Shown here in pieces: positions 1-64,000 of a stretch of DNA of 64,000 nucleotides (position 1 is the first letter of the stretch; each line of letters opens with the position of its first letter). The translations under genes and the position numbers were made by a program. The notes under the pieces were generated by a model. That model saw only the letters and a program-made list of their open reading frames with translations. It did not search any database and had not been told where the DNA came from. This DNA is from Lepidodermella squamata. Its lineage: Eukaryota > Animalia > Gastrotricha. The DNA lies in assembly GCA_047495785.1 (NCBI GenBank), contig JBLDXI010000011.1, forward strand, positions 1,240,001-1,304,000. Reading direction: 5' to 3'.

Positions 1-530
1 TAAAGCCCACATTATAGAAAGTGAAACCAGCCCACTTACAAATACACGAGTGCAGAACTTCCCGGTAACCAACATTTATTTTCATGAAGCGCGCAATTGT
101 TCATAGCACATTACGCGCTAGATTTAGTTGCTTTCTATTCTGGCTATTAGACAGAAATCCGTTGTGGTCGAAATCGAGCTATCATCGCCCAGTACAGGCG
201 AAGTGCGCGATTCTTGAGCTTCAAAACTGAATTCTGATCTGAATACTAACTTCTGACAACTTTTTAGGACTGACTGTTGTCAGTGCAGTAAAGAGGGACG
301 TTAGGGACCTTCATGTGAGTAATTTAGAATCTGTAATTCGAATGCTGAAAACATCTGATAATCTGGATAATCAGGGTGCTCGAAGATATTTTTTGTGATA
401 GGATTGTCAAGTTTCGCACTCGTGTAAAAATAGTTAAGGTAAAACCCTGATAGACATATGTTCGATGAAATTTATCGGACAGTTCTTGGTCCTCGGTCGT
501 TCGCAAACTAAAGATTGCTTTATTGAACAG

Positions 531-1144
531 AGCCCATGAACTGCATGTCGTACTTTCCTGTCATCTTTAAAACTACACACTTGAAACCCATGCGTGAACA
601 TATTCGGAAGCAGTTCAACACAACAACGTTCGACGAAGCCTTCCTTCTGATTGCATCGCACAAAATCTACTCCCAGTTCACCATTATGTGCGCATACCTA
701 TGGTACTATCACCGGGATGCTTACTTCTGGACTATCCGAGAGCGCGAGCCTGGTTGGAAGGGCCCATTCGCGCCTGGCCAGGCGAAGACTCCAGCCGAGG
801 TAGGCCTTACTCAATCTCTGTTCGAGATACAACGCCCTTCGCTGGCTATTCATTGGAACTATGAGGCATTCAAAGACGAGCGGAATGCAATGACATCATT
901 ACTAAGAACAGGTGTTTGCTATTCAATGAGTGAAACTGAGAAGCTGAGGACGAAGTTGTGCGACAATCAGCCCAGTCGATGGGACTCGCTTAATACTTAC
1001 GAGTGGACCTTTGAAAGCTATACCTTCATTTGGAACAACACGCTGACATTGGCAGCCCATCGCGAGCGGCTTCAAAGACTTGATCAGTGTCCGCATAGAT
1101 GGAATTTTAGGCCAATGAGAAATCGTTTTCAAAGCGTGCAATAG
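531..1144 (+). CDS. Terminal exon of a putative glycosyltransferase-like protein (upstream exons outside the window or not identified)
   Basis: 202-aa ORF preceded by acceptor ttgaacag at 530. The motifs CMSYFPV..K..HL..MR and SQFxIMCxYxW..HR..Y.W resemble the C-terminal half of an uncharacterised invertebrate GT-like family. Family assignment is from memory. Confidence 0.5.
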
Positions 1145-1804
1145 TGGCGGGGAGTGTTAGTCGGAGAGTGCTTATTTCCTGAGGACAAAACTATAAAATT
1201 AGATATCGCAGTCGGTTCTACTGCGTGTGAGTGCGGTGAGTCTTAGACTCTAAGCTTAAAGAGCTTCATGTGTAAGTACGATGACCCACCAGTGAGCACA
1301 ATGACTCAATAAAACTACAGACAAAAGTGGAATTGGGGCAGGTAGGGTTGGTTTTCCACGTATAGGGGGGTCGTGGGGCAAGCGGGTTGGTATTGGGTGG
1401 ATTGACCCATATGGGATGCGGGTTATTTAACACGCAATGCTAATTATTTTCTAAAGCCCTCAGATTATTATGGTGATAATTTCTCGAGCATCGGAGGTAA
1501 GAAAACAATTTTCTTTATTCTGATCTCAAGTTTAAATTGTACTTGAAAAAGTCGCCGAGATGATGAAAAGCTGGCGGGCAATGTTAGCGGGAGTGAGGGA
1601 GCGGGAGTATACAAGCGGTTTCCCAGTAGATGAGCGGGTTAGCATGTCCTAGTTTTATTTACATAGGCCCTCCGCTGGCTCAAATTAGTTTTTTGGAAAA
1701 TGTCGGAGATGAGGCGGCATTGCCTAGCCGAGGCACTAATATAGTCTCGCCCCATTCGAACAATATGCCGGTTATTTTTAGAGACGCATTGAATCACGCG
1801 CACT

Positions 1805-2075
1805 GGTAATTTTGATCGTCAGTTTGAGCTCATCCAAATCGTTGGCAAACGTTATCTTCGTTCGTTTTTATCAACACCAAAAACTGCATATTTTGGTTCA
1901 TGGCTTTGCGATTGAGACAATAGATCAAGATGATTAAGATGCCGCTATCTCCGTTTGATCTACCAATGCGGGATTCAAAATCAACCTCGATCCTTGATAT
2001 CAGCTATTCAAGGATAGGTTTCTCATCGCCAATAATTCTCGTCACGCTTTTCGCTATCACAACGCCTCAATACAT
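1805..2075 (-). pseudogene. Decayed remnant of a DUF268-like gene
   Basis: gtaattttgatcg...gctcatccaa.tcgttggcaaacgttatc...atcaaca.caaaaactg.atat aligns with indels to 11957-12100 and 28201-28345. The 2020-2070 segment resembles the start-codon region at 12445-12475. Confidence 0.7.
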
Positions 2076-2591
2076 GCAGTAAGCTCAGGATGTTTTGCTG
2101 GGGAAAGTCTTCACCAGAATATTCCCATGTCAAAAAGACAGGCTGCTTTCGTCTAATTGGTGCCATTTGCTTCTTTCAGGAAATATGGACATACTTGTTA
2201 AACGGTATTGAAGATACGATTTATTTCTATCGAAAATCGAATCATGTTCACATTTGATAAGCTGTCGAGAGCCTGTTTTCGAGAGCCTGAAAAGAGCGTA
2301 TCCCTGACGCTATTCCTATGCATATCCCTGACGAGGCACAAGTTCGAAATCTGAAAAGGCTCTTGAGACAATGCAAGATTTGATGCGATAGAATATAGAA
2401 TTAAAATTGCCATGAACAATAAAATGATAGAGGTAAAATGAACTTGAAGAACCACCGACCTCTGGTGCGAGAACGCAGCGTTACATGCATGGACAACACT
2501 GTCTATGGTTACATCAACTACGCCACAGACCTCACTCAAATAACACACTCTTGCATTTCCTTAGTTAGCAATTTTGAATAAAGACATAGCT

Positions 2592-5500
2592 TCAATTGAT
2601 TTCTTCGTATTGCCATGATGAGCCGCGGATCCTATCTAATGTGTGTACAAGTTGACAATACAGGCATTGCCTATCAGCAGTATCGTTCTCCACCTTGCCA
2701 AGCTTCAAAGGATGATAAATGTAGTTGGACGGATTGTAAGTATCGTTCACCAGCATTTCGCGTTCATAAACATTCATATTGCCGGCATAACTGATTAACT
2801 GAATCCTTGACTCTGACTTTGATAAGCCCTTCACGATGGTGCCAACTGCCAGCTCCATGTACACTTTATGTTTGGCGAACAGCGTAAACATTTGAATAGC
2901 CTCGGGCACATCTTCAGCAGAAATGAAGAATAAATCCGCGTAAATGTTCCATATCCTTCTGTAACCTAAAATAGATGCAAAAACAGTGAACTATATGGCG
3001 AAAATATCGATTAATATTCCAATTCCCCCTTTTTATTGTATAAGGGAAACAAACTAACTTCGGAGACCGAACTCGAAACTTTGGAACACTAAAGCGAAAC
3101 TTCGGTGACGTTATCAGTGGCAATTTCCGCGCGCGCGCGACATGGGTCGTCCGAAGTTTCTATTGTGTGCGGGCCGAAGATTTTCAGTGCTTCACTACGA
3201 AATTTCCACTTTCTCAAACGCTTGTCATAACCATGAGGTTCTCCGGGCTCATATTTTGACCATAAACAGTCAGAGCCCATTCCAGAAGCCAATTCTCTAC
3301 CGTTAGGTAGCCATGTTGCTCAAAGGTAAAAAAGGCAAGAATTGAAAATCGCTCGAGGTTGCCCTACATCTGCATACTTCTAAACCTAAACTGCATACTC
3401 GCTCAACTTTGGCGAGTATTCGGGCTACCAAAATCGGGAATTTTACTTTGAAACACGCCGATGAACGTGCTCAAAAGAGGAGAAGTGGAGGTAGACACAC
3501 CGTGACTTGAAATGGAGATTTCAATGGGTAATAAACAATAAGAACAATTTCTGAGATTTTTGACCAAATGTGTCGTGTTCCTAACTGAGACGCAACCCAA
3601 GAAAAGGTACAAAATTGAAACAGCGTTTTTTAGAGCAACAGCTGGTGCGTGTTTATTATTGCATAAATTTTGTTTGATAGCGTGAAAAAATTAGGTACGT
3701 TTTCTTGGTATGCGTCTCAATTTAACCATGCTGAATTAGAATTTTGATGAATTGGAATCTCCGGGCACAGTCAAACCATCTAAAGGTGGATTCACTAATG
3801 TGCGACAGGTACGACGCGTGTCGTACCGTCGCATGCGACTGTCGCAGCTCTGTCGCATCAAATCCGCGGACGACAGCCGAGGGATAGTCAAAGTCGTATG
3901 CGCACAAAACAATGACACGCGCGGGCGCTGAGACAGTGTCGCGCGCGGCTAATTTTTATATGAAAGGAAACCAAATTTGCAAAAAAACTTGTTCAACTAA
4001 GTTTTTAACCAGAAAAATCGTTATTTTCGACATCAGTTACCCTATTTCCGCGTATTTTCATCGAAATTTGATAATTTAATTATTTTCACCTAGCACGGCA
4101 CCACCTCGCGGATTATTGAGGGCGCCAACAACTTTTTTATTTAAATTTATTAAGGAAGAAATTCGTAGTCATTTGATGGAGAATTGTTTCAGTTTTAATT
4201 TGGTATAAAAGCCGCCATTGTTTTCGAAATTAGCCTTTTGACATTAGTGCGCGCGGCCACCGTTTTGTTAAAAATTTTGATGTGGTGTTTCGCCTTAGAG
4301 TATTAGTGCGTTGTCTATTCCTCCAGGTTTCGCGCACAAGTACACTGTTATACTTCGATTGCGCGCTTGAAGTGGACCGAACTAGGACGTTGTTCTACCT
4401 GCTGTCGGACGATTCTAAGCTGTCGTGTCGCACACGCGAAATTCCCCCAAAATCGCGCGTGCGATGCGACAGGCCAGGTCCATGCGACAAAATCCATTGT
4501 TTGAGTGCGCGCGCCCTAGTCGAATCTTGTCGCACGCGCACATTGTTCTCTGACTAGCGTTTATGAACACTCGGCGCGACTGTCGTACGAAACGCTGATG
4601 CGACGGTACGACACGCGACAACGTCGGATAGTATATGAACAACGATGCGATTTTCGCACCCGACAGTGCGACGGTCGTATGCGAAATATTCGTATCCGAA
4701 AATTCGCACATTAGTGAATCCACCTTAAAACTACGTTAAATCCATAGAAAACAAGAAAGGTTGACACAGTGCGCGAAGTATTAGGATCCTCGAGCTAGGG
4801 GGTATTTTGGGGCCCAAATTTTATGACCAAAGGGTCTCCCCCCTGTGGTTTTTTGGGGGATTTTCCACTTCGGCTTCGTGAACTGGGGGGTACGATACCC
4901 CTCATTCCCCCCTCCCCCGTACTTCGCGCACTGGGTTGACAATTGACGTTATTCTGTGGCCATATTCAGATTCAGCGTCATGAAATTATGGATTGAACTA
5001 ACCATCACAGCAAGATTCGCTTCCGCCTGCATTCGGCGCTAGATTACGAAAAATGCAGGGGGCAGGGGCTATAAAATCTCATTACTTTAAACTATTTGAT
5101 TTTGATCGCTGTCAGATTATTTGAAAGTTTCCAACTTGTTAAGCATACTTCAATTTATAAATTCACAAAGTGTGAATCCAATAGGATAAAGATTGAGCGA
5201 GTATGCTGTTAAGTTCATTGCTGCCTTTTTTACCTTTGAGAGAAAATTTTGGAGATTTTCCACTAAAACACGCCCCAGAACCTTCCAAAATTAACAAAAC
5301 AGTGGGATAAATTCTCATTTTGTTGTCTGGCCCGGCCGAGCTGGGGGGGATGATCCCTCCATCTGAGAAGTCGCACACTGCCTTTGAGCAACAATGGCTC
5401 GCTAACGATAGGGCAGCCTGCATAAATAGGCCTTACAGGCTGAATTTTTTGTATTCGAGGATGGTTTGGTAAATGAGAACAGTATGAGCCGGTTTTGCTG

Positions 5501-6430
5501 CAAGAACGACGAGTTTTGACTTTCTGATTTTTCTTGAGACGCAATTTCGGCGTCACAATGCAGATTCAGGTAACCTTACCCTATGAGTGCATTACCTGAA
5601 CTTGCGACCGCTAAATTTTTTGCAAACTCGGGATACAAGGTTTCAGCCGCCGTGAAAGCATTACGGGCGTTTCTTTGGTACAAAGTCAATACGTCCCATC
5701 CCGCCGGTTCTGAGCAATCGGCGGCATTGTCCCATAACTTTCCTCTGCAGGTCATTTTCCGATCCACGTCAATGATAGATAACGGCGAGCCCATGAGCCA
5801 ATTTTTGCGGACGTCAAACATTTTCCGCGTGAACTGCCACAGGCTGGGTATCAGATCTTCGGAAATGTGTAAAAACCCGTCGGTGTTTTTGTTATCCACA
5901 ATTTTCCGTATGTCTTCAATGTAGTTGTAAGCTTTAGGCACGCATGAGTAGAATACCGCGCCGGTTGGATGAGTTGGTTCTTCGGTTAATTCGATAAGCG
6001 AAACATTGACAAAAGGTAGCCATTTGCCGTTGTCGTAATCTTTCAGCCTTTGCAAGCCAGTAATGCAAAGCACGACGCGTTGAAAAATCCCCTCGTAAAG
6101 CCGGAACATTTTTGGAATAGCACCGAAATGCGGATTGTTGAACGAGATGATCAGAACAATTTTCTTGAAGTTGACAAGATCTTCCACGCTCTTCGAGTTG
6201 AAAATCTTCAAGTTGCGAGTGGTGAAAAACTTGAGGCAAGCATCACCCTTGGCTTGTTTGTAGTAGGAATCGTTGTTGCAATCAGCAATTGCGTGTTTCC
6301 GCATGATGCTTTGAGGCTCATGCTTCAGGTTCGATAGTAACTGCTTCCAATAGAATGGTAATATCAAGCTGCCTGATACAACGATGATCAGAAAAAGGTA
6401 TCTTGTTTTATTACTCTTAAAAAAGTCCAT
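2592..6430 (-). CDS. STELLO/DUF288 C-terminal-domain-like type II membrane glycosyltransferase-like protein 1; exons 6430-5596 and 2965-2592 (402 aa)
   Basis: N-terminal TM (YLFLIIVVSGSLILPFYW). Motifs KIVLIISFNNPH..IP....LY..IF.RVVLC, GFLHISEDL, YADLFFI and HKVYMELAVGT. Donor CAG|gtaatg and acceptor ttttag|GT join in phase 1. The paralog at 13943-15260 has the same intron position. Confidence 0.8.
3784..4725. mobile_element. PIF/Harbinger-type MITE (942 bp) in intron
   Basis: 22-bp TIR AGGTGGATTCACTAATGTGCGA, 3-bp TSD TAA (3781-3783 and 4726-4728), internal TGTCG/CGACA repeats, no ORF of note. Confidence 0.85.
4767..4933. mobile_element. hAT-type MITE (167 bp)
   Basis: 14-bp TIR CAGTGCGCGAAGTA and perfect 8-bp TSD GGTTGACA (4759-4766 and 4934-4941). 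Confidence 0.9.
5245..5380 (-). mobile_element. Truncated copy of the hAT MITE found intact at 17703-17952
   Basis: Near-identical reverse complement of 17703-17845, ending in TIR TCGCACACTG. Confidence 0.85.
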
Positions 6431-9400
6431 TATAAATCTGGCATATTATACCATAGCTTTCCAGCTTAATCACATATATGATTCATTGGTGAAAAAATCA
6501 ATATGAAAATCCCGAAATTCATATTCCAAGATGGATGTCAAAAGAAAATGCAATCAAATGACACTATTATCCTGAGGATTGTTAAGATTTTGGAAGGATT
6601 GGTTACTCCACTGAGGCGCATATCATGCTTAAGAACGCTAAATGTTAAGTGTAGAGAGTTTTCCGCATGAGTATCCTCTCTGGTTAATCTGATCTCTATG
6701 GCAAAGAAGCACCTACACCAGCGCATTTATCAAGCAGAAACAACGAATAAAACGCCAAATAATGGTAGAAAAAATCAACGTTCATTCGCGAGCGGCTCAT
6801 CAAGAATCTCCCTCGCCTAGCGATCAGACAGGTATCAAACCTAAAGCAACAGCTCACAGCTCAAGTAAAAAATCCAAATCGCTAGGGTTGGCCCTGAATC
6901 TGGCGCCAGCGATGCTACTCACCCGCCTTCGCGTTGTTGACCTCGAAGTCGGAGCATGAGGGGGATCTCACATCCCCTCCAATGAACACCTGGAGGTGAA
7001 GATAAAAGGGTGGGTAGACCAGAGTTGCGCAACACGCAGTCGAGAGAAGAGAAAAAAGAAAAAGGCTGCGCAGCGTCAGCCTCGTGGAACTATCCTGGAT
7101 GTAAATCGGCGACTCAATTATTTGCTATCGAACCTGGGTTTTCTATTATGATTGAGATCAATCTGGATTATTGCCTTAGGTACTTATCACATTTGGAAGC
7201 TTCATTCTTCGATTAGCACCAACCGGAACTTTCACGTCCACTAAGAGAAATTAAACTCGTTTATCTGATGTTGCATTAGGCCATCAGCGTTCTATTTTTT
7301 CATGCTACTTACATTTCAGAGTAATAGTGGTTGCGTATCACATTGAGCAACTTGAAGGCCCGGCTTGTTTAAACTTGACGCCTAAACAGCTAACATGAGA
7401 AACATCAGCCACAAAACGCTCACTACCGTGCGATGACAAGTCTCAATCGCATGAGGCGGGCCTCACTATGTATTTTCATCGCGTCAGCAGCTGAAATATA
7501 TTCGCAATTCGCATGGCCTACGATACCCGGCGGCAAATTGTTCCGCAATTTTGAGATCAAGCATAGCGTAACTGATCGTCGGAATGCGGATGGCGAAATT
7601 ACGATTATGATGGCAACTTCACGGTACAAGGTTGACCTAACCCAACCACCGCATTACGACCCTGCCGCAGATAACTGTCCGATAAAGTGTCGAATTAAAT
7701 ATGGAAAAATATTGTCAGCTAAAGCTTGCTTCGCTTGCAAATGTTAATAATGCACGGGTTTGGAGTTTGGAGGCTAAATATGAATTGGTCAAAAATTACA
7801 TACATTTCTTTCGCTTTTTGACTTTTTGAGAATGGTGGGTAGCGACTTCAGTTGAATGAGCAATCAGGGGTCGCGTAAAAATTAAGTCAAGAACCAATGC
7901 TCAAAACCCTAATTTAATAACCAATCCGATTAAAAGCGCACTCTTAACTTCAATTCTCGATTATAGAGGCTTGCGGCCGGGAAAGTCCTATGTATAGATA
8001 GAGCCCTAGAGGAGGCCAGTTTCGAGGAAAAACTCACATAATAAGACGAGGCGAAGCCGAGGCTTATTATGTGATTTTTCCGAGAAACTAGCCGTATCGT
8101 GGGCTCTATTTTACATAGTACTCGGGAGGAAGCTGTTACCCTCTTCGTTTTACGTGGGTAAATATCCCTAAAAATGCGAAAAATCACATAGGAAGTGCGA
8201 TTTCACGAAAATAAAAAATCCATCTTAAAACTAAAAAGCTGAAAATGTGCAATTTAGTTATTCTGAACCGCTTTGCGCGTTGCTAAAAGCACAAGTTTTC
8301 GGAGTTTCTCATCCAGTTTCTGTGTCTGGAATATAAATAATGAGCGAATGTTTGAGAATCATTCGCTTCAACTCATCTAAGGAGGGATTTCAATTATTTT
8401 GATGATTTCGAAAAATGCACTTTCTATAAGATTTCCAAATAGAAATTGAGGTGACTTCTCGTGATTGCAAGGTGTTGACCTTGAAGTAAACATTATCAAT
8501 CTAGCTTTGCTCTACCGAAATAATCGGGCGATAGGGCGTTCGACTGTCGCAGCACAATATTTCAATGGTTTTTCTCGCTCCGCTCGGTAAAATTAAAGTT
8601 CGATAGCACACTGCCTTCTCGCTACGCTCGACTCATCTCGCTTTGCTCGATCGAAAACCTTGCCCCGTGATGCTCGCTTTGCTCGCGTTTCACGGCGGGG
8701 CAAGGTTTTTGGTCGCTGAAATGCATTGCTCGCTTCGCTCGCGTCTTTTAAAAAATCCAACTTAAAAGTGTTATTATGCAAAATTACTATGTTTACTATG
8801 TTTACTATGTAGCTTCCTCTAGAGTACTATTTTAACATTACATGCGGCCGGTTGAGGGTTCACGAGGCAATGCGGCCGGAAAGGTCGCCAGCCGGCCGCC
8901 ATATTTGACCAGGAGCGAAAATAGTTTAAGAAACACTGATTTAGCGTCATCTTTACGAGCAATCAATATTGCTCGGCGTTTTACACTGTGCTTGTATCAT
9001 TTCAGCACATAATTTCTAAGTTGACTGATGCTATTATGACTGATGCCGGGAACATGTTCAAGTATCGGGATGAGTAGATAATCAAAGATTTCACTTCCTA
9101 AGATCAGTGATTAGATCCGCGATAAAACTCTGATAGTTGATGATATTCAGGTTCATGAGTTGATGGGCATGTCTTGAACTTCGGCAAAAAAGAAACCAAG
9201 GCCCGTGCAATGACTTTCGAATTGCCACGGGACAAGCTGGGATCTGGGATCCTCCGAAAAATTTTCGGTTGCAAAACGCTTCTAGAGCAAATAAGTTATC
9301 CTTCCAGAATCAGGCGACTAAGGATGTGGCATTTTCACTAGCTGCTTATTTTATAACAAGCTTGTTCACGCCAAGTGAAAAAATGTGAATAAATATTAGC

Positions 9401-10999
9401 TAGATCGCACTACTTGGCACGTGCGGATGTGAAATCACGCAAAAAAACGTAGTTGCGAGAAAAATTGTGAATGAAAAATATCAAAATTTCGGTTTTTCCA
9501 CGACTAAAAATTCAGTTTTCGGAACCGCGCGCTTAAATTTTGCCATAAAATTATACGAAAAATTACGAATTTTTCCTATTTTTTCCACCGAAAATCGAGA
9601 TGGATGTTTTGGAGACAAAAATTGTCTCCAAAGGTCGCGTGATTTTTCTTTTCACATAACAGGGCTAGATCGTGAGTGTCATATCTTCATCAGTATTTTT
9701 TTATCTTTGGAAACGATGCTTCGTATTTAAAAATGAAAGACGTCAAAAAAACATTGAGAATGTTTCAAAAGCTCATTCCGAATCGCCACAGTGCATCATA
9801 TCATCAAGGTATAGGATAGCCTTAGTCTCGAGACATACGATCATGCGCGAGTTAGTCTGGTCCCGAATCCAGGGATAAGATCGAGTTGAGGTCGATTAGC
9901 TTCGACTCTCGGCCAACTTTCGAAGCGGTCGCAAATCAGTCGCGACTCATTTCGGTTATTGGCGAACGAATCGCGAATTTGATGGTTCCATTAGAAAGAC
10001 TAAGAATTAAAAATGGCTCATTATGACACGGGAAGAGCGAACCCATCACTATGTATTATTACACGTCATCACGGTTGCAGAACCTGCAAATCTAGATTGG
10101 CCGGGAAAGCTGCTTCACTTTGATCACGAAGAAGCTTTTGTACAATTGAAGTCCCGGGTAGCTTGGCGATACTTTGATTTCATCATTCGAACAGCTGCGG
10201 AACAGAAAAGTTATTCGACCATGGGGCTTCCGGGACGAATGGCGGCAAGCTTTTGAAAAGATTCACATCTTAAGATTTTTAGCCTTTTCCAACATGATCC
10301 ATCAGCATCATTCCTAACTTGCCTTCCCATGTTTCCACGCCAGTTATCTTCTGGAAATCGCGATAGGATTTTCTCACTGAAAGAAGAGCCCATTTTTGAA
10401 TACGACCTATTTTCAATGAAATCAAATTCAAATCACCATCAAGGATACGCCTGGCAGACATTTCCATGACGCCGAGGGAGTCGAGAATACTTTTGAAAAA
10501 CTATAGCTGTAGCTGTATTTTCTGTTGGGAATAAAATAATTCCCTCTATTCAGCCATCAGCCATCATCCGTAATATGGAACAGATTGAGACCGAGGTATG
10601 AACTGACATATGTAGATTGCGGTAATCAATTTCCAAGTGGGTGATGGCTGATGTTCACGCTGCAGCCGTTTTTGCAGCAGTTTTCGCAAAATAGGACGAG
10701 AAATTGTTGTTTTTCAGACGTCCCATTGTTTGGGCTGAAGTCCGAATTCTGCCCGTACGCAAAAGAGTAACATAGCACCGCGCTAACCTATAATAAATCC
10801 CGTTTACTGTTCATTTCACAAATTAGGATGAATACGCTTCACCGCACACGGACCGGCCAGGGTGTTAGGCCGAGCAGTGGGATGAAGCCCTCTTGCATGA
10901 ATTATTTTCAAATTTGCGCGCAAAATGAGTCACAGATAAAGAGAAATTTAAAAGAACAATATATCGCAACGTCATCCCTAGTTTTATTTGTTTCAATGG

Positions 11000-12449
11000 T
11001 CAAATTGAGCAGCCGCGCATGTTCTGGAAAATCATCCACGGCTCATGTGTACCTGATGCGTTTCGACTGCATTCGTTATCTTCTGGAAACATTTCATTCG
11101 CTTCGCCTAGAAACGCGTGATCAATGAATCGCCAACACTCGCTCATCAGTGCGTACCTAGCTGGGCCGTAGACGCGATGCACATTGTGCATTACGAAATC
11201 AACACCAGTTGCCACGCCAAAATACAACAAGCCACCGGGTTTCACCAGGCAGCTGATCCTAGCCATATCCATCAAATCGCCGTCAGGATTCAGAGGATCT
11301 CCATAACGGCCCAATCCGCTGTGCTCTATGCTTGAGTAAGAAATCGCGAAATCGAACCGGCCGTAGAGCTCACCGGAAGCTATTTTCTGCCCAACTTCCC
11401 TAGCGTTGACGTAGCCCAAGTGTTTATGGCCTGGCTTGATAAATTCACTCAGATCGAGGTATTCAATGGTGGTCACGTGACCAGCGCCGGCTCGTAGCAC
11501 TTCCAACTCAGCCCATGGCCAGTATGAACCAATGATTACCCCTCGTTTGCCAGCTATTGAGTATTTTTCAAGCATCAGTCTGAATGGCGCGATCGACCTG
11601 TAGAACGGATAGGAGGCCTGAGTCTTGACCTTCCATAAATCCTTTGTCCCGTGCGCAGAGTTTTCAGCCAGAGACCGCCAGCTATCTCGCGATTCTGCGA
11701 CATCAGCCGCGTTGTCCGGCGTGTATTGCTGTGACAGTTTGAATTCGACCAGGCGATACCAAGGCTGGGTGCGGCGTAAAAATCGTTCCCTTTCGCCCTT
11801 TTTATGCCAGACCTCGGCTAATTTCCCGAACTTCACCGGAACCTCATGCTTTGGAATAACTTCATGAATGGATGTTTTGAGATCTAGGCGCCAGTAATCG
11901 GTCAATTTTGATAGCGGACTGTTTTCCGGATACTGTTTCAAAAAAGTAAATTTGTAGTAATTTTGATCGGCAGTTGTCTTGGCGTTCAGCTCATCCAAGT
12001 TGTTGGCAAACGTTATCCTGCTGTAGTCGTCTGAATCAACAGCAAAAACTGGATATCTTGGATTTTTACTTTGCCATTGTGGGATTTTAGCGATCGAAAT
12101 AGAATTTTGCCATTCGGCTGGAATTAGCGGGCAGTTTGTTGCTTGTGCCGCTTCACTTTTAAAATTCGACAAACAACGGACGCAAAATCCCGGTAATCTG
12201 GAGAGAAACGCAGTTGAATTAGGATGAACTGGAGCGAAAAACAAACCGATTACTGCCGTAGTTTTCGATCGCTGGCGATTCGAATCTATAGAATTTGAAT
12301 AACTTTAGAAGTTTTTTTTAGTAATCGGAAAATGCCTGCCTATTATCACGATTTTCTGCATTATCGTTGGATAAAAGTGACAAAAATAATAAGCCGGCAA
12401 TCGATAAGCTTATAATCACAGCAGATTTCAAGCTAAACAACTGTCTCAT
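11000..12449 (-). CDS. DUF268-family SAM-methyltransferase-like type II membrane protein 1; exons 12449-12340, 12285-12247, 12197-11000 (448 aa)
   Basis: Motifs GVIIGSYWPWAE, VTTIEY, FDFAISYSSIEHSGLGRYGDPLNPDGD, LVKPGGLL and HRVYGPARY. Exon 1 encodes a TM anchor (MRQLFSLKSAVIISLSIAGLLFLSLL). Both introns are phase 2 and conserved in the paralog. Confidence 0.85.
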
Positions 12450-12952
12450 CTTTATGCTAACAACGCCTCAAAAGTCATATCCCACGTTCAGCTCTCTGTG
12501 ACACCTCATTAGAACAATCCTCATTCTGAGAGGTTGTCTACCTTGTCTAAAACGCACACATCATTGACTCCAATCCCCCGTCGCTAAGCTATGAAATATC
12601 GTTAACATCGTTAAATAACTCGGACTTACGCCTGTTAACGTCAGGTTGAAGGTGAGAGGTGACAAGTAAAGTCGTTTGCTTTCGCCTCCTTTATTCACAT
12701 TAAAAAGCCTCTTTTTACTAGTGTCACCCATCACATAGAAATAGCACCACTCGACGTAGTTCTGCTGTAACGCTACCGTATTTGTGTTATTTTTGTGCTA
12801 CCATTTTCGTATAATGAGAAAAGCGTCCGCGGCTGGAGATGGCACCACGCGACAAATGCCGCGTCTGGATCCTCGGGTATCGCGGTCTTGTCTCTAGCGA
12901 AATCAACCAGTGTTTCCAGAGTATAGGCACCGTTATTTCTCATCTGTCACGT

Positions 12953-13150
12953 TATTTGGTGTTCTTGGGCGAAATTGCCACTCTTCTGCCTCAGTTGGCT
13001 CGTCCGGTTATTTTTTAAATAACCAAACCAACAAATTTTATATCGTCGGATAGGGAAAATTTTCAATATGAATAAACTATTTTTTCAAACAATTACCGGA
13101 CGAGCCAACTGTGGCAGAAGAGTGGCAATTTCGCCCAAGAACACCAAATA
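12953..13150. mobile_element. Palindromic MITE (Tc1/mariner-like, TA flanks)
   Basis: Near-perfect inverted arms of about 55 bp (TTTGGTGTTCTTGGGCGAAATTGCCACTCTTCTGCC...), flanked by TA on both sides. Confidence 0.75.
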
Positions 13151-13942
13151 TGGAATTTTGGCGAATTTTAGAAAATTATCCATAAGGGACCTGGTATAAA
13201 AGTGTTCCTGGTATCATTAGATAGAGGGCCGCTTCTAGTATTTATGAGAAATCGAAATTTTCTGCGGCTTTTTTAATTTTTGAAATTAATTAAAATTATA
13301 ATGGGCGGATAGGGCGTTGGGTGGCATAAAAGCGGTCGGGTGCCGCCCTTTTTGCAATAACAGCTCGAATAAATTCACTATGGAAAGATCGTTATTTACT
13401 ATTTGTTTCAGTGTTGTCTATGATTAAAATCAAACCTACATCAGCGTTAAGTGCTGTGTCGATTTTCGAAAAAACCACAGGGCCCAAAATCGCCGAAGCG
13501 AGTGTCTTAACAACACTCCTATGGCGATTAGGGAAGCTGTTGTGAAGAATTTGCACTTCGAAAGCACGATGAACAAGCTTGATTTGACTGCGGCAAAGCC
13601 TGTTTCTGCCATCAACATGGGAGTAGTAACGCACTTCTAAGGCTCCGTTCCACTTCATTGGTTTTCTGACTGCCAGAGAACCCCATGTGCTCGCGGAACA
13701 CCTCGACGTCCTCGTAATTACAAGCGTTGCAGAGCACCTATTGACTATCTATTTCCCCGTATATTCATCGTCATCATCGGCATCGATTACTGACTGAGTC
13801 ACATTAACCGGCTGTTGTTCCCTCGATAATTGGACCCGGCCCAGTTCAATTATCGAGGTTTCACTGAATCATGATCATGAGAGGCTCAGCTTTGTTCAGT
13901 ACGTAAATTTCTTTCTTTATTTAGCAATTGTGAATAAAAGCT

Positions 13943-15260
13943 TCAATTGATCTCCTCGAACAATTTGTATTGCCAAGATGGGCCGCGGATCCTATCAAAC
14001 GTGTGTACAATTTGACAATACAGACATTGCCTGTCAGCAGTATCGTTCTCCACCTTGCCAAGCTTCAAAGGATGATAAATGTAGTTGGACGGATTGTAAG
14101 TATCGTTCACCGGCCATTGGCGTTCTTGACCATTTATGGAGCCGGCATAACTTATAAACTGAAGCCTTGATTCGGATCTTGATAAGCCCTTGATGATGGT
14201 GCCAACTGCCAGCTCCATGTACACTTTATGTTTGGCGAACAGCGTAAAAATTTGAAGAGCCTCGGGCACGTCTTCAGCGGAGATGAAGAATAAATCCGCG
14301 TAAATGTTCCATATCCTTCTGTAACCTAAAATAGATGCAAAAGAAGTGAGATTTATGACGAAAATATTGGGAATAATCCAAGTTCCCCATTCACCCATCG
14401 CCCTAGTAATTCGAATTGCATTCACCTGAACTTGCGTCCGCTAAGTTTTTTGCAAACTTGGGATACAAGGTTTCAGCCGCCGTGCAAGCTTCACGGGCAT
14501 TTTCTTGGTACAAAGTCAATACGTCCCATTCCGCAGGTTCTGTGCAATCGGCGGCATTGTCCCATAACTTTCCTCTGCAGGTCATTTTCCGATCCACGTC
14601 AATGATGGATTGCGGCGGGCCCATGAGCCAATTTTTGCGGACGTCAAACGTTTTCCGCGTGAACTGCCACAGGCTGGGTATTAGGTCTTCGGAAACGTGT
14701 AAAAATCCGTCGGTTTCCTTGTTATCCACAATTCTTCGAACGTCTTCGATGTAGTTGTAAGCTTTAGGCACGCATGAGTAGAATACCGCTCCGGTTGGAT
14801 GAGTTGGTTCTTCGGTTAATTCGATAAGCGAAACATTGACAAAAGGTAGCCATTTGCCGTTGTCGTAATCTTTCAGCCTTTGCAAGCCAGTAATGCAAAG
14901 CACGACGCGTTGAAAAATTCCCTCGTAAAGCCGGAACATTTTTGGAATAGCACCGAAATGCGGATTGTTGAACGAGATGATCAGAACAATTTTCTTGAAG
15001 TTGACAAGATCTTCCACGCTTTTCGAGTTGAAAATCTTCAAGTTGCGAGTGGTGAAAAACTTGAGACAAGCATCACCCTTGGCTTGTTTGTAGTAGGAAT
15101 CGTTGTTGCAATCAGCAATTGCGTGTTTCTGCATGATTCTTTGAGGCTCATGCTTCAGGTTCGATACTAACGGCTTCCAATAGATTGATAATAACAGGCT
15201 GGCCGATACAAGGACGATCTGACAAAGGTATCTTATTGCATTACCGCCAAATAGGTTCAT
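13943..15260 (-). CDS. STELLO/DUF288-like protein 2; exons 15260-14426 and 14325-13943 (405 aa)
   Basis: Close paralog of 2592-6430 with a 100-bp phase-1 intron (gtgaat...ttttag) at the same position. Confidence 0.85.
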
Positions 15261-15843
15261 GTTGATATAAGCATGTTACGCCATAGCTCTCCGGCTTAAT
15301 CACATACACGATTCATCGGACAGAAATTATTATAAAATTCATATTCCAAACTGGATGGTAGAAAAAACTCAATCATCCGAATAGCGTTTGTATCCCGAGG
15401 ATTGTTAAGATTTGGAAGGATTGGTCACGATTTCCACGTTTCGCTTCGTTCATACTTAGGAATGGCTGGTCGCACATATACCTAACCCTTCAAGGCCGGG
15501 AACTAGAATACATACTCAAACTGCGGCTATTCACCTGGGTATCACATACTTCCAGATTTACACCAAAAAAAGGTTTAGCAAACGTTTAGACGGCCACTAC
15601 GGCTACGCAACACAGGACACAGGAATTTGAGCCATTTAACGCGACGGGTACACGCAAGACCCGCTCAATTTGATGACGAATGACAATTGCCCGAAAAATG
15701 TTGCCGTTTTCGCTTGTTTTACGATAAAAAATGGCAATATCAAAAAAGAAAGGACTGCGTAATACGTCAGTTCGTTGGTATAAGGTCTGATGAATGATGA
15801 GACCATTGATGAGACCATGATGAGAGCCGGTGGTTGCTCATCA

Positions 15844-16003
15844 TTCTCAAGATTCAAGACGAGCATACTCAAGTTGTATAGACTAAGTAGTTGTCGACCT
15901 CAGCGGGCCAAGTATTTAGAAATTTAGGGTTAGGGTTAGGGTTAAGGTTAGGCTTGGGGTTAGGGTTATGGATTATGGTTTATCGAGTAACTAATCTTGA
16001 GAA
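15844..16003. repeat. Mini-element with 11-bp inverted ends and a degenerate (TTAGGG)n core
   Basis: TTCTCAAGATT ... AATCTTGAGAA bracket about 7 TTAGGG-like units at 15924-15966. Confidence 0.55.
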
Positions 16004-16341
16004 AGATAGATAAACTCCCTCATCCCACGCTACATGCACTGCCGCTCTTCGCACTCTCTCATGTCCCATTCTTGATCGGTAAATGTAGCTCCGTTTAATC
16101 AATAATATCTTTACGGATACTCAACGCATGATAATCTCTGCCTTGAAAGTCAACTTTGCGTCTTAGATTATAATCTTAAAATATAACAACATTGAAAGAT
16201 ACTTATGTGGACCAGGTTTCTTAATACTTGCCAGATGACTTTTTGAGTGAGACGCAAAGTGGCAGGCAGGATTGTCGACTTCAGGGATTGGTAAGTTCGT
16301 GCTAAAGGTGAAGTACACACCATTCAAATCCCAATCTTCAA

Positions 16342-17571
16342 ATGCTCTTATCAAGGCTGCTTTACATTTCCGGTCAAATCTTACTAGCAACTATCAGCTG
16401 TTTGAATTCACTCGCGCGATGGGCGCGGATTCACACCGGTGCCATGAGCCTGCCATTCTCTGATGAGTTTGTTTTTTCAAACAACTCAACTGCCCCGGTG
16501 TTAACAAGCGTTTTTGTCACGTTACATGGCACGACATTTGTGTTAAATGTCGTTCTATCACTGCCCAAACTCGAAAATTGGGAGATGTCCTTTGATAATT
16601 ATCAATTTTGGTCGTCTCAAGTTAAATGGAGCGCCGCCATAGAAACTTACCGCCTAGCCCTTCGCAAATTCACCCGTGGGCGATTTGACCACAACACACA
16701 TTTAGACACGATTGTTCTACGATGTATCATCTCGCGGCAATTAGCTGTTACATTCGCTCAACGCATCCCATTTGAAATAAAAGCTTTAATGGCTGATGAG
16801 AATTTAGCAACTTTCAGCGGAAAATGTTCTCACGTTTACCAACCAGAGAACGTGGAATATTCGTTGGCTAGCTGCTCAGTGGCTACGGGAAATCACACAG
16901 TTGTCAGCATCGCTGAATGGATTGAATTTCACAAATTAGTAAATATCAGTCATTTTCTGATCTATATTCCAAGGGAAATTTTTTCGATGATGAGTGATTC
17001 ACTGGAAAAATTTGTTCGCGAGAAGGTTTTAACGCTAGTTGCATGGAACTTTGATGGTCGATACTTCTTCGCTGAAAGTGCTGAAAACGATTGTTTGCAT
17101 CGATTAAAATTTAGAGCCGATTACATATCGTTCCAATCAATAAATCGGTATTTGGATACTTTTGGCAAAGATTTGATAGGCATGGCACGAAAATATGAAG
17201 CTACGATTATTGTTGTTTATCCGTGGCGCTTTTCGAGCCTTAATTCATCTGCTGAGCCACAATCGGCGGAATTGAGCCGTGTGGTAGAATCGAAGTGGCG
17301 TGAGCAGCACCCGGTTTTCGGTTATCCCATGGCTGAAGTCATCGCAAAATCTTCGAAAGTTAACTACGCGACTGATTTGGAGTTGAAAGACGGATTTGGC
17401 ATTGATCCTTATAACGATTTACGAGCTGTTTCGTTCGAGCAGCTGCAGTTGGGCGGCTTTAATACGGCTGCGCTATATGACGACTCGCTTGCAATTCGTG
17501 TTGGGGCGCTGATTTCCGAAAGACTGAAGCCATTTCGTGTCGCAAACGACTCAACATTTCGGCTTGAATAG
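16342..17571 (+). CDS. GT92 (DUF23)-like protein a, intronless, DxD motif absent
   Basis: Motifs LASCSV, IAEWIEFHKLVNISHFLIY, VLTLVAW and NDCLHR. The expected DxDE position reads FQSINRYL. Hydrophobic N-terminus. Confidence 0.75.
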   Translation: MLLSRLLYISGQILLATISCLNSLARWARIHTGAMSLPFSDEFVFSNNSTAPVLTSVFVTLHGTTFVLNVVLSLPKLENWEMSFDNYQFWSSQVKWSAAIETYRLALRKFTRGRFDHNTHLDTIVLRCIISRQLAVTFAQRIPFEIKALMADENLATFSGKCSHVYQPENVEYSLASCSVATGNHTVVSIAEWIEFHKLVNISHFLIYIPREIFSMMSDSLEKFVREKVLTLVAWNFDGRYFFAESAENDCLHRLKFRADYISFQSINRYLDTFGKDLIGMARKYEATIIVVYPWRFSSLNSSAEPQSAELSRVVESKWREQHPVFGYPMAEVIAKSSKVNYATDLELKDGFGIDPYNDLRAVSFEQLQLGGFNTAALYDDSLAIRVGALISERLKPFRVANDSTFRLE

Positions 17572-17702
17572 CGCTGCCACTTCTTGCCGATGCACTCTCA
17601 TTCATAGAACGGATTTTTTATATAATATTTCTTACTTTGAAAATAAAGCAATATTCACTATAAATGTTTCAACCTAGAAAAAATGCAGTTTTTAAGCTTG
17701 TC

Positions 17703-17952
17703 CAGTGTGCGACTTTCAGGGGGGGGGATGCGGGGGATCATCCCCCCAAGCTCGGCCGGACCAGACAACAAAATGAGAATTTATCCCACTGTTTTGTTAA
17801 TTTTGGAAGGTTCTGGGGCGTGTTTTAGTGGGAAATCTCCAAAAAAATTTCGCTTCGCTCGGTTATTAGCCGAAATGACTCGGCATTTTGGCAAAAACAG
17901 CAAAAAACAATTTCTCATCCCCGGGAGCTCGGGGATCGAAGATCGCACCCTG
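17703..17952. mobile_element. hAT-type MITE (250 bp), complete
   Basis: TIR CAGTGTGCGA / TCGCACCCTG and perfect 8-bp TSD AGCTTGTC (17695-17702 and 17953-17960). Related copies at about 5245 and 40141. Confidence 0.9.
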
Positions 17953-18273
17953 AGCTTGTCTTATCGGCCGAATCTGAAATCGGTGATGTTTATTCCTAAC
18001 TTTTGAACTGATGATTCGGTAAGGTTCTGTTTAATTAGCACGGCTACATTTCAGTGTAGAAGATGGAAATTTTGCCGAAAGGGGGATATATAGGTAAGGG
18101 CCAACCCTTATATCGCTCAAAAGTTTCCGCAGGGGCCAGGGAAAAAAATAAGGGTCCCCCTGTGGTCCTGCTTCGAGCTTGGAACGCGAAATATCTGGTA
18201 ATTTGGTTCAGGGAAACATGCTATTTTATTCATACGAAATAAATTGTTCAGTTATTGTAACAAAACATCAGCT

Positions 18274-19518
18274 CTATGTCTGAGATGCTATTGATACTGT
18301 CTGATTTGTCGTATCACGGAATATCTCAAGTCTCTCCAAAATCAGCGCCCCGACACGAACCGCAATTGAGTCATCAAAAACTGCAACCTTATTGAAACCA
18401 CCCAACTGCAGCCGCTCAAATATAACAGCTCGTAAATCGTTATAAGTATCAGTACCAAATCCGTCCTTCAACTCCAAATCGGTCGCATAGTTTACTTCCG
18501 AAGATAGAGCGATAACTTCAGCTATAGAATAACCGAAAACCGGATGCTGCTCTCGCCACTTCGATTCAATGACATGGCTCAACTTCGCCGTTGGTGGCTC
18601 AGCGGATGAGTTGAGGCTCGAAAAGCGCCACGGATAAACAACAGCTATCTTTGCCTTGTATTTTCGCAACATTCCAAGCAAATCTTTGCCAAAAGTATCC
18701 AAATAGCGATTTATTGATTGGAATGATATGTATTCGGCTCGGAACTTTAACCGATACAAACAATCGTTTGCAGCACTTTGAGCGAAGAAGTATCGATTCA
18801 TTCCATCAGAATTCCATGCAATCAGCGTTAAAATCTTCTCACGAACATATTTCGCTAATGAATTGTTCATCATGGAAAACTTCTCCCTGGGAACGTAGAT
18901 CAGAAAGTGACTGATATTAACTAATTTGTGAAATTCAATCCATTCGGCGATGTCGACAATTCTGTGGTCTCCCAAAGCGACTGAGCAGCTAGCTATTGAA
19001 TATTTCACGTTCTCTGGTTCGTAAACCTGAGAACATCTCCCGTTGTAGCTCGTCAAAACATTGTCTGCCGTTAAAGCTGTTATTTCAAACGGGCTACGTT
19101 TAGCGAATGTTGCAGTTAATCGAGGTGAGATGATGCATTGCAGAACAATTGTATCCAAATGCGTGTTGTAGTCAAATCGGCCATGGTTGACTTTGCGAAT
19201 GGCTAGGCGTTCTTTTTCGACGGCGACACTCCATTTAACCTGGAACGCCCAGAATTGATAGTTATCAAAGGACAACTCCCAATTTTCGAGTTTGGGCAGC
19301 GATAGAACGGCATTTAACATGTACCTCGCGCCATATGATGTGACAAAAAGGCTTGCTAATACCGGGGCGGTTGAATTGTTAGAAAAAATGAACTCATCAG
19401 TGAATGGCTGGCCTGTGGTTGCAGTGTTATGGCGCGCCCATAGCCTGAGGAAATTTGACGCACTCATGGTAGCTATTAAGATTTGACTTGAAATGCTTAG
19501 TAACTTTATTGGGAACAT
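18274..19518 (-). CDS. GT92 (DUF23)-like protein b, inverted paralog of 16342-17571, DxD absent
   Basis: Colinear with protein a over its full length and shares FQSINRYL. Upstream non-coding sequence 19540-19620 also resembles 16240-16320. Confidence 0.75.
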   Translation of the reverse strand: MFPIKLLSISSQILIATMSASNFLRLWARHNTATTGQPFTDEFIFSNNSTAPVLASLFVTSYGARYMLNAVLSLPKLENWELSFDNYQFWAFQVKWSVAVEKERLAIRKVNHGRFDYNTHLDTIVLQCIISPRLTATFAKRSPFEITALTADNVLTSYNGRCSQVYEPENVKYSIASCSVALGDHRIVDIAEWIEFHKLVNISHFLIYVPREKFSMMNNSLAKYVREKILTLIAWNSDGMNRYFFAQSAANDCLYRLKFRAEYISFQSINRYLDTFGKDLLGMLRKYKAKIAVVYPWRFSSLNSSAEPPTAKLSHVIESKWREQHPVFGYSIAEVIALSSEVNYATDLELKDGFGTDTYNDLRAVIFERLQLGGFNKVAVFDDSIAVRVGALILERLEIFRDTTNQTVSIASQT

Positions 19519-20751
19519 GTTAAGCTTGGGACTCAGTGTCTTAATGTGTAGTCATCTCTAACACGAAGTGACTAATCCCTGACGTTGCCAATCCCACCTG
19601 CCAATGACAGGTCTCTACATGAGCGCCTTAGACTAGCATTAAAGAACCTCCATCCACAAAGTTCAAGTATGAATGAGGTCAAGAAATTCACAAGTGATTT
19701 ATAACAGGAAAATACCATGTAATGTGCCTTGTAGCAATATGCTCGATTCCGGGGCTATATTAGTTCAGTCCGGCCCTGATCAAGATTTTGAAACCCACCT
19801 GTCTCTATCTATCATCGTTAAGACTGTGCGGTGAGTGGTCACCCTATCCATGAGATGTACCATAGGACGCTGCGGCTTGCAGAGAATCAGAAAAAGCGTG
19901 ATATTTTTAATGAGGTCAAAAGTCCAACTCGACCAATAAATCATCTCATTACATTTTTTGCAATCATCTTAAGCCTCTTTTTTTGCTTAAGATCAACGAG
20001 ATCAACACATCTTTACCCAGCGTCACGCCGATCTTTTGCTGTATGAAAGAAGTTTCAGCAGTTTTTAATTATTTACATTTAAAAAAAATTAAAATTTCAA
20101 TTATTAAAAAATTATAAATTTCGAAATTACTGGACTAAAAATTAAATCAAATGCACAATGCACGGAATAATTATGCACAGCGGTTGGCAACCGAGGGGTC
20201 ATGTAATGGGAGCTTCGAAGCCGCGCGGCGTCCTATAGTACGTCTCATGACCCTATCGGCCCAGCTGATTTCAGGCGATTTTTTGAGCAGCCTGATTTCT
20301 ACATCAGATGTTTTCAAAAGTCAGTATTCAGATCAGAATTCAGGTTTCCGCGCGACAGTTTACGAGTATACAAGAATCACGCACAACGCCTGTATAAGTC
20401 GAAGCCGATAGTTGATCCTTATCTTATGCCTGAATGAAATACGAGGCATATCTAAAAGCTAAAAGGGCATTAAAATATACCCAAATTGGTGATAAAGCGC
20501 ATCAAAGAAAGATCTCTGGGGTAGTTTTTTACCCCTGGGACCCGCTGTCCAATTGCCCGTCCCTAATACCCGGAAAAAAATCGAATAATTAGAAGATTTG
20601 TTGGTGCTTTATTCGTGGCATTAAAGTAAATAAAGTTAAGTCAAAAGCATGAGTTCATTAACAATTAACAATTTCGTTGAATTAAGGATTGGTTTCACTT
20701 GTTTCAAAAATCATCACTACATCCAGGCGACGCATTCAATTGCACAGCAAC

Positions 20752-22309
20752 ATGCAGCATATTAATCAACGATGGTTGCTAACTTGCAGTCTATCAACCG
20801 CGTTCATGCTGTGGTTGTTAAATCTCAGTCCAGCTAAATTTCTCACGCTGTTTGACCTTTTCGACGTTGAAGAGCCGGTTTTCCAGGAACCTTTGCCACC
20901 GATAAGTTCACAGACAGCCGTCGCTGATAACGCAACGTGCTTCCATATCATAACGCGGCATGCCAGTTTCAAACCGTGTAAAGTGGGGGCAGAAGCCCTC
21001 GGACAATTCCCGCGTGAAAATCCGCGATCGTTCAGCGCCGAAGCTGCGGCAAATGCGGACGACCAGACCGCCATAGCAGAGAACATCAAGTCGATATACA
21101 TAGCGAGAATGAAGCAAAAAGTTAGCTCAAACTGCCGGCACAAGTTGGTGGTATACTCGTGCACTACCTTGGGTTGTCGAGGGTGGGGCGATCGTCTTCG
21201 AGGAATTATCACTGCGTTCTACACGGCCCTGCTAACCGACTCGTTGTTCTTGATCGACGCGACGCATCCAGTGGATTTAGGCAGATTTTTCGCTATCAAC
21301 TCGGAGCTTTACAATTTCGGCACTGATTCAGCACTGATTCCCTGCTTGCTGCGCTATAGCAGCCTGCATACATACCAGTCGATGGATATCGACGAGCCGG
21401 TTCGTTATGCTATGGTTGAATGGTTTAATTCGTTTATACGAAATGATAATTGGAATGGCGTTAGAGTGCAGACGAATACCATGGTAGCGGTTGAACAGGG
21501 CTTGAAGACGGATTTGTTTACAAGCCTTGCCGATGTCTACGGATTGCGATCTTACTCCTATCTACAACTTGTTTCCGCCGCGCTTCGAATCCTTTTTGAT
21601 AGAAGGAAACCGCGCTTGGAAACTATGGTGGAAAACACAATGCGCAGAGTGTCCGCATCCTCTCATTCCGCTTCAAATGCAAATATAGGTAAGTTTCGAA
21701 ACCAAGCATAAACCTAAAATTCAGTGAAAGTTTCATGATGACGGCCGACTCTTCAAGTAGTTCATATCATTGTGTGGGGAGGGGTTGTAGACTTTCAACC
21801 TGTTCGAGGCCTCCTTATATCAGCTAAATCTGTTTCATATAGGCATCCATATTCGAGTCGAACGGGTCAGCGTTAAAATGATGAACTGCTTCGCTCGTGA
21901 AGTAGGAAAAACCATAAAAAAGTACAATTTAGTTCGGCCTGGCATTTACATCTCAAGCGACAATGCGAATGCTACATCCCGCCTGAAACGACTGCTATGG
22001 CGCGATTATCGTATCAATGCACTCGAGCCCGAGGACAGTGAAGTTTGGCACATAGACTTCATGGATAGCGGAGGCCAATCGACTGTACCGACCGAAACTC
22101 TATGGGAAAAGACTGCGGCGACCTACCACGACTGGCTGGTTTTAACTCGCATGGACTATTTGATTATCAGCCGGAGTGGCTTTTCAGAATTCGCGTCGTA
22201 CTACTCACGCCGGCCAACGCGGCGCTTTCTGCACAAGCAGCATCATAAGTGCGCCTTTGAAGATTACGATTCCCTGTCAGATCTTTTATTCGACATCAAA
22301 AACACGTAA
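20752..22309 (+). CDS. Fucosyltransferase-like protein A (GT11/GT23/GT37 superfamily); exons 20752-21688 and 21843-22309 (467 aa)
   Basis: N-terminal TM. Motifs GWGDRLRG, spliced IG|IHIR (motif I), IYISSD (motif II) and DWLVL..MDYLIISRSGFS (motif III). Donor G|gtaagt and acceptor atag| join in phase 1. Confidence 0.8.
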
Positions 22310-22846
22310 ACTAGAAATGTGAGCAAGGGTAGCAAAATTTGACTGAAAATGATATCGATTCCCGAAAATAAAAAGTATTGGGTCACGAAGGTTCATTTCT
22401 GATTATTTTACGTCCCTGAATAACTCAGAAACGTTTAAGAGATAGATAACTTAGGATGTAGCCCTTTAGCGATAGCAATGAAGCAAAAAAACCCAAATTG
22501 AACAACAGCCCCTGCATACTCATACACAAATTATGACTCATCACTCTGCAAAAAATACAGCGATGATTCATATATATTAGCTCTTGTTCACACGAAGAAA
22601 CGTAAACTCACTTTTCTTGAACGCTGAAATAAGCCTCGGAATCAGCTCGACGAGGAGAAGGCGTTAGGCTATTAAAATGTGAAAAATGATTATTTTCGAT
22701 TTTTAACGTCAATTCGAAAATTTTCACACACTTGGCGGCGTTTCCAAGAAACAGATTTCCAGAAAGCGAATATCCACTGCGCAGTGGTGATTCATACTCA
22801 ATTGTTCATATTCAAAATCGACTGGTTGGGGCAATGAAATATATAA

Positions 22847-23059
22847 CCCAGACCGGCACGAGCAATTTTGGCTCATTCGAACAACTCCGAACAATTCGAT
22901 TTGACCCCTTTGTTCGCCTGTTTTTGAGCATTTTCCGGCCGAACAACTCCGAACAAATCCCAAAATAGGCGAACAGGTTAAAAAACAGGCGAACAAAGGG
23001 GTCAAATCGAATTGTTCGGAGTTGTTCGAATGAGCCAAAATTGCTCGTGCCGGTCTGGG
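22847..23059. mobile_element. CMC/CACTA-like palindromic MITE
   Basis: Perfect inverted arms of about 79 bp beginning CCCAG (22847-22925 and 22981-23059), with AA on both flanks as a possible 2-bp TSD. Confidence 0.8.
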
Positions 23060-23494
23060 AAGCTGCAAGCAACTTGGGAGCATTCTGGTGAAACGAAACT
23101 TCGATTCGAGTTATCAGTTGCACCTCATCAGTGACACCGGACACGCACTGTTTTAGACTCCCGCGGAAGTTTCTGCGAGTCACCTTACATCTTGTTAGCG
23201 TTAGCGACATTAGCGTTAGGATTGGGTTTATTAGGATTGGTGAATTGGCCCTTCGCACAAGTATTGCATGATTCACAGTATACAAACCGGCTTCTCCGTC
23301 TTTCATTTCGATCAAATGCAGTTGCCGAGGTAGAGTCCCAGTTAATTATTGCTTTAATCACTTTCAAACACGTTACTTCCCTTGTTGCGAAGCTAGTCCC
23401 GTGGAATTATCATCTGGTAGATTTACTAAGCCTACTTTTTCGAGGCTTCTTGGTAGTAATCTTGCTTGCTGTCATCCTATTGGTCTAGAATTAA

Positions 23495-23895
23495 CAGTAC
23501 TGCCCGAAATTTTGGGCCTGTCATTTATTTTATTTCAAAACAAGTCGAAACCTCGTCTTATATTTGAGACCGCCCTTTATTTGAGGCCTGACCTTTATTA
23601 TTTCGAACCCTTCTAGACTCATCACATGTCGCTATACAGCGCTTCCAGTCCCTATGAATTGGCCTCTAAATAGATCGGCATATGATCGGGTTTTACTCGA
23701 GGAGAAGGCGATGATGATCATGACGTAGTAGAATTCGAATTCCTTTGAACTATTCCGAACTTTATCAATATATCATAAAATGATGATACACGCGTGGGCG
23801 ACCTGACCATTATTTGAGGCCTGACCTTTATTATTTCGAATGGCCCTTGGACCCCGTCTTTTATTTGAGGCCGACTTACTTTTCGGGCAGTACGG
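23495..23895. mobile_element. Probable Tc1/pogo-like MITE
   Basis: Ends CAGTACTGCCCGAAA / TTTCGGGCAGTACGG, with internal repeats TTATTTGAGGCCTGACCTTTATTATTTCGAA. Confidence 0.6.
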
Positions 23896-24161
23896 TAATT
23901 TAATCTTTTCGCGCGATTAACCCATATATTCATTTGATAGATAATTGCTCAAACTCCATCTTGCTATAATATATATATTAACCGGTACGTCGTTCGAAAG
24001 TTGCCCTTTGACATCAGCAGATCACATTAAAAACTTCAAATTTTGCCGCCTGAGCTCGCAGGAATGTAAAACCCCTGATAAAAGAGATTGGAGGTTTCAT
24101 GCTCGACACTGCGGCTGCGTTACACCTGAGTTCTTAGCCACCCAATCACTTCTGACATTAA

Positions 24162-25580
24162 TTGATTTTGGGCGCATACCTCCGGTTACATTTGATCACA
24201 TTTGTTAGATACCCTGTCTTATTTTCGATTGTGGGAATGCTTATTCTCAGAATAATTCTGCAGGTGTCAATTGCGATCGCTTACTCAAGTCGACTTCGCG
24301 GTATACCCTCCTACAACAAAAACTCGCCTTCACCCGAACTCATTGAGGCCCTGTCCAAGTGCGAAAAATTAGGCGAATTGTATGACAAACAGAATCTAAC
24401 TCGAAGTGCCGAGTGCGAATGCCGTCGTAACGCGCTTCTTTACGCCAATTTTAAAGCTTCACATGAGCCTGTTATCAGCGGCTTGTTTTTGAAGCAAACT
24501 GGAAGCCGGCGTGACATCTACGTCAGCATATCACTAAGATCATACTCATACCACAACGCGTCTTACCAATTGCAAAACAGCAAAGACTATTCATGGAGGA
24601 TAAAAATGCCCGGAGTTTACTTCATTCGCTGCTACCCAGTTTCGAAACGCGCAGATGTTGTCCTTCACTTTGATGCTATAATGCTTAGATGCCGCGTGCC
24701 AGACGCGACGCAAATTCCTGATAGACCATTTGAAATTTCAATCATGCGCGGTTTAGCGAAATGGCACAACAGCTACACGGACTTTCGAAGGCATGGATGC
24801 TTGGTTTGCGACGATGCTATCATCCCTAAACAGCTATTTAACATGTCAATTTGCGCATTTGTTGCTAAATACCACATGAGCCGACTTCCGGAGTGGATTG
24901 AATACCACTTGCTGGTCGGTTTCGATCATGTCTTGCTTCACGTTAATGACGCGGATTTTTTGGATTACTTCGAATTTTTAGCGTATTACCTGGAGAAGGG
25001 TGTTCTAACCCTTGTTCCGTTCTTCTTCAACAAGGAATTTCCGAATTTTTATTTTCAAACCGCTCACATTGAGAATTGCCTGAACCGTTTCAAAGGACGA
25101 GCGACTTGGTTAGGCTCGTTGGACGTTGATGAATTTTTCGAATTCTACGAGGGCGACTTTAACGCCAAACTCGAGACTTACTACAAAGCTGATCCGCACT
25201 TGGGCGGTGTTGCGTTTTGGACGATGTACCATCAGCAATCGGTACAAGAATCGGAGTCTCACGTTGGCCGTTACGCCGTAGCTCATGCTATCCGTGATTT
25301 CACGCACATTGACAAGATTCCGACGTTAGGTGGGCGTGAGAAGGTAGTGCTACGTTTGGACAATGTTCGAACCGGCGATGTGCATAACGTGCTTGAAGGT
25401 GGGGTCGTCCAATACGCCAATCCGTACACCGAGGGCCGATTGGCCCACTTTAAACCTTCATACGTTAACGGAGGGCCGAGTGCAGTCCCAGAAGCGACGA
25501 TTAGAGCGAGATACGTGAGCGTCATAGAAGAAAGATTAACATTATTTGAGCAATACTTGCGAAATAAGACAGTGAGCTGA
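24162..25580 (+). CDS. GT92 (DUF23) glycosyltransferase c with intact DxD; true start uncertain (ATG at 24237 or an upstream exon)
   Basis: Motifs MSICA, LPEWIEYHLLVGFDHVLLH, GVLTLVP, QTAHIENCL and WLGSLDVDEFF, plus a late H (LAHF). Hydrophobic N-terminus. Confidence 0.85.
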   Translation: MILGAYLRLHLITFVRYPVLFSIVGMLILRIILQVSIAIAYSSRLRGIPSYNKNSPSPELIEALSKCEKLGELYDKQNLTRSAECECRRNALLYANFKASHEPVISGLFLKQTGSRRDIYVSISLRSYSYHNASYQLQNSKDYSWRIKMPGVYFIRCYPVSKRADVVLHFDAIMLRCRVPDATQIPDRPFEISIMRGLAKWHNSYTDFRRHGCLVCDDAIIPKQLFNMSICAFVAKYHMSRLPEWIEYHLLVGFDHVLLHVNDADFLDYFEFLAYYLEKGVLTLVPFFFNKEFPNFYFQTAHIENCLNRFKGRATWLGSLDVDEFFEFYEGDFNAKLETYYKADPHLGGVAFWTMYHQQSVQESESHVGRYAVAHAIRDFTHIDKIPTLGGREKVVLRLDNVRTGDVHNVLEGGVVQYANPYTEGRLAHFKPSYVNGGPSAVPEATIRARYVSVIEERLTLFEQYLRNKTVS

Positions 25581-27249
25581 ATGAAACTAGAACGGAATAT
25601 TGAGAATTGACGTTCTGAACGTCACTGCTGAGTTCATTTTTTGGCGGACCACACTATTTCCCCTCTATCCCCGAGCCAGTGATACCATCGAAGTGTGCCA
25701 CCGTAGTGCCAAGTGTAGCAAGGTGTGGCGCATCTAATGAGATCAATTAAGAAACAAAATTGCATTCCATCTTAATAGGGGGCTGCTTTAAACAGAGCGG
25801 TCTGCTTAACCAGGGTCCGCTGAGTGCCAAAAACCCTGGCTTTGTTGAACTTGGCAGACCCAATTAGCGGACCGAATCCAGTTGTAGTACTTTGATGTTT
25901 GCAACCGCCAGAGTGAGGCTAAATAGCTCAGGTGTGCATAGTAGGTCATAGGATGGCACTTTTCAGGGGGAATCGACTAATCATATGGCGCACCTCCAAC
26001 CTGGTCCGAAACACTGGTCCGCTAAAATTTGGTCTGTTGAACTCGGCGACGTATTTTCTGACACGATATGCATTTTTTCATGAATCTCAATAAAACTCTG
26101 CATTTAAAAAAATTCTACAAGGAGGTGTTTCATAATTTGCCGAAATACTTTATAACTATTCTTGGTACATCCTATACTTATTGCTATGTAGTTAAGAGCT
26201 TTTTCAACTTTTTCAACCTCAAGGCCCAAATAAATGTGATTGCCCTCTATGCTTATGCGCTGCGTTTTGATTCTGATTTGACATTTACACGGCCTCGATG
26301 AATAAGCTTAGCAGTTGCCTATCTAGGGGCTCATTGATAAGCAGATTCAAATTTATTCGTCCAAATTCAACGGAACATCTCATTGATTCCTGGAAAAACG
26401 AGAGAAGCCTAATTGATTCATCTATTCTGTGGAATTGCGGTTTTCAGTCCAGCGGCTGAGTTGCAGGACAATTATCCAGCTACAATAGATCCTAGCTTCT
26501 TTACTACTAATTCTAAATAATGCCGAAATGAGTTCGCCGATTTTGCCAACAATGTCCTTTTCCTCATATGGATTGTTCGGAATCATTCTACTGAAACTAA
26601 TGCGAACGTTTAACAGGATTTGCTACGCATTATGGCTAGGAGAATGCGCCTGAATTCTGACCATGCCGCGAAACAGGGTTCGTCAACGATAGCGTATTTA
26701 AGTTCATTCCTGTTGTGATTAGTGTGATTACCGACGCGATTGATCGATTGAAGTCCTTGCTACTTCATCAGTAATAATCAGTAATCAGTAATAGAAAGCT
26801 TTCACGTGGAGATGGCTTAAGTACGGTTTTTTGCAAACTTCACCGACATCATCATGATTGGTCTGAAAAAAGTAGAAAGTACGTCATTAGTAATAGAATT
26901 AACGTATTGTTGCTGTCGATTATTCTGTCGATTGTTGCTGTTGAAGTCGTTATTCTTGCATATAGCTGCCGAATGGAGTGCTAACTTTCAATGTGTAACA
27001 TTTTGACAACGGGATTTACACTTCGTCTGAATGAAAATGAATAAAAATGATGTATAAAATAAAAAGGATAAGATCATGCTGGTGGAATATGGAATTTTTT
27101 CAATCGGAAACCGACTATGAACTGAGTAGCTATTACTATTACCCTGACTTCCATGGAATGAGTATGTAATAAAACACAGGCGCAAACTGACAAAAGAGAG
27201 AGGACAATTAGGCATGAATTATCGAATGTCCTTTTATTTGTCTTCATAG

Positions 27250-28711
27250 TTAAACTGAGCAGCCGCGCATGTTCTGGAAAATCATCCACGGCTGCGGGTT
27301 TCTATTGCGATTGCAATCGTTATTTTCCGGAAACAGTTCATTCGCTTCGCCTTGAAACGCGTGATCAATGAATCGCCAACACTCGCTCATCAGTGCGTAC
27401 CTAGCTGGGCCATAGATTCGATGCACATTGTGTATTACATAGTCAACACCAGTTGGCACGCCCATATACAGCAAGCCCCCGGGTTTCACCAGGCAGCTGA
27501 TCCTAGCCATATCCATCAAATCGCCGTCAGGATTCAGAGGATCTCCATAACGGCCCAGTCCACTGTGCTCTAAGCTCGAATAGGAAATCGCGAAATCGAA
27601 CCGGCTGTACAGCTCACCGGAGGCTATTTTCCGCCCAACGTCCCTAGCGTTGACGTAAGCCAAGTGTTTATGGCCTGGCTTGATGAATTCACTCAAATCG
27701 AGGTATTCAATTGTGGTCACGTGATCAACGCCAGCTCTCAGCACCTCTAACTCAGCCCATGGCCAGTATGAACCAATGATTACCCCGCGTTTTCCAGCTA
27801 CTGAGTATTTATCAAGCATCAGTCTAAATGGCGCGACCGATGTGTGGAACGGATAGGAGGTCCCCGTCTTGACCTTTCCTATATCCTTCATCCCATACGC
27901 AGTGTTGTCAGCCAGGGACCGCCAGCTATCTCGCGATTCAGCGACATCAGCCGCATTGTCCGGCGTGTACTGTTGTATAAACGTGCTTTCGATCAGCTGA
28001 TACCAGGGCTGGGTGCGATGTAAAAATCGTTCCCTTTCGCCCTTTTTATGCCAGACCTCGGCTAATTTCCCGAACTTCACCGGAACCTCATGCTTTGGAA
28101 TAACCTCATGAATAGATGTTTTGAGGTCAAGGCGCCAGTAATCGGTCAATTTTGATAGCGGACTGTTTTCCGGATACTGTTTCAAAAAAGTAAATTTGTA
28201 GTAATTTTGATCGGCAGTTGTCTTGGCGTTCAGCTCATCCAAGTTGTTGGCAAACGTTATCTTGCTGTAATCATCTGCATCAACAGCGAAAACTGGATAT
28301 TTAGGATTTTGGTTTTGCCATTGTGGGATTTTAGCGATTGAAATAGAATTTTGCCACTCGGCTGGAATCAGCGGGCAGTTTCTTGCTTGTGCCGCTTCAC
28401 TTTTGAAATTCGTCAAACAGCGGACGCAAAATCCTGGCAGTCTAGAGAGGGCTGATGGTTAATTCGGTTGACTTGAAGTGGAAAATTCAACAAACCGATT
28501 ATTGCCGTGCATTTCAAGGACTGGTGATTCGAACAATCTATGGAATGAGAAAAATTAGGAATTTCTCGATAAGATTTACGGCAACCTGCCTAGTTTCGCT
28601 ATTATCTGTTCCATCTGATGTATCAAAGAATAAAACCGATAAAAACAGTAGGCCGGCTACGGATAAGCTTACTAGCACGGCAAATTTCAAGCTAAGAGAC
28701 AGCTTTCTCAT
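27250..28711 (-). CDS. DUF268-family methyltransferase-like protein 2; exons 28711-28590, 28537-28496, 28441-27250 (451 aa)
   Basis: Paralog of 11000-12449 with the same motifs, TM anchor MRKLSLSLKFAVLVSLSVAGLLFLSVLFF and identical intron positions and phases. Confidence 0.85.
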
Positions 28712-28964
28712 CGCTTCACTTGCTCATGAGCGTTAATCAGTTTATAGATCTTGCTGTATCTTTGAGCTCATCTCTCGTCTTGTAACAATCCTTTTGTATG
28801 ACAATCCCTCCCGAGAAATGCCGACAGATTTCTGTTGTTTTCAAGGCAAGAGGCAAGTTCAATAACTTTAACGTTGAGCAATAACTTTAACGGCAAGTGC
28901 ATATATGAGTTACAGCTCAATTCCGGGCCCCCTTAGTTTCGTGCAGGTCCCAACGTTAATTGCG

Positions 28965-29090
28965 CAATCAGATGGTGAAAGTGGACTTGAGGGCAAACGC
29001 AAAACTTGAGGGCGACCCTGAGGCCATGAAATGTACACAAATTTCGGCTTTAATGCGTTCGCGCACAAGTCCACTTTTACCCTCTGATTG
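28965..29090. repeat. Short imperfect palindrome (MITE-like)
   Basis: CAATCAGATGGTGAAAGTGGACTTG ... CAAGTCCACTTTTACCCTCTGATTG. Confidence 0.55.
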
Positions 29091-29335
29091 ACTATAGGTG
29101 AATCATCATTTGTGCATCGTCAGGTTTGATGTGGACCAAATCGAAAAATGACTTCACTTATAGCTGGCAGAATGGAAAGCAGAAGTTCTAGGTCAAATTC
29201 TGTTTGAGTTTTTTTATGAGCATTCGTTTTTTTTGGAATGGCAATGGCCATTTTAATGAAAATGTTGCTACGGCTGCCGATCGGCATTTCGAGACGTTAG
29301 CAAGAAGTTCATGTTTATTTTCGATTACACAGAAG

Positions 29336-31748
29336 TTACACGTTATACCTATAATTTTCGAATCGCGAAAACGTTCCAATTCTATTGAAATGTTGAAATG
29401 TGCATAAGTTATCCAAATCGTGGCTCAAGTTGTGCGCGGGTGTTAGCCAGTGAGCGAATCGCTGCGTTGGTACAAATGAATACATGGACGCCATTTCAGC
29501 GAGCGAACTTCGGCTAATGACTAAATGGTCCATTTTCGCTAAAGCCAGCCAATCGACATAGACTTTAGCCTCCCCGATCCAATCTAAAGCTTCGCGAGCT
29601 TTCCATTGCGTTAAATCCAACTTATCAGAATGCTGGATCTTTAATTCCGGGCAATTTTGCTGACTAGTTACAATAATCGCTTGTTTTTCCTCTTTGAAAA
29701 TCCAACGAAAATAGTCGATCGATTCCTGCAAGTCGGAGGTTAGGAAAATTAAGAATCGATTAAACCTTAATTTTCGATTGTTGGAGGCTGTGGCCATGAT
29801 TTTTCTTACGAGATTAGCGTAACAATCAAGCTGAGCGTATGTCACTCGCTGGAAACCAGGATCTCCTCTTCGAATCTGAACCCCGATTTTGTAGTGATTT
29901 CCCCAACTATCTCGGCCGCCAGCAGGATCAATAACGCATCTATCGAATACTTCTTTCAATTTGTCAGATGGCCTGTCGAATATATTCTGCATAGCCGCCG
30001 AGGCGAGGATAGAGAAATCCAAGTCGGGGTGATCTGATAAGAACCTTTCAAAATTTGCGAGCAAATCTTGATTTTTTGCCACGCCTTCAAGGCCGGCTAA
30101 TGAGTTTGTCCTCAAGACAATGTTTTTCCCATTTTCGCCGTTAATCTTTGCCGTAAAGTTGATCAGCAAAGGTTCTCCGGGGTTGTCGATGAAAACCGCT
30201 TCCTCCGTGCCGAATAAATCAACACTTTTGTTGTACGTAGAATCAAAATTATTTCGGCTAATGCCGTAAAGCTGGCCGTTTATTTGGGGGAAGTAGTCAG
30301 CCAATTGGCCGGATCGAGTCCAGTCGATACGGAAAATGCGATTGAGGCCAATTGCGACGTAGAAAGCGCTAACAACGCCGTAGAGACGATTGCCGTAGCC
30401 GCCGCAAGATATATCACCGGTACAGGCGTAGGTTACGAACTGGAGAAACAAAAGTGTATATGCTGAGCAGTGGATTTCACCCATGGGTCCTCAAATAGAC
30501 ATTTTGAGGTATAAGTCGCAATGTACATCAATCCCGGTATCAGAAATCAGATCAGTCGGAAACTGGTAAGGTATTGCAGACCGATACCGGACCTGATAAC
30601 GGTGGATGTCAAACTGGACCGGGCCGGGCTCTACCTGTTTTAGAACTGCATTTTTCAAATCGCAGGAAAATAGCGAAAACATGATACCAGACTCATAAAA
30701 TTTCTCAATTCACCAAAAAAATCAGATTTATCCATGTTAGGGGCCTTTCGATCGAGGTCAGTATAAAATACTTCGGAAGCCGCGAACCATCCCAACCATC
30801 CAATAAGTTTGCGAAGCTTTGCACTGCCGCACTAATGCTCAAAGTCAGAATAATAAGCAAAACAGAAAAATCTAGTTTTTCTGTGGATTTTTTTCATTTT
30901 TCCCACGCCTGGCTTGCTAATTTGAAAATTCAACTTTTCCCGGCCTCCCGGTGGCGTTTTTTGAGACCCATACCGGACCTGGAACGGGAACGGACCGGGA
31001 ACGGCGCTGGTCGACCGGACCTGTTTCCAACACCGCCCGGTGTTTTCCTCATAGTGATAGAAATCCCGAATTCCCGAATTCCCGAATTCCCAAGTGATCT
31101 AATATCAGCGATGAATTTTCTTACCGTATATTTTCGAGTTTCAAACAGTCCATTAATCTCCTATCTCTCATTATCAGTCGTATTAACAGTCTACAATCTG
31201 GTATCGATTCCGAGTATCGATTTACTGATTTAATTATAGAGTTATCCGATGCTAGCAGTCTTAGAGCTTAGAACTAAAATAAGAAGATCCAGTGCCCTGA
31301 GAGGCATCAATATTGATAAGTTACCAGGAAGGTGCCATGTTTAACTTGGCTCTGATAGTTATTACAGCTGAAAAGCCGAAACTTCTCTCACCTTATGTGT
31401 ATCGCAAGCCCTTGCTGGTGTAGCAAGTAAGGATTTTCTCATATCAGCAACGTAAATCTTGCGCAATGCAGCCGCTAGCCGTTTTGCCGCGATCAACCGC
31501 TGCGAATTGCCAGTCGTGAATTTACAATTGTCGAAACAACGGCCATCAAACAGTTCATAATTCGGCTCTTCATCAATTCTACCGTTGAAGTGACGCGACA
31601 ACATTGTTTCGCCAGAATTTGATGAATTGCTTATAAACGAGCATCTTAACTTTTCCGTAGTAACAGCAGCAGTATTATTGTTAGCTGAACATTTGTAATA
31701 TATTGCGATTACAATAACCAAAACAAATATTGAGATGAGATATTTCAT
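29336..31748 (-). CDS. Fucosyltransferase-like protein B (GT37-like); exons 31748-31392 and 30439-29336 (486 aa)
   Basis: Signal anchor MKYLISIFVLVIVIAIYY. Motifs GGYGNRL, IGVQIRRGD, IFLTSD and DWLAL..MDHLVISRSS. Phase-0 junction AAG|gtgaga...ctccag|TTC. Confidence 0.8.
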
Positions 31749-32560
31749 TCAGCGGAAAAAGAGAAAAGCGGAACAAAGTAATGCGATTTAAGTGAGGATT
31801 GGCGTTTTTCATCGCGAATTTTAACGATTTTCCAAGGATTGGCGTACAGGTCATTGTTTAGTGTGGCGCAAATAAACTTTGAAATTTTTCAAAGAAATTA
31901 TCCCAGGGAACAACTCAAAATTACGGCACTCGAAAGTTTTATTGATCTTACTCCAGCGATGAATGACATCAAACCAATAATCATTCAATCGATTATTTAT
32001 AACAGAGACTCGTCTCACAATATCGGGTGCTTGAACCCGCGAGAAATTGATGGTTTGAAGCCTCTTTTCAGCCCCGCAAAACTAGCGGATTGATAGAGGA
32101 CAGCCGGGAATATATTGCTGTGAGAGGTACCATCAGCCGTTCGCGTGGAATGAACCCTGGAGATCGTAGCCAGCATCAGCAAACTGATAATAAAAGTCGG
32201 TGTGGTTAAATTCATTGGAGCGCATGAAAAAAGCGAAATTTTAAAGCGAAAAAGCGAAAAAGCTTATGTGATGTCGTGTTGATGTCGTGAAAAACATGGG
32301 AATTTACAGCGCTGAGAGACATTCGCGACTCAATGAACGGAAAACAGCAGCTGATCAAACTTGGCGAAATGCGAGCCGAAGAGCGAGTACAGTCATAATT
32401 TGACGCTAAGAAAGAAACATTGAAGACAAAGTTTTGGATATATCCGATGAGCTACCCTGAATTTGTGCGATTATTTTCTGAAACCAATCCCGTAAGGGCT
32501 ATACTGGCTGTAATGTGTAACAAGTGGTTTACTCAATGTTAGCATAGGCCTGTAGCTAGG

Positions 32561-35500
32561 ATGAATTTGCGTTATCGCATCGGCATTAGGAGGCCATTAT
32601 GGCATGGTGTGATAATCCCAACAATTTACTTTTTCATAACTTTTCACGGCCTTCTCTTGTTCCTTTTCCCGCCTGGAACAAAGCTTGAAGAAATTGCTCT
32701 GCCTCCGATCAAGTTTGAAAATCTAACAGCAGAATGCAGTTCTTTCTCGTCGAAATTCAAGTCTTGCAGCAAAAAGCAACAATGCCACTACGGCCCTGGA
32801 GCGATGAGTCAATTTCCAATGGAAAATATACCGGAATTCGACCCGAAAAAAGCAGCGGAGGCGGATGATCAAGACGCGATAACAGAGCACATTCGATCGA
32901 TATATTTTTCAAGGGTTCGGAAAAAATTGTCATCATTGTCCTGCGGCAACTCGATCTGCAGGCCGAAAATTATGGTTTACTCCTGCGCGGGTGGGTGTTG
33001 CGGATGGGGAGATCGACTGCGGGGGATGACTACGATGTTTTACGCGTCTATCCTAACGGATTCAATTTTCTTCATCGACGCAAGCTATCCGTTACCACTC
33101 GATCAATTTTTTGTTATAAATACCGAACTTTACGGGGTTCATAACGATACTTTGATGGCAAAAAAGGAAGAGAGGTGCTTACTAACTCAACCAAATGCGT
33201 TACATTACAAAGTTAGAATGAACTCTGACGATGCATTTCGCGGGGAAGTTGCCAGATTTTACGAGAAATATCTGCCCGATGATACTAAGATAGGCGTCAA
33301 AGTTCAGACGAATACGATGGTTGGCGTTGGAGAGTTGTTGGAAAGGCGAGATTTGTTCGGAGAGCTCGCGCAGATTTATGGATTGCACGAGTTCACCAAC
33401 TTGCAGCTGGTTTCTGCTGCTGCGAGGATTTTGGTTGGAAAACCGCAGCCACGGCTCGAGGCCTTCGTTCAACAGGCGTGGCAACGCATTTTCAAACAGC
33501 CCTTCGACAAGTCCATTCCAAAGATTGGTAAGGTGAAGCATTTCTGTGGGAAACTGAGTGCAAGCAGGTTCACTTTAGCACAGTAGCAATGATGAGAAAA
33601 GTCGGAAACCTGATCTAATTCAAATCCTAATCTATAGGAATACATTAAGAATGTGTCCTTATGCGAGGCTTAAACTGTCTCCGAAAGAGAATTATATTTG
33701 GATGCGACACGCGACACCCCATTTAGGATCCCTACACAAATAGGAAATCCCTACGCAAATCCCTACAGAGGTCAACAAGACTATGGCGGACACGGTGGTA
33801 TTTTTGTTGGATCAAAAAATGATCAGAAACCTAAGGAATTTCACGTTGAAAAATCGAAATTTCAATTTCAGGTTGACAATTTTCAAATTACTACTATGTC
33901 TTGACCATGCAAGATAAGTGTGTCCTGGTCTCAAAACATTGTAGCCAACATCGAAAAGGGCTAGGTTGCATGCTTGAGCATGACCACGGATGAAATGGGG
34001 AATAAATTGCGGGAATAAATCTTGTTGTTAGTGCGCGCGCGTGTGTGTTTGTGTGGGCTTTTTTGCAGCGCGCGCACAACCTCGCGCATTTAATACACCT
34101 TTCGACTTGCAGCGCGCAGATTTGAGAGCACACGGGCTGTTTTTAGGCGCGCGCACTCACACAGTTAAACTTTTTTTACCGCATTTCTTCTTCATTTTAG
34201 TTTTAGAAGATATACGTGCGCGCGAAAACTGAGTACTAAATTTTGTAGTAATGAATTCCTGATTCATATTAACGCGAGCACACGCAACTTTTAGTAAAAT
34301 ATCGCCAATAGTCTCCTGTAAAATCGCTGAAAAACTAAACACGAATTCAAGCGTCGGGAGAACATTGTATAATTTTCATTTGTTCTTCATCTGAATCATT
34401 CTGAATCAAAATTTTGACGAGAAAATTCAAACTTGAAACTTATTTCCAATTTATACGGTGGATGATGCAGAACATTTTATGAGACTACCTAAAAGCTAAA
34501 ATTGCAACCCAGCCTTCTCGATTTTCCCCTGTCTTGGTACCAGTCTTTCAGATATCTTGAAAGCTAGAAATCGTATACCACGTTACAACCCATGGTTCCA
34601 AAAATTTCAAATAAAGTTTTGCTCAAGATGAAGTCGCAAGGGAAAGGTGAAAAAGGTTTGAAGCGCAATTTTTATTGCATGTTCCAGATAGAAAACAGGT
34701 CCAGGGTTTATGAAATCTCTCCGTTTTAATAATTTGAAAGCGGAAAAACCAAAATAGAGAACTTGTAACCATTTCACATCAGGAGGTACAAACCGCCAGA
34801 AACTAGGAAGATAGCCATCGATCAGATAGCTCGATCATTTTACACCAAGGAAAAAGTACCCCAGTAAATTAAGGTGGATAGATCTATCGATTACTCAACA
34901 AGATTTTTCAGCTGGGTGCCTTCTCTCCCTCTACCAAATCGCCGACCACACGCCTCGACCGGCTGCACGTAATGCTACTGAGTTGAATATGGCCAGCCGG
35001 CCACCAAAAACGCCTCGAAAAACAGAGGAGTTTGCGCATCATTGTGGTAAGCAGTTCAACTTTAAAAAAGCGGTCTCAAGGCTCCCTATTCCAGATTGGC
35101 TGAAAGAGGGCTTCCTACCCTTTAATTACCTCGATAAATGGGCCATATCGCCAGATCGCGTTATGAACAAAACGCAAGCTCGAATTACAAAGCTATACAA
35201 CGAAGTGAATCAAAGACCAGTGCTTTTGATTTGATTCGATTTAGACCCTCTTTTCACTGATTTAGATTTGAAATGATTGATTTAAGAAGCCCAGCTTCTT
35301 GAAAATCTAGATGTTTCGTGATCATCGGGGATCATCCCTGTTTCCCTCGATAATTTCATGGGTCTGGACCCCGACCCCGTGCAGTTACCGAGGGAGCACT
35401 GTAGTATCTCTCATTGTAATTTTCGGTTTTCAGGCTGTATCTCAATCGATTTCTCGAGATTTTATTGAAAGCTTACTACTTTAATTGGCTAGATTGTCAA

Positions 35501-36471
35501 TATCGACGGGTTGTCTACATTAGCCGCTTTTTGCCGTATTTTTCCCCTTTTCTTTAATAGCGGTGATTATGATAACAAAATTAATACTGTAGTTTTAACG
35601 TTTCACTGATTTGACATTTTTTCCACTTGATCCGCTCCAACAAAAAGAAAAAAAAATGGTATTTCATGGTATTTCTGGCAATTAAGCTAATAATAAGCGT
35701 TGCTGTTTGCTGGTTTACGCTATTATTGTTTTATATTACACCGAACGCGCATATTGGGGCATTCGCGCGCATAATAGCATAAATGTTAGCGCGCACAATA
35801 TAATACAATAAAATGTACGGTCAATCAAAAGCAGTTATTATGCCGCAATGCCGAAATTCATCAAATTCGATTTTCTGCGAATTTTCAAAGTCGAAATTCC
35901 GAAATCATCCTTCCCGTATCTCCCGTATTTATGTATCTCTAACTTCTACCAAATATCAATATCCTCTACAAAAATTTTATGAATTTTCTAAGGTATCCAC
36001 CTACGCATCGATACGTCTTACAGAGTGTGGACAACCCAGTTGCATTGCATCATACCCGAACTACGGCGTTTAATTTCGAAATACAAGCTACGGAAGCCAT
36101 TGATCTACATTGCAAATGACAACCCTGAAGCTGTGAGCAAGCTTATTGACACTCTGTGGGCCAGCCATCGCATAAAGGCGTACCAGCCTATCGATGATGT
36201 GCGCCACATCGACTACATTTACACTGATCAGGAGCCATGGAAAAGTTGGAATACTACGAAGCGGTGGGAAATTGTTGCGGCGACTTATCGCGACTGGTTG
36301 TTCCTTTCACGCATGGACTACCTTATCGTGAGTCGGAGCGGGTTCTCAGAATCAGCTGCTTACATTTCTCGAATCCCCACGCGACGCTTTTTGTATAAGC
36401 ACCGTGAAGAATGCTTATTCGATGACTTCAACTCAATTCCTAACTGGGATTTCCCTATCTCGGAAACGTAA
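32561..36471 (+). CDS. Fucosyltransferase-like protein C; exons 32561-33527 and 35993-36471 (481 aa)
   Basis: Paralog of protein A: GWGDRLRG, spliced IG|IHLR, IYIAND and DWLFLSRMDYLIVSRSGFS. Same intron position as A but 2465 bp long. Confidence 0.8.
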
Positions 36472-36849
36472 ACAGTGGGATCTTTGGATTATGCTTTTCC
36501 ACTGTAAAACCATCATAAGCTATACACAAATAAAATCGGATATCGAGTGTGAATGCCAAGTCAGAAAATACACCTAGAATGTTCTAACAAGTAGAAAAAA
36601 TCAATAGGTATTGTGCGCAATGTCTGTTTACAAGAATAGGTTAACCCTAGCCAGTCCCTGACTCGCGAACAAAAATAGCGCCTTCCGTTGCAGGCTCACC
36701 TTCGGCTCAATATGTGCCTGGGTAGCCAGTTCGCCATGCCTGATTGGAAAGAGGCGGTTGTTGTCGCTGTTAGCTAACTTACCATCAGAAGGCAGTAGCG
36801 AGATTGAGCTAATTGAGATTTAATTTGGGGCTAATTCTGAGCTAGAAGC

Positions 36850-38041
36850 CGTATATTCAACTTTCCCCAACGGAAATTACCCGAAGCAACGCACCCAATG
36901 TGATTATCCCCGTGCGCACGGACGTAGGACTTGCCGCCATCACCTTTCTCCAGATGATACAAAAACTTTTCGTTATTGTCATGCGTTAAGATGAAGGCTT
37001 AAATTTTCGCTTGTGTTTCCTCGTCTAGAACTTTGGCGATGGCTGATTGCAGCAGCTCAAACAAATCGTCCAGTGACGTCGGGTTTTTCGGGTACTTCTT
37101 GCCTCGGCGCTTGTACAGCCCAGAGACGATCTCGTCGAGGTCCGGGAACGCCTCGCGTACCTCCAAGTCCGAGATCTCGCTTTTCACTTGACGGTAGTGT
37201 TGACCGGGAACGGCGACCGGCTGGTTGGAGATGAGCCACCGAACTTTAGCCATGTTGATTTCAACATCGACTCCAACTCGGTCTGGTTCGTGGTTGTGCT
37301 CTAACAACAAAATTAAATCAAAATCAAACAATTTTAGTGGAAATATCGAATTACCTCCATGTTTCGGCGCCTCTTCTAGGTTGAACCGGTAACAAGCGCT
37401 GTTATGCCCTTCTGGCAACTCGGGAAGCGGGCTAGTCCACGTACAGTGGCAGTTCAATTCGCCACGATGGTCGTAGCAGCGGACGTAGACGGCGCCGTTT
37501 TTGCGTCGGTCAAACAGGTACCGATGGCCGGCGTGACACAAGACTTTGCCATCCTTGGACGACTTGTGCTTCTCGGGTTGAAAATCCAACATGGCCTGCA
37601 TTTTATCAGGGGTGAGGCTCAAGTTCGTTGCCTGTGGAACTGTTTGCTGCTGAACTGTTTCTTCGAGCTGGCGAACGCGGGCCTTCAGCAGGCGCACGGT
37701 GTTCGGCGAGGCGAAATCGCTTGAGTCCGCTACTTGAGGCGGGTGCTGTTCCGGCACTTCGTCGCTGAATTCGTTTGAAGCCGGGTTGCTCTGATTCTCG
37801 AATTCCGGCATGCTGTCCTCGCTTAGTTGCGGCGAGGCCACGCGCGGCGGTATCGGCGGTTGACGACTGGATTAGCTCTGCTTGCCTTAGCTGTTGAGAA
37901 CGTAATCAGATTAAAGACGGGAGTTTCCTTGCGTGTGTTCGTGCGCGCGTGCGTGTATTGTTATAATCCACTTGGGGAACGCAACAGCGCGTTGGGGATA
38001 TGGTGCTATGGGTATTTTCCGTTGGGGTGAGTTGAATCATT
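36850..38041 (-). mobile_element. Internally deleted Mutator-like (MULE) element carrying a FLYWCH-type zinc-finger ORF (37841-36999)
   Basis: 9-bp TSD GCTAGAAGC (36841-36849 and 38042-38050) and imperfect TIRs ATTCAACT..CCCCAACGGAAA.TACCC. ORF has G..L...GHRY......G..Y.RC......C and EHNH, with a 54-bp in-frame intron at 37354-37301. No DDE domain is visible. Confidence 0.8.
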
Positions 38042-38089
38042 GCTAGAAGCTGCCCAAATTTGTGACAGCTTCATGTCATAGAGAAATTC

Positions 38090-38430
38090 ATTGTAACCAT
38101 GGAGAAATCGAATTTTCCAATGCCAAAATGTTACCATGCGTATGTAGGAATTGTGGTATATACGGCAGCGGATATCGCACCTTCTTATTTCCTCGATTTA
38201 GTCCGCGATAGTCAACAACTGGGCGTAAGATGCCATCTTTTTGCCACGAACATGATCGGCGAAGAAGCCGAAGATCTAGACGGGCCGAACGGGGGAGTTC
38301 TACCAGGTCAACGTCGATACAGCAAAAGCGTAAGAATGACTGCACGGAAGCTTGTCTGCTTCTTTTTCATGGAAACGAAGCTGAAATCGCGGTATTTCTC
38401 GGGAAAATGATGGGCAGGTAGAGCGTTTCT
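38090..38430 (-). mobile_element. Degenerate Ty3/Gypsy reverse-transcriptase relic
   Basis: KDGILRPVVDYRGLN...KVRYPLPYI, plus upstream frameshifted pieces PEKYRDFSFV..KKK and PGRTPPFGP. Confidence 0.8.
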
Positions 38431-38634
38431 AGTGTTCTGTTCCAGTGAGTGTGGGGACAAAGCATCAGACGTCAGAGCGAAGGCTACGGTTTTCACTTGA
38501 CGTAGTTCACATATTTTTTCAAATATTTTATTAAAAAAAGCATCGTTTAGTTCGTAAGGTGACATAATCAGATTCTGAAACATCAAAACAGACTGATTGT
38601 TGCTTAACATAGCCATCGTAGCGTCAGCATTAGC

Positions 38635-40960
38635 TCAGAACTTTATCCACGGTGGGATTTTGTTTTGCATAGCAGCATATGCCGTACCAAATTTGTTAAC
38701 ATTGCAAAAAGTGCAAGTTGTCCCCTGGCTGGCTAAATTTAGCCGTAGCTGACGAACGAAGTGAAGCGTGTCGCCGAATTTAACCGGATGAATGAACTCC
38801 AGGGTTGTATTGTAAACTTCAACCAGTGGATGGCTGCGAACGATGCCCTGGCCCCAGTCGTGCGCTACCCAGCTCAAGTCTTGAATGTCAGCATGGGGCG
38901 CTAAAACACGCAAGGCCGTTATAAGACCAATCTCCATGAAAACTTCATGCCTGCAGTGAAATTGAGTTATGAATTCATATAGCGCTGATGACAGATTCGA
39001 CTCACTTTCCCAGCAGACTCAAGAGGGGCATTGCGTTGTGAAAGTACGATTTTGGCATGTAGAACACGTCTCCGGACGCAAGGCCTAACATGCGACGCTC
39101 TCCGCCGGTCGCGTTGGTCAAATTTGTCTTCACTTCAAGCCAGTAAGTACTTGAGACTTTGATATCGCTGTTTGGCGATGCCTCTCCAGCGATCAATTTG
39201 TCGAGATCGTCGAAGAAAATTGTGGTCTGATTGCGATTATGAATTTGCCACTGCCAATTCTGTCGCCAATCGTCGTTCATACAATCGAAAGAATTGTTGC
39301 TGCTAATTTTATGACAGAAATAACCCTGAAAATAAAATGTTCGAAATTGGCAGAAAATCGTTTGGAAAAGTACACAAATACCTACAAATCATTTCACTTT
39401 TTTGCAATTTTCTATATCAATGCTAGATTTTATAACTAATTGTCTTGGTGGGTTGGATAGAAATTTGACTTGAAAATTGCACCAGCTCTCCATTGCTAAC
39501 ACAAGAAGCTAACTTGTTCAGTAACATGGACTCGGAAATCGGAAATCCCTGGATGAGAAGTTGAGGAATTCCGTACGCTAGAGACAGAAAATGCCTGCAA
39601 ATCGAATTCAGTCGCTAAAGCTGCGGCTAAAAAATCGAATCAGATTAGGTCAGCTTTCTTTTTCTAATCTAGAGATAGCTCTTGCGGATAGAAAACATGG
39701 ACAATTTGCAGATTTAAAATAACAGCTTTTTCCAAGCTTTTAGACAGTGGTTCTGAAATTTTTGAGGCTGTAAAAGAAAAGTGGCACGCCAAAGGTCTCG
39801 CGTGCCATCCAACATTTTTCGGCAAATGCCTTAGAAAACATTGCTCCACCAAATCGCTGTTGCAAGGTTTAGAAAGGGTAGTTGTTGTTAAAATCGATCT
39901 TCTATTGGTTATCAAGCTCAACGAATATAACTAATTTCATACAATTTCTTGGATCCTGGAGCTGCCAGAAAAGGGAAAAATGTGTTGATGTATTTGCCCA
40001 AATATGGCTGGTGATTTCAAAAAATGCATGAGGGAAGCGAGAAAATGCTGAAGATTATCTATTAAAAACTAAAACACGCTCTAAAACCGTTCAAAACGAA
40101 CGAACTGAGGCAGTGACGAAATAGCAGGCTAAAATTACATTTTGTGTCCGGTCTGGCCGAGCTGGGAGATGTTAACCCCTGCTGCCCTCCCTGAAAGTCG
40201 AATGAGGATGATCCCCCAATCCCCCTGAAAGTCGCACACTTCTCCCCACTTCTCACTTACCAAAAGCGTTTTAAGACTCGAATTTAATATCAAACTAGGA
40301 CACCTTTCTAAAAAGGATCAGTCAATTCATGAGACTTTTACATCAACCATTCTAAGCTGGTGAGTAACGCAGGTGTTTGTATGGGCTCCTCAAATCGATG
40401 GACCCATCTTATTAAGAGGGGACTTATGCTTATGATACCGAATTCGGAATTCAGGCTCAAGTTCGAATATATCAAATTGTTGACATCAAAACATTGCGAA
40501 CTCACGGTATCTACAGCAAACGGGTGATCTCGGTCAGGTTTCAGCAGCCAAAGCTTCTTCAAAGATTTGTTGTAAGCGTCTTTCAAGTTCCAGTAGTTGA
40601 CTAGCAAGTCATCCGACATGACTAGAGCGCCATCGAAGTCGTCACCGACAGCCTCGACCGCTCGTGGCAGGCATGCGTACGTTGCTATGAGCTCACCTCT
40701 TTCGGGAAAGCCGTAGTTGACGAAAGGCGCAACCTTTTCCGAAACAGCGGTTTTAAATTGTGTCTCGTGATGCGGCCAAAAATTTGCTGTCGGGCCACAG
40801 AATACAATTTTAGCGAACACATCTCGATATAGTGATAGAACTTTGGCAGCTGACTCGTAGTTTGGGTAGTTGTAATGCAAAACTAGAAGGATCCTGCGGA
40901 AATCATGAATTTATCCACTCGAGTCAAATCTGGCCAAGCAGCCTTTGCTGATTTGAAGTA
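38635..40960 (-). pseudogene. STELLO/DUF288-like gene 3 with an apparent 1-nt frameshift near 40903; exons ~40960-40506, 39325-39006, 38950-38635
   Basis: Motifs RILLVLHYNYP, KIVFCGP, GALVMSDDLLVNYW, GDVFYMPK and HEVFMEIG, with canonical splice sites matching gene 4. The upstream segment KAAWPDLTRVDKF is in a different frame from FRRILLV. The 5' end is not resolved. Confidence 0.7.
40141..40240 (-). mobile_element. Diverged partial copy of the 17703 hAT MITE family
   Basis: ggccgagctggg...gatgatccccc..tccccctgaaagtcgcacact. Confidence 0.65.
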
Positions 40961-41745
40961 TTGTGAATACTGAATCAGAACATGCGCCCAGAAAGCACCT
41001 AAAAATCCGATAATTTAAACTCGCGATCAATTTCAGAGTAAAAAAGCTAAAAGCAACACCGTTGATTTATTGTTCGATCAATATATAACATATAACGCAT
41101 TCAATATTGCAACCATGTTTTATGAGACCCATCCATCGTGAAATCTCGTCAATGTGCACTCATGCATGACATTCCTGTGGTGACTTGATAAGGCAAGGTG
41201 AAATCGGCCTCAAATTCGATATCAAAAAGTCTGAGTCGTTTTTTCGTTACGTGCATGTCATGTCTGAGTTCGCGTTGACGAAATTTCACGATGAATCAGT
41301 CTCATGGTGGATCTTTCACAAAGCCATTTGGACTGCACAGACAATTTTGAAGAAGATTAACCGAAGATCCAAGGCATAGGCTTGGAAGGCCGTAACTGCC
41401 AAGCCTATGCATTGAGATAACTTGGACTTTTCGAATTTGCTGGCAAAATCGGGAGTCTTTCCCTATTTTCATCAAGTTGGACCTGAGGTTCAGGACCTTT
41501 CAGGTTGCCTGAGGTTTCCAACTCTAATTTCGTGATTTTGGAGACAAATTTGATAAGGCCAAGTTATCTGAGCAGAACATTATGGTCGAAAAGTTTCGAA
41601 TATTACGTGACCGGAAAGCATTATGCCGGAAAGCCGCTCAAGTACGAATTTCAGAAAATGCGAAAATGCGAATATTCACTCCGATAAATAAAACTGTCAT
41701 TTTTATTGTTTATTGTGGAGAGCGCCAACAGATCTGCTGTACCCT

Positions 41746-42706
41746 TCATGCACATGTAGTACACGTATCGAAACCAGGGGCGAGATAGGCTATTGAGGCG
41801 CTAAAACACAGTTTGTTATTTCGCGATAGAAGAATGCAGCACTCCTGAAAAGTTGCAGCGTCCAATTTACTGTCTTTGGTAGGCTAAAATCAAAAGGATC
41901 GAATCAACATAAAACAACCGTTTTTAGTTACAAAAATCTACCTTTGTGGTGCCGGCAACATTATTGCCTACTGAGGTATATGGGAAGTGAAAACACGATG
42001 CATCGGAATTCGCCCCGGTATTTGAATTTGTTATTTTGTAAGCGTTATCAGCGTCGACTTTGCCAATTCACGCCACTGCTGGCGGATAGCCGGGGACCAT
42101 CTCGTATATTAGACCATTACCTGCTGCGTTTGCAGCATCACAACAGTCCGTGAACGTTTTTACCGCGGCAGAAGAAGACTGAGAAGTTGAATAGAAAATA
42201 AATCCCAGTTTACATCGCGGTTAAGTCTTACAGCTGTCCTGAGTTGGAGAACCGAATTGCATGCGCCAGCATTCGATGTGCAGAATGGGACATTTTCCCG
42301 ACCGTTGCAGCATCGCCCTCGGTCTCTGTTATTACACACAGATTGTACACGGCCTGTTGCGGCAAAATTCACAGTAACTGATTAGGATGGGAATCACTGA
42401 ACTTACAGGGCATGAACCAGTGGACGGAGTGCAAGTCGGACATGTTGGGCAAGACGGTGATGATCCTCCGCTTTTTGCGACACAGTTGTTTTGAGTCGCA
42501 TCGCAAACGTTAGCAGATGCTACGCAAGACGATCCAGAGCTGCAGGGACTGGCCGCCGTCGATAGACAGCTCTGGCCATTGGGGCAGGTCGGCGCGGGGG
42601 AATCGTTGGATGTTGTCCTCGGGCATGGTGTAGTTGTGGTTGGCGTAGGGCATCCATTGGCAATGCCACATGCAGCGGCTACTAGAGCAAGGATGACGAA
42701 TTCCAT
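41746..42706 (-). CDS. Secreted Cys/Thr/Ser-rich multi-exon protein
   Basis: Signal peptide MEFVILALVAAACGIANG and a Cys-rich first exon. Downstream exon-like blocks encode VCNN..GRCC..PFC..C, KTFTDCCDAA, SCFHFPY and ATFQECC..LCF. The first donor phase is not resolved. Confidence 0.6.
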
Positions 42707-43131
42707 CGAAAGAAAATAACTGAAAGAGTAATTTTTGAAAAAAGCCGATGAGGCAGAGCTTAAATATTCGCGAACAGGATTGACGAAATTCGGCTGCCCC
42801 TGCCCAGGGATGCCAACTCGTGTTCAGGACGCAATCACATAAGGTGGTCGCACTCGTCGTGGCCAGACAGGAGACAAATTTGATTGAAAAATACCCAGTC
42901 TAGGCATCCCTAGTAGTCATTATAGGCAAGAGAGTTAAAATTTGTAATTAGATAGTTTATAAAAGCCATACGTCAGCCATACGTATCAATAACGCAAAAA
43001 ATGAGTTCGTCAGACAATGGAGTAGATTTTGTCATAATATAACAAAAAGACGCTAGATAAGTTTGATACGGTGAACAGATAAGGCTCTACTCAGTCGCAC
43101 CTGAGGTCGAGTCGGTGGCAAAAAACCTTAA

Positions 43132-43636
43132 CCCTTTTTAGCCGTGGGTTACACGGGTGTAACATTCAATCTAACTTGATTATTTTCGCCTATCAGACTC
43201 TAAATGAGATACGACGTATGAAATCGGAATAACCGTTTGTCTAGCTTTCCAATGACATATAACACTAAGGCACATTTCCATGTTATCACCTCATCCTCCC
43301 GTGTCAAAAAAGCTCGAAGGATCCAGTCAATTAGTCACTAATTAGGGTAATTAGCTTACGTAACACCAATTATCCCAACCTGAGTGAATTTTTATGCTTC
43401 CAAGGATTCCTAGGTTTTCCTATGCGTAGATGAAGCTAGTGAAATCCGTTTTAGATTCACAGTTACAGTTTACGAGATCTGTAGATTCCCAAGCATTTTT
43501 TGAAGTTACGTAACTATCTGCCCGTTATCAATATATAAGAAATAGATTCAGATTCTAGATCAGCGGACCAGGTTACCCCTAGGCCCGATTCTCCAAGTTA
43601 ACAACGTGCATATTTCTATATGCCGGTCAAAAAGGG
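43132..43636. mobile_element. piggyBac-type MITE (505 bp)
   Basis: TTAA|CCCTTTTTAGCCG ... CCGGTCAAAAAGGG|TTAA. Confidence 0.8.
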
Positions 43637-44309
43637 TTAATGAATGCCGCCATTATTATTTCGTGACCACTTTAATTCTAATGAGAAAAAGCCAATAAAA
43701 GTGAAATATAATCGCAGCCCTGATTTTAACCTGTTTGTATGGTTTGGCGATTTTAGCTCTTCGAATCTTCGAAAGTCGTCTTGGAATCTTGGAAACTCTT
43801 TCAATCAAACATAAGGTGATAGTGGACGACACCCGGGTCCATCTGTTGCCCCTCCGCGAAAACTGATTGGCTGGATTACCCTCACGATCTCAAGTAGCCA
43901 TTTCGAGTTTCTAGTTTTCTGAGTCAGTGTGCTCCTGTTGTTCGTTGCCTACACCGCGACATCGCCAAGGCAGTGAGTAAGATGCCAAGGCTTGGTGATC
44001 GGATCTCAGCTCCAAGCAGAATCCGAGATTCCCACTCAGGCGGAGGAGATTCCGCCTAACGTAAAAAACTTCGTGAGAAATTTCAGAACCCACTTTATTG
44101 TTAGAAATCTGACTTTATTTAATTATTGCAACAAAAAAGGTTCGTGCAATATTTCGGCACTCAAAATATCAACCGAGTTGAGGGGAAGAAAACGAGTCTA
44201 ACAATAGGACCTAATAATCTAAGATATTTGGACGGGGTTCAATAGTGAGGTATGAGGTATCCTTCATCGAGTTGACTGAATTTTCGGTGAAATCCCATGC
44301 ATGACTGAT

Positions 44310-47300
44310 TCACAGTTTATCCAGATATTGACCCGATGTCTTGCAGGTATCATTCGTTCGCTGGTGGTACAATTTCAAAAGCAGCGTATTCGCGATTTCA
44401 TTGTGGCCACTCCGCATCGCTAGCTCAACAACCGTCAAGCCGTCCCATTTCCAGCTCAAACAAACACCATAACTTGCGATCAACAGACGAACTATTTCAA
44501 AATGGCCATTCCTAGCCGCAGCGTGGATCGCGGCCATGCCATCTCGAGACGTAGCATTCACGTCAGCGTTAGCCTCGACCAAGGCCTTAGCGACTTGAAA
44601 ATGGCCTGAAGTACAGGCTGAGATCAAAACGGACCTTCCATGGCGAGACTCAACCACATTAACATCCGCCCCAGCCTCGACCAACTGCTTAACAACCGGA
44701 AAATGGCCGTTTGTAGCTGCGGCGTAGAGAGCAGTCTCGCCATGAAAATTCCGGCCATCCAGCTCAAATTTTTGATAACTTCGCAGGAATTCTTCAACCA
44801 CCTTCGACCTGCCATACTTCGCCGCTAGGAAAAAGGCTGTCTGCCCCTCGAAATCTTGGGAACTCACGGAGACCTGCCTTTCAAGCAAAACTCGAGTTAT
44901 CTCAAAGCAACCGTAGATCGACGCGACCATTAACGGAGTCAGCTTTCCGCTTTCAGTCGGTAAATTCATCGCAACTCCGTATTTTTCGAGAATTTTCACA
45001 ATTTCGACATTTCGACTGCGGTAACACGCGTGATGCAGCGCGTTTCGACCGTCTTTGTCCAGTAAATTCACCCTAGCGCCGTATTTAGACAGTAGTTTCT
45101 CAGCGATTTTCAAATGGCCATTCCTCGCTGCGATCATAAGCGGGGTCAGCCCGTTTTTCAGCTTCAAATCCGGTGAAATGAGTAAATTTGCGTTCATTAG
45201 AGCTTTGAAAGCGTTCAAACGGCCGAAATGGATCGATATGACTAGTGCTAGTTCTTTCGAATTGTAATCAATCGCCGATAAATCGATTTTGTCCAACATG
45301 TAGATCGATTTGAATGTTTCGACACTGATTGTGTAGCTACTAGGATCACAATCTAAGTAAAGACTAGCCAGTATTTCCATTGTTTGAGCTGATTCGTCGT
45401 TTGTTGGGATGGCGTAGTCGGTTAGGGAGGATTCGATGTCTAAGAGGCAGGCTTTTTCGCTCCGAGTGGTCTGGCCGCCGCTTGATAGGATGAACCTCGC
45501 GACTTCTTCATGGCCATTCGAGGCAGCGATGAACAGTGGGGATTCGTATTTCTTATTACGAACGTTGACTACGTTTATGAAATTCGAAATCTGACAAGAA
45601 AATGAATAAATAAAAATCAAATATTTAAAGAAAAATCACTGTAGCAATGGATAACTTTGAAGCTGAAAGCTGAACGATGAGGCAGTAGAATAAAGATATC
45701 TTCATTGATTCTTGAGGCCACAATATACGATGGAGGAGGAATTTCAATTTTGGGGGGAAAATCGGGTACAAATTGGCAATAAAAGCTCCTCTTTAAAGAA
45801 CTACTCAAATTTTTCCAGAAATGTATTCATTCAATTTCGAATCTCAATTTCAGCTTTCAGCAATCAGCCAACAAAAATTATGCTCACCTTGCTCTCGGCA
45901 TCAACAAGAGCCGTCAGAATGGCCAAATCGCCCCGTCTCGCCGCTCGAATTGCCGCAGTATCGCCATTCGCATCGCCCTGATTCAGCTCTGCATCTCGCT
46001 GTAGCAAAATCTCACGGCAAACCTCAAGATGGCCGTATTCAGCCGCTATAATCAAAGCAGTCTCGCCGATTACATTCGTCGAATTTACGTTAAACTCGTA
46101 AGCGTCTCCTATCAAATCGGCGACCATAAAAGGCCTACCCTCCTTTGAAGCGATCAGCAAAGCATCATTGCCCTCCTTATCACGAATATTGTAAAACTTG
46201 ATCGACTCGTTCAAAACCCGGCCTTCGTTCCACAAAAATTTAGCAAGGTGGCGTAGTTCTAGACCAGCAGCGAGTAGGAAGGCGTTCGACTGCCAATCCC
46301 CGCCCTGCCTCACCGACCCGAACTGGTAGATTGTCTCGAAAAGCTCGCGGTAAACACTGCGACCCTGATTATCGTTATGCTTGATCAAATCCGAAGTTCG
46401 CTCACTGTCGATTCGCAGCAGAAAATCCGTCAGACGACACGCAAGTTCGAAAAATTCCCCCGATTTACCGAACAAACTATGCAGGCCAGTCTCCTCGCGT
46501 TCGAAATGCGTCTTCATCTCGCAAAGGTCCAGCAAAAGTAACGAGGCATGCGGGTTTTCCTCAAAAACTCGGATGATTCTCGCTACAATCGATGGCTGGT
46601 TGGTTTTAGCCGCGAAATGCAGGATATTTCCGCATAAAATCGGCCGAGTTAGATTGTTGTGTAGCAATTTGATGAAAATTTCCGAAATTCGACTGACCCG
46701 CTCAACTTTTTGGCACTCCTCCAAAATCACTTCGAAAATACTCGTTGGAAGGCTGTAGTAGCACTTCGTATCATTCTCCCCAGTCCATTCTTGGAGTAAC
46801 CCTTTCCGCGCCAATAAGTGGCAAATATTCCTCAATCGGTCGTTCGGCATATCTCGAGCAAACTCTGCAATTTCATCGAACGAAACAACAGCCCCGCGCC
46901 CGAAAAATACGATGCCGTAGTAAATTTCCCGGCAAATATCACTTTCCTGCCAGAAAAATCGTCGGTAGTAGTCTCGAATGGTTTCCTCACTTGTTAGAGG
47001 GTTAGATAAGATTGAAGGTGATAGTAAGGACAGCGCAGCTTCGCTATTGATGTCCACCTTATTCGATAGGGTTTGGTCTTCCAACAAGTTCACCCCAGCT
47101 TGTCTAAATGCCTCTCGGACTATATTTGCCGCTAACGGGGATCCGTTACATTGGGCAACGAGGGTAGTTAGGTCTGTCGTCGAGACGGGTACTTTTCCCT
47201 CTGTTAGGATGATTTTTCTTAATGAGGATTTTGGCATCGCGCCAAGTTTCATGCTACCCTTAGGGCTTGCGAACCTTTCGTTGATTCTCAGGTAGTGACG

Positions 47301-48696
47301 GGAAATCAATAGGCACCTTGCGTCTGGCGATGCGTCGATGATTTGGCAGACTTCTTGAATCGCCAAATCACAGTCTGGCATGTTGTCGAAGACAATGAGG
47401 ACGTTTTTGCTGGCCATTGCGTAGTTTTCGTAGCAGAACTGGCGTAAGTAAGGCAGTACGTCGCATTTTTCGATTTTGTTGCCTAGTTTCAACGAATCTG
47501 CGATGCTTGCGTAGAATTTGCGGCTGTTGAACGCGAATTTCGCGCCCCAGGGTTCGTGCGTGGTGTCGCAACTCTGGTCAAGGTTGATCCACACGATAAG
47601 GCCGAGCTTGCACTGGCGGATGAAGTTGGCGCTTCGAGCTAGGCTGTACGCTGCAAACATGGACTTGCCAGTGCTTTCGTCGCCACGCAATGTTGCGATT
47701 GTTTTCCCACCTGGAAAGAAATAACACAGAATAACAATAAAGATTCAGAGGATTCAGATAGAATCAGATAGATAAGAAAATAAATATTCGATTCCGGATT
47801 TGATTGGGAGTAAAATGATTCTATAAGTTGGGCTACTATTAGGATGATTCAGGAATTTGTCCCTCAAAGGCATTTTCTCCACCCTTTGACGATATTTGTG
47901 TCTACTTTAGCTGCTTTAAAGCTCGAAAAGCCCAAGGGTAATATTCAGTAATTTTTGGTATTTTGCGTGGTTTTACGGTTTTTTCATTCTAGATCCCAAA
48001 TTTCGTAGGAATTTGAAACTTCGCCGGCCATAAAATTGAACTCGCTGCAAATGTCAGTCTTTTTTAGTAATTTTTCATGCATGTTCAAAGCCCCTGATTG
48101 TTTTCTGATTCGGAATGATAGAATTTTAAAGATAGTGGGAAAAACCCGAAAAATTACCGAAATCGGGCTTTTTCGGGATTTCATGAAAAAATGAAAAATC
48201 CCGAAAAATCAAATTTTTTATTTCCCCTGAAATCGGGAATCCTTTTGTTTTATGAGAATTAATCATTAATCACCTTACCTGGCTCGAACATGGCTTTGAC
48301 TTTCGCCTGAAGTTCGCCCTCCGACCGGCCGGCAGCTCGATGGTAGACAAAATTAACACTTGGCACAGGGCCAAGTGTCATAACCTCACACGGCTTGCCA
48401 AACGGGTAATCCTTATGCCGATTCTTGCAAAATACATACAAACAAAGCGTTACTGCAACGACACAACCAGCGACGCCAAACGCAACAGAAAGCAGCGTGA
48501 AATTGTTGCAGAACACCAACCATTGGCACGATTCGTTGTTGAAGCCCAAAAAGTTGACTAGTGTATCATTGAAGAACGACTGCATGCGAGCCGACGATGT
48601 AGTCGATTCGGCTCGGTCAACTGATATCGTGACATTGCCGCTGAAACGCAGCAGCACGTTGGATTTTTCTTCCTCGGAATCTTCGTGTTCAAACAT
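44310..48696 (-). CDS. Single-pass transmembrane NB-ARC (STAND NTPase) + ankyrin-repeat protein; exons 48696-48279, 47710-45888, 45590-44310 (~1173 aa)
   Basis: TM LLSVAFGVAGCVVAVTLCLYVFC followed by KNRHK. NB-ARC motifs: P..NFV..R, Walker A GDESTGKS, Walker B VLIVFDN, LLISR, CNGSPLA and winged-helix LARKGLL. More than 10 ankyrin repeats (G.TPL..AA..GH). Splice phases 1 and 0 join in frame. Confidence 0.85.
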
Positions 48697-49397
48697 TATC
48701 AAGCGATGAGTGCAAAATCATTAATTGAGGCGTAGTGCGAATGCGCGTCGTATAAAAAAACTGTTTAATTAGATGAATTACGATAACAGATAACGCTCTC
48801 ACCTGGTTTCATTAATAATTCATCACATATCATAATTTGAGGCTTTTGATCGATAAAAATGTGTCGTTGTTTATTTTTCGAGCTCATTTGTGTAACGTGT
48901 AAAACATTTGTGGTCAGTTTTGCTGCGGCTAACACTTATTCGTGTAATCAATAGCGATTAAACGTGCACTTGTAGGTAAATAAAGTCAAGCGTCGATAGT
49001 TGAGCACTCGTGGGAGCAATCCCCAAAGAAGGTTTCAGTTTTGAATGTTTGCACCGCCGGAGTCCATTCAGGTTCCATTCTAGCGCAACATTTTGCTATT
49101 AGGAACACTTTACCTCCTTGCTTCTATTTGATGAATTGCCTTGCGACTTGGTCCTGCTTCCTTCAGAAGTAAAGAAAACTTTCCGATTTTGCTTCCCAAG
49201 CCCCAAGACTAGTCTTATTTCTTGCATCACTTTTAGTATCAGTTTGAGACTTCAGCTTCGAAATTCGGTTGAACTGACACGTAGAAATATTTTTAGTTTT
49301 CAGAACGCAGAATGCATGCAATGAGTAGGCGAGAAACACAGATTGAATGGTACTGATAAGGGTCGCGAAAAGCAAATAAATCGACTATGAGAAGTCT

Positions 49398-49577
49398 ACG
49401 GCGACAAAACAGCAACTTCGCTGAACAGCGAATGCGACAAAATAGCAAATTTTTTATTTCGCTGCAAAACAGCGAAAACCTGATATGTAAAAAATGTGTC
49501 GTGTTTCTGCTGTTATGTTGCAGGTTGCTGTTTTGTCGCGTTTGCTTTTTTGGGTGTTTGCTGTTACGACGGTCTGC
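49398..49577. repeat. Dispersed repeat family (CGACAAAACAGC units), copy 1
   Basis: Similar to 51023-51208 (reverse orientation) and 61080-61215, with internal inverted symmetry. Confidence 0.7.
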
Positions 49578-49770
49578 CGAAAAATCACTGAAAATAATTC
49601 TTTCAAAGAAACAGGACGAGCACGATCTTGGGCACATTTCAAGCTGTTTCGCTGCGAATTCACTATAGGTACACATCGCATCGTGACAATCAGTCAGCTA
49701 GTTTGAATCAATTTTTCAACGGTAACATGTGCTCGCGATGGGTTTTGCGAGCAGCTTTCAGTTTTATTAA

Positions 49771-52249
49771 TCAGCCTTCATTTTTCTTCTGCATAGTAGC
49801 ATAAACGATGCCTATGTTGACGTGTTTGCAATAGATGGAAAATTTCCGCCTTTCCTCTTCAACCAGCCTGCGATCGAAGCGAAATTCACTGAAATTGACA
49901 GGGTGAATCAGCTCTAACGATGTATCGTAAACTTCAGTCAGACGGCGGGTGCGGACTGAGCCGTGTCCCCAATCGTAGGTTAGCCAACTCAGGCCTTGGA
50001 TATCAGCAAAGGGTGCCATTACTCGGAAGGCTGTTATAAGTCCGATTTCCGGCAAAACTCTATGCCTGCAATTGCTTAAACGTTCATTTATTCCGAGGCC
50101 GAAAGATCCAGCTTACCTATCCAGAAGACTCAAAAGTGGCAGTGCATTGTGAAAATACGACTTGGGCATGTAGAATACTTCTGCAGGTGAAAGGCCTAAT
50201 AAGCGGCGCTCTCCACCGGTGGCGGCTGTCAAGTTTTGCTTCACTTCCAGCCAATAATCATTCGACGTGCCGATCAAGTTTGCCTCCTTAGCAGCCAGTT
50301 TGTCGAGATCATCGTAGAAACTCTTTGTCTCATTGCGATTGCGCCTTTGTAGATGCCACAGGTATCGCAATTCGTCATCTTTGCAATCGACAGAATTATT
50401 TCCGCTCATTTTGTGACAGAAGGAACCCTGTTATTAACAAGATTCGATTATAGATGTCGTAATCTAATAAAGCAACTTAGTTGGATTGGGAATCCAACTC
50501 GTTTACTAAGCAAACTAGTTTATAAGGCAATCCAACACAGTTATTGCGCAAAAAATTACCTCCTAAGGAGAGAGGCTCAAGTTTTGTCCGATAAACTCGA
50601 TTGATAGTGTGAAACACTGTTGGTGGAGCCATTGCCATTCGGCGAAATAAAAGAGACAGAATGGTCAAGGAAACAACTCCTTTACGGTTGGAATCTCAAA
50701 AAGTTGCCCTTTTCCTTTACTCATGCAATATTTTGCCATTTAATCCTAATTGAAGTATTGGATTAATTATTGCCGAATATTAAACTAGGTTTATGAGCAA
50801 ACTATTTGGATTCCCAATCCAACTAAATTGCTTATTAGACTACGAGATAGATATTAGGTAAATTTTTCAACTTTCAAGCTAAATTTAGGCTGAACCAAAA
50901 TCCGAAATAGAGCTTGTATCACCAAAGCCTGAATTCGAATATGAAGTTAGAAGTGGCTAACTTGATATGGGTCCATCTTACTTCAATAATAATTGATGGA
51001 ACTGAACAAACTAAAAACTAATGGCAGACCGGCGTAACAGCAAATACCCAAAGCAGCAAACGCGACATAACAGCAGAAAAACGATGCATCTTTTACAATA
51101 GTACAATCTTTTACATAGTAAGTTTTCGCTGTTTTGTCGCGATATATACAAAATTTGCTGTTTTGTCGCATTCGCTGTTCTGCGCAGTTGCTGTTTTGTC
51201 GCCGTGCCAAACTAAAATAACATCCTTCGCTTAGTGGACTTGAAGAATTCCAGAAACTCTCTCGTGAAACTAGTGTTCCGACTCAGTTCAGTTCTCTTGG
51301 GGTAAATCGAGCATTTTGAGCTTAAGTTTTCAAATCATAAAGGGGACCCGTAGAGAAAAAAATTACCAGAGTATGCAAAATTGTTCGAAAATTTCCAATT
51401 AGCTACTGCTCATTTTCTCAGTGACTATAACTTTGTCCTTCGATGGAAAATATGAATCTTAAGACCTAGCAAATAGAAGCTTCTGTCTTGAACTGGCACT
51501 GGACTTTATCATTATTTTTGACCCGGCCAAGAACTCACCGTGTCCACATCAAATTGGTGATCGTGCTCGAGTTTCAGTAGCCAAAGTTTATCAAGCGATT
51601 TGTTGTAAACATCTTTCAAGTTCCAAAAGTTGACTAGCGTGTCATGCGACATTACAAGGGCGCCATCAAATTCGTCGCCAACAGCCTCGATCGCTCGTGG
51701 CAGGCATGCATACGGTGCTCTTTGCTCATCACTATAGTTGACATATAACGCCAACTCGGCTGAAACGGCAATTTCGTCTTGTTGCGCGTGATGCGGCCAA
51801 AACGTTCTAGATGGGCCGCAAAACACTATTTTAGCGAATAAGCCGCGATATATGGATACGAGTTTGCCAGCTGATGCATAGCTAGGGCTGTTGTAGTGTA
51901 AAATCAGCAGAATCTTGCGGAAATTAAGGAATGAATCTATTGGGCTCAATTTCGGCCAAGCGGCTTTTGATGATCTGAAGCCTGTCTGGAATTCGGGATA
52001 ACGATTGCTCATCGTCATCACTCGGCAGTAGTATTTGTAGATGTGTTTCGGTGGACCGCTTTTCGCCATTCTGAATCGTGAGATTACTGAAATCAGTATG
52101 GCTACAGTGATCACGTAAAGCAAAGTCTTCAATGCCGCAGGGAGACATGCTGATTCCATGGCTTCTTGGAAATATAGAAAACAAAAAAGAAACTGAAGTC
52201 CGGCAAGAGCAACACTCAGCGAAGGAATGCGGTTTCCAGCTCTTACCAT
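49771..52249 (-). CDS. STELLO/DUF288-like protein 4; exons 52249-51539, 50427-50117, 50065-49771 (~438 aa; start may be a downstream Met)
   Basis: TM segments and motifs FRKILLILHYNSP, KIVFCGP, GALVMSHDTLVNFW, AEVFYMPK and HRVLPEIG. Donors gtgagt and gtaagc give in-phase joins. Confidence 0.8.
50457..50845. mobile_element. Intronic MITE-like inverted-repeat element
   Basis: Imperfect arms of about 65 bp: TCGTAATCTAATAAAGCAACTTAGTTGGATTGGGAATCCAA / TTGGATTCCCAATCCAACTAAATTGCTTATTAGACTACGA. Confidence 0.7.
51023..51208. repeat. CGACAAAACAGC repeat family, copy 2
   Basis: Reverse-complement homolog of 49398-49577. Confidence 0.7.
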
Positions 52250-52657
52250 TAATTGTCCAGGAAGACTTCCAGCGAAGTGGTGAAACTTAGTCTTTGCTCA
52301 TTTTTTCCACATAATAGCAATTTCTAAGGGGGTTCAGAGAGATAAGACCGTAGATGAAAATTCCTTCAGAAAATATAAAACATCAAGAAGTAAGTTAACA
52401 AAATTGAACCAATTTTGAGATTCGGTCTAGTTTGAACGATAACGTAGCAAAGTATGATAGAATTGCGCTATCTTTCAGCAGAAGTCTATATAAGTATAGC
52501 GGAGTTGTTATATTCAAGTTTTAAATATCGCGATCATTTCATTTCGCCATGTCTCACGTCTCAATCCCGACTAAATATAACCAATCCTTCAAGACATTGG
52601 CAGATTTTTCTGAAACCGGCCGCACTGTCGGGAAATTTTGCATTTAATTTATAACGA

Positions 52658-53484
52658 ATCGTTTGCAGCAACTGGTTTTTTGTTAACATTTAGTAAGCAC
52701 GGAATACAGAAACACTTTTCCTGTACGATTGACCGTAACAAGAATGGAGGTTTCGAAGGAACCGAAGATGAATACGCTCATTAGGCTCTACGACGTATTA
52801 GGTATGATTTGATTCATGATTAAATAAAGCTGAAGATAAATAAAAGAAGGGTGTGCAATAAATTTTTCCTAAATATGGCTTTTCGAATGTCTAGTCTTCA
52901 CTAGAATCTCAATTTTTGTAATATATCATGCCTAATCCATGTTGCGCGCATTTCGCGCTATGAGTGGTCAGTTGACGAATTATACTTCATCTTACAAAGC
53001 CGATATCGATTCCAAGTATCGATTTTACATATCACTGTTTTCCCCGATATCAGCCGTCTTGGAACCCAACATCGATAATTTGTCTACATAGTTGTGGGCA
53101 CCACCTGTAGCATTTTTAGTGGTGCAAGTATTTGGACCCATAAATGAAGGCACGCGCTGTTACGTAAATTAGCTTGGCCGTTTTATTGCCCGCAACGCGC
53201 TCAATAAAGCAAATCATTTTGCGGCGAGATGGGTACTCACAACGCGCGTAAAATGTGAGGCAAAACGACTAAAATATAACCGAAATATAACTGAAATAAT
53301 CGGAAATTCCAAATTTTTGAATTTTGCAGTACACACTTATCGTTTGCAGCAACTGGTTTTTTGAGTTTTTTAGTAAGCACGAAATGTAGAAACACTTTTC
53401 CTGTACGATTGACCGTAACAAGAATGGAGGTTCCGAAGGAACCGAAGATGAATACGCTTATTAGGCTCTACGACGTATTAGGTA
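52658..53484. repeat. Pair of ~146-bp direct repeats (52658-52804 and 53339-53484)
   Basis: Near-identical ATCGTTTGCAGCAACTGG...CTCTACGACGTATTAGGTA blocks. Confidence 0.85.
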
Positions 53485-53611
53485 AAATAGACCTAAAATA
53501 GACTTAAAATAGACTCCGCAACGAGAGGGAAATGGACTGGGACAATCCCCTTTCTGCTTCTCATTCTCAAGCACTTTAATCTGCCCATCAAGTTGAGTAA
53601 GTCTGTTTGAA

Positions 53612-56600
53612 ATGTTTTCACTCAAATGCCTTCTAACTATTAGCTCATTTTTCCTACTGGCCGGCTATTTTCAGGCCGCATCGAAACCTCTCGCCGAAAT
53701 AGGTCGCATGTATTGGAAATTCTATTTTAATGACTCATTACCGCCGTTGCGCGTTTACAAGACTTTCTCGCCAACTCGGTGCAATTTCACAATTTCAAGC
53801 CCTGAAAAACAGACGACAGAATCGGACTGTATCATCCTACTCTGGGGATCGTGGTTTGGGGTACCCCTGTGGAGAAATTTTTACGAGCCTTCAAGTAACA
53901 TGTCGGCCTACGTCATCGCTAACAATTGCATTATTTCAAGCGATCGAAATATCCTCGACAGAGCTAACGTTGTTGTCTTTCATCAGCCTGATATAAATAC
54001 GCTGGACTTGCCAACAATTCGATTTTCGTGGCAACGCTGGGCTTTTCAAATGCTCGAATCGCCTATCAATGCTGAGCTTAATTTTGGGTTTTACCCGGAA
54101 AATCTTCCGAGAATAAATTCGTTGGCTTTCAATTGGACGATCACTTATTCTAGAAAAGCTGATTTTCAATGGCCGTATGGTCGGATTATTACGAAGAGGC
54201 CAAACCAGGAAAACGCGACAATTCCGAGAAATATTACCGAATTTTCGGAAAGGTTCCACTTGAGGAGATACGATGGTTGTTGGATTTCAAGTCATTGCTC
54301 GACTCAATCGAGACGAGAAGAGATTGTCAAAACGTTGGCAGATTTAGGCGTATCGATTGGGGTAATATTATCATTCCTAAAAGCTATTATAACAGTCCGG
54401 CGGCTAAGTTTCCTCCAAGCATGCACTCTGATTGTTCGTTGAACGACAACTTTCGAATTTCCCGGCGGTTTTTACGTCAAAATTGATCAAATTTGGCATC
54501 GATTGAATATGAGATTCTAGCTTGAAAATCGTAAGGCGAATTTGTTACGTGCATTCAAGATTATTCACTATTCTTGTGTGCGCGATTTAACAATAATTCA
54601 GGCGAAAAATTGTGAGCAAAAATAGGCGTCACATTTTTCGAGCGAGAATCCAATCGATGACAAATTTGATGGATTTTATTTTGACCTAAAAGCCGCCGGG
54701 AAATTCAAAAGCTAGCCTTTGTAATTGCCGCGCGGTAATTCACTAGAAAAGCATGTGCAGGCACGGCTTTGGCTTAAGCGCGCGAAATTTTGTAATTAAC
54801 TCATAGTACTCTGGGGGAAGCTACATTATCTTAGTGAACTTGGTGAACGCTATGTACTCTGTTGGTGTGTTAAAAGTAAGGTGGATGTGTTAAAAGTTGA
54901 AATCGAAGCAGATTGCAGCTGACGAAAACGATAAGTGCGAGCGCAACACGGGGCAAGGGTTTCCATCGAGCGCGGCGAGAAAGCTATGAATTTTTCCAAC
55001 TCCTGCGACGAGCGTAGCAAGAAAAAACTTTTTGCTGAATTATTCTCAAAAATTCGCGCGCTCATTTTGTTATGCTTCAGACATAGAAACCGGCTTAGAA
55101 AATCCGAAAATTTTTTGCTTTTAGCCATGCGGTCCGGAATAACAAGATTGCGTTTTATTTTTGAGATATATTTTTATTTTCGTAAAATTGTGATTTTACT
55201 ATCACTCTATTCACTCTTCCTATGTGATTTTGTGCATTTTTATGGATAAACAGGGCCAGGGCTGCAAAAAGTGTTTTTCTTCCCACCACCAAGCTTAAAT
55301 CTTCCCAAATCGCCTCCGCCTCATTTCAACCCGTTTTAACGTGTTTCCACCACGCACCTTCATGTTGCGCGTTACTAGATTGAAAAATAAACATAGCGAG
55401 CACGGAAAATCAACGATAGCCAAGGGTTGATCATTTGAGGACTTAAAAGCACCCAATAAAGCAGAAAATAATTATCGAGCGCAGCGAGCCGAAATTTGAT
55501 AATTCTGGCTATATTTCATGCTTTAAACGCCTATAATCACTATTTTTGGGTATTTATTCTTGATAATTTATGGGAAAACCCGTCAATTACCAAAAAAACT
55601 AGTGTTTTTTAAAGACTGATATTGCCCAATTTACGATTTTACATAGTCATTACAACTTGGTAACTATCAGGAATTTGGGAAAACAAATTAGATATTCGGA
55701 ATCAGCGCGAAAAATTAGGGTAGTCTGCAAATTTGCGCACAGTTAGCAAGCAAAATCGGGAAGAAATAGGTCGTCAAACGTTTCGCGGATTGTAGTGCGC
55801 ACACACGCGCGTGCTTTCAAATGTGTGTGTGCGCGCACCAGCCTTCCACGCGCTCCACCGTGCGCATTTGGGAAGCGCGCATGAGCGGGGAAGCCGTGTG
55901 TAGCGTGTGATACGTGCGCGCGCGCTCTCTCACGCGCGCACAAGTTAATTTCTTTACATTCCCATTTCTTCTCCAATTTTCACGATAGCCGTGCGCAAAC
56001 ATGAAGTCTACCCTCAATTTTCGCGCTGATTCCGAATATCTAATTTGTTTTCCCAAATTCCAAGCCAGTAAGAAGTTATGAGGAGAAGTGGGAAATCAAT
56101 ATAGTTCGCACGCATATCAAACATATTAGACTTATGAATAGTGAATAGGATGTGGACTTGATAAATCGCGAGAAGCGCTAAATAGCAAGGTGAGTTGTAG
56201 TCGTTTCATTGTTACAAATTTGACCAAAAATTGACATTTAGACGCATATTTATCAAAAAATCGCCTCCGGCGGAAACTTCCCACAAAAACAGGGTTTCAA
56301 CTTCGAAAATTTCCCACCACCAAGGGTGGCATGGTGGTACACTTTTTGCAGCCCTGTGGATAAAACCACACGTAAAACGAAGAGGGTAACTGCTTCCTCC
56401 TGAGTGCTAAGTACATTAGAGCCCACGATCCGGCTAGTTTCTCGGAAAAATCCTTGCAACTGGCCTCCTCATAATTAACGTGCAATCGCGCGCACAAAGC
56501 GTCAGCCAATTGGAGGCCTGAGAATGTGTTTCCTATAACCAGATATCCAATCCTATATCCAAAGGGGTGCGCACAAACAAGAGCAATGATTTAACGCCGT

Positions 56601-57622
56601 GGAAATGTTTTTCCTTATTTCTCATTACTATTCCATTTTTAAACGTTCACAAACTCGAATGGTTTTGTATTTGCCAAGCTTTAAGGGGCCTCTGACGCAG
56701 GCTGAAAAAATGTTGGACAATAGTGAGATTCGATCGCGTGTAATCAGTCACCGAGAAATGACGCTCAACAGCTACGCCAACACGCTTTCGATATAAAGTG
56801 AGGCTTAAAACAGCTAATATGCGTGTAGCTTTTTCTTTGAATGGAAAAATTTGAAATCTCCCATCCAAGAAAGAATAATAACGAAATATCTTCTGTTGCT
56901 CAGTGGTAAAAATCGCTGAGTGATGGACAGGCGACCGAGGTTCCAACCCCATCTCGTTCAATATTTTTTTAGTCTAATACAAGAGACCTCTCAAAACATT
57001 GGTTTACCACAGTAATAGTAATAAGAAATAAAGCCGTGCAAATTTTTTTGTGTTTTATGCGCAATGAAATGACTGTTTGTGCGCACCCGTTTATACATGA
57101 CTTTAAAAGCCCAATTTAATTTAGAAATGCGGTCACTGCTCGGAGACTGGCGAAACAGATTGTCAACATGGCCTCGTCGATTTTTACAAAAACTGCCGTT
57201 TCATTTTTGCGTTTGAAAATTCGTTATGCGAGGATTATGTCTCGGAGAAGTTTTTTCAAGCTCTTGAAATGTCGAAATCTACCGGCTCGATTTTAGTTGT
57301 TTACGGATCTGCAAATTACGAATCGATTTTGCCACCGGAATACTATTTCAACGTCAGAAGCTTTGCTAATTTGTCAGTGTTAGCCGATCAGTTATTAGAG
57401 TTTCGACGGCCAAGCATGCAGCGAGTCGATGAAATGTTATCGTGGCAAAATTCCTATGAAGTTTTCGGAGACGACTGGACGTACTGGGCTTTTCGCGATA
57501 TCTGTGGCCGAGTAAAGCGATGTAGGCACCAAAACTCATCATCAACAACTGATTGCGGCGATAAAGTTCACCGCCATGTTACCGAATCGACAGGAAAATG
57601 TTTCGAGCCTCAAATTCATTAA
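53612..57622 (+). CDS. Alpha-1,3-fucosyltransferase (GT10); exons 53612-54361 and 57125-57622 (415 aa)
   Basis: Signal anchor. Motifs IILLW, VVVFH, QRWAFQMLESP, FNWTITYSRKADF..PYG, WISSHC, G|KCG and the GT10 motif FIFAFENSLCEDYVSEKF. Confidence 0.9.
54451..54710. mobile_element. Intronic inverted-repeat element
   Basis: Imperfect arms of about 55 bp: GAATTTCCCGGCGG..TTT...CAAATTTG.CATCGATTG and its reverse complement. Confidence 0.6.
55670..56061. mobile_element. Intronic MITE-like element with a GCGC/ACAC-rich centre
   Basis: Arms of about 70 bp: GGAATTTGGGAAAACAAATTAGATATTCGGAATCAGCGCGAAAA / TTTTCGCGCTGATTCCGAATATCTAATTTGTTTTCCCAAATTCC. Confidence 0.75.
56896..56956 (+). repeat. tRNA-derived (SINE-like) fragment
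   Basis: A-box-like GCTCAGTGGTA and B-box-like GGTTCCAACCC at tRNA spacing. No good acceptor or anticodon stem. Confidence 0.4.
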
Positions 57623-58580
57623 TCTTTAATTAATAATAAATTATATTCAGTCGTTTTGGTGCGGCTGAAATCCTTTCAATATCGAAACGATTTACGATTC
57701 CTAACTCGGTTCCCAGAAATTTTCAGCTTTTTCTATAATTTCTGTAACATTATAAACCATGTGGGTGGTCATGTTATGGACACTTTTCGAATTTTTCACA
57801 TTTTACCAAATTTTTCTTACGCCTCTACCAAATTTCATTTAATTCAATACCTAACCATTTATTTGTTATTTGACTAGTTAGGGTTAGGGTTAGGGTTAGG
57901 ATTAGGGTTAGGATTTCATCATCAACAACTGATTGCGGCGATAAAGTTCACCGCCATGTTACCGAATCGACAGGAAAATGTTTTTCGAGCCTCAAATTCA
58001 TTAATCTTTAATTAATAATACGGTGTGGCTATTGGCACATAATTATGTGCCTCTTATTGGCTATTGGCACATACATTATGTGCCCCTTAATGGCTATTGG
58101 CACATAACATGTTTCATTTTACTGCTTATTTCGGGAGTTTAATTCCCAGATACCAGCATTTCAACCTTGCATTAGCAATCTAGGGGCGGCGAATTCACTG
58201 GAATCGTCGGATTTCACGTAACTGTGCGATAGACTTCAGATACTCTACTTGGGCTACCCATTAGATGACGGATACCCCGATTTGCGGGCCCATGACTGCA
58301 ATTTCGATATCGCCATTCGATTCCCCGTTGACGAAAACCCTAATATCAATACCCGTGGAACATTTCGATGCGTGACTTTCTAAAACATCGAAAGTTGAAA
58401 TTAGCGTTATGTGCCAATAGCCGTTAAGGGGCACATAATGTATGTGCCAATAGCCAATAAGAGGCACATAATTATGTGCCAATAGCAACACCCTTAATAA
58501 TAAATTATATTCAGTCGTTTTGGTGCGGCTGAAATCCTTTCAATATCGAAACGATTTACGATTCCTAACTCGGTTCCCAG
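57536..58580 (+). repeat. ~180-bp tandem duplication of the GT10 3' end (57536-57716 repeated at 57916-58580) around a TTAGGG-ending insert
   Basis: Direct sequence match. The second copy is interrupted by the 58021-58493 MITE. The insert 57717-57915 resembles 60038-60225. Confidence 0.85.
58021..58493. mobile_element. MULE-type MITE (473 bp)
   Basis: TIRs of about 88 bp built from GCTATTGGCACATA units, with 9-bp TSD TTAATAATA. The empty site with a single TTAATAATA is present at about 57630. Confidence 0.92.
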
Positions 58581-59206
58581 TTAGCTGGTCAACAATCTGA
58601 AAGCCACCGTCTCGAATTCTGCCAGAGATCAAAATTTCCATCTACGTCTTAGCATTTTTTCGATCGAGCGTTCGTTGATGACGCCGTAATAGAGATGTCG
58701 CGGTTGAAAAAAAGCAGTCCTCCGGTTAACCCGGTTGGAATACTCGCAGTTATATTTTTAACCCGGTTAACCACGATATACAAACAACTTTACAAATACA
58801 TATTTACGGTAATATTTACGGCCGGAACAACATTCGAGTTCATAGACTACACGATGTCAACTACCCTTATCACATTCAATTGCGATGACAAAAACAGGCT
58901 CATAAATCCGGTCAATGTGATAGTGTCTCCAAATGATGACAGCTTGTTTTTTTCACGTCTCAGGGTCACGTCACAGATCGCTGGATTATTGGATTATAAA
59001 GATACAAAAATAGCCAGATGATAAGATGAACTTGAATAAAAAATGACCTCGTGAAATAATTTAAGAGCAATTATGGTAATATTTTATTGAATAAAATCAG
59101 CATTCAGCTTTCAAAACTGGTTGTAAAATCATATTAGACCCAAAAATAAATTACGGAAAATTATTAAAAAATATAAGGAGATTTAAGATTAAATTTAAGA
59201 TCCCGG

Positions 59207-59718
59207 CTAGCGGGTTATTTCTCCTTTCATGTATTTATCAGCTAGGACTTGAGCCCACAGGTAGAACGATACGCTGTTTTGGCATATTGCCAGCGATTTA
59301 AGCCTGTCAACGCACAGCTGCAGCCGCTTTTCTCGCTTTCGCTGCTCGAGAACTTGGAAAACGTGTACCAAGTCTTCGGTTGAATGCTGCTTCAACAGTT
59401 GGTCTAGGTGGCTGTCTGAAAAATTAAATTGAAATAATTAATACAATTTTAAAATTTCTATAATTAATTCAAATTTAATTTCTCAAAAAAAGTCAACTAA
59501 AAATTCATTTTCAATTTTTTGAATTTTTAAATAAAAAATTAATCTCCAAATTTTATAAACTAACTCTTTTGTTCGATAGACATATGAGGTGTTGTAGTTT
59601 GAAACTCGGGCTTCCTTAAGATGACAGCAATTTTCGGATTATAATGCAGGGCTTCGACGTGCTCTGCCACTAAAAACATCAGAAAAATTGCCAATTCTGC
59701 GACAATAAGTGATTTCAT
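59207..59718 (-). CDS. Secreted peptide precursor A; exons 59718-59565 and 59415-59207 (120 aa)
   Basis: Signal peptide MKSLIVAELAIFLMFLVAEHVEA, phase-1 intron gttagt...ttttcag, then RKREKR followed by a 38-aa C-terminal peptide with C-x9-C. Confidence 0.8.
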
Positions 59719-60037
59719 TTTTGTGAGTCGAAAGGTTCATTCTCAAGATCATCCTTAAACGCTGCACGTTTAATGAAAAAGCTCCGTCACGGGCTAATGC
59801 TTTGTTAGCCTAGCGTAAAAAAAATTTAGTTTCGCATTTTTTGACTGCCTTTGATTCGCTATACTAACGAAATGGCTAATCCACTTTGCGCCGCACCACG
59901 CGTGTCACTTTTTCTGGGGTTTTTTTCGCGAAAGTCCAGAGTTCAGCTAGGACATTTCGTCTCGAGATTTGAAGCTCAGAAACTAATATGACGACGTTGA
60001 GCTTTGAACATACCTGTTTATCGCAGTTTCTGCTTAA

Positions 60038-60225
60038 GAAATTTTCAGCTTTTTCTATAATTTCTGTAACATTATAAACCATTGGGGTGGTCATATTTTG
60101 GGAATTTTCTAATTTTTCACATGGAAAAATTTTACGCTGGTAACGAATTTCAATTATAATTCAATACCGAACCATTTTAATCGTTATTTCACTTGTTAGG
60201 GTTAGGGTTAGGGTTAGAGTTAGGT
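60038..60225. repeat. Repeat ending in (TTAGGG)n, homologous to 57717-57915
   Basis: Shared AAATTTTCAGCTTTTTCTATAATTTCTGTAACATTATAAACCAT...AATTCAATACC.AACCATTT...GTTAGGGTTAGGG. Confidence 0.75.
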
Positions 60226-61079
60226 CAAGGTCTTAAAATTTGGGATTAAGAACCACTGATTGGAATAATTTGTCACGGAATTCAATGATGTTTGGTACTG
60301 AATTCCGAGATATTATGAGGGTTCAATCCAAGATTCGAATGCCTATATTTTTTGCAGAAATAAATGTCTGCTCCATAGTAAACTTGAATGTTTTCCCAAA
60401 ATGTTTCAGTATAGTAGCTTTTCATTATATTTTTCTTTGACTAATTTGGATTTGCTGATTAAGTAGCGATTATTTAATGGTTGTTTTGGGCAACAATTTT
60501 CCGTCGATTTCTTTATTTCGCAAAATTTCGCAAAATAACAATAATAATAATGCGATGAATTATTGGAAATGTCTGAGTTGGCTGCTGACACTTGAGCAAC
60601 CTACGCGATTAATTCATTTTTTGTAATTTCCGATAATCACAGCCTCATAATTTTGTCGTATATTGTTTGTCTTACGGCAAGTTATCAAGTCAAATTGGCT
60701 CTATATCCATCACCTGTGTTCATTTCAACTAATATTTTCAAGATGGGCGTAAATACATGAAAATAATAGAATCAATTTTGAAAGTTTTCTTGAAATTCAA
60801 ATTTTTTGAAATTTAAAAGTCAAGTTTTTACTAAAATTGAAATTCAGGCCTACATTTTTTTCGGATTAGAGTAAATTTATCTTACTTGATCGATTATTGA
60901 TCAATACTGTGAAGACGCCACCATGGTGCCGGTTATTTTTCAGCTAGGTTGAAGTTTGCCCAACATGTGTAACCGTGGTTTGAGTGTTGAGCCATAGCGG
61001 TTTCCAAGGACGCTTAATCATTTGACATTCAAATAATTATTATTATACTAAATCTTGTTTTGATCAAGTGCCAAAGTAT

Positions 61080-61215
61080 GTACTGCGACAAAACAGCAAC
61101 TACGTAAATCAGCGAATGCGACAATACAGCAAATTTTTTATTTCGCGAAAAAACAGCGAAAACTTAATATGTCATGTCGCGTTTGCTGTTTTGGGAATTT
61201 GCTGTTATGACGACA
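61080..61215. repeat. CGACAAAACAGC repeat family, copy 3
   Basis: Homologous to 49398-49577. Confidence 0.65.
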
Positions 61216-61480
61216 ATAATCCTAATTATTGCAGACAGAACAACTTCCCCGTCATTTGGTCATTTGAAGGTCATTTGGTTAAGCGTCCTTGGAAACAGCC
61301 ATGGCTCCCTATTCAAAACACGGTTGTATGTTTTCTTTTGTCCAGATTGTTAACATTTCGATCTTCAGCGGAAAAATTACGTTTCTTCTTGAAATTAATG
61401 TTTATTGAAAAATATATATCTCTCCAAAAATACTGCGTCGACAAAAAGAACGAGGCAGGTAAATGAGTAAATGATACGTT

Positions 61481-62017
61481 TCATCGAGTTAATTCGCCCT
61501 TGATGTATTTATCAGCTAGGACTTGGGCCCACAGGTAGAACGAGACGTTGTACCGGCAAACTGGCACTGATTTGAGCTTTGAAACGCACAGCTGGAATCG
61601 TCTCTCGCGTTTTCGCTGCTCGAGAACTTGGAAAAGATGAATTAGGTCTTGGACTGAATATTGACTGAAAAGGCTATCGACTTGGTGACCTACAACAAAA
61701 ATTCGAAAAATCAAAAAAAAATCAAAGAAAAAAAATAAATATATTTGAATCACATTTTTGAAAATTTTGAAATTAACTGAAAAATTAAAATTGAAAAATA
61801 TTTGGTTGATATTTTCTGAAAATTTTGAATTAATTTGTTAGATCCAGCTTGAAAAAAATTCAGAAAATCACTCACGTAAATATTCTTTATTCGGTAGAGT
61901 AGTAGTTCCAGCTGTGATTTTTCTAGCCACTCGGCCAATTTTCGGATTAAAATGCCGTGCTGCAACATCGTCGGCTAACAAAACAGCGAAAATAGCGAAA
62001 ATTAACAAATTATTCAT
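61481..62017 (-). CDS. Secreted peptide precursor B; exons 62017-61876 and 61689-61481 (116 aa)
   Basis: Signal peptide MNNLLIFAIFAVLLADDVAA, phase-1 intron gtgagt...ttgtag, then RKRERR and a 38-aa peptide paralogous to A. Confidence 0.8.
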
Positions 62018-62485
62018 AATGATGAGGTAAATTATCATGTTTTCATGGGGGTTTATATAAAAGTTGCCGCACTCAAGCGTAACGGGTCATGCTTTGATGA
62101 CCTTGTAGCGCGAAAGAGTCATTTAATATTGTCATCGTTACTCGTCAGAAATCAACTTTGGGGAACCAGAATAGCGAGACCTAACCCATAGAGGTAATAA
62201 TGACCTAATGACTGTCACATTTCAAAATCAAATTTCCCAAATTTTGCCTGTCAATTATATCGCTAATTAATTGAAACATTTAAGCCGCATATATATGGGT
62301 GCATAAAATTGATTGATGGGCGAGTCAATGTATCACCAAAGTGCTAACTGGTTGGCCAATCAACCGATTATTAGGTTGAAAAATTAATTTCTAACAAAAA
62401 TGTGCAAATTCGAAAAATTAAAAACTCCACCTTAAAAATTAATTCAAAGGAACAGAATTTCGTTTACATTTTGAAAAATCTTACC

Positions 62486-64000
62486 ATGCGGAATTTTCAG
62501 CGAATTTTGATGGCAATCAGCTTATTATCCTGTATTTATTGCTCGAAAATCGAAAAATGCCGAAAATTAGCGAATGTAACACTGAAATCGCCGCATTTAT
62601 TGATTTGGTCACCCTATGATTCATGCAGCGGAACGGCCGATATCAAAGATCGAAATCCAAAAAATCAATCCGGCATTTCTTTCGCTGATGGGCCGATTTG
62701 CGGCGGGAAGAATCGATCGGTCACGGTTGATCGAACTCGCCAATCGCCGATATCGATTTTCGAAATGAAACATTCAAAAACAAGCGATTTCTCAGCTTTA
62801 TTTTATTTTTCGAAATCCTCGAATTCCGATAACGAAACAACAATTTTCCGGTTGATTTCATCCGATAATATCGATTTATTACGATTCGTGGCTAAAATCG
62901 AACGGTGATACGATTCGGCGCATTACAGCCTGTTGATTTACGTCGGCTCGTCCCGCATCCCGATTTGGTACTTGCATGACCGTTTCGGTCGAGTGAACAC
63001 GTTCAATTTACACGCTTTCGCTTACGATTCGAAACGCAGCACTCTATCGATTTTCAACGGTGATCGGGCGAATATCGATAAAATCAATTTATACGTCACG
63101 TTTGATCGATTTCGCCTTCGACAAAATTTGAAAAATGCTGGAAAGATGAGGCTGGAAGTAGGAGGACTATTTCATGCTGGGGATAAAATTTCGAATTTTT
63201 TCTTCTTTGAAAAATTCATTGAGATGGCTGAAATTCGTGAAATTCATAATTTCGTCAAAAAGCGGCTGGAATGTGAGTTTAATCTATTTTAATTAAAAAA
63301 AATCAAAAATATTTTTTAACAGGTTCGAATAATTCAAAGCCCATGAAATTGAATTCGGTAAATGTTAAGAAAGCCAATGGTCCAATGGAAAGACCCAAAA
63401 TCACTGTTAAAAAGTCTATTATTCCCACGTTTACTGCTAATTTCGCAATCGAACCGGACACCCAATGTACGGCAATCGTATTTCTCACAACATTTCAATA
63501 TTTCTTAAAATAAACCACGCTTTAACCTTGAAAAACAGCATTGTTTTCGAAGGTCCCAAAACGTATTTTGCGATTAGCATCAATCTAAAGAGGGCAACGA
63601 GACGAGTCGTTTGATATACGCCTCAAATATTGCATTTTTTGAAGTCCGATTGTCATTTTTTACAGTGTAATGCGCGCACTTGCGCATCGCGCACGCACAT
63701 TTTAAAGTGCGCGCATATATATAAAATAGGTCACACGCAACCGCACTCATGCCACAGACGTTAATCTAATACAAACGGGTCAATTAATGTTAATTAAGCT
63801 GGATTCGATTTCAAGCGTTGATTTTTGGTACACCGCCTATCGCGAACAAGCCGAGCGCGACGAAGCGGAAATGTTGGATTTCGCCGAAAATGTACGCGAT
63901 TCACTCGATTATTTCAAGACTTCATCGACACCACCACCTGCTACAGAGCAACCGATCGCCGTTAAAATCGTCGAAAATTCCAGGCTGAAATGTGTGAAAT
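62486..64000 (+). CDS. Secreted LamG/concanavalin-like domain protein, multi-exon, with an in-frame TGA at 62906-62908; runs off the window
   Basis: Signal peptide MRNFQRILMAISLLSCIYC. FSALFYF and HAFAYDSKRSTLSIF resemble LamG-3 strands. ORFs 62402 and 62933 are in the same frame. Donor T|gtgagt at 63272 joins acceptor aacag| at 63322 in phase 1. Confidence 0.55.

What the first reader, a model, noticed from the sequence alone, without database searches (positions are those of the whole stretch)
531..57622. Pathway-like cluster of 14 glycan-modifying genes: candidate locus for a methylated, fucosylated, galactosylated glycan
Seen: five unrelated enzyme families are interleaved in about 58 kb (4 STELLO/DUF288-like, 2 DUF268 plus a remnant, 3 GT92, 3 GT37/23-type FucT, 1 GT10 FucT), plus one further GT-like exon. 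Almost all have N-terminal type II anchors and 0-2 introns. Known: GT92 members are beta-1,4-galactosyltransferases (plant galactan; nematode GALT-1 caps core fucose), GT10 adds alpha-1,3 Fuc, GT37/23/11 add alpha-1,2 or 1,6 Fuc, and DUF268 has a SAM-MTase-like fold. Animal glycosylation genes are normally dispersed, and tandem arrays usually hold one family. Inference: this is a biosynthetic gene cluster for one secreted or surface glycan (mucus, cuticle, egg coat), with backbone, branching and O-methyl capping enzymes together.
Basis: partly seen in the sequence, partly recalled or inferred. Interest (0 to 1): 0.88.

Follow-up and report, generated by a model that had tools for sequence, protein, structure and literature searches.

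The report
Co-regulated animal glycan-enzyme gene cluster
In a microscopic invertebrate (probably the gastrotrich Lepidodermella), twelve intact genes from five unrelated families of sugar-adding and methyl-adding Golgi-type enzymes lie together and share one short DNA motif in front of them, so they probably switch on together to decorate one cell type's surface or secreted glycans; similar clusters are known in the worm C. elegans, and the chemistry is untested.

Summary
The cluster is real. It holds 12 intact genes (3 STELLO-C-domain-like, 2 DUF268, 3 GT92, 3 GT37-like and 1 GT10 fucosyltransferase), a frameshifted fourth STELLO-like copy, a 123-nt DUF268 remnant and a further GT-like exon. 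Paralogue pairs show dN/dS 0.24-0.43; one gene is spliced in a public run.

New here: the motif MCAATCCY lies 48-166 nt before the start codon of 10 of the 12 genes, and further up, before a candidate 5' intron, in the other two. An unbiased search gave p=2e-13; 0 of 1084 control sets reached it. This supports co-regulation, unless the motif is a general promoter element, which I could not test genome-wide.

Corrections: two GT92 lack the acidic DxD motif; the STELLO-like proteins match only the C-terminal part; mixed orientation excludes an operon; no nucleotide-sugar supply genes were seen. "One glycan" is not shown.

Mixed glycogene clusters with GT92, fucosyltransferases and DUF268 are published for C. 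elegans (PMC7614267), and this scan noted several others on other pieces of this genome. Verdict: new variant of a known kind.

The parts
531..1144 (+). Last exon of a probable GT-like gene (DUF6492-like); its 5' part is not in the window
   Evidence: AG acceptor at 529-530; Atlas 0.96 to DUF6492-containing clusters but low recognition score; no Pfam hit. Lead only.
1806..1914 (-). DUF268-gene remnant from the stem region, with 10-nt and 4-nt deletions
   Evidence: BLASTN 73% over 123 columns, E 5e-17 to both DUF268 genes
2592..6430 (-). STL1: STELLO C-terminal-domain-like type II protein, 402 aa; exons 5596-6430 and 2592-2965
   Evidence: 88% identical to STL2, dN/dS 0.43
6575..6602 (-). Motif pair MCAATCCY, 146 and 166 nt before STL1
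11000..12449 (-). DUF1: DUF268 type II protein, 448 aa; exons 12340-12449, 12247-12285, 11000-12197; first intron modelled as GC-AG
   Evidence: Pfam; model
12514..12577 (+). Motif pair 66 and 122 nt before DUF1
13943..15260 (-). STL2: STELLO C-terminal-domain-like type II protein, 405 aa; exons 14426-15260 and 13943-14325
   Evidence: Atlas 0.88 to a 310-aa STELLO cluster, a lead only
15398..15424 (-). Motif pair 139 and 158 nt before STL2
16268..16291 (-). Motif pair 57 and 73 nt before GT92a
16342..17571 (+). GT92a, 409 aa, one exon; acidic motif replaced (SINR for DVDE)
   Evidence: Pfam; alignment; Atlas 0.96 GT92; almost no cover in run X2
18274..19518 (-). GT92b, 414 aa, one exon; acidic motif replaced as in GT92a; inverted copy
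   Evidence: dN/dS 0.27 against GT92a; covered by run X2
19573..19595 (+). Motif 71 nt before GT92b, plus a TAATCC variant at 55 nt
20685..20692 (-). Motif 66 nt before FUT1
20752..22309 (+). FUT1: GT37-like fucosyltransferase, 467 aa; exons 20752-21688 and 21843-22309
   Evidence: a 1019-nt contig of run X2 skips exactly the 154-nt intron, while DNA run X1 retains it
23218..23240 (-). Motif pair 83-98 nt before a candidate first exon of GT92c
23316..25580 (+). GT92c, DVDE motif intact; 447 aa from ATG 24237, or 461 aa with candidate exon 23316-23329 spliced to 24209, which gives a longer anchor
   Evidence: Pfam; match to galactan synthase 8d3t E 0.006; candidate exon (not confirmed by RNA; other phase-compatible candidates exist)
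27250..28711 (-). DUF2: DUF268 type II protein, 451 aa; exons 28590-28711, 28496-28537, 27250-28441; class I SAM-methyltransferase fold
   Evidence: dN/dS 0.26 against DUF1
28785..28808 (+). Motif pair 75 and 91 nt before DUF2
29336..31748 (-). FUT2: GT37-like fucosyltransferase, 486 aa; exons 31392-31748 and 29336-30439
31795..31842 (-). Motif pair 48 and 88 nt before FUT2
32484..32491 (+). Motif 76 nt before FUT3
32561..36471 (+). FUT3: GT37-like fucosyltransferase, 481 aa; exons 32561-33527 and 35993-36471; 44% identical to FUT1, same intron position
38635..40998 (-). STL3: STELLO C-terminal-domain-like copy with a 1-nt frameshift near 40909 and no anchor exon found; probable pseudogene or assembly indel
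49771..52159 (-). STL4: STELLO C-terminal-domain-like type II protein, 408 aa; exons 51539-52159, 50117-50427, 49771-50065
   Evidence: dN/dS 0.24 against STL3
52562..52588 (+). Motif plus near match 403-423 nt before STL4, followed by a candidate 5'-UTR intron or outron ending at a pyrimidine tract just before the ATG
   Evidence: intron inferred
53542..53549 (+). Motif 69 nt before GT10
53612..57622 (+). GT10 alpha-1,3/4-fucosyltransferase-like, about 415 aa; exons 53612-54361 and 57125-57622 (donor site chosen by consensus)
   Evidence: Pfam; models; motif FAFENSxxxDYVSEK present

Best explanation
A co-regulated glycan-tailoring gene battery. Each gene has its own promoter with one or two copies of MCAATCCY (either orientation), read by one unidentified transcription factor, so the set is switched on in one secretory cell type or state (motif shown; function inferred). 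The products are type II secretory-pathway proteins. By family precedent GT92c adds beta-galactose, the three GT37-like enzymes add alpha-1,2-fucose to galactose, GT10 adds alpha-1,3-fucose, and the DUF268 pair uses SAM to O-methylate terminal sugars; the STELLO-C-like proteins are probable glycosyltransferases of unknown donor; GT92a/b are probably non-catalytic partners or non-canonical enzymes (all inferred). The output is most likely a family of related fucosylated, galactosylated, methylated glycans on surface or secreted glycoproteins, not one defined polymer. The cluster grew in place by single-gene duplications of different ages, with some copies decaying.
For: Motif: 16 of 22 non-coding copies lie in the 200 nt before the 12 start codons, 6% of non-coding DNA; 23 in the window against 7.4 expected; an unbiased search on 10 promoters, with one of each alignable pair removed and starts fixed beforehand, returns it at p=2e-13, with 0 of 1084 control sets reaching that. 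It is not part of a shared mobile element. Promoter similarity between paralogues ends a few bases beyond the distal motif, and DUF1/DUF2 both carry two copies although their upstream DNA does not align. The two genes without a proximal copy have one before a candidate 5' intron. No exact copy lies before the two peptide genes, the gene at 62489 or the NB-ARC/ankyrin gene. Selection: dN/dS 0.24-0.43 at dS 0.15, 0.32, 0.61, 1.13. Expression: FUT1 spliced and GT92b covered in run X2. Folds and motifs. DUF268 lies next to a GT11 fucosyltransferase in Auanema, DUF273/GT34 in Mesorhabditis and among GT2/GT4/TylF/FkbM-type genes in two bacteria.
Against: The motif was found after the fact and could be a general CCAAT-like promoter element of this genome; only about four non-glyco genes served as in-window controls, and a near match lies 321 nt before the NB-ARC gene. 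GT92a has the motif pair yet almost no cover in run X2 while GT92b and FUT1 are covered (contigs cannot rank expression). DUF268 has no glycosyltransferase neighbour in four other animal loci (Rotaria twice, Brachionus, Lepeophtheirus). No activity is tested for any of these proteins. No orthologous cluster in a relative could be reached.
Confidence: 0.6

Rival explanations
1. A neighbourhood of fast-evolving secretory gene families. Glycogenes are heavily expanded in this genome and accumulate by local duplication in the same regions as immune-like and Cys-rich genes; the motif is a common promoter element, and the genes serve different glycans.
For: Many other mixed glycosyltransferase clusters and GT37-like genes noted on other pieces of this genome (unchecked notes); an NB-ARC/ankyrin gene, a FLYWCH element and a Cys-rich gene sit inside the span; duplications of different ages, one frameshifted copy and one remnant; at 10-20% glycogenes 6 families of 11 would be expected in 0.6-22 windows.
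Against: Nine deep lineages together stay unlikely at up to 10%; exact motif absent before the in-window non-glyco genes; other clusters of this genome are noted with a different shared motif (unchecked), which suggests cluster-specific motifs.
Confidence: 0.2
2. A strict biosynthetic gene cluster for one glycan: GT92c and STELLO-like enzymes build a backbone, GT37-like and GT10 enzymes branch it, DUF268 caps it with O-methyl groups.
For: Shared motif; the predicted activities fit in series, since plant GT37 fucosylates galactose and GT92 supplies galactose (established knowledge); DUF268-fucosyltransferase adjacency recurs with a non-homologous family in Auanema.
Against: Several paralogues per step; two GT92 lack the acidic motif; no nucleotide-sugar or SAM supply genes seen in the window; no initiating enzyme identified; no conservation of the set in a relative shown.
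Confidence: 0.15
3. A block acquired by horizontal transfer from a microbe or protist and then domesticated.
For: The named relatives found for the GT37-like family are Marchantia and Basidiobolus; the closest are unnamed environmental eukaryote contigs; no named animal among 20 looked up. The DUF268 pair groups (100/98) with two proteins from a Rhytidocystis transcriptome.
Against: Spliceosomal introns, GC3 0.43-0.54 like the neighbour's 0.56, 25-47% identity to all outside hits, GT92 and DUF268 present in nematodes, rotifers and arthropods, and the DUF268 pair does not group with the bacterial rows. The Rhytidocystis sample came from polychaete gut and may hold host RNA. Ancient single-gene transfers remain possible.
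Confidence: 0.05

Closest known systems
C. elegans glycogene clusters C13A2/F07G11, K06H6/ZK488, T15D6/T09E11 (PMC7614267)
   Same: Physically clustered genes of unrelated CAZy families including GT92 and alpha-1,2-fucosyltransferases, with putative methyltransferases and DUF268; correlated expression reported; pathway function unproven. Some C13A2 genes also lack the GT92 cysteines or acidic motif (PMC2727005).
   Different: Fucosyltransferases here are plant-type GT37-like and GT10, not GT11; STELLO-C-like genes present; no nucleotide-sugar transporter or nuclear receptor gene seen; mixed orientation with separate promoters instead of the operons proposed there; a shared cis-motif is shown here and I found none reported there; probably another phylum.
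Plant GT37 (AtFUT1, AtFUT4) acting after galactosyltransferases, and GT92 galactan synthase GALS1
   Same: Best solved-structure matches of the FucT family and of GT92c; GxGxR, IGxxxR and DxxxL...S motifs kept.
   Different: Below the Pfam cut-off, 25-37% identity even to the closest hits; acceptor unknown; clustering of the plant genes with each other was not examined.
Arabidopsis STELLO1/2 and Pfam PF03385 (DUF288)
   Same: Homology to model positions 181-307 of 387; type II anchor.
   Different: About 405 aa against 771 aa; no GT75-related N-terminal part. In Arabidopsis DD205-206 and DVD297-299 are required and DD591-592 is not (PMC4906169); by my mapping only the latter region is present here.
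[quoted passage not shown]
   Same: GT92 domain with the two conserved cysteines; surface-glycan role is the model for the inferred function (PMC2727005, PMC11836678).
   Different: GT92a/b lack the acidic motif, whose mutation is null in BAH-1, yet are under purifying selection.
Bacterial polysaccharide clusters containing DUF268
   Same: DUF268 beside glycosyltransferases and sugar O-methyltransferase families.
   Different: No operon structure, no sugar-nucleotide enzymes, and membrane-anchored luminal DUF268.

Membership tests
Nematode-type glycogene cluster | Several unrelated Golgi-type glycan-modifying families physically adjacent | tested here: met
Nematode-type glycogene cluster | Products 300-600 aa with one N-terminal hydrophobic segment | tested here: met
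   402-486 aa, hydropathy 1.3-2.6; weak in two
Nematode-type glycogene cluster | Correlated expression of members | tested here: inconclusive
   shared motif; contigs of one RNA-like run cover 2 of 3 genes tested
Operon (SL trans-spliced polycistron) | Same strand, short intergenic distances, one promoter | tested here: not met
   four divergent and four convergent junctions, gaps 0.6-4.6 kb; motif before each gene
Biosynthetic gene cluster for one product | Consecutive reactions on one product | not testable with these tools
   needs enzymology and glycomics
Biosynthetic gene cluster for one product | Gene set conserved together in relatives | tested here: inconclusive
   no related locus reached; DUF268 next to a GT in 2 of 6 animal loci
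Biosynthetic gene cluster for one product | Precursor supply or transport genes included | tested here: not met
   none among the long frames scanned in the window; the cluster may extend left of base 1
GT92 | Pfam PF01697 above cut-off | tested here: met
   33.6, 42.9, 63.6 bits against 23
GT92 | Acidic DxD(E) motif and two conserved cysteines | tested here: inconclusive
   cysteines in all three; acidic motif in GT92c only, SINR in GT92a/b
GT37 | Best profile match and alpha-2/alpha-6/O-FucT motifs | tested here: met
   AtFUT4 4e-13 against FUT8 3e-05; motifs
GT37 | Pfam PF03254 above cut-off | tested here: not met
   16 and 13 bits against 23.4; hence 'GT37-like'
GT37 | Alpha-1,2-fucosyl transfer to galactose | not testable with these tools
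   no assay
GT10 | N- and C-terminal Pfam domains and the alpha-1,3-FucT motif | tested here: met
DUF268 / class I methyltransferase | Pfam PF03269 and Rossmann-like SAM-binding fold | tested here: met
   domain pLDDT mostly above 85; top 50 Foldseek hits are SAM-dependent methyltransferase-fold proteins, best E 1e-08
DUF268 / class I methyltransferase | O-methylation of glycans | not testable with these tools
   context only
STELLO | GT75-related domain with the essential DxD motifs | tested here: not met
   matches start at model position 181 or later of 387; essential residues in PMC4906169; mapping of positions is my inference
STELLO | Homology to PF03385 | tested here: inconclusive
   27.1 and 22.9 bits against 27.8; Atlas 0.88; structure model unusable, pLDDT 47

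The most novel reading that the evidence does not exclude
An animal regulon-plus-cluster: unrelated Golgi enzymes, including plant-type GT37 fucosyltransferases and DUF268 as a so far unidentified glycan O-methyltransferase, were gathered at one locus under one dedicated cis-element to build a single methylated fuco-galactan coat, convergently with the nematode glycoclusters but with different fucosyltransferase families.
Probability: 0.2. Interest if true: 0.8.

Novelty: new variant of a known kind. Interest (0 to 1): 0.57.

Why it matters
Methylated fucose and galactose are common on invertebrate glycans, and the C. elegans glycomics paper states that the methyltransferases and alpha-1,2-fucosyltransferases remain unidentified and that it is unknown whether glycoclusters are pathways (PMC7614267). 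This locus gives two anchored DUF268 proteins with a methyltransferase fold beside candidate acceptor-building enzymes, and a sharp shared motif that makes co-regulation directly testable by a genome scan. If it holds in a spiralian, functional clustering of glycogenes arose or persisted in two distant animal lineages.

Tried and rejected
Exact look-up of four window proteins found none in the collection. Word-index homologue search gave 3 hits for GT92c and none for FUT2. Two metagenome scans for related loci found nothing, so synteny in relatives is untested. DUF268 had no sequence-level PDB match; the fold came from prediction. The STELLO-like model was too poor to use (pLDDT 47; weak GT-A hits mixed with noise). 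Operon reading rejected on orientation and spacing. One block duplication rejected: dS of pairs ranges from 0.15 to saturation; only remnant-STL1 and DUF1-STL2 may be a two-gene repeat. Amplification chimera rejected. Presence of the plain 6-mer CAATCC in 8 of 10 promoters is not significant against all 6-mers (31% of control sets have some 6-mer that often; 1 of 2000 for GC-balanced ones); the flanked motif is. A mobile-element origin of the motif rejected. No paper with the motif and glycosylation genes was found, so the factor is unidentified; the AATCCY end recalls K50 homeodomain sites and RCCAATC recalls NF-Y, from memory only. No clean spliced model for the Cys-rich gene. The WormBook cluster chapter was not held.

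Full report
Source. The window is compact animal DNA (about 42% GC) with short spliceosomal introns. An earlier scan note suggested a gastrotrich. The scan lists 1993 windows on 147 pieces; the published Lepidodermella squamata assembly has 122.8 Mb, 157 contigs, 43.3% GC and 28,377 gene models (PMC11660948). This fits, but the identity is inferred, not shown.

Observation. Pfam confirms DUF268 twice, GT92 three times and both halves of GT10; STELLO and XG_FTase hits are below cut-off. All-against-all comparison links four STELLO-like and three FucT-like genes. Spliced models give 12 intact proteins of 402-486 aa with N-terminal hydrophobic segments. The fourth STELLO-like copy has a 1-nt deletion relative to its paralogue and no anchor exon was found; the DUF268 remnant is 123 nt with two deletions. 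The exon at 531-1144 resembles DUF6492-type proteins only by language-model features. An NB-ARC/ankyrin gene, a FLYWCH element and a Cys-rich secreted gene interrupt the span. Under independent placement nine deep lineages together are unlikely unless about a fifth of all genes are glycogenes; the family-level count is less decisive (assumed fractions).

Family assignments. The FucT family profile (41 sequences) matches plant GT37 best, then FUT8 and NodZ; all three genes keep the GxGxR, IGxxxR and DWxxL motifs. Its named relatives are Marchantia and Basidiobolus, and the closest hits are unnamed environmental eukaryote contigs. GT92c keeps DVDE and matches galactan synthase weakly; GT92a/b have SINR there, and in BAH-1 a change in this motif is null (PMC2727005), yet the pair has dN/dS 0.27, so it is maintained, probably as non-catalytic partners. 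The DUF268 model is confident over its domain and matches class I SAM methyltransferases. The STELLO-like proteins match only model positions 181-307 of 387; in Arabidopsis the essential aspartates lie in the N-terminal part and DD591-592 is dispensable (PMC4906169), so by my mapping they are stand-alone relatives of the C-terminal part, not STELLO proper.

History and expression. Paralogue pairs have dS 0.15, 0.32, 0.61, 1.13 and saturation, with dN/dS 0.24-0.43: repeated single-gene duplication under purifying selection. Orientation is mixed with gaps of 0.6-4.6 kb, so this is not an operon. In public run X2 one contig skips exactly the 154-nt FUT1 intron and others cover GT92b, while GT92a is nearly uncovered; DNA run X1 retains the intron and covers every bin with 1-2% differences.

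The shared motif. MCAATCCY occurs 48-166 nt before the start codon of STL1, DUF1, STL2, GT92a, GT92b, FUT1, DUF2, FUT2, FUT3 and GT10, often twice, in either orientation. The window has 23 copies against 7.4 expected; 16 of the 22 non-coding copies fall in these promoters, 6% of non-coding DNA. Because it was seen after the fact, I repeated the search over all patterns of this shape on 10 promoters with start codons fixed earlier and one of each alignable pair removed: it is the top pattern at p=2e-13, and none of 1084 random sets reached it (best 3e-10). The two exceptions account for three more copies: a pair 83-98 nt before a phase-compatible five-codon exon that lengthens the GT92c anchor, and a copy plus near match before a candidate 5' intron of STL4; both are unconfirmed. 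Paralogous promoters stop aligning a few bases past the distal copy, and the sites are not in a shared repeat. No exact copy precedes the in-window non-glyco genes; the core alone lies 71 nt before the Cys-rich secreted gene, a possible co-expressed substrate. The control set is small, so a general promoter element is not excluded.

Context elsewhere. DUF268 lies next to a GT11 fucosyltransferase in Auanema, next to DUF273/GT34 in Mesorhabditis and within polysaccharide-type clusters in two bacteria, but has no such neighbour in Rotaria (twice), Brachionus or Lepeophtheirus. These six animal loci were picked from named hits and are not a sample. The window's DUF268 pair groups with two proteins of a Rhytidocystis pertsovi transcriptome taken from polychaete gut; host RNA or transfer cannot be told apart. 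The tree used 72 of the 120 listed hits (all named rows, the best hits and every third other row), was midpoint-rooted and was not tested with a clade test, so it names no donor.

Mechanism. Shown: gene anatomy, folds, selection, splicing of one gene, the motif. Inferred: one factor activates the battery in one secretory cell type; GT92c galactosylates, GT37-like enzymes add alpha-1,2-fucose to galactose, GT10 adds alpha-1,3-fucose, DUF268 methylates terminal sugars, STELLO-C-like proteins add an unknown sugar. I give 0.6 to a co-regulated battery making related glycans, 0.2 to a family-rich neighbourhood with a generic motif, 0.15 to a strict one-product pathway and 0.05 to block transfer.

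Comparison and verdict. C. elegans clusters with GT92, GT11, GT31, GT14, methyltransferases and DUF268 are published, with correlated expression and no proof of consecutive function (PMC7614267). This scan also noted several mixed clusters on other pieces of this genome and clusters of other genes with a different shared motif; these notes are unchecked. The kind is therefore known. The variant is new as far as I could search: a probable gastrotrich, plant-type fucosyltransferases, stand-alone STELLO-C domains, a conserved DxD-less GT92 pair, and cis-evidence for co-regulation. Interest 0.57.

Noticed in passing
window 42070-42706 (-): Secreted Cys/Thr/Pro/Ser-rich gene with the motif core 71 nt upstream; downstream exons do not join cleanly. 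A phase-1 donor at 42120 is compatible with the STL3 acceptor at 40999, so a fusion or captured exon is possible.
   Followed up: partly
window 44310-48696 (-): Large gene with a hydrophobic segment, a probable NTPase region and many ankyrin repeats, between STL3 and STL4; a near match to the motif lies at 49017.
   Followed up: partly
window 12286-12339 and 28538-28589 (-): The first intron of both DUF268 genes is in frame with a GC donor (GCAGG), conserved in both copies; not checked in RNA.
   Followed up: partly
window 400-407: An exact motif copy 135 nt before the ATG at 536 of the GT-like exon; it may belong to an intron or to a gene outside the window.
   Followed up: no
window 36999-38950: FLYWCH-containing frame (37002-37871, -) with a nearby frame resembling a transposase or reverse-transcriptase fragment; probable mobile element right after STL3.
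   Followed up: no
window 7984-8122, 12953-13150, 22847-23059, 54450-54711, 55670-56061, 60971-61325: Palindromic MITE-like elements; several long introns of the glycogenes (2.4-2.8 kb) hold such inserts while the paralogues have 100-154 nt introns.
   Followed up: partly
window 15925-15965, 57878-57915, 60197-60225: Short interstitial TTAGGG-type repeat runs, at 57878 and 60197 ending a repeated element.
   Followed up: no
window 57536-57716, 57916-58020, 58494-58580: The 3' end of the GT10 gene is duplicated in two pieces at 98-100% identity just downstream, flanking an insertion.
   Followed up: no
window 59207-62017 (-): Two tandem small prepropeptide-like genes; used here only as controls without the motif.
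   Followed up: no
P0113, P0114: Closest DUF268 relatives, one with a type II anchor and the same Cys-containing stem, come from the Rhytidocystis pertsovi transcriptome GHVQ (apicomplexan from polychaete gut): parasite gene or host RNA is open.
   Followed up: partly
L005:8739-13302 and L006:4920-10921: DUF268 genes lie near C-type lectin genes in both Auanema and Brachionus.
   Followed up: no
L001:10001-16604: The best FUT2 relative sits in a compact environmental eukaryote contig about 4 kb from a GT31 galactosyltransferase.
   Followed up: no

What the first reader, a model, noticed from the sequence alone, without database searches (positions are those of the whole stretch)
11000..28711. 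DUF268 proteins are type II membrane proteins once two small exons are spliced: candidate Golgi glycan O-methyltransferases
Seen: the ORF track misses exons 1 and 2. When spliced, both paralogs have a short basic N-tail, a TM helix, a stem and the MTase-like domain, which is glycosyltransferase topology, and they sit among GTs. Known: O-methylated glycans occur in nematodes, molluscs and flatworms, and the enzymes are poorly defined. Inference: gene neighbourhood suggests DUF268 methylates sugars in the Golgi lumen.
Basis: partly seen in the sequence, partly recalled or inferred. Interest (0 to 1): 0.72.

Follow-up and report, generated by a model that had tools for sequence, protein, structure and literature searches.

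The report
Membrane-anchored DUF268 methyltransferases among glycosyltransferases
Two neighbouring genes of an uncharacterised enzyme family (DUF268) encode membrane-anchored, secretory-pathway methyltransferases sitting among sugar-adding enzymes, which makes them good but unproven candidates for the long-sought animal enzymes that methylate glycans.

Summary
Both DUF268 genes (minus strand, 11000-12449 and 27250-28711) need two small upstream exons. These add a basic tail, a 19-20-residue hydrophobic helix and a polar stem. The frame closes only if intron 1 is GC-AG (TAG|GCAGG); the obvious CAG|GT donor runs into a stop.

- **Gene model:** support is comparative. All six DUF268 copies in this genome have such an exon, exon indels are multiples of three, and the main exon has no usable ATG. 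No read spanned a junction.
- **Fold:** the catalytic part folds as a class I SAM methyltransferase, and the family motifs are intact.
- **Neighbourhood:** the window holds an eight-gene run: 2 DUF268, 3 GT92, 2 fucosyltransferase-like and 1 STELLO-like lead. The three DUF268 copies on other contigs are not among glycosyltransferases.
- **New independent support:** bacterial DUF268 genes lay in polysaccharide clusters in 7 of 7 contexts. In 9 of 30 genomes they lay within 3 kb of a GT10/GT11 fucosyltransferase, against 0.33 expected.

My reading is type II secretory-pathway sugar methyltransferases, possibly acting on fucosylated glycans (about 0.55). Activity, acceptor and Golgi residence are untested. 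The searchable literature still lists these enzymes as unidentified. The scan noted a similar glycan cluster, without DUF268, elsewhere in this genome.

The parts
28590..28711 (-). par2 exon 1: ATG at 28711, basic tail, TM helix FAVLVSLSVAGLLFLSVLFF, acidic stem; ends AG| in phase 2
   Evidence: An in-frame stop lies 4 codons before the ATG. An X1 contig piece covers 28618-28669.
28538..28589 (-). par2 intron 1, 52 nt, GC-AG (TAG|GCAGGTTG ... CCATAG|A)
   Evidence: This is the only frame-keeping splice. The GCAGG is conserved in par1. No junction read was seen.
28496..28537 (-). par2 exon 2, 42 nt (14 codons; part of the stem, LFESPVLEMHGNN)
   Evidence: 76.9 % identity to par1, with a 3-nt indel.
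28442..28495 (-). par2 intron 2, 54 nt, GT-AG
   Evidence: An X1 contig piece ends at 28442.
27250..28441 (-). par2 exon 3: N-terminal extension with 3 conserved Cys, then the DUF268 / class I methyltransferase domain; stop at 27250-27252
12340..12449 (-). par1 exon 1: ATG at 12449, basic tail, TM helix SAVIISLSIAGLLFLSLLS
12247..12285 (-). par1 exon 2, 39 nt, flanked by GC-AG intron 1 (12286-12339) and GT-AG intron 2 (12198-12246)
11000..12197 (-). par1 exon 3: DUF268 methyltransferase domain; stop at 11000-11002
29336..30484 (-). Fucosyltransferase-superfamily-like gene directly upstream of par2 on the same strand (GGYGNRL and IRRGD motifs)
   Evidence: The XG_FTase match is below the Pfam cut-off. 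Atlas score is 0.96 to FUT8_N_cat, O-FucT, XG_FTase and NodZ clusters. X1 covers its ORF.
20689..22309 (+). Second fucosyltransferase-like gene (two ORFs, 20689-21711 and 21878-22309); paralog of 29336-30484
   Evidence: E 4e-15
16342..17571 (+). GT92 glycosyltransferase gene
   Evidence: 33.7 bits, cut-off 23
18274..19518 (-). GT92 glycosyltransferase gene
   Evidence: 43 bits
24162..25580 (+). GT92 glycosyltransferase gene
   Evidence: 63.6 bits
13943..15260 (-). Type II-looking gene upstream of par1 with no Pfam match; STELLO-like glycosyltransferase is a lead only
   Evidence: atlas score 0.90

Best explanation
Each gene encodes a single-pass type II protein of about 450 residues. It has a short basic cytosolic tail, a signal-anchor helix, a stem of about 30 polar residues, and a luminal class I SAM-dependent methyltransferase of the DUF268 family.

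The enzyme most likely works in the Golgi. It would use SAM imported by an MFS_5 (SAMT-1-type) transporter and methylate a sugar hydroxyl on glycans built by neighbouring glycosyltransferases, possibly on or next to fucose.

- **Shown:** the gene structure by comparative evidence, family membership, the predicted fold, conserved motifs, and the gene neighbourhoods.
- **Inferred:** membrane orientation, Golgi residence, SAM use, a sugar acceptor, O-methylation, and the link to fucose.
For: **Topology**
- Six of six genomic copies carry an ATG-started basic-tail-plus-TM exon.
- Indels keep the frame, and exons are more conserved than introns.
- dN/dS is 0.23-0.34.
- There is no usable ATG in exon 3.
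- 41 of 75 homologs of 290 aa or more have an N-terminal hydrophobic segment, against 0 of 45 short ones, which are largely prokaryotic.
- 9 of 11 C. elegans DUF268 proteins have secretory signals (PMC3534327).

**Enzyme**
- The AF2 model has pLDDT 81.5 and pTM 0.88.
- All top Foldseek hits are SAM methyltransferases. VIA Z reaches 13.7.
- Motifs are invariant from bacteria to animals: G..PW.E after beta1; an acidic residue ending beta2; SS.EH.GLGRYGD.L.P.GD after beta4; KPGG.

**Glycan link**
- The window holds an eight-gene glyco cluster.
- C. elegans DUF268 genes lie in glycosyltransferase clusters (PMC7614267).
- Seven of seven independent prokaryotic contexts are polysaccharide clusters.
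- A GT10/GT11 fucosyltransferase lies within 1.5 kb in 6 of 30 genomes and within 3 kb in 9 of 30. Expected are 0.18 and 0.33.
- One metagenomic protein fuses DUF268 to an F5/8 type C domain.

**SAM supply:** MFS_5 transporter genes are present in the genome (family assignment from bioRxiv 10.1101/2021.07.06.451061).
Against: - No read spans a splice junction, and intron 1 needs an uncommon GC donor in both genes.
- The glycine-rich SAM loop is atypical: only the first Gly is kept, as IGSxxPW.
- The three copies on other contigs (L004, L005, L006) sit beside RING, ankyrin, dehydrogenase, ZIP and SEA genes, not glycosyltransferases.
- No mollusc or flatworm protein was named among the best 120 hits of the three searches, although those animals have heavily methylated glycans. 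The lists are truncated, so this is weak.
- The luminal part has 0-1 N-glycosylation sequons and an odd number of cysteines.
- MFS_5 also occurs in organisms without methylated glycans.
- The fucosyltransferase adjacency statistic uses a random-placement null and related genomes.
- Another, non-DUF268 methyltransferase family sits in a second glycan cluster of this genome (scan note s1-393984). It could be the real glycan methylase.
Confidence: 0.55

Rival explanations
1. Secretory-pathway methyltransferases whose acceptor is not a glycan. They would methylate luminal or secreted proteins, lipids or small molecules, and the glycosyltransferase neighbourhood would reflect only shared regulation of Golgi genes.
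For: The best structural matches are protein N-terminal, nicotinamide, ubiquinone and toxoflavin methyltransferases, none of them a dedicated glycan O-methyltransferase. Three of six copies are not near glycosyltransferases.
Against: Fold matches of this kind are generic for class I methyltransferases. Prokaryotic members sit inside polysaccharide clusters in 7 of 7 contexts, and often beside fucosyltransferases. One Foldseek match is NodS, which methylates a chito-oligosaccharide.
Confidence: 0.2
2. The hydrophobic segment is a cleaved signal peptide. The proteins would then be soluble ER-luminal or secreted enzymes, or glycan-binding proteins, rather than Golgi-resident type II proteins.
For: Many homologs have short N-terminal hydrophobic segments that look like signal peptides. 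PMC3534327 counts the C. elegans DUF268 proteins as signal-peptide proteins. No predictor of cleavage sites was available.
Against: The hydrophobic core here is 19-20 residues, preceded by 2-3 basic residues and followed by an acidic stretch with no small-x-small site. SAM is not expected outside cells, so extracellular catalysis is unlikely (established knowledge).
Confidence: 0.12
3. The upstream exons are not part of the mature mRNA. The GC-AG model would be wrong, and the proteins cytosolic or N-terminally different.
For: No junction-spanning read was seen. The donor is non-canonical.
Against: Exon 3 is conserved up to its acceptor but has no ATG before residue 184/208. The same exon design recurs in six of six copies, four of them with ordinary GT donors. 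Indels keep the frame only in the proposed exons. A contig of a probable RNA run holds exon 1 sequence and a piece ending at the acceptor.
Confidence: 0.06

Closest known systems
Pfam DUF268 (PF03269), defined on C. elegans proteins
   Same: Same domain, well above the Pfam cut-off, and the same invariant motifs. The C. elegans members also mostly carry secretory signals (PMC3534327) and lie in glycosyltransferase gene clusters (PMC7614267).
   Different: These proteins are longer (about 450 aa against 310-380 aa). They have an extra region of about 110 residues containing Cys-x-x-Cys before the catalytic domain. They come from another phylum. No member of the family has a demonstrated function.
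Plant Golgi type II polysaccharide methyltransferases (QUA2/Methyltransf_29 pectin methyltransferases; GXMT/DUF579 glucuronoxylan 4-O-methyltransferase)
   Same: Same logic: a signal-anchored class I SAM methyltransferase in the Golgi lumen, dependent on an MFS_5 SAM transporter (bioRxiv 10.1101/2021.07.06.451061).
   Different: Unrelated at family level. There is no Pfam match to these families even at E 10. The plant enzymes act on cell-wall polymers; QUA2-type enzymes make methyl esters.
Bacterial sugar methyltransferases of polysaccharide, Nod-factor and macrolide pathways (TylF/Methyltransf_24, Methyltransf_21, NodS, NoeI)
   Same: They are encoded in the same kind of clusters in which bacterial DUF268 genes were found. 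NodS is among the structural matches.
   Different: Different Pfam families. They often co-occur with DUF268 in one cluster, which suggests distinct specificities.
C. elegans SAMT-1-dependent glycan methylation (Wohlschlager et al. 2014, as cited in PMC7614267 and the GoSAMT preprint)
   Same: It is the pathway these enzymes would belong to. It needs luminal SAM, and its methyltransferases are unidentified.
   Different: Only the transporter is known. No link between DUF268 and this pathway has been tested.

Membership tests
Pfam DUF268 (PF03269) | Profile match above the curated cut-off (25 bits) | tested here: met
   127.6 and 133.5 bits. All six genomic copies score 97-136 bits.
Pfam DUF268 (PF03269) | Family-wide invariant motifs (G..PW.E; SS.EH.GLGRYGD.L.P.GD; KPGG; N..R.YG) | tested here: met
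   62-sequence alignment: invariant G223, W228, E230, D282, S288, G294, G296, R297, D307, G322, N338, Y343.
Class I SAM-dependent methyltransferase fold | Seven-stranded Rossmann-like sheet with alternating helices | tested here: met
   Predicted model only: pLDDT 81.5. The Foldseek top 500 are all methyltransferase-fold proteins. VIA Z is 12-13.7 over 180-200 residues.
Class I SAM-dependent methyltransferase fold | Glycine-rich motif I loop (GxGxG) after beta1, and an acidic residue at the end of beta2 that binds the SAM ribose | tested here: inconclusive
   Only the first Gly is kept (V-I-G-S-x-x-P-W). The acidic residue is present in par1, par2, L003 and L004 (TTIEY / TTVDY / TSIDA) but is Thr in L006.
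Class I SAM-dependent methyltransferase fold | Binds SAM and transfers methyl | not testable with these tools
   No docking or assay was available. The PDB sequence-profile search found no relative.
Golgi type II membrane protein (glycosyltransferase-like topology) | Short basic cytosolic tail, one N-terminal TM helix, stem, luminal catalytic domain | tested here: met
   Sequence level only. The tail carries +2/+3 charge, the helix is 19-20 residues (mean hydropathy 2.2-2.6), and an acidic stem follows.
Golgi type II membrane protein (glycosyltransferase-like topology) | Residence in the Golgi | not testable with these tools
   Needs localisation of a tagged protein.
Plant Golgi polysaccharide methyltransferases (Methyltransf_29, DUF579) | Pfam profile match | tested here: not met
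   Only DUF268 was reported, plus a chance-level DUF1244 hit, at E up to 10.
Glycan O-methyltransferase (functional class) | Methylates a sugar hydroxyl of a glycoconjugate | not testable with these tools
   Only gene-neighbourhood evidence.

The most novel reading that the evidence does not exclude
DUF268 is the missing family of eukaryotic Golgi glycan O-methyltransferases, in nematodes, several spiralian phyla and many algae. On this reading it descends from bacterial polysaccharide-cluster enzymes that work as a pair with a fucosyltransferase, so its typical product would be an O-methylated fucose-containing epitope such as the ones fungal and animal tectonin lectins recognise.
Probability: 0.33. 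Interest if true: 0.8.

Novelty: new member of a known kind. Interest (0 to 1): 0.6.

Why it matters
O-methylated sugars on N- and O-glycans of nematodes, molluscs, flatworms and algae are targets of innate-immune lectins and are antigens of parasites. Yet no eukaryotic enzyme that makes them is known outside plant cell-wall synthesis. PMC7614267 (2023) says so for C. elegans, and PMC12168206 (2025) says so for plant RG-II.

A defined candidate family makes the question directly testable:
- It has luminal topology and a methyltransferase fold.
- Its neighbours are glycan-building genes from bacteria to animals.
- C. elegans has 11 DUF268 genes and a ready phenotype, resistance to the tectonin toxin.
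- Bacteria offer simple two-gene fucosyltransferase-DUF268 modules for expression.

The idea is only a candidate assignment, and parts of it (secretory signals, clustering with glycosyltransferases) are already in print.

Tried and rejected
1. **Canonical donor.** CAG|GT at 28586/28585 (and the matching site in par1, which has GC there anyway) puts exon 2 out of frame and meets a stop. I replaced it with the GC-AG model.
2. **Read evidence.** It shows exon-only coverage but not the splice.
3. **PDB sequence search.** A sequence-profile search of the PDB found nothing. The fold came only from structure comparison.
4. **N-terminal region alone.** Folding the 120-residue N-terminal region by itself gave pLDDT 52, so no fold search was run on it.
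5. **Phyletic test.** I asked whether DUF268 follows the known spread of methylated glycans (mosses versus vascular plants, molluscs, flatworms). The top-120 lists named none of these taxa, but they are truncated and mostly unnamed, so this is inconclusive.
6. **Universal GT neighbourhood.** I expected all DUF268 copies to sit among glycosyltransferases. This is not so for L004/L005 and L006.
7. **Pfam on the neighbours.** The two fucosyltransferase-like genes stay below the cut-off. Their assignment rests on motifs, the atlas lead and their mutual similarity.
8. No search or fold was run on the joined (spliced) protein. Exons were searched by reference, and the join was checked for frame, hydropathy and dN/dS only in local scripts.
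Full report
**What is in the sequence**

The window is eukaryotic, with short introns of about 50 nt. Another agent of this scan took the genome for a gastrotrich; I did not test that. Two long minus-strand ORFs, 11000-12244 (par1) and 27250-28416 (par2), match Pfam DUF268 at 127.6 and 133.5 bits against a cut-off of 25. They are about 90 % identical in DNA over the main exon.

**The upstream exons**

Upstream of each ORF lies an ATG, 28711 for par2 and 12449 for par1. Each ATG is preceded by an in-frame stop a few codons before it. It opens a short frame that encodes a basic tail (MRKLSLSLK / MRQLFSLK) and a 19-20-residue hydrophobic helix, followed by an acidic polar stretch.

With CAG|GT (exon 1 ending at 28586) the next exon is out of frame and stops. 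The frame closes in both genes only if exon 1 ends four bases earlier, at TAG|GCAGG. That makes intron 1 a GC-AG intron.

| | exon 1 | intron 1 | exon 2 | intron 2 | exon 3 (with stop) |
|---|---|---|---|---|---|
| par2 | 28711-28590 | 52 nt | 28537-28496 | 54 nt | 28441-27250 |
| par1 | 12449-12340 | 54 nt | 12285-12247 | 49 nt | 12197-11000 |

An AG|A arginine codon spans both junctions. The joined frames are 451 and 448 codons without a stop. The join was made only in a local script, to check frame, hydropathy and substitution rates.

**Is the model more than chance?**

- **Same design in every copy.** The genome holds six DUF268 copies. All six have an ATG-started exon encoding a basic tail and a hydrophobic helix, 210-406 nt before the conserved LPGFC(V/A)RC start of the main exon. 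In the four other copies (L003-L006) the intron has an ordinary GT donor. In three of those, L004-L006, it is in the same phase as here.
- **Indels respect the exons.** Between par1 and par2, indels in the proposed exons are 3, 9, 3 and 6 nt, and those in the proposed introns are 2 and 5 nt. Identity is 74.5, 76.9 and 90.2 % in exons 1-3, 55.8 and 67.3 % in the introns, and about 40 % in the flanks.
- **Purifying selection.** dN/dS is 0.34 for exons 1+2 and 0.23 for exon 3.
- **An upstream start is required.** Exon 3 is conserved right up to its acceptor but has no ATG before residue 184 (par2) or 208 (par1).

**RNA evidence**

- The probable RNA run covers only the coding parts of par2 and of the upstream gene, and nothing in 1.3 kb of intergenic DNA, while the DNA run covers everything.
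- From the bin depths and the 36-letter side reported for one contig, I infer that this contig holds exon 1 (28618-28669) and a piece 28407-28442. That piece ends at the predicted exon 3 acceptor, given one ambiguous base.
- The contig is a fold-back chimera, and no contig spans a junction.

So transcription of exon 1 is likely, but the splice itself, and the GC donor in particular, is unconfirmed.

**The protein**

An AlphaFold2 model of the par2 exon 3 product, built on 62 aligned homologs, has mean pLDDT 81.5 and pTM 0.88. All 50 Foldseek matches listed, of at least 500 with E ≤ 0.001, are class I SAM methyltransferase-fold proteins. VIA-align gives Z 12-13.7 over 180-200 residues, spanning model residues of about 115-395. 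A sequence-profile search of the PDB found nothing, so the family is distant from every solved enzyme.

The alignment shows motifs that are invariant or nearly so from bacteria to animals:
- G-S-x-x-P-W-x-E directly after beta1;
- an acidic residue ending beta2 (T-T-I-E-Y);
- F-D at the start of beta4, followed by S-S-x-E-H-x-G-L-G-R-Y-G-D-x-L-x-P-x-G-D;
- K-P-G-G on beta5.

The glycine-rich SAM loop is atypical, since only its first glycine is kept. The Glu-His and the acidic residues after beta4 lie where class I methyltransferases place acceptor-binding and catalytic groups. Taking the histidine as the general base is my inference.

The first 110 residues or so of exon 3 carry three invariant cysteines (C-x-x-C plus one) and conserved aromatic residues. 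Folded alone this region is poorly predicted, with pLDDT 52. I treat it as an extension of the catalytic domain, of unknown role.

**Topology**

The positive tail, the acidic stretch after the helix and the length of the helix argue for a signal anchor with the catalytic domain in the lumen. I had no signal-peptide predictor, so this is a rule-based reading.

Among homologs, 41 of 75 proteins of 290 residues or more have an N-terminal hydrophobic segment. None of the 45 shorter ones does; several of those proved bacterial. Suh and Hutter counted secretory signals in 9 of 11 C. elegans DUF268 proteins (PMC3534327).

**Neighbourhood in this genome**

From 11 to 30.5 kb the window holds eight consecutive genes:
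- par1;
- a type II-looking gene with a weak STELLO-like lead;
- two GT92 genes;
- a fucosyltransferase-like gene;
- a third GT92 gene;
- par2;
- a second fucosyltransferase-like gene, 625 nt upstream of par2 on the same strand.

The GT92 assignments pass Pfam's cut-offs. The fucosyltransferase-like assignment rests on four things: the G-G-x-G-N-R-L and R-R-G-D motifs, sub-threshold XG_FTase matches, an atlas lead at 0.96 to FUT8, O-FucT, XG_FTase and NodZ clusters, and the paralogy of the two genes.

The cluster continues upstream of the window. It includes a third DUF268 copy (L003), a borderline STELLO match and a DUF6492 gene. However, the copies on contigs C58/C33, which are near-duplicates of each other, and on C24 lie among RING-variant, ankyrin, dehydrogenase, class C receptor, ZIP and SEA genes. 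The glycosyltransferase neighbourhood is therefore real but not universal.

The genome also has MFS_5 genes, the family of the C. elegans SAMT-1 and plant Golgi SAM transporters (bioRxiv 10.1101/2021.07.06.451061). That is necessary for the model but not discriminating.

**Independent evidence from prokaryotes**

DUF268 is not a Caenorhabditis family. Hits include other nematodes, annelids, a brachiopod, rotifers, a copepod, charophyte, haptophyte, diatom and xanthophyte algae, a fungus, and many proteins of about 240 residues from bacteria.

I looked at ten genomic contexts of short homologs. Two were eukaryote-like and uninformative, and two of the remaining eight shared one arrangement. All seven independent prokaryotic contexts are polysaccharide clusters, with GT2, GT4, GT9 and GT41 genes, flippases, sugar epimerases and dehydratases, DegT aminotransferases, GDP-mannose synthesis genes and other methyltransferases.

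In three of them the immediate neighbour is a fucosyltransferase:
- a GT11 gene overlapping the DUF268 stop (L009);
- a GT10 gene next to a flippase (L012);
- a GT10-DUF268 pair standing alone among housekeeping genes in a Verrucomicrobiota genome (L027).

I then sampled 401 genomes of that genome's phylum; 35 carry DUF268. In 30 of these I mapped GT10 and GT11 genes.

| Distance from DUF268 | Genomes with a GT10/GT11 gene | Expected under random placement |
|---|---|---|
| within 1.5 kb | 6 of 30 | 0.18 |
| within 3 kb | 9 of 30 | 0.33 |
| within 10 kb | 11 of 30 | 0.99 |

The null is crude: glycan genes cluster anyway, and the genomes are related. Even so, the recurrence with two unrelated fucosyltransferase families is hard to dismiss.

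**Explanation and rivals**

The best-supported reading is a luminal, signal-anchored sugar methyltransferase, possibly tied to fucosylated glycans (about 0.55). The rivals are:
- a secretory-pathway methyltransferase with a non-glycan acceptor (0.2);
- a soluble, secreted or ER form after signal-peptide cleavage (0.12);
- a wrong gene model (0.06).

A further caution comes from scan note s1-393984. It reports a second glycan cluster in this genome with methyltransferases that cannot be DUF268, since all six copies are accounted for elsewhere. DUF268 is therefore not the only candidate.

**Comparison with what is known**

These genes are members of Pfam DUF268. By predicted structure they belong to the class I methyltransferase fold. 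They work like the plant Golgi polysaccharide methyltransferases (QUA2 and GXMT types) but are not members of those families.

In the library I could search, eight papers hold the string DUF268; three of them concern the family, and none assigns a function. Paschinger et al. list DUF268 genes within C. elegans glycosyltransferase clusters and state that the fucose-modifying methyltransferase remains to be identified (PMC7614267). The RG-II review says the same for plants (PMC12168206). Other searches found no identified enzyme.

**Verdict**

The genes themselves are new members of a known family. The value lies in making an open question in glycobiology directly testable.

Noticed in passing
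window 28912-29179: The DNA run's contig depth jumps about tenfold here (1068 and 599 against about 94 in the flanks), with many loose ends. This looks like a high-copy repeat between the fucosyltransferase-like gene and par2.
   Followed up: no
window 12990-13170 (minus strand, upstream of par1): Two arms of about 55 nt read as reverse complements of each other around an AT-rich spacer of about 60 nt. This looks like a MITE-like inverted repeat in the intergenic region.
   Followed up: no
L004 (G000:C58:332663-333844) and L005 (G000:C33:902125-903306): Two near-identical DUF268 loci share the same neighbours (RING-variant, ankyrin, short-chain dehydrogenase, class C receptor). They are either a haplotig pair or a recent segmental duplication.
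   Followed up: partly
L027:4888-6666: In a Verrucomicrobiota genome, a GT10 fucosyltransferase and a DUF268 gene form a two-gene module among ribosomal and housekeeping genes. It is a minimal system for testing the pair.
   Followed up: partly
P0162 (metagenomic protein): DUF268 is fused to an F5/8 type C (discoidin) domain, a fold that often binds carbohydrate.
   Followed up: no
L020:7950-8696 and L021:4187-4942 (G000:C11, 5-15 kb before the window): A borderline STELLO-like glycosyltransferase match (27.6 bits, cut-off 27.8) and a DUF6492 gene lie between the third DUF268 copy (L003) and the window. The glyco cluster therefore spans at least 45 kb.
   Followed up: partly
L022 (G000:C20:1298916-1299998), L023 and L024 (G000:C1): Three MFS_5 loci (the SAMT-1 / GoSAMT family). 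The two on C1 give identical scores 92 kb apart, so they are a recent duplicate.
   Followed up: no
L009:5061-7316: The UDP-glucose/GDP-mannose dehydrogenase gene in a bacterial DUF268 cluster carries an intein splicing domain.
   Followed up: no
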